From Haliotis cracherodii (lineage: Eukaryota), in the NCBI RefSeq assembly GCF_022045235.1, contig NW_027266341.1:14694001-14758000 (forward strand): a stretch of 64,000 nucleotides of DNA, written 5' to 3'. The notes below the pieces were generated by a model. It did no database searches. It was not told the origin of the DNA and saw nothing but the letters and a program-made list of their open reading frames with translations. A program made the position numbers and the translations under genes. This document shows positions 1 through 64,000 of the stretch, one piece after another; position 1 is the stretch's first letter; each line of letters opens with the position of its first letter.

Positions 1-62
1 AGAACCCTTAAACAGGTAAACAGCATTATATTAGCAGTTGATATCAGCAGAACATTCTCACT

Positions 63-227
63 GAGTGAGTGAGTATGGTTTTACGCCGCTTTTAGCAATA
101 TTCCAGCAATATCATGGCGGGGGACACCAGAAATGGGCTTCACACATTGTACCCATGTCAGGAATCGAACCCGGGTCTTCGGCGTGACAAGCGAACGCTT
201 TAACCACTAGGCTACCCAACCGCCCCC
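63..227 (-). mobile_element. SINE family A (tRNA-Asp-like head, ~165 bp)
   Basis: A box TAGCCTAGTGG, GTC anticodon-like loop, B box GGTTCGATTCC, (ACTC)n tail, TSD AGAACATTCTCA. Other copies: 2558-2727(-), 20172-20336, 29762-29926, 39160-39324, 52122-52271(+), 55542-55680(-). Confidence 0.9.
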
Positions 228-460
228 AGAACATTCTCAACATGAAGCTGGTTGTTGACATTTGACACTTTGTGGAAACCAATGATCAGATTATTATAAG
301 AGCATTGCTCATTTCAGGATTTTAGTTGGAGACATGTTATATTTTCCTGTAAAGCACCAAACAAGTCGGGGGGGGGGGGGGGGGGGGAACTCTTATTTTT
401 TTTCAGGACATCCACCATGTCCAATAAACATTAGGAAAAATTTACATTGTTCAGTAAAAC

Positions 461-862
461 CATCTTCCCGAGGCAAGGGAGATAACTGACAATAAAAGTC
501 CAGTTTTCACCCTTTCCGAACTTGGCTGGAATTCCGGAGTTACATTTTGGCTTGACTAACAAGTCTATGCATAGTCCAAATCAAAATCTTGAGATGAACT
601 AGACATCCAGTTTACAAACAACATGGATTTCAACGTGCAGATTTCGGTCGACTGCAGGCTTTGCAAAGCATGTTTACAGCCAACTGGGCGTCAACAGATA
701 TTTTGCAAATCTTATCATGTTTTTAAAGATGGTGCTCAAGTGATTTGATGCATTTCGCGAGTTAAGATCTGCACTAGGATCAAGCCTGGAAATTCCAGCC
801 TATTTTGGCAAGGTGAAAACTGAACTTATATAGTCAGTTAACGCCCTTGCCTCGGGAAAATG
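461..862. mobile_element. MITE with ~75-bp TIRs (CAT...ATG ends) and an 8-bp TSD
   Basis: CATCTTCCCGAGGCAAGGG...CCCTTGCCTCGGGAAAATG; flanks AGTAAAAC / GGTAAAAC (one mismatch), consistent with a P- or hAT-type element. Confidence 0.85.
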
Positions 863-1298
863 GGTAAAACTAGTGGGCAAATATATTTTCCAGCATTTTC
901 GTGTACATTTCTTTTTTCTTCAAATAATCTCAGCCCCACCGTGAAAATATATAAGGCTCCCTCTCTTACTTTAAATCCTAATTCTGTCACCCAAGTACAA
1001 AATCCAAGTATGACAATGCTTGTCGTACGAGGCTATCAACGGGATCAGGTGGTCACTGACTTGGTTGATGCATGTCCTTGTATCCCAATTGCTTGGAATG
1101 ATGCTCATGATGTCAGTCACTGGATTGTCTGGTCTAGACTCGATTATTACAGACGTGCCATCATATAACTGTAATGATGCCGAGTGTGGCGTTTAACAAC
1201 AAACAGACATCAAAGTGCAAGATCCGATCTGAGTAAGGCAGCAGTGTGAGGGATACTGTTGTCCCATCACTGACATACATGATTCTTCTTGTACTCAC

Positions 1299-4200
1299 AT
1301 TTCATCTTCAGGTTTTAATAGTCCTCTTGCAGCCAAGCCCATGTGACTGTTAGGAATCTTAGCAATTATTTTCTTCTTACATGTCTCAAAGTAAGACATC
1401 TTGCCCACAATGAAGCCCAAGATACAGGCACCTACATCAACAGAAACACAGATAATCAACATTACAATGTGCAGAGTTGGATCCCTTAGGCGAGCAAGGA
1501 TCCTATATCTGTGAGGGTGAATCCTGTTATTTGTTTTCACAAGACAGCCACCTACGTCAACATAACACAGTTCGACATTACACTTCTGTTTGTTTCTTCA
1601 TTTCCTCGGAACACATTGTGCAGTTATGTCCCTTAGGTGTGCAAGGATTCTATAATCATGCATTTGATTCCTAGATTAGTTCTTATAATGATCTTTGGTT
1701 TGTCACCACTATACCAGTGCTCGTGGGTTTCTAGCGAAATAGAAAACGTCTGAATCACTTGGGGCTTTCCTCCCACACGAAGCTGACATGCTCTAATATG
1801 ACTGAAACACTGTTCATAGCACTTCACTTGGCAGTCTGCGATATTAGCAACTAGCCTCAAGTCCAAGTTCAGTAAAACATAAATGTAGCTGATTGACAGT
1901 GTACAAAATTGCCAAACATTCCAGTCAGACAACTGGACTGGCAAAGTTACCAGACCAGATAAAATGTTGCCAGACCAGAATTTCTAGACTAACGAAAAAA
2001 AGCAGGAAAAAGGTAAGGACAAGAATAGTTCTTAGAAAATAACAATTAAGTGCTGAATTGTTATCTTGGTAACTTTAACTCGACCATTGGGGGTGCAACT
2101 TTTAAAACGACCGTCAGCAAAACAGGCCGTCTTGGACTATTAGGCAGGAAAATGCATATATAAACACAAAAGTATACTTCTGGCTTCTGTCAGTCTGTTG
2201 ACACTCACTCTTCATTCAGCAGTCTGATGTAAACTACTTGTCTGCAATTCGGGCCAATTTCTTTCAGTCAAGTAAGCATAGCCAATAAAAATCTGTACAT
2301 TAAAAACTGTAAATGGCAACAAGTAACAATTTGGGGCAGATAGAACCAAACATTTTGGCACCAACTGTTTTGGTTCACAACTTTTAGAAAATATTGTCTT
2401 CACCAATGATATCTTGAACATACATGCTGATGCTATTATCACAAAGTACATAAATTACGAGCATGTAGTGTTCGGTTGTTTTCTACTCACCAATATGCTT
2501 GGGATAAACTCCATATGATGGAGAACGTCCTAAAACACCTGAAACAAAGGACAAGAAGAGTGAGTGAGTGAGTATTTTTTTACGATGCTATTAGCAATTT
2601 TCGAGCAATATCACGGCAGGGGGACACCAGAGAAGATGCTTCACACATTTAACCCATGTGGGGAATCGAACCCCGGTCTCCGGCGTGACGAGCCAACACT
2701 TTAACCACAAGGCTACCCCACCGCCCCTGGACGTGAAGAAGAATATATGGTGTTAATACACACACAACAAATGTGACACAACCCTAACTTGCCCACAACA
2801 GAAGATGTCCTATATACCACTATATGAAGTGACATTTCAGGGCACTTGCCTCCATGCTGCAAAAGGCGTAGATCTTACTGACCCAATACAGGAAGGTGTA
2901 AACTCAAATGTTTCTTTCAACACTTGCCATTTCAAAATATGAATATCAGTTCAATAATTTGATTAACTACTTTGCTTGATGTCAACATGATATCAAATAT
3001 TGACAGAGAGAGGCATCAAGTCAGAGTGCAAGATCTTAAAGGATATTGTAGAAAGTGTACAAACATTTGCTTGAAGAAAAAATCACAATGTCCATGCCCT
3101 CATTCACCTTGATTGATCTTCTTTTGTTCATAAACTCAAAATAATAACAAGATGATGCTAGAGTGAGTGAGTGAGTTGGGTTTAACGCCGCTTTTAACAG
3201 TATTCCAGTTATATTGTGGCATGTCAGCTTAATGTGGGAGGAAAGCCCGAAGTGATGCAGGTCTCAGACGTTTACCACTTCGGTGAAACCCACGAGCACG
3301 GGTATGGTGCTGACGAACCTAGAAACATAAATCGGGGCGAACCCACAATCATAGGTTTCTGGCATGCCCAAGGGACGTAACTCTGCACAGCAAATCGTGG
3401 CGCCTTAGACGACTGGGCCACCGGTGCCCGAGATGATGCTAGAATACCCATGAGTTATTCACGACCTCATTTCATTTGCTTCCTTAAACCAGACATGTGT
3501 GACTACTACAAAGCATTGTGGTCCATTTACAGTGATGAAGGTTGGTTGGTTGGTTTGTTGTTTAATGCCCCACTCAGAAATATTCCAGCTATATGACAGC
3601 AGTCTGTAAATAATCGAATCTGGACCAGATAATCCAGTGATTGATATCATGAGCATTGATCAACGCAGTTGTAATTGTATCAACCAAGTCAGCGAGCCTG
3701 ACCACCCAATCCTGTTAGTCGCCTTTAACGACAAGCATAGTCACCTTTTACGGCAGGCATGGGTTGTTGAAGACCTATTCTACCCCGGATCTTCATGGGT
3801 CCAGTGATGGTAGTTTCATTAAACTTACACAGTAATGTGCATGCACATGTGTGTGTCGCTGCTTGTACGGGTCCAGACTAATACTGGTTTGATAGTGCTA
3901 GCCCACTGAGATACCATGCCACAGTTTAACACGGATACCCCACTCAGAATCTGAGCTGACCAGTCCTTGTTTTATAAGTACCATCTTTTTAATGTCTTTT
4001 GGTATGATGCAGCCTGGAATCTAACGACAGACCTTCCTCTCTCTGGGCAGAAGCTAAATCTATTAGACCATGGAGGCATCCATCTATGAAGCATGCACAA
4101 GTATTGTTTTCATACATTTAGCATCTTGCCACCAAAGGGAGATAATCCATATTTATTTCTGATTGAAATTCTTGTAAAAAAAAGTGGATCCATAAAATAA

Positions 4201-7200
4201 AATTGTCTATATCATGTTGAAGTATTGTGGTTGGTCGGTTGGTTTGTTGTTTAACGCCACACTCAGCAATATTTCAATAATACTTATTCGAATGTGGACC
4301 AGACAATCCAGTGATTGAGTGAGTGAGAGGGTTTGGTTTAACGCCGCTTTTAACAGTATTCCAGTTATATCGCAGCGTGTCAACTTAATGTGGGAGGAAA
4401 GCCCGAAGTGATGCAGGTCTCAGACGTTTACCACTTCGGTGAAACCCACGAGCACGAGCGTGGTGCTGACAAACATAGAAACATAATCGGGGCGAACCGG
4501 GATTCGAACCCACAATCATAGGTTTCTGGTGTGCCAAAGGGACGCAACTCTGCACTCTGTACTGATCCATGCAATTGGGATCGATGACATGCTTCAACCA
4601 AGTCAGCGAGCCTGACCACCCGATCCTGTTAGCTGCCTCTTACAACATGCATAGACGCTTTTACGGCAAGCATGGGTTGCTGAAGACCTATTCTACCCCG
4701 GATCTTCACGGTCTGAAGTATTGTGACATGCAGCATATGTAGGACTGAATCCCATGTGTACATCGTTTTATGTACTGTGCATTAGGTGATGGAAACAGAA
4801 CAAAAAAGCTTGTAATTATAACATATAATACACAAAGGGAGAAGAGCGAAAGAGTGCCAACGAACAACATCGATCTCTCAAAACCAAACGGGTCATTCAG
4901 CAAACCATGGTCAGAGGAAAGTACAAAAAGACGGAATTGTGAAAAATAACATTCCCTGACTATAACAGAAATGAACACGGATTATGTGTGACGACAAAGT
5001 GTATAATTTCATGATTACACTCTTTTGAGGTCTTTCTTTGACATAAATATTTCAATGCTAACAAGGAGTCACAACGAAAACACAACCAACTCTACATATG
5101 ATGAAATGAAACAGGTGGTTCCAAACAAATGTTATTGGTTCAAAACTTGAAGCAAAAGGTGAACAGATCACTCGAGTTGCACGATGACAATGGAATAGTT
5201 CATATTGATAGGTAGTTTCAGCTATACGACTGCAATAAAACATAGTTAGATGAATAGAGTGACCTCGCAACAAGTATTTCTTGTGAGAGTCGGACTAACA
5301 TACATACATACCCCTGTTAACAAGAAGCTGAACGCCAGCCATCAGACTCAGGCTGAGAGGCAGGCCTTGTGGGATACAGAAAGGAAAACATGTCATTATT
5401 TCAATTAACAGTAATATTGCAAATGGTTAGCAGGAAAAAAAGTTACATCCATATCAAATTTATTTAATTAGAACTACTGACAAGTACATTGAGAAAAGCA
5501 CATTATTGAAACGTGGGCAAATAATCCATACAATTTTATTTCTTTAATGATAGTGATGCAAATGTGGGAAATATCTTACGAAGTTTATTGATAGTGAGGG
5601 AAGATCCTGATTGTAATTACTGGATTGAGGCTTCAAAGTTTCAAAGCATTTTTGTGTCTTCCTACACAGGGTAAAGTGACAATGGAGGAAGTTGTAAGAG
5701 TAAGAAGCCACATGTTTTATTTACCCTTAAAAATATATAAAAGAATTGGTTCTCAGGCAATGGCTTTTGAAAATACAGTGCAGGTTGGCGGTGTCTTTTT
5801 GTTGTTGTTCACACTTGTATGTAACCAAATAAACAGTTGTGTACACTCAACCCGTGAAGGGCCTACATAAAAGTATTCTTTGATGACTTAAATACTGGAA
5901 TACAGTATTTGACTACCCTTGGACTTGGAATAATTAATTATATTTTTTTTAAATGGAAACAAAAACGAATTTGATGATGCAGGTGGTGACTGAGAACCAA
6001 GACTTATTTTTTTAGCCTCAGATTACACTGATTAACAAGATTAAACTGGAGTTCAAGGATGGGAAAAAGAAGACACCTGTAAATGCATTCAACAAACCAT
6101 TTTTGACATCAACTTGATCAGATGTAATTCTTTTGAAGGTACAGTCATTCATATCTTTTGCTAGATGTTTATAATTACTATCACATCAAGAAATATATTT
6201 TCATTATTGTATTTTGTTGTGAATAATGGTGAATACTTACATCGATAATAGAAACTTTCTTTGTTGCATTCATTGATAACCTCTTGTTCCTCCTTTGTTA
6301 AGGTATGGCGCTGTAATACAAGAGGTCAATCTGGTTATATTTTACTTTCTATTTTATCTCCTTCATCGGGCAGTTAATGGAAGACCTCGGCTTCTGCAAA
6401 TGATAATGCCCTGCAAAATAGCTTTACCCTTATAATGTATGCCAACAGTCAGTCTAGGTATCATAAAACACTCAGCCTTGTGTTTAGTGTAATGTAACAT
6501 GTTAGCAATGGACACAGATTCACAGAGTCTAAGACATGTCGCTTTATCTTTGTAGTGCTATTTCAAGACTACATCGCGAGAAAGGGTTTCGGAGAAAATA
6601 CACTGAACAAACGAACCAATCTGTGTTTTGCAATCACTTGTAATCCATGCGTCCAAGAAGGGGATCATCCTAATTATATTCTTCACTACCATGTCTACCA
6701 TCGGTCAATGGTAGGGGTTCATTTGTACGTATTCGAAATCACCAATTCATCTCTTGGGAAACATTAACATTAGGGCTGGGACAGGTAACTCGGGTCGGGT
6801 GGGTACTGAGTAGGACCAGGGTACCCACAGGACTACCCTGACCCAAGGTTAGCCACGTGATAATTTGTTTAATGATAAACATTATCTAAAACTCTGTGAT
6901 TACACAAGTCACTAATGTTCACACTTATTTCTGACTATGCACGCATTCCCTCTGACTTGTATGTGTTTGAATAATGATAAAACTTCTGTCAACTTCAGTG
7001 TATGCATGACCAGGGCCCACTTGCACAAAGCGATCTAAGCGCTAAGATGATCTTAATTCCCATACTTTAACATAGGCTAAGATCGCTTTGAGCAAGTGGG
7101 CCCAGCTGAGATCGTTTCATACCGTGTATCTGAATACATTTTGCCAGGGAAATAGCTAGAATATTGCTGAGGGCGACGTTAAACACTTAAGTGATTAAAT

Positions 7201-7654
7201 TTCATCAAAAGAGCATCGCTAGTAATGGTGGCAACATATATACCAATACCCTGAAAAAACATGTAAGAAAACATAAAGTGACCTGTGAATACTACCATGC
7301 AATATCGTCAAAACTTTCATCACTTGGAGCCTCATCATTCCTACGTGTTTATTTCATGACAGTTTAATTCTTAAATATAGATTAATAATCGACATTGCCC
7401 TGGACAAATGGTTAATACAATTGTCCTTTAAACCAGAGGCAATGACACGAGAATTCAATAAATTGTCATATGATTTGGTCTGTCGTTATTTCGGTTATGT
7501 ATTGCATGACAAACAACGATTAGGACACAGTCATTAAACCCTAAATACAAAAGTAATCTTTGTGTCTTGGAATGAGGAACCAGATACGTACCATCAGAGG
7601 CCGCTGCCCCTGTTGTTGCTTCTGATGTTGTTGTGAAGCATTGGGCGCAGACAT
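1299..7654 (-). CDS. OCIAD1: OCIA domain-containing protein 1-like (asrij), 5' part; gene continues past the left window edge
   Basis: Hand-spliced minus-strand exons 7654-7592, 6310-6241, 5365-5312, 2538-2491, 1431-1299, all GT-AG and phase-consistent. Translation: MSAPNASQQHQKQQQGQRPLM-RHTLTKEEQEVINECNKESFYYR-CLPLSLSLMAGVQLLVNRG-VLGRSPSYGVYPKHIG-ACILGFIVGKMSYFETCKKKIIAKIPNSHMGLAARGLLKPEDE... Matches the OCIA motifs EE..V..ECN.ESF..R..P, YG..PK and G...GK.SY..TC..K. Confidence 0.92.
3161..3430 (-). mobile_element. SINE family B in an OCIAD1 intron
   Basis: Copy bounded by the TSD AGATGATGCTAGA. Confidence 0.9.
7014..7102. mobile_element. Short palindromic MITE, PIF/Harbinger-like
   Basis: GGCCCACTTGCACAAAGCGATCT...AGATCGCTTTGAGCAAGTGGGCC with a CAG 3-bp TSD. 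Confidence 0.75.
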
Positions 7655-8439
7655 CTTGAAGGCTATGTACTTTTAGAGTTACCCGCCCTTGTCTTTGCAT
7701 TAATTGAAGCGGTCGTAAAATAAGTAACTCTTGTTACAAAGCAGAAGCTGCAAACCTACTCCATCAGTTCACGTAGTGATCAAGTTTTCGTTCGTGTATA
7801 ATTTAACCACCGTTAACGTATGGCCATCTGGAAGTGTTTTGCTGCAGGTTGGGACGTTCTGAGCATGTTTGTCTAAGAAATTCTGTGGGTGGTCGAATCA
7901 CACTATGAATGAACTGTTTTATCTTGTCTTGTCTTGACTGTCACAATAGGAACACTTTTAGATGCTGAACCGGTTATCAAATTTTTATATGAGTGATTTA
8001 TTTTTAGATCGTACTCTGAAACCATACAATCTGATTAAATTTAGATACCTTGGTTCCCAACTACATCATCTAATTTACGGATGACCCGTAGCCCACATCA
8101 CCTGAAAACTGGCATTGATACACGTTGGTGGCCATGGTCAATCAATCAAGTTTGTTTCGTAGTTCAGGCCACATGGCCCATAGTACACTTGTAAGATGAA
8201 TTATATTTTAGATCACGTGTCCAGGGTGTTACATCTTTGACGATCTCATTTTCAATAATGTACATAAAAATAAAGTTATCAAGCGTAGTACATTAATATC
8301 CCAGGAGTTAAATAAATTTGCAAACGTTATATGACCTTTATAATGTTTATGTAATGAGGTACAAAACTATTTCTCACACACAACAAAAGATATGATATTA
8401 ACTAAATCTACTAAATGAAATTACATATATATTCTGTAT

Positions 8440-9075
8440 GAGGCATATTTTACGAATAATGTCTCAAACGTTTACACATTACTCTTACTAATCGTTTATC
8501 TCTGAGAACAGTTATATAAACTTCGGTTTGCAGAAGAGCTTTTATACAAACATAATGCACTAAAAAAGCTGAGGATTCCAAACTTGGGTACCCTGATTGG
8601 AATTAGAAATCTCTTAAGCGCCTTCTAAATGCAGACAAAAACATGGTCTTGTCACCAACATCTTAGAATAACCACACATACGCAAGGCCTCTATTAAATA
8701 ACAATTGTCTCACATACGATGCCAAGCTGACTTTTCCATTCTCATATAATACTATAAGTATAACATAACTTTGGAAGGGGTAACGACTTGTATTCATTCG
8801 CAAAAGCTAAGGCAGCACTTATTACCCTTATTAGCGTATTTATTAACATCCAATGACGTCCAGTTTCACCCAGAATAGCTTTGCTGTAAACTTACCAACA
8901 TCAAGAAAACGTTTAAAATAACATGTTTGCATCTTTGCTCTAGACCATATTAACCGTGTGAGAAACAAAATTCCAAGATATTTATAGTACGTTGCCGTCC
9001 TTATCTTCACATTATCCAGTGTCCATGCTTCACACTGAGTTATTATCCCCCCATTTCTAAATACAATCCGGCAAC
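8440..9075 (-). mobile_element. Highly decayed LINE ORF2 C-terminal fragment
   Basis: IVFRNGG...W...YKYLGILF..RL.W, a post-RT motif of L2/Crack-type LINEs; multiple frameshifts. Confidence 0.7.
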
Positions 9076-9622
9076 AATGCATTTTACCGGGCGCAGCCCG
9101 AGCTCTACCATCCGCTCAATTACCGCGCTATAGAGCCACCGCTGCCTCGCTATACCGTTACCATAGCTCACGCTCTGGTCTCTCGCTTCACGATCAAACA
9201 CCCGTTTTCGGTCTTTGGGAAACTTTCACGTCTTAACGATCCAACACCCGTTTTCGGTCCTTAGGGTAGCTTGCTTAAGGCAAGTGTTAGCCATAAATTC
9301 TTACCTTTTCAAGCGTTAATCCGGTTAATCCGATTGGCAATGTTGGCAATTCATTGTTTACTGAAGACGCATGTTAATGGGGTGCTAATGACCCGTTAAA
9401 CGAGCACTGTGATTACACGTGATAACGGTCGTGGTCAGTGGTAGAGCGTCGGCCAATTAGCTAAAGCCGGTGAGCCCCCACAGCGCTAATTGGATGTGAA
9501 AAAGTTCGCCCGGTCAAGTGCACTACCCCGGTAAAGTACACTGATTGGGTACACATATTATCTCCAAATAATATGAACCTAAATCTATTTTATATTGTCT
9601 TTTTGGATTTTTTACATTTTTT

Positions 9623-9876
9623 TTATTTAACGCCGCACTCAGCAATATTCCAGCTATATGACGGCGGTCTGTAAATAATCGAGTCTGGACCAGACAATCC
9701 GGTGATTAACATCATGAGCACCGATCCACGCAAATTGGGACCGATGACATGCATCAAACAAGTCAGAGAGCCTGACCACACGATCCCGTTAGTCGCCTTT
9801 GACGACAAGCATAGTCGCCTTTTACGTCAAGCATGGGTTGCTGAAGACCTATTCTACCCCGGATCTTCACGGGTCG
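9623..9876 (-). mobile_element. SINE-like family D (no tRNA head, ~255 bp; the most abundant repeat here)
   Basis: 5' GACCCGTGAAGATCCGGGGTAGAATAGGTCTTCAGCAACCC...3' ...GCTGGAATATTGCTGAGTGCGGCGTTAAAC(AACC/AAAC)n. Copies at ~1015-1205(+), 3540-3801(-), 4228-4713(-), 11184-11300(+), 24750-25001(-), 25205-25511(-) and their unit paralogs, 53041-53387, 53822-54046(+), 54355-54705, 59000-59198(+), 62238-62503(+), 63722-63942(+). Confidence 0.88.
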
Positions 9877-10021
9877 TCTTTTTAGTGATGTTAATTCAAT
9901 ACCACCATGGCTAATGTGCAAGTTGCAGTTTATGTCTTACCACATACTCGTGTCAGTAGGTGTGCTCTTAATGGACAAAAGTATAAATTGAATAGGATAA
10001 AAGGAGATACTTCTTGCTGGA

Positions 10022-10286
10022 TCATACCAATAGACGTTAAAAGATGGTACTTGTTGTTACCCTGTCTGGCGCTTGGCATTAAGGGGCTAAAACAAGGACT
10101 GGTCGGCTCGGAGTCAGTATACTGTGTCTGAGTGGGGTATTCATGTTAAACTGCGGCATGGTATCTCAGTGTGCTAGCACTATAAATCGGCATCAATCCG
10201 GACTAGTACAAGCAGCCACACACATACACACACGTGCATGCACGTCGCTATATAAGTGCAATAATCTTGGACGCGACGTTAAACCC
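10022..10286 (+). mobile_element. SINE family C, 5'-truncated
   Basis: Same core, (TCACC)n tail, TSD TCTTGCTGGA. Confidence 0.85.
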
Positions 10287-11574
10287 CATTTCACCTCACC
10301 TCACCTCTTGCTGGAGATGTAGTTTTCAGCAATACAATGGAACTATTCAGACCATCAGTGACCGTATTATCAAGACTGGGCCGGCTCAGCATTACCACTG
10401 GGCACTGGATACTGAACATGTTACAACGATACAGGGCATTACATGTATGTATATATTTACACATTATATTTAGTGTAATATAATTATGGCTACATATGTG
10501 AACCACTTCACTTATTTCCCAGTCCGATGAACACCGTCACTTTACACCGAACAACCTGACTGTCAATAATAAATGATCTTCACTGTTCAAATAGTACATG
10601 TTCCCTCAGCCAGAACGATGTTTGGAGGGAAAAATATGTGACCTCATCGTTCCTAGCCAATCAGAAGCTATTCAGAAAATCTATTGGCTTAAATACATCC
10701 AATAGGACACACGGCATTATTAGTCAGTGATTACGCGGCTTCATGTTGAGGCAAAAATCACTTCCCGCTACACAATAGTGTCATATATACTGACGGGCGA
10801 AAGAACGTTTACACTTGAAAACAAGATACAAAAAAATATTGTTTGTTTGTTTTTTAACGCCGCACTCAGCAAAAGTTTTAGCTATATGAAGGCAGTCTGA
10901 AAATAATCGAGTCTGGACCAGATACTCCAGTGATTGTACGCAATTGGGATATGATGAAAAATTATCAAAGGGTTACATGGCTGAGAACAGTTGCCGAAAC
11001 ACTGCAAACGAAAGTTCCAAAACACAACTATGATTCCCGTATCGAATACATCACCATGGAATAACGATTTCTTGTTTGTATCATTTTAGTCACCATCGAA
11101 CATGGGTATATATTTTCTTTTGCCCGGCAGTTTATTTGTTTTTATGATCACAGTGACCACTCGTTTGATCGGATACCCTTACTGTCATCAATTGCGTGGA
11201 TCGATGCTCATGATGTCAATCACTGGATTGTCTGGTCCAGACTCGATTATTTACAGGCCGCCGTCACATAGCTGGAATATTGCTGAGTGTGGCGTTAAAT
11301 AAAAAAAATGTAAAAAATCCAAAAAGACAATATAAAATAGATTTTTTTTTCAATGTCAGCTCCAGTGCAAGGAACATCATCCGTGCGTGCGTGATCGCAA
11401 ACCCAACACGTTGCAGACAAATATGAGCATGTGTATTTTGATTGGTTGTAATTTAGCCAGTCTCTTTGTTACCGCCCTGATTGGCTGGGGCGCCTCTCAC
11501 TCCGATGAACACCATCTCTACCTGTGTTCTGCATGAGTGAATATAGCCCATGTTCTCCAAGACCCACAATTAGT

Positions 11575-13445
11575 GTGTGTGTGAGAGATAGTTATTTTAT
11601 TAACGTGTCACGTGTTAAAAAGAGAGATATATACATGTTCTTTGGCATATTAAAAAGTAACACCCAGCCATGAGGTTTATGAGACACAATATAACATTAT
11701 ACACATTATAAACTATAAAATACATTGACAATAAAATGCTATATGCCTAGCTAAATGATTGCTTACGTTTAAACATCTTTAAATGTGCACTGGCTAACAA
11801 AGGCTGAATTTCATTACATTTTAAAATATAAATAAAAGTGTCTTCAACGCTAATATTTTCAAATAACGGATACATTAAAACAATACATTCTCTAAGTAAA
11901 ATACTTTTAAGATCATCATATAAAGGACATAACATTAAAAAGTGAAATTCATCTTCGACAAACTTTTGATGAACAAATTTAAAACAGTGCGGTCAGATTC
12001 TATTTTCTAAAAGGGTTGGTGGAGTTGTTAAACGTCCTGTTTCGATAGCCAGGAGTAAAGATCCAGACCTAAAACTAGCTAAAATGCGACGGTGGTCCCT
12101 GTATTTAATACTTAAAACATAGGGAGCAACAACGTTACGATCATGAAATTGCCTGAAAGTTCTTAGTTTATTACCATTAACGTTACGTTTATCGTTCCAA
12201 AAGCTCACTTCTCCATCTCAGTTCATCTTTTTTTATGAAAACGTTTTTAATATGGGCAATTTTCTTCTGTCGGGACATTGGAGCAGTTAGAACATCATAG
12301 ATATTAAGGTTACAGGCGATTTTAACAACTTTAGTGTTCCATGAACTTTTATAAGACTTAGACATAGTAAACATTTTCTTAATCAAATCGTTACAAGTAC
12401 TATTGTTAATCTTGATGTACAGTACTAGTCTGATAACATTACATGAAATTTAACAAACGGGGAGGAGAGACCCATGTCTCCATTAGTGGCTATATTGGAG
12501 ATACGTTTACTAACACCAAGAAATAATTTACAGGCTCTATTATGGATTAGATTAACTTCTCTATAAACGTTCAATCTCAATATGCTAAAGCCATAAAACA
12601 TTACCGACTCAACAAGACTTTCATACAATTTCATAAAAACAGTTTTGTGGTTTTTCTATACTGAATTATAGACGTTAAAACCTATAAATAATCAATAAAA
12701 TCTCTTTTTGATCTAAAACCATTTTGCTCATCTGCTAGGATATTGTTCTTTTCAAGCCACTCAGTTAGTCTTGAATTGAGTACATCAGCATATACTTTAC
12801 AGGGAATAGATGTTACAGCGATACCTCTATATTCTAAAGGGTTTCTTAAATCCTTCACACCAGTCTTAGGAATAGGATGGATTATACCGCTGTTCCACAT
12901 AACTGGTACAGTTCCATTTTCAAAGCAGTATTTAATAATTCTGTACAACAAATCAACTGAACTTACATTTTTTAACACTTCAGCAGCAATATCATCTGCA
13001 CCTGCAGCTTTTCCACTCTTAAGTCTAAAAACAGCCTTTTCAACTTCCTGCACTGAAATAGGTTTATTTAAAATGTAAGTATCGAACATGGGAGACTGAT
13101 CTAATGTAGGGTTCACATTTAAAATACCATCACCAGGTGCTGTGTTAAGTAGTGACTGATATGCATTTTTCCATTTTGATAAAACAGAGTCACAATCATA
13201 TCGGATGTTTCCATCATCATCAGTGGCTTCAAAAGGAACTTGGCCATTTCTATCATCAGCCAGTCCGATTTTTCCAATATTTTTCCGAAAGTCTTTTCCA
13301 TTATTTTGATCAAATGACGCAGCCAGTTTATTTTGCTGATCAAGCGCGTAGTTGCACTTCATTTTACGGTTAGTGCTGTCAAATGTTTTTCTTTTATCTG
13401 TATATAACTTTTTTAGCTTTCTTTTTTAAAAGGGACCAGACGTTA
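11575..13445 (-). mobile_element. Decayed LINE (L2/Crack/Daphne-like) ORF2 fragment with 3' tail
   Basis: KSGKAAGADDIAAEVLK, GIIHPIPK, YRGIAV, EQNGFR, then KLRTF..PYV..FRSGSLLLAIETGR..VEDEFHF.LCPLY. The RT core (YADD region) is deleted near 12680. AATAAA plus (CA)n tail at ~11575-11600. Confidence 0.88.
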
Positions 13446-15315
13446 ACATGCCAGGTAGTAACCCGAATTTCCTATGCTGAATGTATTTTCAAGCTTTTTG
13501 TGTGTTATGAAACCACCTGAGTTGACCTGTAACACCTTGTCTTTGCCTAACTCGCGGATGATAGATCTCAAATTAACATTTTCTTTCAACTCAGTGTGTG
13601 ATTTTCAATTTTCTATGTACACATTTCTGTATTTCTGAATATGTTTGAGTACTGGATGACTGGCTGCGTGGACTCAACATTTCCAAGGACACATTGCACT
13701 TTGGGGCATTCACAGATACAGATGTGTCAAGTGTATTATCATATGTACAATATGTACAGTATCTTATTTTTACTATGAAAAATATTTGTTGTTGTAAATG
13801 ATGAATGTGAAATGGACATAAAGCACTCCGAGTAGCATTATTTTCGTTTCTCGAAATAAGAAAATTCAATGTTTATCCATGTTTATTAAATTAATAAATA
13901 AAACTGTTGTCAATGCAAGTAGACCGAATTCATCACGATTCAACCTCGGACATCCCGTGGGATAAAGAATATAACAAATATATTATGATTTGTAGAAACG
14001 TTTTTATGTATTTAGACCCTACCGAGAAGTTTAGATATGATCAAGTAGTTGCTTATAGCTAGAGAGTGTCCTAATCAACTTTGTCTGAAACCAATCATCG
14101 ATCTTAGTTTCATTCAGGGTAGCTGAACTTCCTGATATGCCAGGCGTTCACGTGTCTGTGTTAGCCTCTGATTGGCTCGCTGGCAACAAGAATTCATTCA
14201 TTATTACCACAAGCATAATGCTTCACTGTGTCTGTGTCAACTGTTATAGTAACCCGGTCAGTTGGCTTTGTGCAGTCGTGCAGCGCTAATTGATCTCACT
14301 GAATATTTACAGAGACGGGCCAAGGTCTCTGGCTCAGTGAACAGGTTCAAACGCAGGATCGTGACCAACTGATTTTCACTAATCCTCTATTGGGACGTCG
14401 TGCGTTTCTCGAAATCAGACACGCAGATGTCTTGCTTAATCCGGATGAAAAGTAAGCTAAAAGTAAATGATTCAGAGTTTAACAACTTGTGTTATTACAA
14501 TGTCTACATGATCGTACACAATGATTTACATCACAGTTATTGTCATTATGTTTCATTACAATACCCATAAACAAGTACACACTCAAACTGTGAAGGTGTA
14601 TATATTTAGCTAGTTTCTCTGCGTACAACAACTTCAATACGCTAAAATTATTCTGAAAAAATACCTATCATAGAAAATATTATGTCCAACCATCAATCAC
14701 AAAGTTTAATATACTAATGTAATGTAAGAGTCTTGAAACATTTTACTACTTTCATATATCGTGCATGTATGTAAGAAAATCCCTTTACATTGAGATTAGT
14801 TTCATGCTCTTTACAAATTCCTACCTAAGAATGAAACACGGACATTAGACTGCAACCAGTCTGTTTCCCAAATAAACTGTGAAAATAATATAAACAAACC
14901 GAGACATTGTAATTTGCATATATATTGCATGTATTAGGAAAGATCATCTAGGTAAAATCGGACACGGTTGACGTTTATGGAACATATATTACCGGATTCT
15001 ATTCCTGACAAAACCAAAGAATATTGACAAAAACAATCGATTTCACGCTATTCACCTGAATATGATGCTGAACAACTTGTTTCAAACTTTTGTTGGCCTT
15101 TGATAACAGTATGAACTTGCATACACGTATTTCTTTCTAAAGCCTTTACCAGACCACATGATATGAAAGTGTCTGAAACATGCAGACACCTTTCAAAATA
15201 GGCAATTTCTAGATCTCCTATTGTGACACAGTACATCCTCATCATAGCAAACTCTTACGTCATCCCGAACCACCATCCAGGGGTAACCTTAGGATGAAAG
15301 CTTCTTTGAAGAGTA

Positions 15316-15600
15316 GGGTGCACGGGTGGCCCAGTCGTCTAAGGCGCCGCGATTCGCTGTGCAGAGTTGCGTCCCTTGGGCACACCAGAAACCTATGATT
15401 GTGGGTTCGAATCCCGGTTCGCCCCAATTATGTTTCTAGGTATGTCAGCACCATACCCGTGCTCGTGGGTTTCACTGAAGTGGTAAACGTATGAGACCTG
15501 CATCACTTCGGGCTTTCCTCCCACATTAAGCTGACACGCCGCGATATAACTGGAATACTGTTAAAAGCGGCGTTAAACCCAACTCACTCACTCACTCACT
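15316..15600 (+). mobile_element. SINE family B (tRNA-Leu/Ser-like head with wide A-B spacing, ~285 bp)
   Basis: TGGCCCAGTCGTCTAAGGCG...GGTTCGAATCCC; TSD TTGAAGAGTA; the empty site is visible in units 2-4. Other copies: 3161-3430(-, TSD AGATGATGCTAGA), 4316-4556(-), 22045-22313(-), 31628-31902(-), 41044-41318(-), 60075-60341(+). Confidence 0.9.
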
Positions 15601-17564
15601 TTGAAGAGTATTCTTGTTATATCACGGCGTATCTGAGACGTTTACTAATTTAGTTTCCTGAAACCTACGACCACGGGTATTGTAATGACAAGCCAAGGAT
15701 CATAATCAGAGCGAAACGAAGATTTGAACCTAGGACCTCGCCTAAACATGCCTGCACAGCAAATTAGACTTAGACGACAGGGCCACGTGTGTCCCCTTAT
15801 TCACATTATGTATATATGTTTACTAATATGTCTTAAAAGTTACATTTGTTAAGAACATGTAATATTAAGTTTCGCCTGGGCATAAAAAGATTGTTCCTTC
15901 TTACTGTGAACATAAAAACTAAATAAATTGGAAGCCCCGGATTCTGTGATTAATTTTGGCTATGAATACATTTCACAAGATTACAGATTAAAGATTTTGT
16001 CACATTTTCATTGAGCATAATGTGTTTTCTGATTTGCGGGTGTTATAAAGTATTTGATGCCAGGAATATTCAGCATGAAAACTTCGGGCATCTAATTCTC
16101 AATAACATCCGCAAATCTGAAACACATACTAGTTATCTTCTTATTATATAGTTTCACCTTCGATAAGCGGGAGAGATTTGAGAAGGATTGTACTTAAAAA
16201 ATAACGGCCCACTCTGTGCATGAGGGCTAAATACATGACAAATTCAACGCACAAGTCTCTCAGTGCAGCTGGAAATGAAGGTGCAGTTGATGACGAGAAG
16301 CTATTCCAGGCATTTCTTTGTTTTAAATTGACCTAATATAAAATATTTATTCAGGCTGAACCATTTTGTGGAAAATAATGAACCCGGGTAACTGAAATCT
16401 TCAGCCTATGAGAAACAGGCCATGAACAGAGCCAAGTTAACAGGCAATCTGAGCAAGTAATTCAAAACGTACTTTGTCTGCTAACTCAAATTTAACATTT
16501 ACATCGAAATATGAGTTCTTAATACCGTGATTACACAGCGACAATGTCTCAATTTCTAAAATTTCAGCAATAACAATGTATGGGCTGGAAATGATTATAT
16601 ACAGCGGACTATTTCACTACCCTTTAAATACGTAAAAACGTGTACAGGAAACTAAATAAAAGGTACGGATTTATTCAACAATCCTTGTGTTCTCTTTAAT
16701 CGGCGATTTTCAACCAAAATGTCCCAAATCATCGAAACATGTATGTCACGTTTAAGAAAAATAAAACATGTTTAACATATTTAGATATTCGTGTCTAACT
16801 AAATTCCAGGCTCAAACATACGCGAAGGGTTGTGGTGAATGTCAATACAATATCAAATCTATCACCTTATATACCGTCCCTCAATATCAGAAACTATACC
16901 GGCAGGATACAGCAGATTTGCCTAATATTAAAACATAATTATCATACCATTACATTGAAAAGTCATGTCTCATATCAATTAAGTAATGTATGTCTATTAC
17001 TCCACGTTGCATATACATTGGGCTACAGGTCTGTGGCCTCCCGAGTACGGACATAAAACAATAATTGATCAGTTTCGTATGATTTCGAGGACATTTCTAC
17101 ATGAGAAAATAAAGGTGTGTACCAATAACGTATATTTTTTAAACTACAAAAATGATACAGGGACACCCACAAGAAAACAAAATTAGATGACCTGTAACAG
17201 CGATGAAGTTTTATAAATGGGTTAATTATATTAAATAATTTTTGAGTAAAAAATATATTCAACTTGTTAAACTACGAATTCCTCATGTCACAAAAAGTTA
17301 ACCCTGTTCTAAATTTATCAAGTCGTGTACGAAGACAGCGAAGCCTCAGAATCTAAAAATAGAACTAGACAGGTTGGATCTCCTTATTATATTTTTATAC
17401 CGGCTTTGAGACGCAGAAAATCTTATATCACATAAGGTAATCCTGATATTAATATATCAAATCGTGCAAGAATACAACGTAGCCCTTCATAATCGGAAAA
17501 TAGAACTAGATACGTTTTCGCCTGATCATCATTTTCTTTTCGAGTTTGCGGACGCAAATCTACC

Positions 17565-17721
17565 CTCATGACTAACCTATTCAATGACAATGAGCGATGA
17601 CTAAAATAACTCTCAGCGCGCGCACGATCTCTGAAGTCAAATGCTACCCGGATGTCACAACCAGGAAGTTTCCCAGCCATTGGTGGAATCCTTCTCTTGG
17701 GTGGTTCCACAGACTATATAA
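17565..17721 (+). promoter_or_regulatory. Proximal promoter of copy 1: AP-1-like, ETS, kB-like, inverted CCAAT, TATA
   Basis: TGACTAA twice (~17569, ~17598), CCGGATGT 17648-17655, CAGGAAGT overlapping GGAAGTTTCCC 17664-17674, ATTGG 17679-17683, TATATAA 17715-17721, ~100 nt upstream of the ATG. Confidence 0.6.
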
Positions 17722-17820
17722 TATGTAGGGAGGACGAAGCAGCAAACGTCTCCAAGACTGCAAGACAACTCAACCGTAAGCTGACGCGTCGACATCCACG
17801 AACCAGCCAGGATCATCAAG

Positions 17821-20800
17821 ATGAATCTCAAAATGGTAAGTCAAATTTGTTTGGTTTTCATTTTGCAGAGTTGTATCAAAGCATTGTAAAATTCGCTTCG
17901 AAAGAAATATTTTCCAAGAATTTAGTCAACATTGTACAATTGTCATGTCGCATTGACTTAACACGTTTAGATGAAATTGTTGTGACAAATATGATTGATT
18001 AAAGTAAGAATTCGGCAAATGTAAAAAAGTTGCAAATATCCTATATTCCGATTTGTACTTTTTGTAGCTAAAACGTAAAGAAAACGTTAAATCACTTAAT
18101 ATTCAAGAAATGTTTAATAAATAAATTACAGTAATTTAAACCCGAACGCGCCTAATGCTTGTCCAATGTTTAAATAAGTTTCTTAATACGGTAAATAATG
18201 GTTTCAGTACATATTCGAATTTGATTTGATTTCATTACCTATTTCCAGATTATCTACCTATTCAGTGCATGTGTACTGATCAGTGCTGTGGCTGGACAAT
18301 GCCCGGCTCCTGATGACAATGCATTGAATTTGGAGCCCAACACCACCCTAGCTGTCATACGGTCATACGCTTCTCTCAGGTGAGTTCATGATTGGAAAAA
18401 CTACAGCAATGATGACACCAGGTGTTCGCTTAACTTTGCGATCTAACATCGATTGACATAAGTTGTTTTAACAGTGTTACTTCAATATTTTGAAGAATAA
18501 AACAAATTCAAAATCGAAAATGAAACCTACATGAATTACTAAACTGCCTGACAAATGAAAGTATACACCCTTGTTTGATGGTGGATGACCATAAAACAAA
18601 CCCAGTAAATGGTTACTAGTATTCGATGGGGATGTATTTGATACGTGTGTCATAGTTGTGTTTTGGAACTTAAGTTTGCAATGTGTCAAGGACTATTTTC
18701 AGCTGAGTAACGTTTTGATAACGTTTGTAATTACTTTTAGATCCGTGTATACTTCTTTTGCCCCACAGTTTATTTATATAAAGTCATCCTGTATTTCCAG
18801 ACGACGTATATCAGCGTCTGCAACAGATCGACAGAGCCAGATGTTTCTCAGTGGTCTTGAGAACAGCAAATGCGCGGAGCCCAGGACAGTCCCTGAAGAC
18901 AATCCCGACATCATATCAAGGTATACAAATAATACATATAAATGAAGAATAAATATAATTATCATGAATGAATTACATTTATGATCCTGACGAATGAATC
19001 ATTACCTATCATTAATTGTTCATGGTTTATTGTTTGGTTCTAGTTCCTTTTCTCGATTCCTGCAGGTCGAATTCCAAGCCGCTGTTTGAGGTCAGTCTCG
19101 CCGTCAGTGAATGTGAGCCATGTCCCCCAAGGGTTAATTTCCTCGGCCGCTTCTACGGCAGCTGCTACGTCATCAAACCCAGCGAGCAGCAAGTCAGATA
19201 CGTCTCCTGCGGGTGAGTTTACACGGGATCGTCAAACTACAGCCAGTTGACATAAATATTTGTCACTTCCAATATGGCGGCTGTTTGTTTGCAAAATGTC
19301 GCTTCTTTGAAGAATCGAATTTTGAAAGAAATTTTTAATGGCCTAACTTGGTCAGATTGCTCTTGATACGAATGACTTCATAAGAATCCTAGCTGGAATT
19401 GTGGAATACAAATAGCGAATCCTAGTATACTCCAGACCAATATTGATCCAAATGTCATTGATAGCCGTGAAAAATTCAGCGCGGTTACCGATAGTTTCAG
19501 CCCGTGTTTAAAGACATCTTTCGATTTGTGTTTGATTATTTGTTGTTTAACGCCGCACTCAGCAATATGCCAGCTACATGACGGCGGTCTTTTGATTTTT
19601 AACTAAATGTTCTCAATGATATTGAGATCCGGAGACTGTGCCGGCCATTCCGTCACATTGACATTGTTGTTTTCACAGCGCGTGCCCGCTGAACGGGAGC
19701 ACTGTCATCCTGGAATGTGTACGCTTTGTTGGTAAAAACTGTTGATTTCATTGTCCTTCCTCCAAATGAAAACTCGGTCGTTGGAACCAACCACAACCTG
19801 GCACCACCATCTTCTTCGTCATCTGCGATAGCTCATACCTAACAGTTTCTCTCTGGACAGTGACTGCCTCCGTGGTCTAGTGGAAGAGCGTCCGCCTGGT
19901 GAGCGGAAGGTCCGGGGTTCGATCCCTGACCGCGTCAAACCAAAAGACGTTAAAATATGGTACTTGTTGTTACCCTGTCTGGCGCTCGGCATTAAGGGGC
20001 TAAAACAAGGACTGGTCAGCTCGTAGTCAGTATACTGTGTCTGAGTGGGGTATTCATGTTAAACTGCGCCATGGTATCTCAGTGATCTAGCACTATAAAT
20101 CGGCATCAGCCCGGACTAGTACAAGCAGCCACACAAACACACACACGTACATGCACGTTGCTATATAAGAAGGGGCGGTCGGGTAGCCTAGTGGTTAAAG
20201 CGTTCGCTCGTCACGCCGAAGACCCGGGTTCGATGCCCGACATGGGTACAATGTGTGAAGCCCATTTCTGGTGCCCCCCGCCGTGATATTGCTGGAATAT
20301 TGCTAATAGCGGCGTAAAACCATACTCACTCCACTCGCTATATATCTTGGACGCGACGTTAAATCCAATTTCACCTCACCTCTCTGGACAGTCTTTTGAC
20401 AAAAATGTACTTCATTACCCTCATTAATTATATTAGTCATTTCTTGCAAAGTTGTTTTTCTGTTTCCTTTCACTACCTGTGAAATTCCGTCTCATCTATA
20501 ATGCTAAAAGATTTCTGCCGCCAAATTCGTTCCACATTTTCTACCGAACCGGCCATAATTTCTAGTAATACTGTTGATGGTTGTCCTAGGTATGCCGAAT
20601 ATTATTATTGCCAACACTTAGGGGTTTCCAGTGTGTTCTGATACTTTTTATATTTTCTCGCGGCCCACTGCACAATTCAGGTGATATGCAACCTATAAAT
20701 CCCGCGGCTGACTGTGAAATAACTGAGACAAGCAGACGACATAAGATGGCTGTCACGTGACTCGCACGTTCCGTACAGAGCACACGTGATTCAGCTGGGA

Positions 20801-21274
20801 TGTCCTCGCGCTTCGTGTTTCGTCACATGTTTTGCAGAGCGACGAATATCTAAGTCCAGTAACTGTAGCTCAAATATTTACAGATGGGTAAAGTGATTTG
20901 TTTGAAAAGAGAGTTTGCTCTAGAGAAAATATAATTTGACATGACGTATTACTGAAATATAAATCGTCCGCTGGACATGCTGGATGTCCTGAAGAAAGAG
21001 TGAAAAAAGTTAAATTGTGCGGCTCCTCCTTTCAAAGAAAATACATGCGTGTTTCCAGGCAATTATCTGTAAGTTTGAATTAAGCTGATGCTTTTCTCTC
21101 CACAGCAAAACATGCAAGCAGCCGTGCATGTGTTCCCGGAGCTACTGCCAGAGAACTCACTACACCAAGGTCTGGTTCCTATCTTACTGTACAAGAGGGA
21201 TCGGCGGTTTCCAGAGCGGTTTGAACTTTCGGTTCCTGTGGCTCCCACAAGACTGTGCGTGCAGAAACTATTAA
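17821..21274 (+). CDS. Secreted Spaetzle-like cystine-knot prepro-protein, copy 1 (193 aa)
   Basis: Exons 17821-17835, 18249-18379, 18801-18920, 19066-19212, 21106-21274 (582 nt, GT-AG, phases 0/2/2/2). MNLKMIIYLFSACVLISAVAG|QCPAPDDNALNLEPNTTLAVIRSYASLRRRISASATDRQSQMFLSGLENSKCAEPRTVPEDNPDIISR|SNSKPLFEVSLAVSECEPCPPRVNFLGRFYGSCYVIKPSEQQVRYVSCGKTCKQPCMCSRSYCQRTHYTKVWFLSYCTRGIGGFQSGLNFRFLWLPQDCACRNY*. Signal peptide plus the Q.V...C / C.Q.HY / F..P..CxC spacing of Spaetzle-type knots. Gene structure is high confidence; the family call is moderate. Confidence 0.85.
19240..20865 (-). mobile_element. Decayed Tc1/mariner transposon filling intron 4 of copy 1, with nested SINEs
   Basis: TA-flanked imperfect TIRs (CAGCCAGTTGACATAAATATTTGTCACT versus rc CAGTTACTGGACTTAGATATTCGTCGCT). 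Minus-strand transposase remnants: GIPRTTINSI (HTH), QKTVQR, DD.APVQRAR, WPAQSPDLNIIENI, AINDIW..I...Y...LYSTIPARI. Confidence 0.85.
19862..20380 (+). mobile_element. SINE family C (tRNA head, MetaSINE-like core) carrying a nested SINE A
   Basis: A box TGGTCTAGTGG, B box GGTTCGATCCC, core ...TCAGTGAGCTAGCACTATAAA...CTAGTACAA; TSD CTCTCTGGACAGT. Also at 29452-29970 and 38850-39369; a 5'-truncated copy at 10022-10286 has TSD TCTTGCTGGA. The MetaSINE assignment is from memory of the core. Confidence 0.85.
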
Positions 21275-22044
21275 CTCAATGGTTGACCTCGGCCTCAAGA
21301 GTTATTGGTTCAATGGCATTTCTCCGTAACAGCAAGCTGACTTAATGTTACAGAACTATTATCTGTTTATAAAACATTATCTCTGAGTGTGAAAATATGT
21401 CAGCTTATTTGTGTATATATCTGACTATAGAAAAGCACATTTCCTATATATGCATCTTGATGCATCTGTTCCACAGCATATCATTTTCAGCAGGCATTTT
21501 TACATGGTTTACAAATTACGCCATTCCAAAATGTTGAGAAGTTTTGGAAATCTAATATTTTTCTTTCCTTCGATGTTGGAATGTCGGCCATAAAAAAATC
21601 ACACACATCAAATTTGGCCAATAACAGAATGAAAGACAGAAAAAAACCGTTTTTATTTGTTGTTTTCATTGATATTGTTACAAATGTTGATTTGATGTTA
21701 CAATCATATTATTATTTTGTAAAATGTAGTCAGTTCAGTTTGGTGTGTCATAAAAGAGAAAAAGATTATTCTTGTTTGTGTTTTCTTCGTTTAAAATACA
21801 AGTTTGCAGACGACTATATAATATACCTGGCTCACTTGAATATATATGTTTTGTCTGTGTATATTCACGGGTTGTTCAAGGAAGCCAGGTATATTATATA
21901 GGAGTTCTTTTGTTTATGAATCACGATCGAATAGTGTCGTTAGCATGTGTTTATGAAAAGGTGATCGCATCCTGTCTCACCGCTGACACTATCACAAACA
22001 CACGCAAAGGCAAGTCAATTGTTCACTGAAAAGAAACACTTGAA

Positions 22045-22313
22045 TGAGTGAGTTGGGTTCAATGCCGTTTTTAACAGTATTCCAGTTACATCGCGGTGTT
22101 TCAGCTTAATGTGGGAGGAAAGCCCCAAGTGATGCAGGTCTTTTACCACTTGGGTGAAACCCACGAGCACGGGTTTGGTGCTGACATACCTAAAAACATA
22201 ATCGGGGCGAACCGAGAATCGAACCCACAATCAGAGGTTTCTTGCGTGTTCAAGCGAGGCAACTCTGCACAGCGAATCATGGCGCCTTAGACGACTGGGC
22301 CACACGTGCCCCC
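22045..22313 (-). mobile_element. SINE family B downstream of gene copy 1 (also in units 2 and 3)
   Basis: TSD AGAAACACTTGAA. Confidence 0.88.
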
Positions 22314-22435
22314 AGAAACACTTGAACATACGGTACAAGTTAGAATAGTAAATTACATCGGACATCATTTTTTGTCACTGATGCGTCAATTGGACATGTC
22401 CTCAACATAAGTCATCCCTCATGCCATACAGTCTT

Positions 22436-22530
22436 CATCTTCCCGAGGCAAGGAGTTGACTGACTTTAAAAGTCCAGTTTCCACCCTTGCCGAACTAGGC
22501 TTGAATTCGTGGGCTCGATCGTAGCACCAC
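22436..22530. mobile_element. Solo arm of the 461-862 MITE family at the unit 1/2 junction (also ~32027 and ~41443)
   Basis: CATCTTCCCGAGGCAAGGAGTTGACTGACTTTAAAAGTCCAGTTTCCACCCTTGCCGAACTAGGC..., directly abutting the start of the repeat unit. Confidence 0.85.
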
Positions 22531-25500
22531 CATTTCCAAGGACACATTGCACTTTGGGGCATTCACAGATACAGATGTGTCAAGTGTATTATCATATATA
22601 CAATATATACAGTATTTTATGTTTACTATGACAAATATTTGTTGTTGTAAATGATGAATGAGAAGTGGAAAAAAAGCACTCCGAGTAGCATTTTTTTCGT
22701 TTCTCGAAATAAGAAAATTCAATGTTTATCCATGTTTATTAAATATCGCTGTTGTCAATGCAAGAAGACCGGATTCATCACGATTCAAACTTGGGCATCC
22801 CGTGGGATAGAGAATATAACAAGTATATTACAAATAATTAAATTTGGAAAAGTAGGTAATGAGTAGTCAGTGGTTGGGGAAAAAGTGATCAATTGGAAAT
22901 GATTTGTAGAAACGTTTTTATGTATTTAGACCCCATCGAGAAGGTTAGACTTGATCAAGTAGCTGCCTAGCTAGAGAAAAATTGTTGGACATTTTTCTTA
23001 CGTGTGTCTAAATCAACTATGTTTGCAACAAATCAACGCTCTTTGTTTAATTCCGGTAAGTTAAAACTTCCTAATTTGCCTGGCGATCACTTGTCTCTGT
23101 AAGGCTCTGATTGGCTCGCTGGCCAAATGAACTCACTGTAACTTCATTATAATGCTTCTTTGTGTCTATGTCAACTGTTATAGTAACCCGGCCAGTGGGC
23201 TCTGTCCAGCCGTGCAGCTCGTGTTTATCTCGCTGAATATTTCCAGAGACGAGTCAGTGTCTGTGGCGAAGTGCACAGGTTCATTCGCAAGATGGTGACC
23301 AACTGATATTTCACAAATCCCCATTTGGGACGTCGAGCGTTTCTCGAAATCATATGCATGCATGCAGATGTCTTGCTTAATCCGGATGAAGAGTCAGCAA
23401 AAAGTAAATGATTCAGAGTTAACAAATTAGATGTGTTATTACATTGTCTGCATGAGCGTACACATTGATTTACATCCCAGTTTATGTCATTATGTTTTAT
23501 TACAATATCCATAAACAAATACAGACTCAAACTGTGAAGGTGTATACATTTAGCTGGTCCGTCGTGGGAGAGACTTTCTGCGTAAAGTTGAATGTCAATA
23601 CCCATGTCTTTCTGTATGCTGTCAGTGTTCAGGTGAGGTAAGTGCGTTCTTAGTGTTAGGCGGATAAAAGGCATACAATAAAATTGAAGGGTTATGCACA
23701 TAGGTCGGACCATTTCAAGTGTAAATAAAAAGACATCACTTTCAGATATAAATCGTTTTTCAATCATTGAAACATCCACTGAGAAAGGTACAGTCTCGAT
23801 GGACGAGGTTTTACGGTACAGCAAACAACTTCAAAACACTAAATCTTGGCCAAATAAACCTTTCATAGAAAGTTGAATACACTCAATGTAATGTAACAGT
23901 CTTGTGATATTTAACTAATTTTATCTACCGTGCATGAGTGTAAGAAAATCTGAGATATGTTAAGTAATAATACAAGAGCTGTTAAACCATAGTTTTTAAT
24001 GTACCGAGCTGTGGTGCCCTATAATATACGGTGGGTCTATGGTCTACATCAGTACTGAATGTAAAGTTTACAGAAATAGAACACAGTGATTCTGCTTTCT
24101 GTCCACTCGTGAACAAAAGAGAAGTTAACTGTTTATGGTAAGCCTGGTAAGCCTTGAGTGGGTGTGCCACCTGTAGGTGAGGACATGTTCTTTATCAGAA
24201 CACATGATATGAAAGTGTCTCAAACATGCAGACACCTTTCAAAACAGCATTTTCTCCCATTATGACACAGCACATGTTGAGTCTCAAAGCCTGGCTGCCC
24301 CATCCCCAAAGTCAACTCTACGGCATTGTGAACCACAAAACAGGGGGACCTTATGATGAAAGCTTCATTGAAGAGTATTCCTGTGACATCACGGCGTATC
24401 TTAGGCGTTTACCGGTTTGTTGAAATCTACGACAACGGGTATTGTTATGACAAACCAAGGATCATAATCAGAGCGAAACGAAAAGTCGAACTTAGGAACT
24501 CGCCTAGAGATGCAAATTAGACTAAGACGACAGGGCCACGCGAATCTCCTTATTCACATTATGTATACATGTTTACAAATATGTCTTAAAAGTTAATTTG
24601 TTAAGAACATGTAATATTAAGTTTCGCCTGGGCATAAAAAGATTGTTCCTTTTATCTGTTAACATAGAAACTGCTAATAAACACAAAATGACACTTTGAC
24701 AATGTTCAGTACATATAGGTGCATTTTCAACCCTTGAGGTTATATGTTTTGTTGTTTGTTGTTTAACGCCGCACTCAGCAATATTTCAGCTATATGATTG
24801 GTGTCTGTGAATAATCGAGTCTGAACCAGTGATTGACACCATAAACATCAATCCACGCAATTGGGATACAATGACATTCATCAGCCAAGTCAGCGAGCCT
24901 GACCACCCATTCCGTTAGTCGCCTCTTTCAACAAGCAAAGTCACCTTTTTCGGCAATCACGGGTTGCTGAAGACCTATTCTACCCCGAAACTTCACGGGT
25001 CTGGCGCTATGTGTATAGGAAGTTAAGGTATTGGTTGTACAGATTGACATCTCGTTATAATATGTCTAAATTGCATTTGAAATATACGAGTATGATAGAG
25101 AATAATTCTGTATACAGATATTGTTATGGAGAAGCACAGAGGACGTGTTGGATAAATACAAACATATAAACGTAGTTCTAATGTTTGGTCATGAGATACT
25201 TTTGTTGGTTGGTTGGTTTGTTGTTTTACGTCTCACTCAGCAATATTCCAGCTATATGTCGGTGGTCTGTAAATAATCCAGACTGGACCAGACAATCCAG
25301 TGATTGACACCATGAGCATCGATCCACGCCATTGGGATCGATGACATCGCTGACTTGGTTGATGCATGTCGTCGTATCCAAAATTTGCGTCAACTAAGTC
25401 AGCAACCATGACCACCCAATTCCGTTAGTCGCCTCTTACGACAAACATAGTCGCCTTTTACGGCGAGCATGGGTTGCTGAAGATCTATTCTACCCCGGAT

Positions 25501-26774
25501 CTTCACGGGTCTGATATACCATGCATAAGAATATATTATGAATAAGGATAAAATGTACAGTACTCATCTCTTCATGTCAGTGGTAACACGTATGTAAGAA
25601 CATATTACAAAATATGACATGGGCATGCGTGCTAAAATGTGATTGGTTGAAAACAGTTAAACGAAAAAGGTTAACAGGCAATCTGAGCAAATAATTCAAA
25701 ACGTACTTTGTCTGCTGACTTAAATACAAACCATATACATCGAAATATGAGTTCTTTATACCGTGATTACACAGCGACAATGTCTGAATTTCACACATTT
25801 CAGCGATAACAATGTATGGGCTGGAAATGACTATATACGGCGGACTATTTTACTACCCTTTAAATACGCAAATACGTGTGCAGGAACCAAAATATAAGGT
25901 ACCGTTTTATTCAACAATTCATTGTGTTCTCTTTAATCAGCGATTTTCAATCACATAAAATGTCTTGAAACACCTAAAAAATGAATGTCACGGTTAAGAA
26001 AAGTAAAACATGTTTATCAAATTCTTCTTGAATATATTTAGTTATTCGTGTCAAAATAAATTCCAGGCTCATACATACGCGAAGGGTTGTGGTGAGACTT
26101 GAATGTCAAGAAAATTTGTCCCGCAATACTAGAAACTATACCTGCAGGACACAGCAGATTTGCCTTATATTAAAACATTAATATCATACCATTACCTTGA
26201 AAAGTCATGTCTCATATCAGTTTAGTAATGAAAGTCTATTACTCCACGTCGTGAATACATTGTGCTACAGGCCCGTTGCCCCCTAAGTATGGGCATAAAT
26301 AAATAATTGATCAGTTTCGTATGTTTTGGAGGACATTTTCATATGAGAAAAATGAAGGCATGTACCAATAATGTTTGCTCTTTATACTAAAACAGATACA
26401 ATGAAACCTATAGGGAAACAAAAGTAGACCTTTAACAGCGATGAAGTCTTATACATGGTTAATTTAAAATATTATTATTGAGTAAAATATATTCAACTTG
26501 TTAACAAACTACGAATTCCTTATGTCACATAAAGTCAGCCCTGTTCTTAATCTATCAAGTCGTGCATGAATACAGCGAATCTAAAAATAGAACTAGGCAG
26601 GTCGGATCTTATTATTATGTTTTTATACGGGTGTATAAGCAGAATATATTATCTTACAAAAGGTCACCATGTTATTAATATATCAAATCGTAGTCCTTCA
26701 TAATCTGAAAATAGAACTAGAGACGTTTTCGCTTGATCATTATGTCTTGTCGGGCTTTGAGACGCAACTGCACG

Positions 26775-26964
26775 CATGACTAACCTATTCAATGAGCGTT
26801 GACGTGACAGACTAAAAATAACTCCTAGGGCGCGCACCATCAATAAAGTCGAGTGCTACCCGGATGTCACAACCAGAAGTCAAATGCTACCCGGATGTCA
26901 CAACCAGGAAGTTTCCCAGCCATTGGTGGAATCCTTCTCTTGGGTGGTTCCATAGACTATATAA
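26775..26964 (+). promoter_or_regulatory. Proximal promoter of copy 2 (duplicated ETS block, CRE-like, kB-like, TATA)
   Basis: TGACTAA, TGACGTGA, two copies of TGCTACCCGGATGTCACAACCAG, GGAAGTTTCCC, TATATAA. Confidence 0.55.
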
Positions 26965-27063
26965 GATGCAGGGAGGACGAAGCAGCAAACGTCTCCAAGA
27001 CTGCTAGACAACTCAACCGTAAGCTGACGCGTCTACATCCACCAACCAGCCAGGATCATCAAG

Positions 27064-29249
27064 ATGAATCTCAAAATGGTAAGTCAAATTTGTTTGGTTT
27101 TCATTTTGCATTGAGTTGTATTATAGCATCATAGCATTGTAAAAATTCGCTTCGAAAGAAATATTTTTCAAGAATTTAGTCAACATTGTACAATTGTCAT
27201 GTCGCATTGACTTGACACGTTTAGATGAAATAGTTGTGACACATATGATTGATTAAAGTAGGAATTTGGCAAATGTAAAAGGTTGCAAATATCCTAAATT
27301 GGTATTTTTACTTTTTTTAGACACAACCTTGAGAAAACGTTAAATCAGTTAATATTCCAGAAATGTGTGATAAAATTACAGTAATTTAAACCTGAACGCG
27401 TCTAATGCATGTCTAATATTTCAATAAGTTTCTTAAAACGTTAAATAATGGTTTCGGTACATATTCGAATTTGATTTTATTTCATTACCTATTTTCAGAT
27501 TATCTACCTATTCAGTGCATGTGTACTGATCAGTGCTGTGGCTGGACAATGCCCGGCTCCTGATGACAATGCATTGAATTTGGAGCCCAACACCACCCTA
27601 GCTGTCATACGGTCATACGCCTCTCTCAGGTGAGTTCATGATTGGAAATACTACAGCAATGATGACACCAGGTTTTCGCTTAACTCTGCGCGTCCTACAT
27701 CATAACGTATCCACGAGTGACATAAGTTCTTGTAACAGTGTTATTTTAATACTTTGAAGAATTAACAAAGTAAAGCATAGAAAATGAAGTCTTTGAAAGG
27801 CATTTTGAAGTGATACACATAAGGTGAGTTCATGATTGGAAATACTATAGCAATGACACCAGGTGTTCGCTTAACTTTGCGATCTAACATCGATTGACAT
27901 AAGTTGTTTTAACAGTGTTACTTCAATATTTTGAAGAATAAAACAAATTCAAAATCGAAAATGAAACCTACATGAATTACTAAACTGCCTGACAAATGAA
28001 AGTATACACCTTTGTTTGATGGTGGCTGACCATAAAACAAACCCAATAAATGGTTACTAGTATTCGATGGTGATGTATTTGATACGTGTGTCATAGTTGT
28101 GTTTTGAAACTTAAGTTTGCAATGTGTCAGGGACTATTTTCAGCTGAGTAACGTTTTGATAATGTTTGTAATTACTTTTAGATCCGTGTATACTTCTTTT
28201 GCCCCACAGTTTATTTATATAAAGTCATCCTGTATTTCCAGACGACGTATATCAGCGTCTGCAACAGATCGACAGAGCCAGATGTTTCTCAGTGGTCTTG
28301 AGAACAGCAAATGCGCGGAGCCCAGGACAGTCCCTGAAGACAATCCCGACATCATATCAAGGTATACAAATAATACATATAAATGAAGAATAAATATAAT
28401 TATCATGAATGAATTACATTTATGATGCTGACAAATGAATCATTACCTATCATTAATTGTTCATGATTTATTGTTTGGTTCTAGTCCCTTTTCTCGATTC
28501 CTGCAGGTCGAATTCCAAGCCGCTGTTTGAGGTCAGTCTCGCCGCCAGTGCATGTGAGCCATGTCCCCCAAAGGTTAATTTCCTCGGTCGCTTCTACGGC
28601 AGCTGCTACGTCATCAAACCCAGCGAGCAGCAAGTCAGATACGTCTCCTGCGGGTGAGTTTACACTGGATCGTTAAACTACAGCCAGCTGACATACATAT
28701 TTGTCACTTCCAATATGGCGGCTGTTTGTTTGCAAAATGTCGCTTCTTTGAAGAATCGAATTTTTGAAAGATTGCTCTTGATACGAATGACTTCATAAGA
28801 ATCCTAGCTGGAATTGTGGAATACAAATAGCGAATACTAGTATACTCCAGACCAATATTGATCCAAATGTCATTGATAGCCGTGAAAAATTCAGCGCGGT
28901 TACCGATAGTTTCAGCCCGTGTTTAAAGACATCTTTCGATTTGTGTTTGATTATTTGTTGTTTAACGCCGCACTCAGCAATATGCCAGCTACATGACGGC
29001 GGTCTTTTGATTTTAAACTAAATGTTCTTAATGATATTGAGATCCGGAGACTGTGCCGGCCATTCCGTCACATTGACATTATTGTTTTCACAGCGCGTGC
29101 CCGCTGAACGGGAGCATTGTCATCCTTGAATGTGTACGCTTTGTTGGTTAAAACAGGCCAGAGATTATTTTCAAGAATGTCAATACATTTCAGAGGATAT
29201 TATATTGCCTCAGTGTTTCGACACCTTCATAACAAACTCCCCCCCCCCC

Positions 29250-29280
<31 letters not shown>

Positions 29281-30866
29281 ACACAGCATAACAGATACTA
29301 CTTCCTTTTCGGGCACACGAGATGGTGACTGTTGGTTTCATTGTCCTTCCTCCAAATGAAAACTCGGTCGTTGGAACCAACCACAACCTGGCACCACCAT
29401 ATTCTTCATCATCTGCGATAGCTCATACCTAACAGTTTCTCTCTGGACAGTGACCGCCTCCGTGGTCTAGTGGTAGAGCGTCCGCCCGGAGAGCGGAAGG
29501 TTAGGGGTTCGATCCCCGACCGCGTCATACCAAAAGACGTTAAAAGATGGTACTTGTTGTTACCCTGTCTGGCGCTCGGCATTAAGGGGCTAAAACAAGG
29601 ACTGGTCAGCTCGGAGTCAGTATACTGTGTCTGAGTGGGGTATTCATGTTAAACTGCGGCATGGTATCTCAGTGAGCTAGCACTATAAATCGGCATCAGT
29701 CTGGACTAGTACAAGCAGCCACACAAACACACACACGTACATGCACGTCGCTATATAAGAAGGGGCGGTCGGGTAGCCTAGTGGTTAAAGCCTTCGCTCG
29801 TCACGCCGAAGACCCGGGTTCGATTCCCGACATGGGTACAATGTGTGAGGCCCATTTCTGGTGTCTCCCGCCGTGATATTGCTGGAATATTGCTAATAGC
29901 GGCGTAAAAGCATACTCACTCCACTCGCTATATATCTTGGACGCGACGTTAAACCCAATTTCACCTCACCTCTCTGGACAGTCTTTTGACAAAAATGTAC
30001 TTCATTTCCCTCATTAATTATATTAGTCATTCCTTGCAAAGTTGTTTTTCTGTTTCCTTTCACTACCTGTGACATTCCGTCTCATCTCTAATGCTAAAAG
30101 ATTTCCTCCGCCAAATTCGTTCCAAATTTTCTACCGAACCGGCCATAATTTCTAGTAATACTGTTGATGGTTGTCCTAGGTATGCCGAATATTATTATTG
30201 CCAACACTTAGGGGTTTCCAGTGTGTTTTGATACTTTTACAATATTTTCTCGCGGCCCACTGCACAATTCAAGTGATATGGAACCTATAAATCCCGCGGC
30301 TGACGGTGCAATAACTGAGACAAGCAGACGACATAAGATGGCTGTCACGTGACTCGCACGTTCCGTACAGAGCACACGTGATTCAGCTGGGATGTCCTCG
30401 CGCTTCGTGTTTCGTCACATGTTTTGCAAAGCGACGAATATCTAAGTCCAGTAACTATAGCTCAAATATTTACAGATGGGTAAAGTGATTTGTTTGAAAA
30501 TAGAGTTTGCTCTAGGGAAAATATAAGTTGACATGACGTATTACTGAAATATGAATCGTCCGCTGGACATGCTGGATGTCCTGAAGAAAGAGTGAAAAAA
30601 GTTAAATTGTGCGGCTCCTCCTTTCAAAGAAAATACATGCGTGTTTCCAGGCAATTATCTGTAAGTTTGATTTAAACTGATGCTTTTCTCTCCACAGCAA
30701 AACATGCAAGCAGCCGTGCATGTGTTCCCGGAGCTACTGCCAGAGAACTCACTACACCAAGGTCTGGTTCCTATCTTACTGTACAAGAAGGATCGGCGGT
30801 TTCCAGAGCGGTTTGAACTTCCGTTTCCTGTGGCTCCCACAAGACTGTGCGTGCAGAAACTATTAA
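27064..30866 (+). CDS. Spaetzle-like cystine-knot prepro-protein, copy 2 (193 aa)
   Basis: Exons 27064-27078, 27499-27629, 28242-28361, 28507-28653, 30698-30866. Same exon lengths and splice sites as copy 1, open frame. Differences include AASAC (vs AVSEC), PPKV and TRRIG. Confidence 0.85.
28681..30457 (-). mobile_element. Same Tc1 relic in intron 4 of copy 2
   Basis: Same insertion site and TIRs; retains ILENNLWPV..FKDDNAPVQRAR..WPAQSPDLNII. Confidence 0.85.
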
Positions 30867-33800
30867 CTCAATGGTTGACCTCGGCCTCAAGAGTTATTGG
30901 TTCAATGGCATTTCTCCGTAACAGCAAGCTGACTTAATGTTACAGAACTCCTATTTGTTTATAAAACATTTTCCGTGTGTGTGAAAATATGTCATGATCA
31001 ACTTATTGGTGTATATATCTGACTATAGAAAAGCACTTTTCCTATATATGCATCTTGATGCATCTGTTCCACAGCATATCATTTTCAGCAGGCATTTTTA
31101 CATGGTTTACAAATTACGCCATTCCAAAATGTTGAGAAGTTTTGGAAATCTAATATTTTTCTTTCCTTCGATGTTGGAATGTCGGCCATAAAAAAATCAC
31201 ACACATCAAATTTGGCCAATAACAGAATGAAAGACAGAATTTGTTGTTTTCATTGATATTGTTACAAGTGTTGATTTGATGTTACAATCATATTATTATT
31301 TTGTAAAATGTAGTCAGTTCAGTTTGGTGTGTCATAAAAGAGAAAAAGATTATTCTTGTTTGTGTTTTCTTCGTTTAAAATACAAGTTTGCAGACGACTA
31401 TATAATATACCTGGCTCACTTGAATATATATGTTTTGTCTGTGTATATTCACGGGTTGTTCAAGGAAGCCAGGTATATTATACAGGAGTTCTTTTGTTTA
31501 TGAATCACGATCGAATAGTGTCGTTAGCATGTGTTTATGAAAAGGTGATCGCATCCTGTCTCACCGCTGACACTATCACAAACACACGCAAAGGCAAGTC
31601 AATTGTTCACTGAAAAGAAACACTTGAATGAGTGAGTTGGGTTCAATGCCGTTTTTAACAGTATTCCAGTTACATTGCGGTGTGTCAGCTTAATGTGGGA
31701 GGAAAGCCCCAAGTGATGCAGGTCTCAGACGTTTACCACTTGGGTGAAACCCACGAGCACGGGTTTGGTGCTGACATACCTAAAAACATAATCGGGGCGA
31801 ACCGAGAATCGAACCCACAATCAGAGGTTTCTTGCGTTTTCAAGCGAGGCAACTCTGCACAGCGAATCATGGCGCCTTAGACGACTGGGCCACGCGTGCC
31901 CCCAGAAACACTTGAACATACGGTACAAGTTAGAATAGTAAATTACATCGGACATCATTTTTTGTCACTGATGCGTCAATTTGGATATGTCCTCAACATA
32001 AGTCATCCCTCATGCCATACAGTCTTCATCTTCCCGAGGCATGGAGTTGACTGACTTTAAAAGTCCAGTTTCCACCCTTGCCGAACTAGGCTTGAATTTG
32101 TGGGCTCGATCGTAGCACCACCATTTCCAAGGACACATTGCACTTTGGGGAATTCACAGATACAGATGTGTCAAGTGTATTATCATATATACAATATATA
32201 CAGTATTTTATGTTTACTATGACAAATATTTGTTGTTGTAAATGATGAATGAGAAATGGAAAAAAAGCACTCCGAGTAGCATTATTTTCGTTTCTCGAAA
32301 TAAGAAAATTCAATGTTTATCCATGTTTATTAAATGCCGCTGTTGTCAATGCAGGAAGACCGGATTCATCACGATTCAAACTTCGGCATCCCGTGGGATA
32401 GAGAATATAACAAGTATATTACAAATAATTAAATTTGGAAAAGTAGGTAATGAGTAGTCAGTGGTTGGGGAAAAAGTGATAAATTGGAAATGATTTGTAG
32501 AAACGTTTTTATGTATTTAGACCCCATCGAGAAGGTTAGACTTGATCAAGTAGCTGCCTAGCTAGAGAAAAATTGTTCGACATTTTTCTTACGTGTGTCT
32601 AAATCAACTATGTTTGCAACAAATCAACGCTCTTTGTTTAATTCCGGTAAGTTAAAACTTCCTAATTTGCCTGGCGATCACGTGTCTCTGTAAGGCTCTG
32701 ATTGGCTCGCTGGCCAAATGAACTCACTGTAACTTCATTATAATGCTTCTTTGTGTCTATGTCAACTGTTATAGTAACCCGGCCAGTGGGCTCTGTCCAG
32801 CCGTGCAGCTCGTGTTTATCTCGCTGAATATTTCCAGAGACGAGTCAGTGTCTGTGGCGAAGTGCACAGGTTCATTCGGAAGATGGTGACCAACTGATAT
32901 TTCACAAATCCCCATTTGGGACGTCGAGCGTTTCTCGAAATCATGCACGCAGATGTCTTGCTTAATCCGGATAAAGAGTCAGCAAAAAGTAAATGATTCA
33001 GAGTTAAACAAATTAGATGTGTTATTACATTGTCTGCATGAGCGTACACATTGATTTACATCCCAGTTTATGTCATTATGTTTTATTACAATATCCATAA
33101 ACAAATACAGACTCAAACTGTGAAGGTGTATACATTTAGCTGGTCCGTCGTGGGAGAGACTTTCTGCGTAAAGTTGAATGTCAATACCCATGTCTTTCTG
33201 TATGCTGTCAGTGTTCAGGTGAGGTAAGTGCGTTCTTAGTGTCAGGCGGATAAAAGGCATACAATAAAATTGAAGGGTTATGCACATAGGTCGGACCATT
33301 TCAAGTGTAAATAAAAAGACATCACTTTCAGATATAAATCGTTTTTCAATCATTGAAACATCCACTGAGAAAGGTACAGTCTCGATGGACGAGGTTTTAC
33401 GGTACAGCAAACAACTTCAAAACACTATATCTTGGCCAAATAAACCTTTCATAGAAAGTTGAATACACTCATTGTAATGTAACAGTCTTGTGATATTTAC
33501 CTAATTTTATCTACCGTGCATGAATGTAAGAAAATCTGAGATATGTTAAGTAATAATACAAGAGCTGTTAAACCATAGTTTTTAATGTACCGAGCTGTGG
33601 TGCCCTATAATATACGGTGGGTCTATGGTCTACATCAGTACTGAATGTAAAGTTTACAGAAATAGAACACAGTGATTCTGCTTTCTGTCCACTCGTGAAC
33701 AAAAGAGAAGTTAACTGTTTATGGTAAGCCTGGTAAGCCTTGAGTGGGTGTGCCAGCTGTAGGTGAGGACATGTTCTTTATCAGAACACATGATATGAAA

Positions 33801-36375
33801 GTGTCTCAAACATGCAGACACCTTTCAAAACAGCATTTTCTCCCATTATCACACAGCACCGAGTCACAAAGCCTGGCTGCCCTATCCTCAAAGTCAACTT
33901 TACGGCATTGTGAACCACAAAACAGGGGGACCTTATGATGAAAGCTTCATTGAAGAGTATTCCTGTGGTATCACGGCGTAGCTTAGGCGTTTACCGGTTT
34001 AGAGAAATCTACGACGATGGGTATTGTTATGACAAACCAAGGATCATAATCAGAGCGAAACGAAAAGTAGAACTTAGGAACTCGCCTAGAGATGCAAATT
34101 AGACTAAGACGACAGGGCCACGCGAATCTCCTTATTCACATTGTGTATATATGTTTACAAATATGTCTTAAAAGTTAATTTGTTAAGAACATGTAATATT
34201 AAGTTTCGCCTGGGCATAAAAAGATTGTTCCTTTTATCTGTTAACATAGAAACTGCTAATAAACACAAAATGACACTTTGACAATGTTCAGTACATATAG
34301 GTGCATTTTCAACCCTTGGGGTTATATGTTTTGTTGTTTGTTGTTTAACGCCGCACTCAGCAATATTTCAGCTATATGATGGGTGTCTGTCAATAATCGA
34401 GTCTGAACCAGTGATTGACACCATGAGCATCAATCCACGCAATTGGTGATACAATGACATGCATCAACCAAGTCAGCGAGCCTAACCACCTCATCCCGTT
34501 AGTCGCCTCTTTCAGCAAGCAAAGTCACCTTTTTCGGCAAGCACGGGTTGCTGAAGACCTATTCTACCCCGACACTTCACGGGTCTGGCGCTATGTGTAT
34601 AGGAAGTTAAGGTATTGGTTGTACAGATTGACATCTCGTTAAAATATGTCTAAATAGCATTTGAAATATACGAGTATGATAGAGAGTAATTCTGTATACA
34701 GATATTGTTATGGAGAAGCACAGAGGACTTGTTGGATAAATACAAACATATGAATGTAGTTCTAATGTTTGGTCATGAGATACTTTTGTTGGTTGGTTGG
34801 TTTGTTGTTTTACGCCGCACTCAGCAATATTCCAGCTATATGACGGCGGTCTGTAAATAATCGAGTCTGGACCAGACAATCCAGTGATTGACACCATGAG
34901 AATCGATCCACGCCATTGGGATCGATGACATCGCTGACTTGGTTGATGCATGTCGTCGTATCCATATTGCGTCAACCAAGTCAGCAACCCTGACCACCCA
35001 ATTCCGCTAGTCGCCTCTTACGACAAACATAGTTGCCTTTTACGGCAAGCATGGATTGCTGAAGATCTATTCTACCCCGGATCTTCACGGGTCTGATATA
35101 CCATGAATAAGAATATACTATGAATAAGGATAAAATGTACAGTACTCATCTCTTAGCGTGTCAGTGGTAACACGTATGTAAGAACATATTACAAAATATG
35201 ACATGGGCATGCGTGCTAAAATGTGATTGGTTGAAAACAGTTAAACGAAAAAGGTTAACAGGCAATCTGAGCAAATAATTCAAAACGTACTTTGTCTGCT
35301 GACTTAAATACAAACCATATACATCGAAATATGAGTTCTTAATACCGTGATTACACAGCGACAATGTCTCAATTTCACACATTTCAGCAATAACAATGTA
35401 TGTGCTGGAAATGACTATATACGGCGGACTATTTTACTACCCTTTAAATACGCAAATACGTGTGCAGGAACCAAAATATAAGGTACCGTTTTATTCAACA
35501 ATTCATTGTGTTCTCTTTAATCAGCGATTTTCAATCACATAAAATGTCTTGAAACACCTAAAAAATGAATGTCACGGTTAAGAAAAGTAAAACATGTTTA
35601 TCAAATTCTTCTTGAATATATTTAGTTATTCGTGTCAAAATAAATTCCAGGCTCATACATACGCGAAGGGTTGTGGTGAGACTTGAATGTCAAGAAAATT
35701 TGTCTAGAATGGAATACCGTCCCGCAATACTAGAAACTACACCTGCAGGACACAGCAGATTTTCCTTATATTAAAACATTAATATCATACCATTACCTTG
35801 AAAAGTCATGTCTCATATCAATTTAGTAATGAAAGTCTATTACTCCACTTCGTGAATACATTGTGCTACAGGCCCGTGGCCCCCTAAGTACGGGCATAAA
35901 TAAATAATTGATCAGTTTCGTATGTTTTGGAGGACATTTTCATATGAGAAAAATGAAGGCATGTACCAATAACGTTTGCTCTTTATACTAAAACAGATAC
36001 AAGGAAACCTATAGGAAAACAAAAGTAGACCTTTAACAGCGATGAAGTCTTATACATGGGTAATTTAAAATATTATTATTGAGTAAAATATATTCAACTT
36101 GTTAACAAACTACGAATTCCTTATGTCACATCAAGTCAGCCCTGTTCTAAATCTATCAAGTCGTGCACGAATACAGCGAATCTAAAAATAGAACTAGGCA
36201 GGTCGGATCTTATTATTATGTTTTTATACGGGTGTATAAGCAGAATACATTATTTCACAAAAGGTCACCATGTTATTAATATATCAAATCGTAGTCCTTC
36301 ATAATCTAAAAATAGAACTAGAGACGTTTTCGCTTGATCATTATGTCTTGTTGGGCTTTGGGATGCAACTGCGCG

Positions 36376-36565
36376 CATGACGAACCTATTCAATGAGCGT
36401 TGACGTGACAGACTAAAAATAACTCCTAGGGCGCGCACCATCAATAAAGTCGAGTGCTACCCGGATGTCACAACCAGAAGTCAAATGCTACCCGGATGTC
36501 ACAACCAGGAAGTTTCCCAGCCATTGGTGGAATCCTTCTCTTGGGTGGTTCCATAGACTATATAA
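36376..36565 (+). promoter_or_regulatory. Proximal promoter of copy 3
   Basis: Near-identical to the copy 2 promoter; the AP-1-like site reads TGACGAA. Confidence 0.55.
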
Positions 36566-36664
36566 GATGTAGGGAGGACGAAGCAGCAAACGTCTCCAAG
36601 ACTGCAAGACAACTCAACCGTAAGCTGACGCGTCTACATCCACCAACCAGCCAGGATCATCAAG

Positions 36665-39600
36665 ATGAATCTCAAAATGGTAAGTCAAATTTGTTTGGTT
36701 TTCATTTTGCATTGAGTTGTATTATAGCATCATAGCATTGTAAAAATTCGCTTCGAAAGAAATATTTTTCAAGAATTTAGTCAACATTGTACAATTGTCA
36801 TGTCGCATTGACTTGGCACGTTTAGATGAAATTGTTGTGACACATATGATTGATTAAAGTAGGAATTTGGCAAATGTAAAAGGTTGCAAATATCCTAAAT
36901 TGGTATTTTTACTTTTTTTAGACCTTGAGAAAACGTTAAATCAGTTAATATTCCAGAAATGTGTGATAAAATTACATTAATTTAAACCTGAACGCGTCTA
37001 ATGCATGTCTAATATTTCAATAAGTTTCTTAATACGGTAAATAATGATTTCGGTACATATTCGAATTTGATTTGATTTCATTACCTATTTTCAGATTGTC
37101 TACCTATTCAGTGCATGTGTACTGATCGGTGCTGTGGCTGGACAATGCCCGGCTCCTGATGACAATGCATTGACTTTGGAGCCCAACACCACCCTAGCTG
37201 TCATACGGTCATACGCTTCTCTCAGGTGAGTTCATGATTGGAAAAACTACAGCAATGATGACACCTGGTGTTCGCTTAACTTTGCGATCTAACATCGATT
37301 GACATAAGTTGTTTTAACAGTGTTACTGCAATATTTTGAAGAATAAAACAAATTCAAAATCGAAAATGAAACCTACATGAATTACTAAACTGCCTGACAA
37401 ATGAAAGTATACACCTTTGTTTGATGGTGGCTGACCATAAAACAAACCCAATAAATGGTTACTAGTATTCGATGGTGATGTATTTGATACGTGTGTCATA
37501 GTTGTGTTTGGGAACTTAAGTTTGCAATGTGTCAGGGACTATTTTCAGCTGAGTAACGTTTTGATAACGTTTGTAATTACTTTTAGATCCGTGTATACTT
37601 CTTTTGCCCCACAGTTTATTTATATAAAGTCATCCTGTATTTCCAGACGACGTATATCAGCGTCTGCAACAGATCGACAGAGCCAGATGTTTCTCAGTGG
37701 TCTTGAGAACAGCAAATGCGCGGAGCCCAGGACAGTCCCTGAAGACAATCCCGACATCATATCAAGGTATACAAATAATACATATAAATGAAGAATAAAT
37801 ATAATTATCATGAATGAATTACATTTATGACCCTGACGAATGAATCATTACCTATCATTAATTGTTCATGATTTATTGTTTGGTTCGAGTCCCTTTTCTC
37901 GATTCCTGCAGGTCGAATTCCAAGCCGCTGTTTGAGGTCAGTCTCGCCGCCAGTGCATGTGAGCCATGTCCCCCAAAGGTTAATTTCCTCGGCCGCTTCT
38001 ACGGCAGCTGCTACGTCATCAAACCCAGCGAGCAGCAAGTCAGATACGTCTCCTGCGGGTGAGTTTACACGGGATCGTCAAACTACAGCCAGCTGACATA
38101 AATATTTGTTACTTCCAATATGGCGGCTGTTTGTTTGCAAAATATCGCTTCTTTGAAGAATCAAATTTTGAAAGAAATTTTTAATGGCCTAACTTGGTCA
38201 GATTGCTCTTGATACGAATGACTTCATAAGAATCCTAGCTGGAATTGCGGAATACAAATAGCGAATACTAGTATACTCCAGACCAATATTGATCCAAATG
38301 TCATTGATAGCCGTGAAAAATTCAGCGCGGTTACCGATAGTTTAAGCCCGTGTTTAAAGACATCTTTCGATTTGTGTTTGATTATTTGTTGTTTAACGCC
38401 GCACTCAGCAATATGCCAGCTACATGACGGCGGTCTTTTGATTTTTAACTAAATGTTCTCAATGATATTGAGATCCGGAGACTGTGCCGGCCATTCCGTC
38501 ACATTGAAATTATTGTTTTCACAGCGCGTGCCCGCTGAACGGGAGCATTGTCATCCTTGAATGTGTACGCTTTGTTGGTTAAAACAGGCCAGAGATTATT
38601 TTCAAGAATGTCAATACATTTCAGAGGAGATTATATTGCCTCAGTGTTTCGACACCTTCATAACAAACTCACCCACACAGCACAGCATAACAGATAACCT
38701 TCCTTTTCGGGCACACGAGATGGTGACTGTTGATTTCATTGTCCTTCCTCCAAATGAAAACTCGGTCGTTGGAACCAACCACAACCTGGCACCACCATCT
38801 TCTTCGTCATCTGCGATAGCTCTTACCTAACAGTTTCTCTCTGGACAGTGACCGCCTCCGTGGTCTAGTGGTAGAGCGTCCGCCCGGAGAGCGGAAGGTC
38901 CGGGGTTTGATCCCCGACCGCGTCATACCAAAAGACGTTAAAAGATGGTACTTGTTGTTACCCTGTCTGGCGCTCGGCATTAAGGGGCTAAAACAAGGAC
39001 TGGTCAGCTCGGAGTCAGTATACTGTGTCTGAGTGGGGTATTCATGTTAAACTGCGGCATGGTATCTCAGTGAGCTAGCACTATAAATCGGCATCAGTCC
39101 GGACTAGTACAAGCAGCCACACAAACACACACACGTACATGCACGTCGCTATATAAGAAGGGGCAGTCGGGTAGCCTAGTGGTTAAAGCCTTCGCTCGTC
39201 ACGCCGAAGACCCGGGTTCGATTCCCGACATGGGTACAATGTGTGAAGCCCATTTCTGGTGTCCCCCGCCGTGATATTGCTGGAATATTGCTAATAGCGG
39301 CGTAAAACCATACTCACTCAACTCGCTATATATCTTGGACGCGACGTTAAACCCAATTTCACCTCACCTCTCTGGACAGTCTTTTGACAAAAATGTACTT
39401 CATTTCCCTCATTAATTATATTAGTCATTCCTTGCAAAGTTGTTTTTCTGTTTCCTTTCACTACCTGTGACATTCCGTCTCATCGCTAATGCTAAAAGAT
39501 TTCCTCCGCCAAATTCGTTCCAAATTTTCTATCGAACCGGCCATAATTTCTAGTAATACTGTTGATGGTTGTCCTAGGTATGCCGAATATTATTATTGCC

Positions 39601-40269
39601 AACACTTAGGGGTTTCCAGTGTGTTTTGATACTTTTACAATATTTTCTCGCTGCCCACTGCACAATTCAGGTGATATGCAAAAAAAACTATAAATCCCTC
39701 GGCTGACTGTGCAATAACTGAGACAAGCAGACGACATAAGATGGCTGTCACGTGACTCGCACGTTCCGTACAGAGCACACGTGATTCAGCTGGGATGTCC
39801 TCGCGCCTCGTGTTTCGTCACCCGTTTTGCAAAGCAACGAATATTTAAGTCCAGTAACTGTAGCTCAAATATTTGCAGATGGGTAAGGTGATTTGTTTGA
39901 AAAGAGAGTTTGCTCTAGAGAAAATATAATTTGACATGACGTATTGCTGAAATATAAATCGTCCGCTGGACATGCTGGATGTCCTGAAGAAAGAGTGAAA
40001 AATGTTAAATTGTGCGGCTCCTCCTTTCAAAGAAAATACATTCGTGTTTCCAGGCAATTATCTGTAAGTTTGATTTAAGCTGATGCTTTTCTCTCCACAG
40101 CAAAACATGCAAGCAGCCGTGTATGTGTTCCCGGAGCTACTGCCAGAGAACTCACTACACCAAGGTCTGGTTCCTATCTTACTGTACAAGAAGGATCGGC
40201 GGTTTCCAGAGCGGTTTGAACTTTCGGTTCCTGTGGCTCCCACAAGACTGTGCGTGCAGAAACTATTAA
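36665..40269 (+). CDS. Spaetzle-like cystine-knot prepro-protein, copy 3 (193 aa)
   Basis: Exons 36665-36679, 37095-37225, 37647-37766, 37912-38058, 40101-40269. Intact; signal peptide variant IVYLFSACVLIGA, and ALTLEP. Confidence 0.85.
38086..39860 (-). mobile_element. Same Tc1 relic in intron 4 of copy 3
   Basis: Same site, TIRs and transposase remnants. Confidence 0.85.
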
Positions 40270-43200
40270 CTCAATGGTTGACCTCGGCCTCAAGAGTTAT
40301 TGGTTCAATGGCATTTCTCCGTAACAGCAAGCTGACTTAATGTTACTGAACTATTGTCTGATTATAAAACATTATCTCTGAGTGTGAAAATATGTCATGA
40401 TCAACTTATTGGTGTATATATCTGACTATAGAAAAGCACATTTCCTATATATGCATCTTGATGCATCTGTTCCACAGCATATCATTTTCAGCAGGCATTT
40501 TTACATGGTTTACAAATTACGCCATTCCAAAATGTTGAGAAGTTTTGGAAATCTAATATTTTTCTTTCCTTCGATGTTGGAATGTCGGCCATAAAAAAAT
40601 CACACACATCAAATTTGGCCAATAACAGAATGAAAGACAGAAAAAACCGTTTATATTTGTTGTTTTCATTGATATTGTTACAAGTGTTGATTTGATGTTA
40701 CAATCATATTATTATTTTGTAAAATGTAGTCAGTTCAGTTTGGTGTGTCATAAAAGAGAAAAAGATTATTCTTGTTTGTGTTTTCTTCGTTTAAAATACA
40801 AGTTTGCAGACGACTATATAATATACCTGTCTCACTTGAATATATATGTTTTGTCTGTGTATATTCACGGGTTGTTCAAGGAAGCCAGGTGTATTATATA
40901 GGAGTTCTTTTGTTTATGAATCACGATCGAATAGTGTCGTTAGCATGTGTTTATGAAAAGGATATCGCATCCTGTCTCACCGCTGACACTATCACAAACA
41001 CACGCAAAGGCAAGTCAATTGTTCACTGAAAAGAAACACTTGAATGAGTGAGTTGGGTTCAATGCCGTTTTTAACAGTATTCCAGTTAAATCGCGGTGTG
41101 TCAGCTTAATGGGGGAGGAAAGCCCCAAGTGATGCAGGTCTCAGACGTTTACCACTTCGGTGACACCTACGAGCACGGGTTTGGTGCTGACAAACCTAAA
41201 AACATAATCGGGGCGAACCGAGAATCGAACCCACAATCAGAGGTTTCTTGCGTGTTCAAGCAAGGCAACTCTGCACAGCGAATCACGGCGCCTTCGACGA
41301 CTGGGCCACGGTGCCCCCAGAAACATTTGAACATACAGTACAAGTTAGAATTAGTAAATTACATCGGACATCATTTTTTGTCACTGATGCGTCAATTTGG
41401 ATATGTCCTCAACATAAGTCATCCCTCATGCCATACAGTCTTCATCTTCCCGAGGCAAGGAGTTGACTGACTTTAAAAGTCCAGTTTCCATCCTTGCCGA
41501 ACTAGGCTTGAATTCGTGGGCTCGATCGTAGCACCACCATTTCCAAGGACACATTGCACTTTGGGGCATTCACAGATACAGATGTGTCAAGTGTATTATC
41601 ATATATACAATATATACAGTATCTTATGTTTACTATGACAAATATTTGTTGTTGTAAATGATGAATGTGAAATGGAAAAAAGCACTCCGAGTAGCATTAT
41701 TTTCGTTTCTCGAAATAAGAAAATTCAATGTTTATCCATGTTTATTAAATGCCGCTGTTGTCAATAGCAAGAAGACCGGATTCATCACGATTCAAACTCG
41801 GGCATCCCGTGGGATAGAGAATATAACAAGTATATTACAAATAATTAGATTTGGAAAAGTAGGTAATGAGTAGTCAGTGGTTGGGGAAAAAGTGATAAAT
41901 TGGAAATGATTTATAGAAACGTTTTTATGTATTTAGACCCCACCGAGAAGGTTAGACTTGATCAAGAAGCTGCCTAGCTAGAGAAACATTGTTGGACATT
42001 TTTCTTACGTGAGTCTAAATCAACTATGTTTGCAACAAATCAACGCTCTTTGTTTAATTCCGGTAAGTTAAAACTTCCTAATTTGCCTGGCGATCACGTG
42101 TCTCTGTAAGGCTCTGATTGGCTCGCTGGCCAAATGAACTCACTGTAGCTTCATTATAATGCTTCTTTGTGTCTATGTCAACTGCTATAGTAACCCGGCA
42201 AGTGGGCTCTGTCCAGCCGTGCAGCTCGTGTTTATCTCGCTGAATATTTCAGAGTCAGTGTCTGTGGCGAAGTGCACAGGTTCATTCGCAAGATGGTGAC
42301 CAACTGTGTTTCACAAATCCCCATTTGGGACGTCGAGCGTTTCTCGAAATCATGCACGCAGATGTCTTGCTAAATCCGGATGAAGAGTCTAAAGTAAATG
42401 ATTCAGAGTTAAACAAATTAGATGTGTTATTACATTGTCTGCATGAGCGTACACATTGATTTACATCCCAGTTTATGTCATTATGTTTTATTACAATATC
42501 CATAAACAAATACAGACTCAAACTGTGAAGGTGTATACATCTAGCTGGTCCGTCTTGGGAGAAACTTTCTGCGTAGAGTTGAATGTCAATTCCCATGTCT
42601 TTCTGTATGCTGTCAGTGTTCAGGTAAGGTAAATGCGTTCTTAGTGTTAGGCGGATAATAGGCATACAATAAAATTGAGGGGTTATTCACATAGGTCGGA
42701 CCATTTCAAGTGTAATTGAAAATACATCACTTTCAGCCATAAATCCTTTTTCAATCATTGAAACATCCACTGAGAAAGGTACAGTCTCGATGGATGAGGT
42801 TTTACGGTACAGCAAACAACTTTAAAACACTAAATCTTCGCCAAATATACCTTTCATAGAAAGTTGAATACACTCAATGTAATGTAACAGTCTTGTGATA
42901 TTTACCTAATTTTATCTACCGTGCATGAGTGTAAGAAGATCTGAGATATGTTAAGTAATAATACAAGAGCTGTTAAACCATAGTTTTTAATGTACCGAGC
43001 TGTGGTGCCCTATAATATACGGTGGGTCTATGGTCTACATCAGTACTGAATGTAAAGTTTACAGAAATAGAACACAGTGACTCTGCTTTCCGTCCACTCG
43101 TGAACAAAGGAGAACTGTTTATGGTAAGCCTGGTAAGCCTGGTAAGCCTTGAGTGGGTGTGCCAGCTGTAGGTGAGGACATGTTCTTTATCAGAACACAT

Positions 43201-45867
43201 GATATGAAAGTGTCTCAAACATGCAGACACCTTTCAAAACAGCATTTTTTTCCCATTATGACACGGCACATGCCGAATCACAAAGCCTGGCTGCCCCATC
43301 CTCAAAGTCAACTTTACGGCATTGTGAACCACAAAACAGGGGGACCTTATGATGAAAGCTTCATTGAAGAGTATTCCTGTGGTATCACGGCGTAGCTTAG
43401 GCGTTTACCGGTTTAGAGAAATCTACGACGACGGGTATTGTTATGACAAACCAAGGATCATAATCAGAGCGAAACGAAAAGTCGAACTTAGGAACTCGCC
43501 TAGAGATGCAAATTAGACTAAGACGACAGGGCCACGCGAATCTCCTTATTCACATTATGTATATATGTTTACAAATATGTCTTAAAAGTTAATTTGTTAA
43601 GAACATGTAATATTAAGTTTCGCCTGGGCATAAAAAGATTGTTCCTTTTATCTGTTAACATAGAAACTGCTGATAAACACAAAATGACACTTTGACAATG
43701 TTCAGTACATATAGGTGCATTTTCAACCCTTGTGGTTATATGTTTTGTTGTTTGTTGTTTAACGCCGCACTCAGCAATATTTCAGCTATATGATTGGTGT
43801 CTGTGAATAATCGAGTCTGAACCAGTGATTGACACCATGAGCACCAATCCACACAATTGGGATACAATGACATGCATCAACCAAGTCAGCGAGCCTAACC
43901 ACCTCATCCCGTTAGTCGCCTCTTTCAACAAGCAAAGTCGCCTTTTTCGGCAAGCACGGGTTGCTGAAGACCTATTCTACCCCGACACTTCACGGGTCTG
44001 GTGCTATGTGTATAGGAAGTTAAGGTATTGGTTGTACAGTTTGGCATCTCGTTATAATATGTCTAAATCGCATTTGAAATATACGAGTATGATAGAGAGT
44101 AATTCTGTATACAGATATTGTTATAGAGAAGCACAGAGGATGTGTTGGATGAATACAAACATATGAATGTAGTTCTAATGTTTGGTCACGAGATACTTTT
44201 GTTGGTTGGTTGGTTTGTTGTTTTACGCCGCACTCAGCAATATTCCAGCTATATGTCGGTGGTCTGTAAATAATCGAGTCTGGACCAGACAATCCAGTGA
44301 TTGACACCATGAGAATCGATCCACGCCATTGGGATCGATGACATCGCTGACTTGGTTGATGCATGTCGTCGTATCCATATTGCGCCTATCGATGCTCATG
44401 ATGTCAATCACTGGATTGTCTGGTTCAGACTCGATTATTTACAGGCCGCCGTCATAAAGCTGGAATATTCGATGACATGCGTCAACCAAGTCAGCAATCC
44501 TGACCACCCAATCCCGTTAGTCGCCTCTTACGACATCATAGTCGCCTTTTACGGCAAGCATGGGTTGCTGAAGATCTATTCTACCCCGGATCTTCACGGG
44601 TCTGATATACCATGAATAAGAATATACTATGAATAAGGATAAAATGTACAGTACTCATCTCTAAGTGTGTCAGTGGTAACACGTATGTAAGAACATATTA
44701 CAAAATATGACATGGGCATGCGTGCTAAAATGTGATTGGTTGAAAACAGTTAAACGAAAAAGGTAAACAGGCAATCTGAGCAAATAATTCAAAACGTACT
44801 TTGTCTGCTGACTTAAATACAAACCATATACATCGAAATATGAGTTCTTAATACCGTGATTACACAGCGACAATGTCTCAATTTCACACATTTCAGCAAT
44901 AACAATGTATGGGCTGGAAATGACTATATACGGCGGACTATTTTACTAACCTTTAAATACGCAAATACGTGAGCAGGAACCAAAATATAAGGTACCGTTT
45001 TATTTAACAATTCATTGTGTTCTCTTTAATCAGCGATTTTCAATCACATAAAATGTCTTGAAACACCTAAAAAATGAATGTCACGGTTAAGAAAAGTGAA
45101 ACATGTTTATCAAATTCTTCTTGAATATATTTAGTTATTCGTGTCAAAATAAATTCCAGGCTCATACATACGCGAAGGGTTGTGGTGAGACTTAAATGTC
45201 AAGAAAATTTGTCCCGCAATACTAGAAACTACACCTGCAGGACACAGCAGATTTGCCTAATATTAAAACATTAATATCATACCATTACCTTGAAAAGTCA
45301 TGTCTCATATCAATTTAGTAATGAAAGTCTATTACTCCACTTCGTGAATACATTGTGCTACAGGCCCGTGGCCCCCTAAGTACGGGCATAAATAAATAAT
45401 TGATCAGTTTCGTATGTTTTGGAGGACATTTTCATATGAGAAAAATGAAGGCATGTACCAATAACGTTTGCTCTTTATACTAAAACAGATAAAGGAAACC
45501 TATAGGAAAACAAAAGTAGACCTTTAACAGCGATGAAGTCTTATACATGGGTAATTTAAAATATCATTATTGAGTAAAATATATTCAACTTGTTAACAAA
45601 CTACGAATTCCTTATGTCACATCAAGTCAGCCCTGTTCTAAATCTATCAAGTCGTGCACGAATACAGCGAATCTAAAAATAGAACTAGGCGGATCGGATC
45701 TTATTATTATGTTTTTATACGGGTGTATAAGCAGAATATATTATCTTACAAAAGGTCACCATGTTATTAATATATCAAATCGTAGTCCTTCATAATCTAA
45801 AAATAGAACTAGAGACGTTTTCGCTTGATCATTATGTCTTGTCGGGCTTTGAGACGCAACTGCGCGC

Positions 45868-46060
45868 ATGACTAACCTACCTATTTAATGAGCGTTGACG
45901 TGACAGACTAAAAATAACTCCTAGGCCGCGCACCATCAATAAAGTCGAGTGCTACCCGGATGTCACAACCAGAAGTCAAATGCTACCCGGATGTCACAAC
46001 CAGGAAGTTTCCAAGCCATTGGTGGAATCCTTCTCTTGGGTGGTTCCACAGACTATATAA
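45868..46060 (+). promoter_or_regulatory. Proximal promoter of copy 4
   Basis: Same motif set as copy 2; the kB-like core GGAAGTTTCC is retained. Confidence 0.55.
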
Positions 46061-46159
46061 GATGTAGGGAGGACGAAGCAGCAAACGTCTCCAAGACTGC
46101 AAGACAACTCAACCGTAAGCTGACGCGCCGGCATCCACGAACAAGCCAGGATCATCAAG

Positions 46160-49124
46160 ATGAATCTCAAAATGGTAAGTCAAATTTGTTTGGTTTTCAT
46201 TTCGCATTGAGTTGTATTATAGCATTATATCATTGTAAAAATTCGCTTCGAAAGAAATATTTTTCAAGAATTTAGTCAACATTGTACAATTGTCATGTCG
46301 CATTGACTTGACACGTTTAGATGAAATTGTTGTGACAAATATGATTGATTAAAGTAGGAATTTGGCAAATGTAAAAGTTGCAAATATCCTAAATTGGTAT
46401 TTTTACTTTTTTTAGACACAACCTTGAGAAAACGTTAAATCAGTTAATATTCCAGAAATGTGTGATAAAATTACATTAATTTAAACCTGAACGCGTCTAA
46501 TGCATGTCTAATATTTCAATAAGTTTCTTAATACGGTAAATAATGGTTTCGGTACATATTCGAATTTGATTTGATTTCATTACCTATTTCCAGATTGTCT
46601 ACCTATTAAGTGCATGTGTACTGATCAGTGCTGTGGCTGGACAATGCCCGGCTCCTGATGACAACGCATTGAATTTGGAGCCCAACACCACCCTAGCTGT
46701 CATACGGTCATACGCTTCTCTCAGGTGAGTTCATGATTGGAAATACTACAGCAATGATGACACCAGGTTTTCGCTTAACTTTGCGCGTCCTACATCATAA
46801 CGTATCCACGAGTGACATAAGTTCTTGTAACAGTGTCATTTTAATACTTTGAAGAATTAACAAAATAAAGCATAGAAAATGAAGTCTTTGAAAGGCATTT
46901 TGAAGTGATACACATAAGGTGAGTTCATGATTGGAAATACTATAGCAATGACACCTGGTGTTCGCTTAACTTTGCGATCTAACATCGATCGACATAAGTT
47001 GTTTTAACAGTGTTACTTCAATATTTTGAAGAATAAAACAAATTCAAAATCGAAAATGAAACCTACATGAATTACTAAACTGCCTGACAAATGAAAGTAT
47101 ACACCCTTGTTTGATGGTGGCTGACCATAAAACAAACCCAATAAATGGTTACTAGTATTCGATGGGGATGTATTTGATACGTGTGTCATAGTTGTGTTTT
47201 GGAACTTAAGTTTGCAATGTGTCAAGGACTATTTTCAGCTGAGTAACGTTTTGATAACGTTTGTAATTACTTTTAGATCCGTGTATACTTCTTTTGCCCC
47301 ACAGTTTATTTATATAAAGTCATCCTGTATTTCCAGACGACGTATATCAGCGTCTGCAACAGATCGACAGAGCCAGATGTTTCTCAGTGGTCTTGAGAAC
47401 AGCAAATGCGCGGAGCCCAGGACAGTCCCTGAAGACAATCCCGACATCATATCAAGGTATACAAATAATACATATAAATGAAGAATAAATATAATTATCA
47501 TGAATGAATTACATTTATGATCCTGACGAATGAATCATTACCTATCATTAATTGTTCATGATTTATTGTTTGGTTCTACTTCCTTTTCTCGATTCCTGCA
47601 GGTCGAATTCCAAGCCGCTGTTTGAGGTCAGTCTCGCCGCCAGTGCATGTGAGCCATGTCCCCCAAGGGTTAATTTCCTCGGCCGCTTCTACGGCAGCTG
47701 CTACGTCATCAAACCCAGCGAGCAGCAAGTCAGATACGTCTCCTGCGGGTGAGTTTACACGGGATCGTCAAACTACAGCCAGCTGACATAAATATTTGTC
47801 ACTTTCAATATGGCGGCCGTTTGTTTACAAAATTTCGCTTCTTTGAAGAATCGAATTTTGAAAGATATTTTTAATGACCCACATTAAAACGTGGTCCGAT
47901 TCCTCTTCATACGAATCACTTCAAGAATCCTAGCTGGAATACAATTCAATTGGCGAATATACTCCAAACCATTATTGGTCCAAATGTCATTGATAGTCGT
48001 GAAAACTTCAGCGCGGTAACCGATAGTTTCAGCCCGTTTGAAGACCTCTTTCGATTTTTGTTTGTTTTATTGACGTTATTGACGTTTAACGCCGCACTCA
48101 GGTAACATGCCGGCTATTTGACGGCGGTCTTTTGATTTTTAACCAAATGTTCTCAATGATATTGAGATCCGGAGACTGTGCCGGCCATTCCGTCACATTG
48201 ACATTATTACTTTCGATGTACGCTTTCACAGCGCGTGCCTGCTGAATGGGAGCACGTACGGATGATGTAAAAACAGGTCCGAGATTATTGTCAATATATT
48301 TCAGAGGTGTTTCGACACCTTCATAACATACTCAAGGCCTGTAAAAGTTCCGTCTTATCTCTAATCTCGTTACAAATTTCCCGCCGAACACTCTCGCCCA
48401 TGTTTTCTAATTATACTGTTGATGGTTGTCCTAGGTATTTTTCTTGCCAAGTCAGAGTGATTTCCAATATGTTTTGATTCTAATACAATATTTCTCACAG
48501 CCCAATTCATCTGATTTTCGACCTGTAATTCCCGCGACTGACCGTGCAATAACTTGGGCAAGCAGACGACATCAGCTGGCTGTCACGTGACTTGCCATTC
48601 TTTATATAGCACACAAGATTCAGCTGGGATGTCTTTCCGCTTCAGTAAAGGAATGTTTCGTCACACGTTCTGCTTAGTGATTTGCAAAGAGACGAATATT
48701 TAAGTCCAGTAACTGTAGCTCAAATATTTACAGATGGGTAAAGTGATTTGTTTGAAAAGAGAATTTGCTCTAGGGAAAATATAACTTGACATGACGTATT
48801 ACTGAAATATGAATCGTTCGCTGGACATGCTGGATGTCCTGAAGAAAGAGTGAAAAAAGTTAAATTGTGCGGCTCCTCCTTTCAAAGAAAATACATGCGT
48901 GTTTCCAGGCAATTATCTGTAAGTTTGAATTAAGCTGATACTTTTCTCTCCACAGCAAAACATGCAAGCAGCCGTGTATGTGTTCCCGGAGCTACTGCCA
49001 GAGAACTCACTACACCAAGGTCTGGTTCCTATCTTACTGTACAAGAAGGATCGGCGGTTTCCAGAGCGGTTTGAACTTCCGTTTCCTGTGGCTCCCACAA
49101 GACTGTGCGTGCAGAAACTATTAA
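46160..49124 (+). CDS. Spaetzle-like cystine-knot prepro-protein, copy 4 (193 aa)
   Basis: Exons 46160-46174, 46594-46724, 47337-47456, 47602-47748, 48956-49124. Intact; shorter, diverged intron 4; AATAAA at ~49325. Confidence 0.85.
47776..48715 (-). mobile_element. Same Tc1 relic in intron 4 of copy 4: internally deleted, diverged, lacking the nested SINE-C/SINE-A pair
   Basis: Same TIRs and site. ORF 48370-48561 contains the HTH remnant DLARKIPRTTINSIIRKHGR; WPAQSPDLNIIENIW is at ~48190-48140. Confidence 0.85.
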
Positions 49125-52121
49125 CTCAATGGTTGACCTCGGCCTCAAGAGTCATTGGTTCAATGGCATTTCTCCGTAACAGCAAGCTGACTTAATGTTT
49201 CTGAACTATTATCTGTTTATAAAACATTATCTCTGAGTGTGAAAATATGTCAGCTTATTTGTGTATATATCTGACTATACAAAAGCACGGAATTTCGGCC
49301 ATAAAAAACAAACAAAACACACACAATAAAAATCGTTTTTATTTTTTGTTTTTTATTCATATTGTTACAAGTGCTGATGTGATGTTACAATCATCTTATT
49401 TTGTAGAATGTAGTCAATTCAATTTGGTTTATAATAAAACAGAAAAAGATTATTCCTGTTTGTGTCTTCGTCGTTTACTATACAAGTTTGTGCACGCCTA
49501 TATAATAAACCTGGCTTAGTCGAAACTATTTATAATATAAATCTTGCGTGTGAACATACAAGGTTTATTATCTGGGATATGTCCTCCACATGCCTACCAC
49601 AAAACTTCTTGAAAACTTTACTTAAAGGCCTTGGAAGCTGTTATACCGTGATCAGAAACCTTTTGAGAAAGAGCCGTTTGAGACTCTTCGTAGAAAGTGT
49701 AAGCTCGATTGTGCTTCAAAAGTTTAAACACCAAAGGCTGAAACTGCTGGAACATTGCTCGATATAAAGGAGCCATCCCTCTTGTTATAGTCTTGTCATT
49801 CTGGTATATGTTTCTAGATGAACATGTTAGGGCTCAATCACACATTCAGGACGTTTACTGATGTCCTTGACAGGACCATTCCCGATTAAAATTTGTGAAA
49901 AGTCTGATCAAGATCCTGTGATTCGTGGTGGGGAAATTCTCAAACTATGAGATATTGTTCAGGAAGCGTCCCGATTCAGCCGTTTCCAACCGCATTCGTC
50001 CCGATTCTCCCGTTCTCAATCCGAATCTGATCCGATTTGTATCTTCCGCATGGTAAGAAAACTGTCCCGATTCTCCCGAATACGATCCAACAGAGATCGA
50101 TCCGACAGTGACCGGACAGTGAATCGACAAAATCGGTTCGCATTCGGCAAGATCTGGACGCAATCTGGACCCAGAAACGGCAATGAACAATTTATGCCCG
50201 TTCATTACAACAGCGTCCAGATCCACAGGACATCGTCCAGACAACACAGGACATTGTAACGATTTTGATCCGATAAAGCAGATTCTGTCATGACATAGTC
50301 ACGATTGTAATCCAACTTGACAAAATCGGCTTTCCCGAATGTTATGGGAGCAGTTTATCACACAGCAAACGGGGAGAACAACTTGCATTGGACAACGTTG
50401 TATCGCGTATCGATCCCTAGATATAAAATACTTTACATTTCACCCAAGTGCTGCAACTGCTATGATCCCGAGCATTATTTAACATGTTAAGATTGCGATA
50501 ATTTCAGACATAGTGTAACAGAATGTGAATGGGCTAAACAATTTGAGCGGTCTAAAATATAATGCACTGAGGAAACTGCTGAAGTCTACGCAGATCGAGG
50601 ATACAAAACCCCTTTTAATTAGAACACCAATTATTTATAGTTCGTACCGCGCAATGTTTGAAATAGGTGATTCGTCTATTCTTGCATATTTGTAAACGGT
50701 GTTTGCTTTCAAGCATGTTATTACAAATTGGTTGAATGTGCATTCTGTATAATAGCCTCGAGTTAATTGTACATTTATATTTTTATCACACAAAGATCTT
50801 TTCGAAATTTATCACTACACGCAGAGTAAAACTGCAAAGCAAATTCTAACAGTCTCCCACGCTGAAGGTCAGAGTATTAAACACACTTATGTTAAACCTT
50901 GTATGTACGGGCACTAGTTTGACAAAGGCAAGGTACAAATTATTAGCGTTGGCACTACAACAGAATCCTGATATAGATACATGTTTAACGTTCCTGTTTT
51001 AAATTCTTAATCAATAAAAATTGTAACTGACAAAATCTTGTCCATGAAAATACATCAGCGAACATTCAAATGACGTAGATGGTTACGTATGCTCCAAATA
51101 ATACAAGATCGGAAATAAAGGAATATACTTTTCTAGAGACCCACTGTTCAGAAAAATTAGATTTGCAGTTTCAGTTGAGGATTTGAAACAGGAATCTGAC
51201 AAACGTATTTAAAAATCAAACTGAAACGTTTACAGAACGCTAAAAGCGACTATGTGTCCTTCAAAGTAACATACACGTTTTGAATTTAAGTACAAGAAAC
51301 AATGTAATGAACCATCCTCTTGACGTAAGTCTTGTATTTCTGGTTAACCTTGTTTCAAATACATTCTCGCGTCACGTTATCCTTTACAATCTCACTATAG
51401 TTAATAAAGTAAGTGAGTTTGGATTAAGCCGCTCTAATCAGTATTTCAGATATATTTAGGCGTGTCAGCTACAAGTATATGCGAAAGAAAAGCCCGACGT
51501 GGAGCAGGTCATTGACGTTTGCCACACTGATTTAACCCATGAGCACGGGATTGGCGCTGAAAGCCAATACTTTTAATCAGGCCGAATCTGGGATTTGAAC
51601 CCATGATCAAAGATTCTCGTACACCTATGGGACGTAACTCTGTACGACGCCTGACACGATTGGACCATCTACCTAATGTTGAGCGGCATGACTTCTCTCC
51701 CGGTATTGTCACTTTGAAGGACTTATATTAATATGAACTGATAACATTGAAAACAAACTGGATTGTTTACCAATATAAGTCATCGAGAAAGAAGTTACAT
51801 GGGATAAAGTTACCTATTTCATAACGAGTTGAAAAAATATTTTGGCCAATACTGGAACAGTATGGGGTACTGAACAGTCGACAATATGGCCAAAAATTAA
51901 CAACTGCTACTTAATTTAAATTACCATATTATTTGTATTGAGGTCGTTTTAAAAAACGTTTAACAGTACAAAAAATTCCGTTACATCACAGTGCGACAGC
52001 TCAATGCAGGAGGAAAGCAAAACGTTACGCAATTCGGAGACATTTATGACCTTAGTGCAACTTTTGACGTGGGAACATCATAATCGAACACAGGTACTTC
52101 ATTTCTTTTAAAAACACAGGA

Positions 52122-52271
52122 GGGGCGGTCGGGTAGCCTAGTGGTTAAAGCGTTCGCTCGTCACGCCTAAGACCCGGGTTCGATTCCCGACATGGGTACA
52201 TTGTGTGAAGCCCATTTCTGGTGTCCCCCGCCGTGATATTGCTGGAATATAGCTAAAAGCGGCGTAAAACC
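52122..52271 (+). mobile_element. SINE family A copy just downstream of the vWA gene stop
   Basis: GGGGCGGTCGGGTAGCCTAGTGGTTAAAGCG...GGTTCGATTCCC...GGCGTAAAACC. Confidence 0.9.
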
Positions 52272-52358
52272 GGTGTATAGATCTTATAAATACAAAACTT
52301 CTAAAAACTATTTTGACTTTGCATGTTTATTTCTTTGACACAGCTACAGGTAGTTGAT

Positions 52359-55300
52359 TTAAGCAGGAACAGTACTGTTGCAGTAGGGGTCAAAAACCGC
52401 AGTAGAGATCGAACTCAGGGTACCACCCACGTCAAATATGTGATCCTCGGAAGACGCGATCTTCGCGATACCAGCCTTATCCACGCTCGACGTCACTGTG
52501 ACGACGAACACCTCCGCCTTTGCGTGCAGCGCCTGTATGCTCACGACAGCATCATCTTTGTATTTGCCGTCGGTGATGATTAGAACCACGTTCCTCGCAT
52601 CTGGACGATCACCCCTAGACTCAGTGTAGATGTTCGCGTTGGCCAGTTTGATGGCGGGATCTAGGTATGTCCCCCCACCCGTACCCCACTGAGAACTTAG
52701 AGCTGAGAGAACATTTGTTTTGTTGTCATATGTATTCAAATTGAAGCCAACGCGCGCCTTTGAGGAGAAAGTAATAAAAGCGACGTTGCTTTCCTCCTTG
52801 CTGATACTAGAGCCATTGACAAAATTCATGACGAATTCATGTGCCTTATCATTATCATGTTTCTCAACGGAAGAAGAGACATCCTCGATGATGAGAAGAT
52901 CAACAGGGTCTGGGTTGCATTCTGCAACAAAGAATATACGTATTTGTGTTCATTTTGTTCTGCGTTCGGATTAATGATTATCCAGGTATTACAGCTCTAT
53001 TGTATGATGATAAATACTCTGGACCCATTCAAAACCAAAGGACTCGTGAAGATCCGGGGTAGAATAGGTCTCCAGCTACCCATGCTTGCCGTAAAAGGCG
53101 ACAATGCTTGTCGTAAGAGACGACTAACGGGATCGGGTGGTCAGGCTCGCTGACATGGTTTGATGCATGTCATCGTATATTCCCGCTATTTGACGGCGGT
53201 CTGTAAATAATCGAGCCTGAACCAGACAATCCAGTGATTGACATCATGAGCATCGATATACGCAATATGGATACGACGACATGCATCAACCAAGCCAGCG
53301 AGCCTGACCACCCGATCCCGTTAGTTGCCTCCTACGACAAGTATGGGTTGCTGAAGATCATTTATAACCCGGAATCTTCACAGGACTGACGTTATCAAGT
53401 AAGACAGTAAGAGAGTGAATGAATGCGTTTAGAGCCGTTTCAATATTATTTCAGTGAGATCAGGAAGCGTCACTTTCACTGAAAGAAAACCTTAAAGTGA
53501 TGCAGGTCAGGCCATCGTTGACCACAAAAGTGATCCTCGTTATAATTAATGAAACTTGTATAAATATTACCGAAACAGTATGCTGACAACATCGACCGTT
53601 TGAAAATTCCATACACCTCCCTGTCTTCACATTTTGTTACCATGGTGACGAAGGGACCAGCACATGCTGTATATGGCGTAGCAATGCACATGGCGACCTG
53701 GTCACCTTTCCTCCCTGCAAATCATAAAACATAATTTGAGAAAAACACACATTGCTCAAGAAGGTATGAACCGATTAATTCAATAGCTATAGTTGAACCC
53801 GGAGACGATTTCGTCTTCAGGAACCCATGCTTGCCGGAAAAGGCGACTGTGCTTGTCGTTAGAGGCGACTAAAGGGATCGGATGGTCAGGCTCGCTGATT
53901 TGGTTGATGGATGTCACCGTATCCCAATTGCGTGGATAGAGGCTCATGATGTCAATCACTGGATTGTCTGGTCCAGACTCGATTATTTACACACTGCCAT
54001 CAAATAGCTGAAATATTGCTGAGTGTGGTGTTAAACAACAAACAAACTATAGTTGACTTGCAAAGTCCATATAAATGTGATTGTAAACACGCCTACAGTG
54101 TATATGTCTTTCAGCCATTCCTTCACAAAATCTTTACATGTTCGATCAACACGTTTGGTTTTGCGTATTACACATTAGTTGCATCAGCTTTATAAATGTG
54201 GAAACATTTAGTAGTATAAAAATAAACATGTCTTTGTTCCTTTAACAAGAAATATTAATGATGCAACTAAAAGACACACATAGCCTCCGGTCACCCTCAA
54301 CAGGTGCTCACTTTTAATCAATTAATAATTAATGTCCTTTAGTGTGTCATAAGATTGGTTGGTTGGTTTGTTGTTTCACGCCGCACTCAGCAATATTCCA
54401 GCTATATGGACCCGTGAAAAGGCGACTAACGACTTGGTTAATGCATGTCATCGACCCCAATGGTGTGGCTCGATGCTGATGATGTCAATCACTGGATTGT
54501 CTGGTCCAGACTCGACTATTTACAGACCGCTGTCATATATAGCTGGAATATTGCTGAGTGCGGCGTAAAAAACCAACCAACCAACCAAAATCCAGCTATA
54601 TGACGGCGGTAAATGTAAATAATCGAGTCTCTCGACAGCGATCCACGCAATTGGGATCAATGACATGCATCAACCAAGTCAGCGAGCCTGACCAGCCGAT
54701 CCCGTGTCATAAGAGACTTATGTTGGACATCTTGTGTTTTTATATAAGTTTGCTTTTTTCCGGCATAAATTTACATTTAAAAAAGGTCTAACTTAATTTC
54801 TTACCCCAATCTTTATTGTACGAATTTATTTTTACACAAAATTACCCGGCAACAGATTACTTTTTACAGACTTTTGCAGAAATGACTGATGGTTAAAAAG
54901 ACATAGTCAAATATAGCAAGTTTTTTTCAGTTTTCAATAACATAAAAAAACAAGGCATGTTGTTTGTTTGTTTGTTGTTTAACGCCACACTCAGCAATTT
55001 TACAGCTATATAAATCGAGTGTGGGCCAGATAATCGAGTGATTGACATCATGCGCATCGATTCACGCAAGAAAGAAATGTTAGGAATGTCCTACCCTGTC
55101 GTTAGCATCCGCCACTTCCACAATTTGCATAAGAAGGTACATGTAGGTGTTTGTTGCCCGACACCGTACAGCAGTACTCCTGCGCTGCGACGGCGGCCAA
55201 AACAAACCAGCCAACCAAGTGGTGGACCAGAAGATCATGTGACACGATATCACTTTACATAAACTTGAAATGGTTTATGAGATAAGACGCAAAAGCACGG

Positions 55301-58300
55301 CCCCCACCTATAGCATAAATGGGATACCATGATGAACAAGCGGCCGGTCCTTTAGGTTGTTGGTCCAAAGGCTTCATCCCTCTTGGAACATCATACCAGC
55401 CTGCTTGAAGCGTATTGTCGTTTAAAGAGACTTTTTTGTCCTCAGCTTGACGTTTATCTATAGAGGGTAACATCATTGTGTTACTACACGGATCTGCAAA
55501 TAGAAAGACTTCATCGTTGTGACATATTCGTTTCGGGTAACAGTGAGTGAGTATGGTTTTACGCCGCTTTTAGCAATATTTCAGCAATATCACGGCGGGG
55601 GACACCAGAAATGGGCTCCACACAATGTACCCATGTCGGGAATCGAACCCGGGTCTTCGGCGTGACGAGCGAACCCTTAAGTTATGTAACTGTGCGTATT
55701 AATATGCCTACATAAGTTTTCGAGGCATGTGCACTAGTATTTGGAACGTCATACTATGTGCTCCCTGGATTGGTAATCAAATATCCCGTCATCCTTCATG
55801 CCCACTTGTAGCTCAGTACGAAAAAATCATCTACAACTCATTTGCCTTAAAATATATCGACATATTGCTTGATTCACACAATGAAAATGTATGTGTTTTT
55901 TTATCAATCAAGTGTTTATTCTCCTAAATCCTTGTCATCTAATTAACCAGATCAGCCCTTTATGGTTATGGAAAGGATTTTAAAGCTTTTATTTATTGTA
56001 AACATAAACAAATATCACTGCATCTGTTTCCTGGGTCCACAAAGTGAATCACTCTCATATTCAACATGACTTCTTCCAATACAGAAAGTGTGTTAATAAA
56101 CTTTGACTGAGACGTGTTGCAAAACCAAAACCAAATATAATATTATTCTTGTGTTTGATTTATATACTAAACAACAAAAGTTCCTGTGACACCAATATTT
56201 TAGTGTATTTTTCAAACAAGTAAAGTTTGGTTTTCAATATTGTAGTACATGTGTGGAATCAAGTCACAAAAATGCAACTGCTACAGAAAAGCATGCATTC
56301 CATGCAAATCCCATGCATTTCACTACCCATGAATGGGTATAAGAACATGTGCGTCAAAGGGATTCCATATGCATTGTTTAGCATCGTGCTGACAACAACT
56401 CAGAAAAACAACAAAATTACGCAATTATTCAACATTACGAAATGCCATGCCTGTCTGAAAATGAGCGTCTGCGACCCAATGGTATGCTTGAAGCAGGAAC
56501 GAGTCAATCGACAAGACAACTTGATTCGAACAACACACCTAGGAAATCGATTCCAGCCAGCAACAGTGACTGCAAGAAGCATCCCTGGCCTTCGACGAAT
56601 ATCTTCACAAACCGTACGTCGTCGCCTCAGATGTGCAGGGATTGTCGCCAGAAGACCCGCCAGACGTCCCATTTTGACAGGAAACCACCGTCAAGCACGT
56701 CTACAGTGGTGCAGACAGCGTCTACGCTGGACGGGCATGCAGTGGGGACAAGTTCTATTCACTGACGAGTCTCGTTTTCACCTCAGCCACAGCAATGGAC
56801 GGTACCGACGTCGTGGTGAACGTTACGTAAATCATTGTGTCATGGAAGAAGATTGGTTCGGGGGCGGCAGCGTTATGGTATGGGGTGGGATTACGACAAG
56901 ACAGAGGACCCGTTTGATAGTGGTAGAGGGAAATATCAATGGACAGCGCTACCGCGACATCATCTGCCCTGTTGTTCTACGGTTTTTGCGTTGTCATGGC
57001 CCAGGCATTACCTTTGAACACGACAACGCCCGGCCTCATATTGCTCGACTTGTTCAGGATTCTCTTCAACAAAACAACGTGAATATCATCCCCTGGCCGG
57101 CTCGCTCCCCTGATCTCTCACCAATCGGGCACATGTGGGATGAGATGGATCGGCGCCTTCGACGTCAACCACGTGTTCCACAGACACTCCAGGAAATTCG
57201 AAACATGCTCCAGCAGATATGGACAGATATCCCACAGGACTGCGTGCGACGCCTGGTCCATTCCATGAGACTAAGATGTGTTGCTTGCATCGCAACCAGA
57301 GGTGGACTATTGATTTGTAAATTGACATTTTGGCATGTTCATGTTTTTATGAAATCACGCATTTTCTGAAGTCAGTTTGGCAAATTAAACCATTTGAACA
57401 ATTACAGGGGTCTTTTATCTGTTGCAAACCGAAATTGTTTCAGATTTGGTAAAAAATTTAACTTTGCATTAAATCTTATTCAATGTCACAGGAAATTTTG
57501 TTCAGTTTAGTTGAATTGTTTGAGTTTTTATGCAGAAAACACACCCACCTCCTTGACAGGTGGGTCCTGAAAACCCGTCCGGACAGCTGCAAGAAAAACC
57601 TTCCAGCGTACTTGTGCAGTTGCCTCCATTCTGACACGGTTCATCCTTACAAGCATTGGGTTCTAGAATGTTTTGGAATAAGAAGGTGGGTGTAGGTTAT
57701 TGGAGGCGAGGTTAAATAGGGTTTGAAGTCGCGTTCAAAATTATTANNNNNNNNNNNNNNNNNNNNNNNNNNNNNNNNNNNNNNNNNNNNNNNNNNNNNN
57801 NNNNNNNNNNNNNNNNNNNNNNNNNNNNNNNNNNNNNNNNNNNNNNNNNNNNNNNNNNNNNNNNNNNNNNNNNNNNNNNNNACGTACTCTCTCTGAGATA
57901 CCATGCCGCAGGTTTACATGAATACCCAACTCCGGCACATTACGCTGATTCCGAGCAGCCCAGTTCTTATCCCCATAATGCCGTACGCGAGCCTCTTTGA
58001 AACACATATTTCAATTAAGATTAAAGAGGGGACATTCGAGAGGATAAATTCTTATTCATTTGAATTTCATATATATACATTTAGGAAAACTGTGACGTCA
58101 AAATACCAAGGTGACAATGGACAAATAACTTACGCCTTTACATTTAACTTAGGCGCATATTTATGAATGAAGGTTCATGATCAAAATGTAGCTGATGTAG
58201 CGGGAAAACTAAAAAGTTGCCGTTTCCACATGCATCTAAATCTTCACTGAGTGGAATCGCGCGGTTGTGTGGCTGCTTTATTTGTCAACGGTGAAGATTC

Positions 58301-61300
58301 ATTCTTCTTTTTAATTTAAGGTTCTGTCTTTCCCATATACTTTTCATTGCATCCACTACAAACAATCAAGTAAATAACATTTCTAGTATCACAAATCATA
58401 TTTTGTTTTACAGTAAATTTACTGTCCTTTGTAATTTGGGCTGAACAACCTTGAATTATATTGCTGCAAGTTAGGCAACGTTTGTCACCGCACAGAATCA
58501 AATTTAGAACTTGTCAAAATCTTTCTAAGATTTGTGGGTTGTCTTTGGCTGTTTATAATTTTTTATTTGCTCAATATCTTCTCCATTTTATATATAAATT
58601 TATATATATTTATATATATATAAATGCCGGATTAGGGAATCATACTTACGAAAACAAAATACGCTCCCAACAACATCGGTGTTTAGTCTGTATACTTCTT
58701 CATTATTGCATTGCTTTGACACTATCTCCATTTCTTTGAAACAGGTGCTTGTCTCGTTTTGAATGCATACCACGGAAACACCATCGCCTCTTTCTAGAAA
58801 ATTACACGTGTCATATGTACTCATGAGACATCAGATATTTATAGAGGAACAATCATGCTGTCAGTTCACATGATGAATTCCGTCAGGTGTTAATTAAAAT
58901 GTATATGAAAAAAAACGTGTTAATATTAAGTTGTCAATGAGAAAAATACATATTTCCCTTAATGGCAAATTCGACGTGATGACTATCCTCTTCGGCGGTA
59001 TGCTTGTGGTAAGAGGCGATTAACAGGATCGGGGGGTCAGGCTCGATGACTTGGTAGAAGAATGTCATCGATCCCAATTGCGTGGATCGATGCTCATGAC
59101 ATCAATCACTGGATTGTCTGGTCCAGACTCGATTATTTACAGACCGCCGTCATACAGCTTGAATATTGCTGAGTGCGGCGTAAAACAACAAACCAACCTA
59201 ATCGGCGGGGCCATGGGTGGTAATTCACTGCATAGTGATGAGTGTCTTAAGCGGTTCCAGTTCCTCAAAACATGTCGTAAGTACGTGTATATGGTAAAAT
59301 TTTGGAGTAACGATCGTCTTAACGCTACGGTTGTCGTAAGTACGCGTGTATGTTAAATTATTGGAGTAACGTGTACGTGTATATGGTAAAATATTGGAGT
59401 TACCATAATCATAGCGCTACGTTTGTCGTAAGTACGTGTGTATGTTAACATATTGGAGTAATGTGTTCGTGTGTATGGTGAAATATTGGAGTTACCCTCA
59501 TCTTAGCGCTATGTTTTTCGTAAGTACGTGTGTATGTTAACATATTGGAGTAATGTGTTCGTGTGTATGGTGAAATATTGGAGTTACCCTCATCTTAGCG
59601 CTATGTTTGTCGTAAGTACGTGTGTATGTTAAAATATTGGAGTTATGATCGTCTAAATGCTACGGTTGTCGTAAGTACATGTATTTGATTTGGTACATGG
59701 CTCAGTGAAACGGACCATTCAGAATGCGAGTTACAAACCAGCCTAAAAGTTTGGTTGGAGAAAATTGGCATTACATGAATGAATAATGCTTACATGGATG
59801 TGTTATGCTTACTTCGAGTAGTTCCTGCTGGGTGACCCCGTTTGCATTTTTATCAAATCGTGATACCAAGTTTTTCGTGTTGGTTTATATCATCTATATC
59901 ACTACCCATTAAAAAGACATTGTATGAGATACATTATCGTGTTTACAAGCAACAAATACCAAAATGTGCCACAAATGTAGACAAGCAAATAAGTTCAACA
60001 TAACTTATGATATATTTTTTCCCACCAAGTATTGTTTCAAATTACACACCAGTTTCATGAAGCTGTGTGAAGGTGGGGGCACGGGTGGCCCAGTCGTCTA
60101 AGGCGCCGCGATTCGCTGTGCAGAGTTGCGTCCCTTGGGCACGCCAGAAGCCTATGATTGTGGGTTCGAATCCCGGTTTGCCCTGATTATGTTTCTAGTT
60201 TTGTCAGCACCATACCCGTGGTAATTTATATACGTCTGAGACCTGCATCACTTCGGGCTTTCCTCCCACATTAAGCTGACACGCCGTGATATAACTGGAA
60301 TACTGTTAAAAGCGGCGTTAAACCAAACTCACTCACTCACTATTTTAAGATATGAGTCCGAGCTGAAGTTACCTTTTCTCCAGATTGGATACTTTCCGCC
60401 ACAATAACCTACACCAGGCGCATATTCCAATAGAGACCCTTGATCATGTGCTTTGAAGGTTTTCGGCTCTAGTGTTGAATCGTCCATTGTACCTTCACCT
60501 TTGATAAACGGCCATCGTTTTTGAAGGTAGTTCACTGAGGTACTCCTCTCTCTGCAAATGTCTAGTAAATGAAACATGTTAAACATAGAGTCTTTTCTTG
60601 ACAAATAACACGTTTATTTCAACTCGTAACAAAAGAATGGCATTTAATTCGTGGCTGTGTCACTCTTGAAAATATCCACTTTGTCAGGTCTTTCGGCGAG
60701 ATTACCATTGACAAGAAAAATAAATATTCATCGATTATGTTCCATGTATTGAATTGTGCTGTGCCTTTCTTGTATTTTATTGAAGGACACTGGACGCTGC
60801 CTACCGCCACAGAGTGCAACACAATGATGTTACGATGTCATACAGTCAACACCATAATGTTACGATGAATACAGTCAACAACATTGTTTTACGATGACAT
60901 ACTGTCAACACCAATCCGAGTGTATAGTGAACAATACAGAGTTAAAACAAACTGTCACGCTCACTTGGGCCTGACACGTCAGATTAAATCTAACCATTTG
61001 TTTCGGTCTTCAAGAAAGTGCAAGTGTAAAAGAACATTTACTGTTAATGGTATAGAAAACGCATTTGTAAACCTTTCCCGCATTTGATATGTAACTGCAT
61101 GAAGCCAGATCTAAACTGATGGTTAAAGAAAGTATACCGAGTTTGTTTTAATAGTTATTGAAAAATAAAATTAAATACATTTTATTTTGTCAATTTAACC
61201 ATCACCCATTCGTGCAACAGTTTGTAAAATGTAATCTGAAGCTGGGTAATTTTGTGCAAAAATAATTTGATCCAATGAAGACTGGGCTATGAAGTAAATT

Positions 61301-62916
61301 TGCAACAACTTGCCCCTACCATGTTTGAAAATGCTGTAAATTTGTGAAGCAATAAGACATTACCGTATTCGACATAATAAGCGCCCCGCTCTAATAAGCG
61401 CCAACGGCGATATTTACTAATATATTGACTAGTGAACAATCCCAATTACTAATATATTGACTAGTGAACAATCCCAATTAGCACCCTTTCCGATTGATCA
61501 ATGTACACACGACCTATTTATTCGCATTCGTGTGTTATATGCACCCTTAATTATGGGCAATTGAATTCTGGAAAAATATATCTGTCGTACATAAACATTT
61601 CAGGCTGTCAGCATAAACCTCGAAATTTATCTTTCAACACTGTCTTTTTTCACCAAAATAATATTCTAATAAGAGCCCCCTATTTCTAATTTTGAGAGCG
61701 CCCTGGGCGCCTATTAATCGAATACGGTAATAGATTTTCTATCATAAGATGTCAAAGATACCCATCAGGAATTGCGTAGGATGCGAATTTTTATTTTTAT
61801 GTTTATTTTAAAAAGTTTTTCAATCTAATTGCATATAAATAATAAAATACGTAGAAGTAATCTATGGGTGCTGTATAAGCACCAGTAAGTTCATTTTCTT
61901 GGATATAATAACGCTGAATTAAAGGGAAAGTCAACACAGTAATTTTGCTTTTGATAAAACGTTAGGGCATACTTTATCAAATATGTCTGCTCATCCATTT
62001 CATTACCGTATCCACAACTCATGTCACCTGAGATGTCTTCGGTTGTTTGCTCAGGGGATTAATCCCTGACAGCCATTTGATTTTGGAATAGGGCCCCTTT
62101 GTTTTATTACCCAAAAAGAAGTTTAGTAATAAAACGCTAGTTACCGATTGTTAATTGCTATATTAATTATTCACAACGTCAAGATCAAACGTCTCTTCAC
62201 ACATTCAACAATATATGCAATGTTGTTATTTTTGTTGGACTCCGGGGTAGAATAGGTCTTCAGGATCCCATACTTGCCGTAAATGGCGACAATGCTTGTC
62301 GTAAAAGGCGACTAACGGGATCGGGTGGTCAGGCTCGCTGACTTGGCTGATATATGTCATCGATCCCCAATTGCGTGGATCGATGCTGATGATGTCAATT
62401 ACTGGATTGCTTGGTCCAGACTCGATTATGTTACAGACCGCCGTCATATAGCTGGAATATTGCCGAGTGCGGCATTAAACAACAAACAAACAAACAAACA
62501 AACATAACGGCTGATAATCACAAGAAAGATAAGTGCTGCAAACGTATCAGCCACTGAAAACAGTTGTCACTGCTGTCCGATAGTTTCAGACCACGTCCCC
62601 AAATGGGTTTGTTTTGGAAGCCGATTACGGGGCAAGTTATTTCAGCACTTTCACTTGGACATTTAAATATTATGATTTTTTCTCTCTCGGAAATTGACTA
62701 CTTATATTCAGGAAAATCAATATTCACCGAAAAATCTCAATATTTTATCTTCACTTTACTTGCCCTTTAAGATATTTTCAATTGAAAATCAAACATATAA
62801 CAAAACCAACTGAGAGGTATAGTTTCTTTAAATCACTAAGCCTTCCAAAATGACCTACCATCTATGGCTGACGTTAGTGGGATCAGGAACAACAGCAGTA
62901 GCGGCGTTCCCATCAT
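52359..62916 (-). CDS. Secreted protein: signal peptide + 2x uromodulin/GP2-type Cys-rich (D8C-like) repeat + C-terminal vWA domain (~427 aa)
   Basis: Minus-strand exons 62916-62859 (MMGTPLLLLFLIPLTSAID), 60561-60373 (DIC...GYCGGKYPIWRK), 58793-58650 (..VVC..TC..KQC..EVYRL..VFCF), 55493-55308 (PCS..GWY..ACSSWYPIY), 53714-53571 (..MC..AC..KC..EVY..AYCF), 52921-52359 (ECNPDPVDLLIIEDVSSS...GGTY...IITDG...*). All introns are phase 1 GT-AG. The vWA MIDAS DxSxS/T/D is present. An N-gap lies in intron 3. Confidence 0.85.
53041..53387. repeat. Fold-back pair of family D copies (plus-strand 5' half joined to a minus-strand copy)
   Basis: 53041-53180 (+) and 53182-53387 (-) are mutually complementary over the head region. 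Confidence 0.8.
56165..57512 (+). mobile_element. Tc1-family (DD34E) transposon, inactive, in an intron of the vWA gene
   Basis: TIRs CTAAACAACAAAAGTTCCTGTGACA and TGTCACAGGAAATTTTGTTCAGTTTAG. The true start MPCLSENERLR..GMLEAG at 56442 is frameshifted from the body. Motifs FTDESRF, GGGSVMVWGGI, HDNARPH, WPARSPDLSPIG; the residue after the 34-aa spacer is G instead of the catalytic E. Confidence 0.93.
57747..57881. other. Assembly gap (N run)
   Basis: Run of n characters within intron 3 of the vWA gene. Confidence 1.
58130..58590 (-). mobile_element. Penelope-like element GIY-YIG endonuclease fragment
   Basis: CGDKRCLTC...F.VKQNMICDTRNVIYLIVCSGCNEKYMGKT: CxxC..C..NVIY.I.C..C...Y.G.T signature. 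Confidence 0.8.
59250..59716. repeat. Minisatellite (~60/90-bp units) inside degenerate MITE ends
   Basis: Repeats of GTCGTAAGTACGTGTGTATGTTAA.ATATTGGAGT...CATCTTAGCGCTA. Confidence 0.8.
60075..60341 (+). mobile_element. SINE family B in a vWA-gene intron
   Basis: Same head and tail as the copy at 15316-15600. Confidence 0.88.
61363..61727. mobile_element. TA-flanked Tc1/mariner(pogo)-type MITE
   Basis: TA|CCGTATTCGACATAATAAGCGCCC...GGGCGCCTATTAATCGAATACGG|TA; internal ~33-bp direct duplication at ~61414-61479. Confidence 0.8.
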
Positions 62917-63523
62917 TATCTGTAAGAACATATATAGCATGTATCCGCGGCCTTTCACATGATAATCATTCTCATAAACGGTGACGATGTGTGGTGATAA
63001 GTACCATATTATTTTACAAGGGGAATGAAATAAAAAAAATCAGAGCAGATACAATTAGATTCCGTCCAAATTGCTTCAAAGCCTAAGGTTTGGTTATAAT
63101 CATCTACCAACATCGTCCTAATCATTTTCTTCTCCACTTTATTGGAAATACATCTACACTGTTTATGAAAACACAAATCCATTAATTATTCAATAGTGAA
63201 TTTGTTGTCAGCCGGTCAGAGAAGAGCACGTGGTTTCCAGGTCCTCGGTCCGAACTCACGAAACAGTTAGAGCTGCAAATCTGTTTTCATCTTAAAGATG
63301 AACGTAAACAGAAAATAAATAGAGAAAATAATGGCAATATAATAATAATGTGAATATTTTAACCCCTCTCGTTTCTGAGCGCTTCTCATCTTCACCTAAA
63401 ATGGTGTTCAGAGAGGACACTTTTGTGTGGGTTTTCAATTGTTTCAGACCAAATTTTACGAATCGGCCCCGAGGAGGTAAAAAAATATGTTAAGCAGACA
63501 ACTGGGACTGACAACGGATCAGG

Positions 63524-63613
63524 CATCTTCCCGAGGGAAGTTAGGTTATTGAATGCCAACCCTGTGGAAACTATACATTTTTAGTCAGTTAACTCCCTTG
63601 CCTTTGGCAGATG
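63524..63613. mobile_element. Internally deleted copy of the same MITE
   Basis: CATCTTCCCGAGGGAAG...TAGTCAGTTAACTCCCTTGCCTTTGGCAGATG. Confidence 0.65.
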
Positions 63614-64000
63614 CGGATCCGGTTGATAATTTGGCTAAAAAGAACCAGCATGATTCATTTTCATTTTGCGGTCAAAGGTCGCTCAGGGCTCAACTGGACA
63701 ATAATACACTGTTCTATCACAGACCCGTGAAGAATTGGGTTAGAATTGGTCTTCAGCAACCCATGCTTATCTAACGGGACCGAGTGGTCAGGCTCGCTGA
63801 CTTGATTGATGGATATAATCGAATCCCAATAGCGAAGATTGAAGCTCAAGATGTCAATTACTGGATTGTCTGGGCCAGACTCAGAATTACGACATGCAGC
63901 TGGAATATTACTTATATTGTGTTAAACAACAAACAAATCAACAAAATGTTCTATCCATTTGGTTATGTGTGTCCATGAGTTTTGACAAGTGTTTGACTCC

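What the first reader, a model, noticed from the sequence alone, without database searches (positions are those of the whole stretch)
18801..19212. Candidate protease activation site releasing a 104-aa mature domain (Spz C-106-like)
Seen in sequence: DIISR|SNSK falls exactly on the exon 3/4 junction (R89), leaving 104 C-terminal residues. A tribasic RRR lies at the exon 2/3 junction, and an N-glycosylation sequon NTT is in the pro-region. Established: Spz is activated by serine-protease cleavage after Arg (VSSR|VGG), giving C-106. Inference: the protein is a zymogen-like ligand activated by an extracellular protease cascade. The odd Cys count suggests a covalent dimer formed through a different Cys than in Spz.
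Basis: inference. Interest (0 to 1): 0.7.

Follow-up and report, generated by a model that had tools for sequence, protein, structure and literature searches.

The report
Abalone cystine-knot precursor lacking furin site
This is a spliced, four-copy abalone gene for a likely secreted protein with a predicted cystine-knot fold; several relatives carry a furin-type cutting motif just before the knot while this one has only a lone arginine there, so it may be cut outside the cell like insect Spaetzle, but no cut, protease or receptor is shown.

Summary
A five-exon, 193-aa gene (RefSeq XP_071088556.1, Haliotis cracherodii; four tandem copies) has R89 split by intron 3, 104 residues after it with 11 Cys, RRR at 49-51 and NTT at 36. 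Spliced contigs show the three junctions tested. The C-terminus folds as a cystine knot (weak, tied matches to NGF, sclerostin, coagulogen; Spz weaker; no Pfam Spaetzle hit). R89 lies in a disordered, length-variable linker (74-104) where 3 of 8 lineages carry R-X-K/R-R (shuffle P=4e-5), so the linker is likely the family's processing zone. R89 is kept in two other abalones and fails the convertase rule. But the exon-junction and '104 vs 106' coincidences carry little weight, two abalone paralogs have Ser or Gly there, and no protease cascade is shown. The Spz dimer Cys position is Asp187; C141 is the best substitute. Extracellular cutting at R89 is the leading but minority reading (0.35).

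The parts
17649..17721 (+). Proximal promoter: two ETS-like sites (-172, -158), one kappaB-like site (-157) and a TATA box (-106), relative to the ATG
   Evidence: Consensus scan. The 190 bp before the ATG are 96-97% identical between copies against 78-86% further upstream. Consensus matches only; the copies are not independent.
17821..17835 (+). Coding exon 1 (residues 1-5), phase-0 intron follows
   Evidence: protein identical to XP_071088556.1
18249..18379 (+). Exon 2: rest of the likely signal peptide (to about G21, judged by eye), C23, NTT sequon (18339-18347), first two bases of R49
   Evidence: junction shown by loose ends
18801..18920 (+). Exon 3: RRR (49-51), predicted pro helices, invariant C73 (18871-18873), first half of the linker, first two bases of R89
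18874..19111 (+). Flexible linker 74-104 (spans intron 3) with the lone R89 (codon 18919-18920 + 19066)
   Evidence: pLDDT below 50 over 71-104; linker 14-33 aa in homologs with furin motifs in some
19066..19212 (+). Exon 4: end of linker, C105, C108 (predicted knot Cys I), C122, C137
21106..21274 (+). Exon 5 coding part: C141, C145, C147, C152, C166, D187, C188, C190, stop
27064..30866 (+). Tandem copy 2 (= P0012), intact, R89 kept
36665..40269 (+). Tandem copy 3 (= P0013), intact, R89 kept
46160..49124 (+). Tandem copy 4 (= P0001), intact, R89 kept

Best explanation
The gene encodes a likely secreted precursor with a two-cysteine pro-part, a predicted flexible linker and a predicted 11-cysteine cystine knot; its linker lacks the furin motif that several relatives carry, so it is likely secreted uncut and would be nicked at R89 by a trypsin-like protease, freeing a knot that would dimerise, possibly through C141. 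Shown: gene model, splicing, cysteine pattern, motif distribution. Predicted: fold and linker disorder. Inferred: linker processing in the family, loss of the furin site in this lineage, a C23-C73 bond, the cut at R89, the dimer, and any role as a cytokine-like ligand.
For: Knot: AlphaFold model confident over about 105-190; the leading VIA rows are all cystine knots (NGF 1sg1_B Z 5.0, rmsd 3.0, 78 aligned); Atlas neighbours are Spaetzle/NGF/IL17/Noggin-type clusters. Linker: pLDDT below 50, 14-33 aa long, R-X-K/R-R in 3 of 8 lineages against 0.08 expected (P=4e-5) and RXXR in 4 of 8 (P=0.002). The codon split by intron 3 is Arg in 3 of 5 abalone genes: P1 of RNTR in P0018 (coded CG|G, so not forced by a donor AG) and P4 of RSKR in the P0004-type gene. 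R89 is kept in all 4 copies, H. rufescens and H. asinina; R77 is not, and K93 precedes Pro. R89 has no basic residue at spacer 0, 2, 4 or 6 (rule from PMC8310232). The Cys count from C105 on is odd in every complete homolog tabulated (11, or 13 in P0008); P0004 lacks C141 and has an extra C-terminal Cys. Precedent: Spz1 is cut by SPE while Spz2 and Spz5 are cut by furin-like proteases (PMC9427763).
Against: No cleavage data exist. The junction codon is Ser or Gly in 2 of 5 abalone genes; 4 of 8 lineages have no RXXR in the linker and 2 of 8 (P0007, P0020) have no Arg there, so a linker cut is not obligatory. The linker is 20 of 31 identical between H. cracherodii and H. asinina, like the pro-part (34 of 52), so keeping R89 is weak evidence. 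MAFFT does not put R89 in one column with the paralog Arg residues; the homology rests on intron position. The pro-part is predicted helical and is spanned in the alignments to coagulogen and noggin, unlike the unstructured Spz pro-domain. C73 is invariant and its partner is unknown. RR at 50-51 fits the convertase rule and would leave 12 Cys. PMC7773633 states that mollusc TLRs bind PAMPs directly.
Confidence: 0.35

Rival explanations
1. The protein acts uncut. The helical pro-part is an integral part of the fold, as in noggin or DAN-type knots, and R89 is a relic of a lost furin motif, favoured at the exon junction by the splice consensus.
For: No RXXR in the linker of 4 of 8 lineages, no Arg in 2. 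Pro-part conserved in pattern (C23, [LF]E at 33-34, Y45, C73) and predicted helical, pLDDT 76-84 over 31-50. The alignment to noggin spans model 20-192 (1m4u_A Z 4.4, rmsd 5.8, 116 aligned). H. asinina LTSRSKS matches the P0004 motif LTARSKR at 5 of 7 residues but lacks the P1 Arg.
Against: Furin motifs are enriched in the family linker, so the knot likely works after a cut in those members; an exposed Arg in a disordered linker is a ready target.
Confidence: 0.3
2. A convertase cuts at RR(R) 49-51 during secretion. The 142-aa product keeps C73, has 12 Cys and needs no covalent dimer; C23 is the odd cysteine, left on the N-terminal piece.
For: R50 and R51 fit (K/R)-Xn-(K/R); the dibasic pair survives in H. 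asinina (RR); parity becomes even.
Against: Junction 2/3 is Arg in only 1 of 5 abalone genes; no dibasic pair in the pro-part of P0003, P0005 or P0019; the site lies in a predicted helix, 39-55; Ile at P1' is disfavoured by convertases (recalled).
Confidence: 0.2
3. Coagulogen-like: the chain is nicked at R89 (and perhaps RRR) but nothing is released, because C23 or C73 is bonded to a knot cysteine such as C141; the nick uncovers a surface for self-assembly or binding.
For: Coagulogen is the top-tier match with the longest alignment (1aoc_A Z 4.6, rmsd 4.4, 114 aligned, model 26-193 on chain 4-175). C73 is invariant (9 of 9 rows). The knot is cationic (+6 to +12) and rich in aromatic residues, and the pro-part is acidic in two paralogs. 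Coagulogen does not need to dimerise (PMC2586362); its disulfide-tethered A chain is recalled.
Against: Z is under 5 and tied with NGF and sclerostin; the second model (P0007, mean pLDDT 55) gave no coagulogen row among the 50 shown; C23 and C73 lie in low-confidence parts of the model.
Confidence: 0.15

Closest known systems
Drosophila/Aedes Spaetzle (Spz1, C-106; PF16077)
   Same: Secreted prepro cystine-knot layout; single Arg upstream of the knot; structural register 106-193 on 3e07_A 8-104 (Z 2.6, rmsd 6.3, 67 aligned).
   Different: No Pfam hit; Asp187 at the interchain Cys position; 11 knot Cys; short pro-part with two conserved Cys, predicted helical; R89 is 19 residues before knot Cys I; no protease or Toll binding shown.
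Spz2/DNT1, Spz5/DNT2 and vertebrate neurotrophins (NGF)
   Same: Best fold match (Z 4.7-5.0, tied); furin-type sites before the knot in P0004, P0006, P0008.
   Different: This gene has no furin motif in the linker; extra cysteines; about 20% identity; no Pfam NGF hit.
Horseshoe crab coagulogen
   Same: Cystine knot with an N-terminal helical part; the alignment spans pro-part and knot; two basic sites could be cut.
   Different: 15% identity, Z 4.6; the tethering disulfides are not shown here; not seen with the second model.
Noggin, sclerostin and DAN-family knots
   Same: Z 4.0-4.7; exon 4 gives a sub-threshold Sclerostin hit (E 0.026); cationic knot.
   Different: No hit above a Pfam cut-off; the family carries convertase motifs in its linker.

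Membership tests
Spaetzle (PF16077) | Match to the Pfam Spaetzle profile | tested here: not met
   0 families at E<=10 for P0001 and P0002 and for 8 of 8 members of A1. Atlas neighbour clusters carry PF16077 in only 12-25% of members.
Spaetzle (PF16077) | Interchain Cys just before knot Cys V (position recalled as Cys98; a central interchain bond is stated in PMC9427763) | tested here: not met
   The end register 193 to 104 of 3e07_A puts residue 187 on 98; residue 187 is Asp or Glu in 8 of 8 complete rows.
Spaetzle (PF16077) | Natively unstructured pro-domain | tested here: inconclusive
   Both models place helices in the pro-part; prediction only, shallow alignments of 12 and 11 rows.
Spaetzle (PF16077) | Cut after Arg by a clip-domain protease (SPE/Easter) | tested here: inconclusive
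   PF12032 search of G000 found 0 matches, but its controls also found none. Cleavage itself cannot be tested here.
Spaetzle (PF16077) | Mature dimer binds and activates Toll | not testable with these tools
   No receptor data.
Cystine-knot growth-factor superfamily | Two beta-fingers on a six-Cys knot with a C-terminal CxC | tested here: met
   Predicted, not solved: strands 110-137 and 150-192; the first 31 rows are cystine knots, best Z 4.7-5.0; C108, C137, C145, C147, C152, C188, C190 invariant. No Foldseek match at E<=0.001.
Furin/proprotein-convertase substrate at R89 | (K/R)-Xn-(K/R), n = 0, 2, 4 or 6, ending at the cut | tested here: not met
   No basic residue at those spacings before R89 (rule in PMC8310232).
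Coagulogen | N-terminal piece held to the knot by disulfides after cleavage (recalled) | not testable with these tools
   Model coordinates are not returned, so Cys pairings could not be read; fold match Z 4.4-4.6.

The most novel reading that the evidence does not exclude
A gastropod cystine-knot family processed by furin has, in one abalone lineage, lost the furin site, expanded in tandem under an ETS/kappaB-type promoter and come under the control of an extracellular protease at R89: an independent reinvention of a Spaetzle-type zymogen cytokine in a phylum whose TLRs are thought to bind microbial patterns directly.
Probability: 0.1. Interest if true: 0.75.

Novelty: new member of a known kind. 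Interest (0 to 1): 0.3.

Why it matters
Whether molluscs have a protease-activated, Spaetzle-like cytokine is open: PMC7773633 (passages) cites one clam homolog of unclear role. This family offers a natural comparison of furin-site, lone-Arg and no-Arg linkers on one scaffold, which makes the question testable with a few constructs. As it stands it is an unannotated member of a common class of secreted precursors, and the cut at R89 is a hypothesis.

Tried and rejected
Dimer prediction of residues 22-193 x2: no answer, score 0.17 against a mark of 0.32, alignment not used; it counts neither way. PDB sequence searches: 2 chance hits for P0001, 0 for A1. Foldseek: 0 matches at E<=0.001. Second model (P0007) was low-confidence and its fold search uninformative, best Z 3.3. 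G000 searches for PF16077 and PF12032: 0 matches, controls silent too, so no evidence of absence. Search for longer or fused relatives: 0 of 7992 candidates. No holder is on record as RNA; the first read-laying was swamped by repeats. P0009 is a partial match to residues 5-68 only and was left out of alignments; P0020/P0021 lack the C-terminal half and were left out of the tree and of whole-knot Cys counts. The tree has long branches and does not place P0004, so the direction of furin-site loss is inferred. ETS/kappaB sites were not found together in 1.6 kb upstream of 4 of 4 paralogs, though exon 1 was located in only one. Paper searches for a description of this family listed 2, 5, 8 and 5 papers, none about it by title; a search on Arg at phase-2 introns listed none, so the splice-consensus argument rests and recalled knowledge. 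Earlier-findings look-ups were empty. Rejected as evidence: the exon-junction position, the 104 vs 106 length, the NTT sequon.

Full report
Gene model. The finding covers exons 3 and 4 of a five-exon plus-strand gene (17821-17835, 18249-18379, 18801-18920, 19066-19212, 21106-21274) for a 193-aa protein. It is identical to P0014, RefSeq XP_071088556.1, 'uncharacterized protein' of Haliotis cracherodii. Three further intact copies follow at 9.2-9.6 kb spacing and differ by 7-9 coding bases; exon 3 is identical in all four. Contigs from 4 of 4 runs laid (4 studies, RNA by the tool's guess, 95-99% alike) skip intron 3, 3 of them with at least 31 nt on each side, and their loose ends read exon 2 and exon 5.

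Observation. R89 is AG|G across intron 3, 104 residues with 11 Cys follow, RRR is 49-51 with R49 split by intron 2, and NTT starts at N36. All are as stated. Three of these carry little weight. An Arg within five residues of the C-106 position has probability 0.63. Exons ending in AG give Arg or Ser at phase-2 junctions: of 14 family junctions 5 end in AG, 3 Arg and 2 Ser (the AG|G splice preference is recalled). NTT and the third Arg of RRR are absent in H. asinina.

Family. The representative search found 8 proteins at E<=0.001: abalone paralogs, three Gigantopelta aegis proteins and one fragment; a profile search added two unnamed partial ones. G000 holds five more loci with matches, on C78 and C7. 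No Pfam family matches. The layout is a signal peptide (by eye), C23, a pro-part, an invariant C73, a linker of 14-33 aa and a domain of 11 Cys (13 in P0008).

Fold. AlphaFold on 12 rows gives mean pLDDT 64, helices at 39-55 and 59-70, disorder at 71-104 and a confident beta domain from about 105. Matches are weak but uniform: NGF Z 5.0, sclerostin 4.7, coagulogen 4.6, noggin 4.4, Spz 2.6; Foldseek has none at E<=0.001. The registers put C108 on knot Cys I and D187 on the Spz residue 98, recalled as the interchain Cys; 187 is Asp or Glu in 8 of 8 complete rows. So R89 lies before the knot, and a covalent dimer, if any, uses another Cys. C141 is the best candidate: P0004 lacks it and has an extra C-terminal Cys, keeping 11.

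The cut. The linker holds R-X-K/R-R in 3 of 8 lineages (P0004, P0006, P0008; 0.08 expected, P=4e-5) and RXXR in 4 of 8 (P=0.002; the lineages are related, so these P values are approximate). It is therefore likely the family's processing zone, by convertases. Anchored on intron 3, the split codon is Arg in 3 of 5 abalone genes (P1 of RNTR in P0018, coded CG|G; P4 of RSKR in the P0004-type gene; R89 here), Ser in one and Gly in one. MAFFT does not align these Arg residues in one column. In this gene neither motif is complete, and R89 fails the convertase rule (PMC8310232 passages). R89 is kept in H. rufescens and H. asinina, R77 is lost in H. asinina and K93 precedes Pro, so R89 is the likeliest trypsin-type site; but the linker is no less conserved overall (20 of 31) than the pro-part (34 of 52), which weakens this. 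Four of 8 lineages have no RXXR and two have no Arg in the linker.

Mechanism. Most likely (0.35) the protein is secreted uncut and nicked at R89 outside the cell, with C23-C73 bonded in the pro-part and the knot dimerising through C141. Insects show both modes: Spz1 is cut by SPE and stays non-covalently bound to its pro-domain, Spz2 and Spz5 are cut by furin-like proteases (PMC9427763 passages). Rivals are activity without a cut (0.3), a convertase cut at RR 50-51 leaving 12 Cys (0.2), and a coagulogen-like nick without release (0.15; PMC2586362 passages, for coagulogen as a monomer). An immune role has only weak support: ETS-like and kappaB-like sites just upstream of the TATA box (about 0.02-0.03 expected per 200 bp each, motifs chosen after seeing the sequence) in a segment 96-97% identical between copies, and the tandem expansion. 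Against it, PMC7773633 (passages) says mollusc TLRs bind PAMPs directly; PMC5484132 (one passage) says invertebrate TLRs seem to need Spatzle. PMC10179214 (passages) added nothing. Other papers were seen only as search listings; no supplements were read.

Verdict. A real, spliced, unannotated member of the cystine-knot precursor class, not a Pfam Spaetzle. It may work like Spz; the cut, the protease, the dimer and the receptor are untested. Interest 0.3.

Noticed in passing
window 16436-49524: Four-copy tandem array with 9.2-9.6 kb units. Coding differences (7-9 nt per pair) are shared in a mosaic between copies, and copy 1 alone has V102, E104 and G169, which suggests gene conversion or unequal crossing-over.
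   Followed up: partly
window 17649-17721 and matching sites in copies 2-4: ETS-like, kappaB-like and TATA motifs in a highly conserved 190-bp segment; copies 2-4 have a third ETS-like site at -203.
   Followed up: partly
L021:4646-4861 (G000:C78 near 14776660, minus strand): An isolated exon-5-like paralog piece with the C145-equivalent changed to Tyr; no clear upstream exons found in L021 or L026. Likely a pseudogene fragment.
   Followed up: partly
L022/L023 (C78 15.01-15.04 Mb) and L024/L025 (C7 17.48-17.50 Mb): Two pairs of convergently oriented paralogs with the same phase-2 intron positions. L022 has a short duplicate of exon 2 at 3855-3977, and RefSeq model P0018 carries a doubtful 130-aa N-terminal extension.
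   Followed up: partly
P0003, P0017, P0018: This paralog has a third pro-part Cys (C30), which makes its total even (14).
   Followed up: no
window 52359-52949 (minus): Open frame with a von Willebrand A domain (PF00092, E 1e-29), next to the array.
   Followed up: partly
window 56224-57369 (plus) and 12682-13425 (minus): Tc1/mariner transposase remnant (PF13358, PF01498) and a frame resembling a LINE reverse-transcriptase N-part by eye (no Pfam hit).
   Followed up: partly
window 19539-19590, 19862-20121, 20171-20331: High-copy interspersed repeats in intron 4, very abundant in the laid contigs.
   Followed up: no

What the first reader, a model, noticed from the sequence alone, without database searches (positions are those of the whole stretch)
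17821..49124. Four intact tandem genes for an unannotated Spaetzle-like cystine-knot cytokine
Seen in sequence: five exons join in frame in all four copies to give 193 aa (signal peptide, pro-region, Cys-rich C-terminus). The last exon is absent from the ORF track, which shows a different frame. Established: Drosophila Spaetzle C-106 reads C...IVN..YKQAIQIEEC...C...CKQHYT...LA...FKIPSCCKC. Here the equivalent is C...CYVIKPSEQQVRYVSC..C...C...CQRTHYTKVWFLSYC...FLWLPQDCAC. Inference: this is a lophotrochozoan Spaetzle/NGF-superfamily ligand, possibly for the expanded molluscan Toll-like receptors, whose endogenous ligands are poorly defined. It appears amplified for dosage. It has 11 Cys in the C-terminal domain versus 7 in Spz and lacks the CC of Spz's interchain bond, so it may be a distinct subfamily.
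Basis: partly seen in the sequence, partly recalled or inferred. Interest (0 to 1): 0.9.

Follow-up and report, generated by a model that had tools for sequence, protein, structure and literature searches.

The report
Abalone orphan cystine-knot ligand gene array
Black abalone carries four nearly identical, intact tandem genes for a small secreted protein whose tail is predicted to fold like nerve-growth-factor/Spaetzle-type signalling proteins. The family has no described function, and nothing yet shows that it is a true Spaetzle or a Toll ligand.

Summary
Four ~9.5-kb tandem units each carry an intact five-exon gene with GT-AG introns, encoding 193 aa: signal peptide, pro-region, and a C-terminal domain with 11 Cys.

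The genes are not unannotated. The four spliced proteins are letter-for-letter RefSeq models of Haliotis cracherodii (XP_071088556, XP_071088464, XP_071088440, XP_071088518), all named "uncharacterized protein".

- **Family range:** the family has 9 loci in this genome. Relatives were found only in other Haliotis species and in the vent snail Gigantopelta.
- **Sequence tests:** none links it to Spaetzle, NGF, IL-17 or DAN. Pfam and PDB profile searches found nothing, and hhalign was not significant.
- **Fold:** an AlphaFold model of residues 105-193 (pLDDT 80-89) matches almost only cystine-knot growth factors. Neurotrophins are best (Z 5-6, rmsd 3.0 A over 80 residues); Spaetzle itself is weak (Z 2.5-3.1). 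A second model, of a paralogue, confirms the fold class only weakly.
- **Language-model neighbours:** Spaetzle/NGF clusters, score 0.89, which is a lead only.
- **A better Spaetzle candidate:** an exon elsewhere in this genome (contig C9) looks more like Spaetzle.

Exons stay 98-100% identical where array-edge introns have dropped to 81-88%, so the copies are under constraint or conversion. No RNA evidence could be obtained.

Verdict: an undescribed gastropod branch of the cystine-knot ligand superfamily; the Toll-ligand idea is untested. An earlier report of this scan (s1-826193) described a similar orphan cystine-knot array on another piece of this genome.

The parts
17821..21274 (+). Gene copy 1 (193 aa; = RefSeq XP_071088556.1). 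CDS exons 17821-17835, 18249-18379, 18801-18920, 19066-19212, 21106-21274.
   Evidence: The sequence was read.
27064..30866 (+). Gene copy 2 (193 aa; = XP_071088464.1). CDS exons 27064-27078, 27499-27629, 28242-28361, 28507-28653, 30698-30866.
36665..40269 (+). Gene copy 3 (193 aa; = XP_071088440.1). CDS exons 36665-36679, 37095-37225, 37647-37766, 37912-38058, 40101-40269.
46160..49124 (+). Gene copy 4 (193 aa; = XP_071088518.1 = P0001). CDS exons 46160-46174, 46594-46724, 47337-47456, 47602-47748, 48956-49124. Intron 4 is about 830 nt shorter than in copies 2 and 3.
16421..49500 (+). Tandem array of four units (ATG-to-ATG 9243, 9601 and 9495 nt). Its interior is 97-99% identical between units; its two edges are 73-90% identical outside the exons.
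19066..19212 (+). Exon 4 of copy 1, the first half of the cystine-knot domain (C105, C108, C122, C137). A phase-2 intron follows directly after C137; four of the five paralogues show the same split, with exon 4 ending at the equivalent Cys.
21106..21274 (+). Exon 5 of copy 1, the second half of the cystine-knot domain (C141, C145, C147, C152, C166, C188, C190), followed by the stop codon.
17621..18020 (+). Proximal upstream region, exon 1 and the start of intron 1 of copy 1. It is 95-96% identical to copy 2, although the flanks on both sides are 73-87% identical. It is a candidate conserved promoter/5'UTR block.
   Evidence: That this block is a promoter is an inference.

Best explanation
The array encodes four copies of one member of a small family of secreted pro-proteins, seen so far only in gastropods (Haliotis and Gigantopelta).

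Each protein has three parts:
- a signal peptide (about residues 1-21);
- a poorly conserved pro-region of about 80 residues with two Cys;
- a conserved C-terminal domain of about 90 residues with 11 Cys, predicted to fold as a cystine-knot growth factor of the neurotrophin/Spaetzle/coagulogen type.

The likeliest mechanism is as follows. The protein is secreted, and the knot domain is released from or activated out of the pro-form. Some relatives (one Haliotis paralogue, two Gigantopelta proteins) carry RSKR, RVRR or RRKR furin-type sites just before the domain; the array copies do not. The odd Cys count (11 in the domain in 14 of the 15 members, 13 in the other) would let one Cys link two chains. 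The resulting dimer would then act as an extracellular ligand on a still unknown receptor.

Shown here: gene structure, intactness, family range, sequence constraint and predicted fold class. Inferred: secretion, processing, dimerisation and ligand function.

The array is an old tandem duplication kept homogeneous by gene conversion and/or selection. All four copies share five residues that differ from the red-abalone orthologue.
For: - **Gene models:**, and their identity to RefSeq models.
- **Family:** the exhaustive phmmer search with exon 5 finds only seven family proteins of about 180-198 aa with the same C-terminal domain, from Haliotis and Gigantopelta; its two other hits at E up to 0.001 (P0007, P0009) are long proteins matching only short stretches. 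There are 9 loci in the own genome.
- **Invariant residues:** ten Cys in the domain and the motif L-x-L-P-Q-x-C-x-C are invariant.
- **Conservation pattern:** the knot domain is far better conserved than the pro-region: 83% against 65% with H. asinina, and 37-52% against 17-23% with paralogues.
- **Fold:** the AF2 model has pLDDT 80-89 over residues 105-193.
- **Structural matches, wide search:** it gives NGF at Z 6.0, rmsd 3.0 A over 80 of 99 residues, with model 106-193 on NGF 13-113. The other matches are almost all cystine-knot ligands.
- **Structural matches, second look:** Neurotrophins take 20 of the top 23 rows, at 14-19% identity.
- **Language-model neighbours:** ESM Atlas neighbours of two distant members are Spaetzle/NGF clusters, at 0.89 with 181-188 shared features.
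- **Cys counts and basic sites:**
- **Constraint:** pN/pS is 0.17-0.38 in five of six copy pairs. Exons are 98-100% identical inside introns that are 81-88% identical at the array edges.
Against: - No sequence method links the domain to any known family.
- Structural Z scores of 5-6 are below the level at which the tool's own notes call a match safe. Foldseek E-values are about 0.1.
- The second model, of paralogue P0002, gave only weak matches (coagulogen Z 3.2; noggin, VEGF and IL-17 at E 0.25-3). The fold class is likely, but the sub-type is not settled.
- The disulfide pattern could not be read from the models.
- The homodimer test gave no verdict.
- The array copies have no clear cleavage site before the knot domain.
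Confidence: 0.6

Rival explanations
1. It is a true Spaetzle homologue. A clip-protease cascade would cleave the pro-form (for example after R89 in ...IISR|SNSK...), and the C-terminal dimer would bind and activate one of the abalone Toll/TLR receptors.
For: - It has the same overall plan: signal peptide, pro-region and a C-terminal knot domain of about 100 aa with an odd Cys count.
- Spaetzle/NGF clusters are the nearest language-model neighbours.
- The 13-residue tail FRFLWLPQDCACR resembles FRFFKIPGYCSCR of the abalone Spaetzle-like exon on C9, with 7 of 13 identical. That exon aligns to Drosophila Spaetzle C-106.
- Coagulogen, a Spaetzle relative, aligns over 108-110 residues including the pro-region helix.
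- Endogenous ligands of molluscan TLRs are an open question (PMC3788107).
Against: - Pfam Spaetzle gives no match, even at E 10, on the exons or on seven full-length members.
- None of the weak PF16077 hits in the genome lies at a family locus.
- No PDB sequence match to Spaetzle.
- Solved Spaetzle chains score only Z 3.1 and 2.5, with rmsd above 6 A.
- hhalign against the C9 Spaetzle-like exon gives probability 2%, over the tail only.
- The domain has 11 Cys rather than 7, and no CC.
- No receptor or protease evidence of any kind.
Confidence: 0.15
2. It is a secreted antagonist of the DAN/sclerostin/noggin kind. In that case the cystine-knot protein would bind BMP or Wnt-pathway ligands or co-receptors rather than signalling through a receptor of its own.
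For: - Sclerostin is the second-best structural match (Z 5.2-5.3) and has Foldseek probability 0.95-0.96.
- Noggin tops Foldseek for model 2 and appears in the Atlas lists.
- Exon 4 alone gave a sub-threshold Pfam Sclerostin hit (E 0.027, 14.6 bits against a cut-off of 27).
- C137-x3-C141 has the spacing of the CXGXC ring motif.
Against: - The Pfam hit vanishes with the full-length proteins.
- C141 is not invariant: it is absent in paralogue P0004, so it is unlikely to be a ring cysteine.
- Neurotrophins match with lower rmsd (3.0 against 3.8 A) over slightly more aligned residues (80 against 76-78).
- DAN-family proteins have no cleaved pro-region, whereas some relatives here carry furin-type sites.
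Confidence: 0.1
3. It is a very divergent IL-17-type cytokine.
For: IL-17A, IL-17F and IL-25 appear among the structural matches (Z 4.5-5.0; top Foldseek rows). IL-17 genes are hugely expanded and tandemly arrayed in this genome.
Against: - The Pfam IL17 model finds 47 loci over its cut-off in this genome but none at this family, and it gives no hit on the proteins.
- hhalign against abalone IL-17 gives probability 0.06%.
- Structural alignments show only 7-11% identity and high rmsd.
- IL-17 has no long cleaved pro-region and has only two knot disulfides.
Confidence: 0.05
4. It is a Cys-rich secreted effector with no receptor of its own, such as a defence, mucus, reproductive or structural protein. 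On this view it merely uses a disulfide-rich beta scaffold, and it was amplified because of high demand or an arms race.
For: - The range is taxonomically narrow and no known domain is found.
- Tandem amplification with concerted evolution is common for effector and structural genes.
- Structural scores are modest.
Against: - The matches are almost exclusively signalling ligands or their antagonists.
- The architecture of a pro-region plus a conserved C-terminal domain, with furin-type sites in some relatives, is typical of ligands.
- Copy-to-copy changes are mostly under purifying selection, not diversifying.
Confidence: 0.1

Closest known systems
Neurotrophins (NGF, BDNF, NT-3, NT-4; Pfam PF00243)
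   Same: - Both have a signal peptide, a pro-region and a C-terminal cystine-knot domain of about 100 aa.
- They are the best structural matches: Z 5.0-6.0, rmsd 3.0-3.7 A over about 80 residues, 14-19% identity, with model 106-193 on NGF 13-113.
- That register puts C108, C137, C147, C152, C188 and C190 at the six NGF knot positions. The C137-x9-C147 spacing equals NGF's C58-x9-C68. The NGF residue numbers are from my own knowledge and the mapping is an inference.
- Paralogue P0004 has an RSKR site before the domain.
   Different: - No PF00243 match.
- hhalign against the abalone NGF-like exon is not significant.
- The domain has 11 Cys rather than 6.
- The knot domain is split by an intron after C137.
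- The array copies have no furin site.
- The genome has a separate candidate NGF-like exon (27.1 bits, just over the 27-bit cut-off) on contig C23.
Spaetzle (Pfam PF16077) and horseshoe-crab coagulogen
   Same: - Both have the pro-protein plan and an odd Cys count in the mature domain, which is compatible with one interchain bond.
- The tail motif F-x-F-x-x-(I/L)-P-x-x-C-x-C is shared with the abalone Spaetzle-like exon.
- Language-model neighbours are Spaetzle/NGF clusters.
- Coagulogen aligns over 108-110 residues.
   Different: - No HMM or sequence match.
- Z is only 2.5-3.1 to solved Spaetzle chains.
- No CC pair, and four extra Cys.
- No known activating protease site.
- A closer Spaetzle-like exon exists elsewhere in the genome.
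DAN/sclerostin/noggin antagonists and CTCK domains
   Same: Both have the cystine-knot fold, at Z 4.6-5.3. The C-x3-C ... C-x-C spacing is present in most members.
   Different: The C-x3-C second Cys (C141) is not invariant. Relatives here have a pro-region with furin-type sites. No HMM match over the cut-off.
IL-17 family (Pfam PF06083)
   Same: Both are small secreted proteins with a C-terminal knot-like domain ending in C-x-C. IL-17 genes also form tandem arrays in molluscs.
   Different: The family is not detected by the IL17 model that finds 47 abalone loci over its cut-off. hhalign probability is 0.06%. Structural identity is 7-11%.

Membership tests
Spaetzle (PF16077) | Match to the family HMM at or above the gathering score (27 bits) | tested here: not met
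   No hit at E up to 10 for the four exons or for seven full-length members. The genome-wide PF16077 scan has no hit at any family locus.
Spaetzle (PF16077) | NGF-like cystine-knot fold close to solved Spaetzle C-106 | tested here: inconclusive
   The cystine-knot fold class is supported. However, 3e07_A scores only Z 3.1 (rmsd 6.2 A) and 7b1c_D Z 2.5.
Spaetzle (PF16077) | Seven-Cys pattern with the CC-x-C that carries the interchain bond | tested here: not met
   The domain has 11 Cys, no CC, and ends in C-A-C. The odd count still allows an interchain bond through another Cys; this is an inference.
Spaetzle (PF16077) | Activation by a clip-domain serine protease and binding to a Toll ectodomain | not testable with these tools
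Neurotrophin (PF00243) | Match to the family HMM at or above the gathering score (27 bits) | tested here: not met
   No hit. The only genomic hit over the cut-off is on contig C23, not at this family.
Neurotrophin (PF00243) | Fold superposable on NGF, with the six knot Cys in register | tested here: inconclusive
   NGF is the best match (Z 6.0, rmsd 3.0 A over 80 residues), and the aligned ranges put six Cys in register. But Z is below 8, the second model did not reproduce the match, and the disulfide pairs could not be read.
IL-17 (PF06083) | Match to the family HMM (24 bits) | tested here: not met
   No hit on the proteins. 47 other loci in the genome pass the cut-off. hhalign probability is 0.06%.
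DAN / sclerostin (PF03045, PF05463) | HMM match and an invariant C-x-G-x-C ring motif | tested here: not met
   Exon 4 alone scores 14.6 bits against a cut-off of 27, and the full-length proteins score nothing. C141 is missing in P0004.
Cystine-knot growth-factor/cytokine superfamily (fold level) | Two long beta hairpins held by a knot of three disulfides, ending in C-x-C | tested here: inconclusive
   Model 1 has pLDDT 80-89 over residues 105-193, with strands at 111-118, 133-136, 150-166 and 176-192. Nearly all of its 41 matches at Z>=2 are cystine-knot proteins. Model 2 agrees only weakly. The knot itself (disulfide threading) was not verifiable, because model coordinates are not returned.

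The most novel reading that the evidence does not exclude
This gastropod family is a lineage-specific offshoot of the Spaetzle/neurotrophin stock that serves as an endogenous, protease-activated ligand for some of the expanded molluscan Toll-like receptors. That would give molluscs a cytokine-driven Toll pathway like that of insects. The four-copy array would provide rapid high-level production on infection or injury.
Probability: 0.12. Interest if true: 0.85.

Novelty: new variant of a known kind. Interest (0 to 1): 0.45.

Why it matters
How molluscan Toll-like receptors are activated is unsettled. It has been suggested for oyster TLRs that an endogenous Spaetzle-like ligand may be needed, but none has been shown (PMC3788107).

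This work defines an undescribed family of secreted, cystine-knot-type pro-proteins with nine loci in black abalone, an endangered species with serious infectious disease problems (my own knowledge). That gives a concrete, clonable set of candidate ligands, alongside the more canonical Spaetzle-like and NGF-like exons found in passing.

Even if the receptor turns out not to be a Toll, a new branch of the neurotrophin/Spaetzle/coagulogen fold with five rather than three intrachain disulfides would interest those who study the evolution of this ligand superfamily.

As it stands the case is purely computational. There is no expression or binding evidence.

Tried and rejected
- **Joined model not searched:** the spliced (joined) model was not sent to any search tool. 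Exons were searched by reference. After the exon-5 search returned database proteins identical to the four models, those protein ids were used instead. Joining was done only inside scripts, to translate and compare the copies.
- It was redone by reference.
- **RNA evidence:** There is therefore no read evidence for the junctions.
- The origin of the ENA fragments P0019 and P0020, and the RefSeq neighbourhood, could not be looked up.
- **Homodimer test:** Complex prediction on residues 100-193 gave no verdict (score 0.01 against a mark of 0.32). This is not evidence either way.
- **Word-index searches:** these added only H. asinina and two ENA fragments. The third search, with the C9 Spaetzle-like exon, found nothing, so no set of molluscan Spaetzle proteins was available for a profile-profile test.
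- **CRASP:** the snail atrial Cys-rich protein CRASP (PMC4596865) was considered and rejected. It has 10 Cys in nested, non-knot pairs with different spacing.
- **Literature:** searches by locus names and by 'cystine knot' plus 'abalone' found no description of the family.
- **SINE-like repeats:** ARAGORN found no tRNA-like gene in the SINE-like repeats of intron 4.
- **PolyA signal:** no AATAAA lies on the + strand within 2.4 kb after the stop of copy 1. The 3' end is undefined.

Full report
**Observation**

A direct-repeat search shows four units with start-to-start spacing of about 9.2-9.7 kb between about 16.4 and 49.5 kb. I read copy 1 base by base. It has an ATG at 17821 and then five coding exons: 17821-17835, 18249-18379, 18801-18920, 19066-19212 and 21106-21274.

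Mapping these exons onto the other units by blastn and translating gives the same result in every copy. All introns are GT...AG, the CDS is 582 nt, and the product is 193 aa with no internal stop. The copies differ by 7-9 nt and 3-7 aa in pairwise comparisons.

Two side statements are not:
- The mechanical ORF list does hold the last exon in the correct frame, as a 48-aa ORF at 21128-21274.
- The genes are not unannotated, as shown next.

**Identity of the genes**

I searched exon by exon, by reference.

The exhaustive phmmer search with exon 5 (55 aa) against 1.84 billion representatives returned nine proteins at E up to 0.001. The best was a 193-aa protein. Its sequence, and three members of its 90% cluster, are letter-for-letter the four spliced models. 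They are RefSeq XP_071088518.1, XP_071088464.1, XP_071088440.1 and XP_071088556.1, named 'uncharacterized protein [Haliotis cracherodii]'.

The window is therefore black abalone. NCBI's pipeline reached the same five-exon models. Only the function is unannotated.

**Family**

- Orthologues exist in H. rufescens: LOC124145986 (193 aa) and the nearby partial LOC124145984 (131 aa). There is also one in H. asinina (74% identity).
- More distant paralogues of 180-198 aa exist in Haliotis, and three relatives exist in the vent snail Gigantopelta aegis.
- Two ENA fragments of unknown origin resemble the Gigantopelta proteins.
- In the abalone genome itself, exon 5 and the family profile find nine loci:
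  - the four copies of the array;
  - one locus 18.7 kb beyond the window's end;
  - two loci about 255-265 kb further along the same contig;
  - a pair on contig C7.
- Four of the five paralogues show the split after the Cys equivalent to C137; for the fifth (L009) exon 4 was not mapped.
- The alignment shows ten invariant Cys in the last ~90 residues, an eleventh (C141) that is nearly invariant, and the invariant tail L-x-L-P-Q-x-C-x-C.
- Of the 15 members, 14 have 11 Cys in this domain and one has 13; the full-length ones also have two Cys in the pro-region.
- The knot domain is much better conserved than the pro-region: 83% against 65% with H. asinina, and 37-52% against 17-23% with paralogues.
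- One Haliotis paralogue and two Gigantopelta relatives have RSKR, RVRR or RRKR shortly before the domain. The array copies have only an RRR at residues 49-51 and no clear site near the domain.

**Sequence-level tests of known families**

All of these were negative:
- Pfam finds nothing at E up to 10 in seven full-length members. In the single exons it finds only a sub-threshold Sclerostin hit for exon 4, at 14.6 bits against a cut-off of 27.
- Profiles of the family find no solved chain: not Spaetzle, NGF or IL-17.
- A genome-wide scan with the Pfam models places none of them at a family locus. Spaetzle gives no hit over its cut-off. NGF gives one exon on C23. IL17 gives 47 loci over its cut-off.
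- hhalign of the domain profile is not significant against abalone IL-17 ORFs (probability 0.06%) or the NGF-like exon (0.17%).

**Fold**

An AlphaFold2 model of copy 4, using the nine-sequence alignment, has pLDDT 80-89 over residues 105-193. It shows long paired strands.

- Foldseek against the PDB lists only cystine-knot ligands at the top (IL-17A, VEGF, noggin, sclerostin, NT-3, NGF, Spz1C), but with E about 0.1.
- The Foldseek-independent search over 48,161 chains gives 41 matches at Z>=2, nearly all cystine-knot proteins:

| Match | Z | Notes |
|---|---|---|
| NGF (1sg1_A) | 6.0 | rmsd 3.0 A over 80 of 99 residues; model 106-193 on NGF 13-113 |
| Sclerostin | 5.2 | |
| proNGF | 5.0 | |
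| vWF CTCK | 5.0 | |
| IL-17A | 4.6 | |
| Coagulogen | 4.1 | 108 residues aligned, reaching into the pro-region helix |
| PTTH | 3.9 | |
| Spaetzle 3e07 | 3.1 | |
| Spz1C | 2.5 | |

- In the second look, neurotrophins take 20 of the 23 rows with Z>=5, at 14-19% identity against 7-11% for IL-17.
- The NGF register puts C108, C137, C147, C152, C188 and C190 at the six knot positions. It reproduces NGF's nine-residue gap between the second and third knot Cys. This mapping is my inference; disulfides could not be read because coordinates are not returned.
- A second model, of the Gigantopelta paralogue P0002, is less confident and matches weakly. Coagulogen scores Z 3.2 and sclerostin 2.4. Foldseek's list is again mostly cystine-knot ligands, but at E 0.25-3.

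So the fold class is likely, and the neurotrophin-like sub-type is only the best guess.

**Language-model neighbours**

For residues 100-193 of copy 4 and 98-193 of the distant P0008, the nearest ESM Atlas clusters are Spaetzle/NGF (0.89; 181-188 of 256 features). One of them is a mostly molluscan cluster in which 15% of members carry PF16077. IL-17 follows at 0.85-0.86 and noggin at 0.85. By the tool's own calibration this is a lead, not proof.

**A better Spaetzle candidate elsewhere**

Among the weak PF16077 hits in the genome is an exon on C9:17668432-17668593. Its open frame holds ...C-L-Q-H-Y...F-R-F-F-K-I-P-G-Y-C-S-C-R. Its only PDB sequence hits are Drosophila Spaetzle C-106 (E 0.05, 17 bits).

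The tail of the array protein (FRFLWLPQDCACR) shares 7 of 13 residues with this exon, but hhalign gives only 2% probability. The resemblance to Spaetzle is thus real at the motif level and unproven statistically. The array is not the abalone gene most like Spaetzle.

**Array evolution**

- Inside the array, CDS divergence is 1.2-1.5% and intron or spacer divergence is 1.4-3%.
- At the edges the picture changes. Upstream of copy 1 and in its intron 1, identity to copy 2 is 73-91%. A block from about 17621 to 18020 (proximal upstream region, exon 1 and the start of intron 1) is 95-96% identical.
- In copy 4, intron 4 is 81-88% identical to copy 3 and has lost about 830 nt, while exon 5 and about 250 nt before it are 95-99% identical.
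- All four copies share five residues that differ from the H. rufescens orthologue.
- pN/pS is 0.17-0.38 in five of six pairs (the counts are small).

This is the pattern of an old duplication homogenised by conversion or unequal exchange, with constraint on the exons. It supports functional genes. It says nothing direct about 'dosage'.

**What could not be done**

- The homodimer prediction gave no verdict.
- The literature held in the library does not describe this family. It treats an endogenous ligand for oyster TLRs as an open possibility.

**Verdict**

Membership of the Spaetzle family was tested and not met, and the Toll-ligand role is untested.

It is best filed as an undescribed branch of a known superfamily, seen so far only in gastropods. 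An earlier report of this scan (s1-826193) reached the same kind of conclusion for an orphan cystine-knot array on another piece of this genome. I did not verify whether that array belongs to this family.

Noticed in passing
L012:1492-1788 (-) = G000:C9:17668432-17668593: An exon with a Spaetzle-like C-terminal half (C-L-Q-H-Y ... F-R-F-F-K-I-P-G-Y-C-S-C). PF16077 scores 18.5 bits, below its cut-off. Its only PDB sequence hits are Drosophila Spaetzle C-106 (E 0.05). It is probably the abalone gene most like canonical Spaetzle.
   Followed up: partly
L015:1465-1644 (+) = G000:C23:3389166-3389288: An exon matching Pfam NGF at 27.1 bits, just over the 27-bit cut-off. It ends in ...W-I-Q-V-E-S-S-C-N-C-A and is a candidate canonical neurotrophin gene in abalone.
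   Followed up: no
G000 contigs C3 (0.59-0.72 Mb) and C17 (1.12-1.56 Mb), among others: 47 loci match Pfam IL17 over its cut-off, mostly in two dense tandem clusters. This is a large IL-17 expansion in black abalone.
   Followed up: no
window 52362-52829 (-): An open frame with a von Willebrand factor type A domain (PF00092, E 3.5e-24). It is part of a gene convergent with the array.
   Followed up: no
window 56227-57369 (+): A 380-aa open frame of a Tc1/mariner-type transposase (DDE_3 plus HTH_Tnp_Tc3_2). An N run lies just after it, at 57747-57881.
   Followed up: no
window 19860-20330 and equivalent places in intron 4 of copies 2 and 3; also 10022-10256: Dispersed repeats that look like tRNA-derived SINEs by eye (repeat families D2, D14 and D15). 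ARAGORN calls no tRNA there.
   Followed up: partly
G000:C78:14776660-14776866 (-), 15010058-15013454 (+), 15022336-15023174 (-); G000:C7:17486568-17490374 (+), 17495409-17501365 (-): Five further paralogues of the family. Three are on the same contig as the array and two form a convergent pair on C7. Four keep the exon 4/5 split after the Cys equivalent to C137; in L009 exon 4 was not mapped.
   Followed up: partly
window 18380-18800 versus 27630-28241: Intron 2 comes in two lengths: 421 nt in copies 1 and 3, and 612 nt in copies 2 and 4. The difference is a 191-nt insertion or deletion, so the alternation does not follow array order.
   Followed up: no
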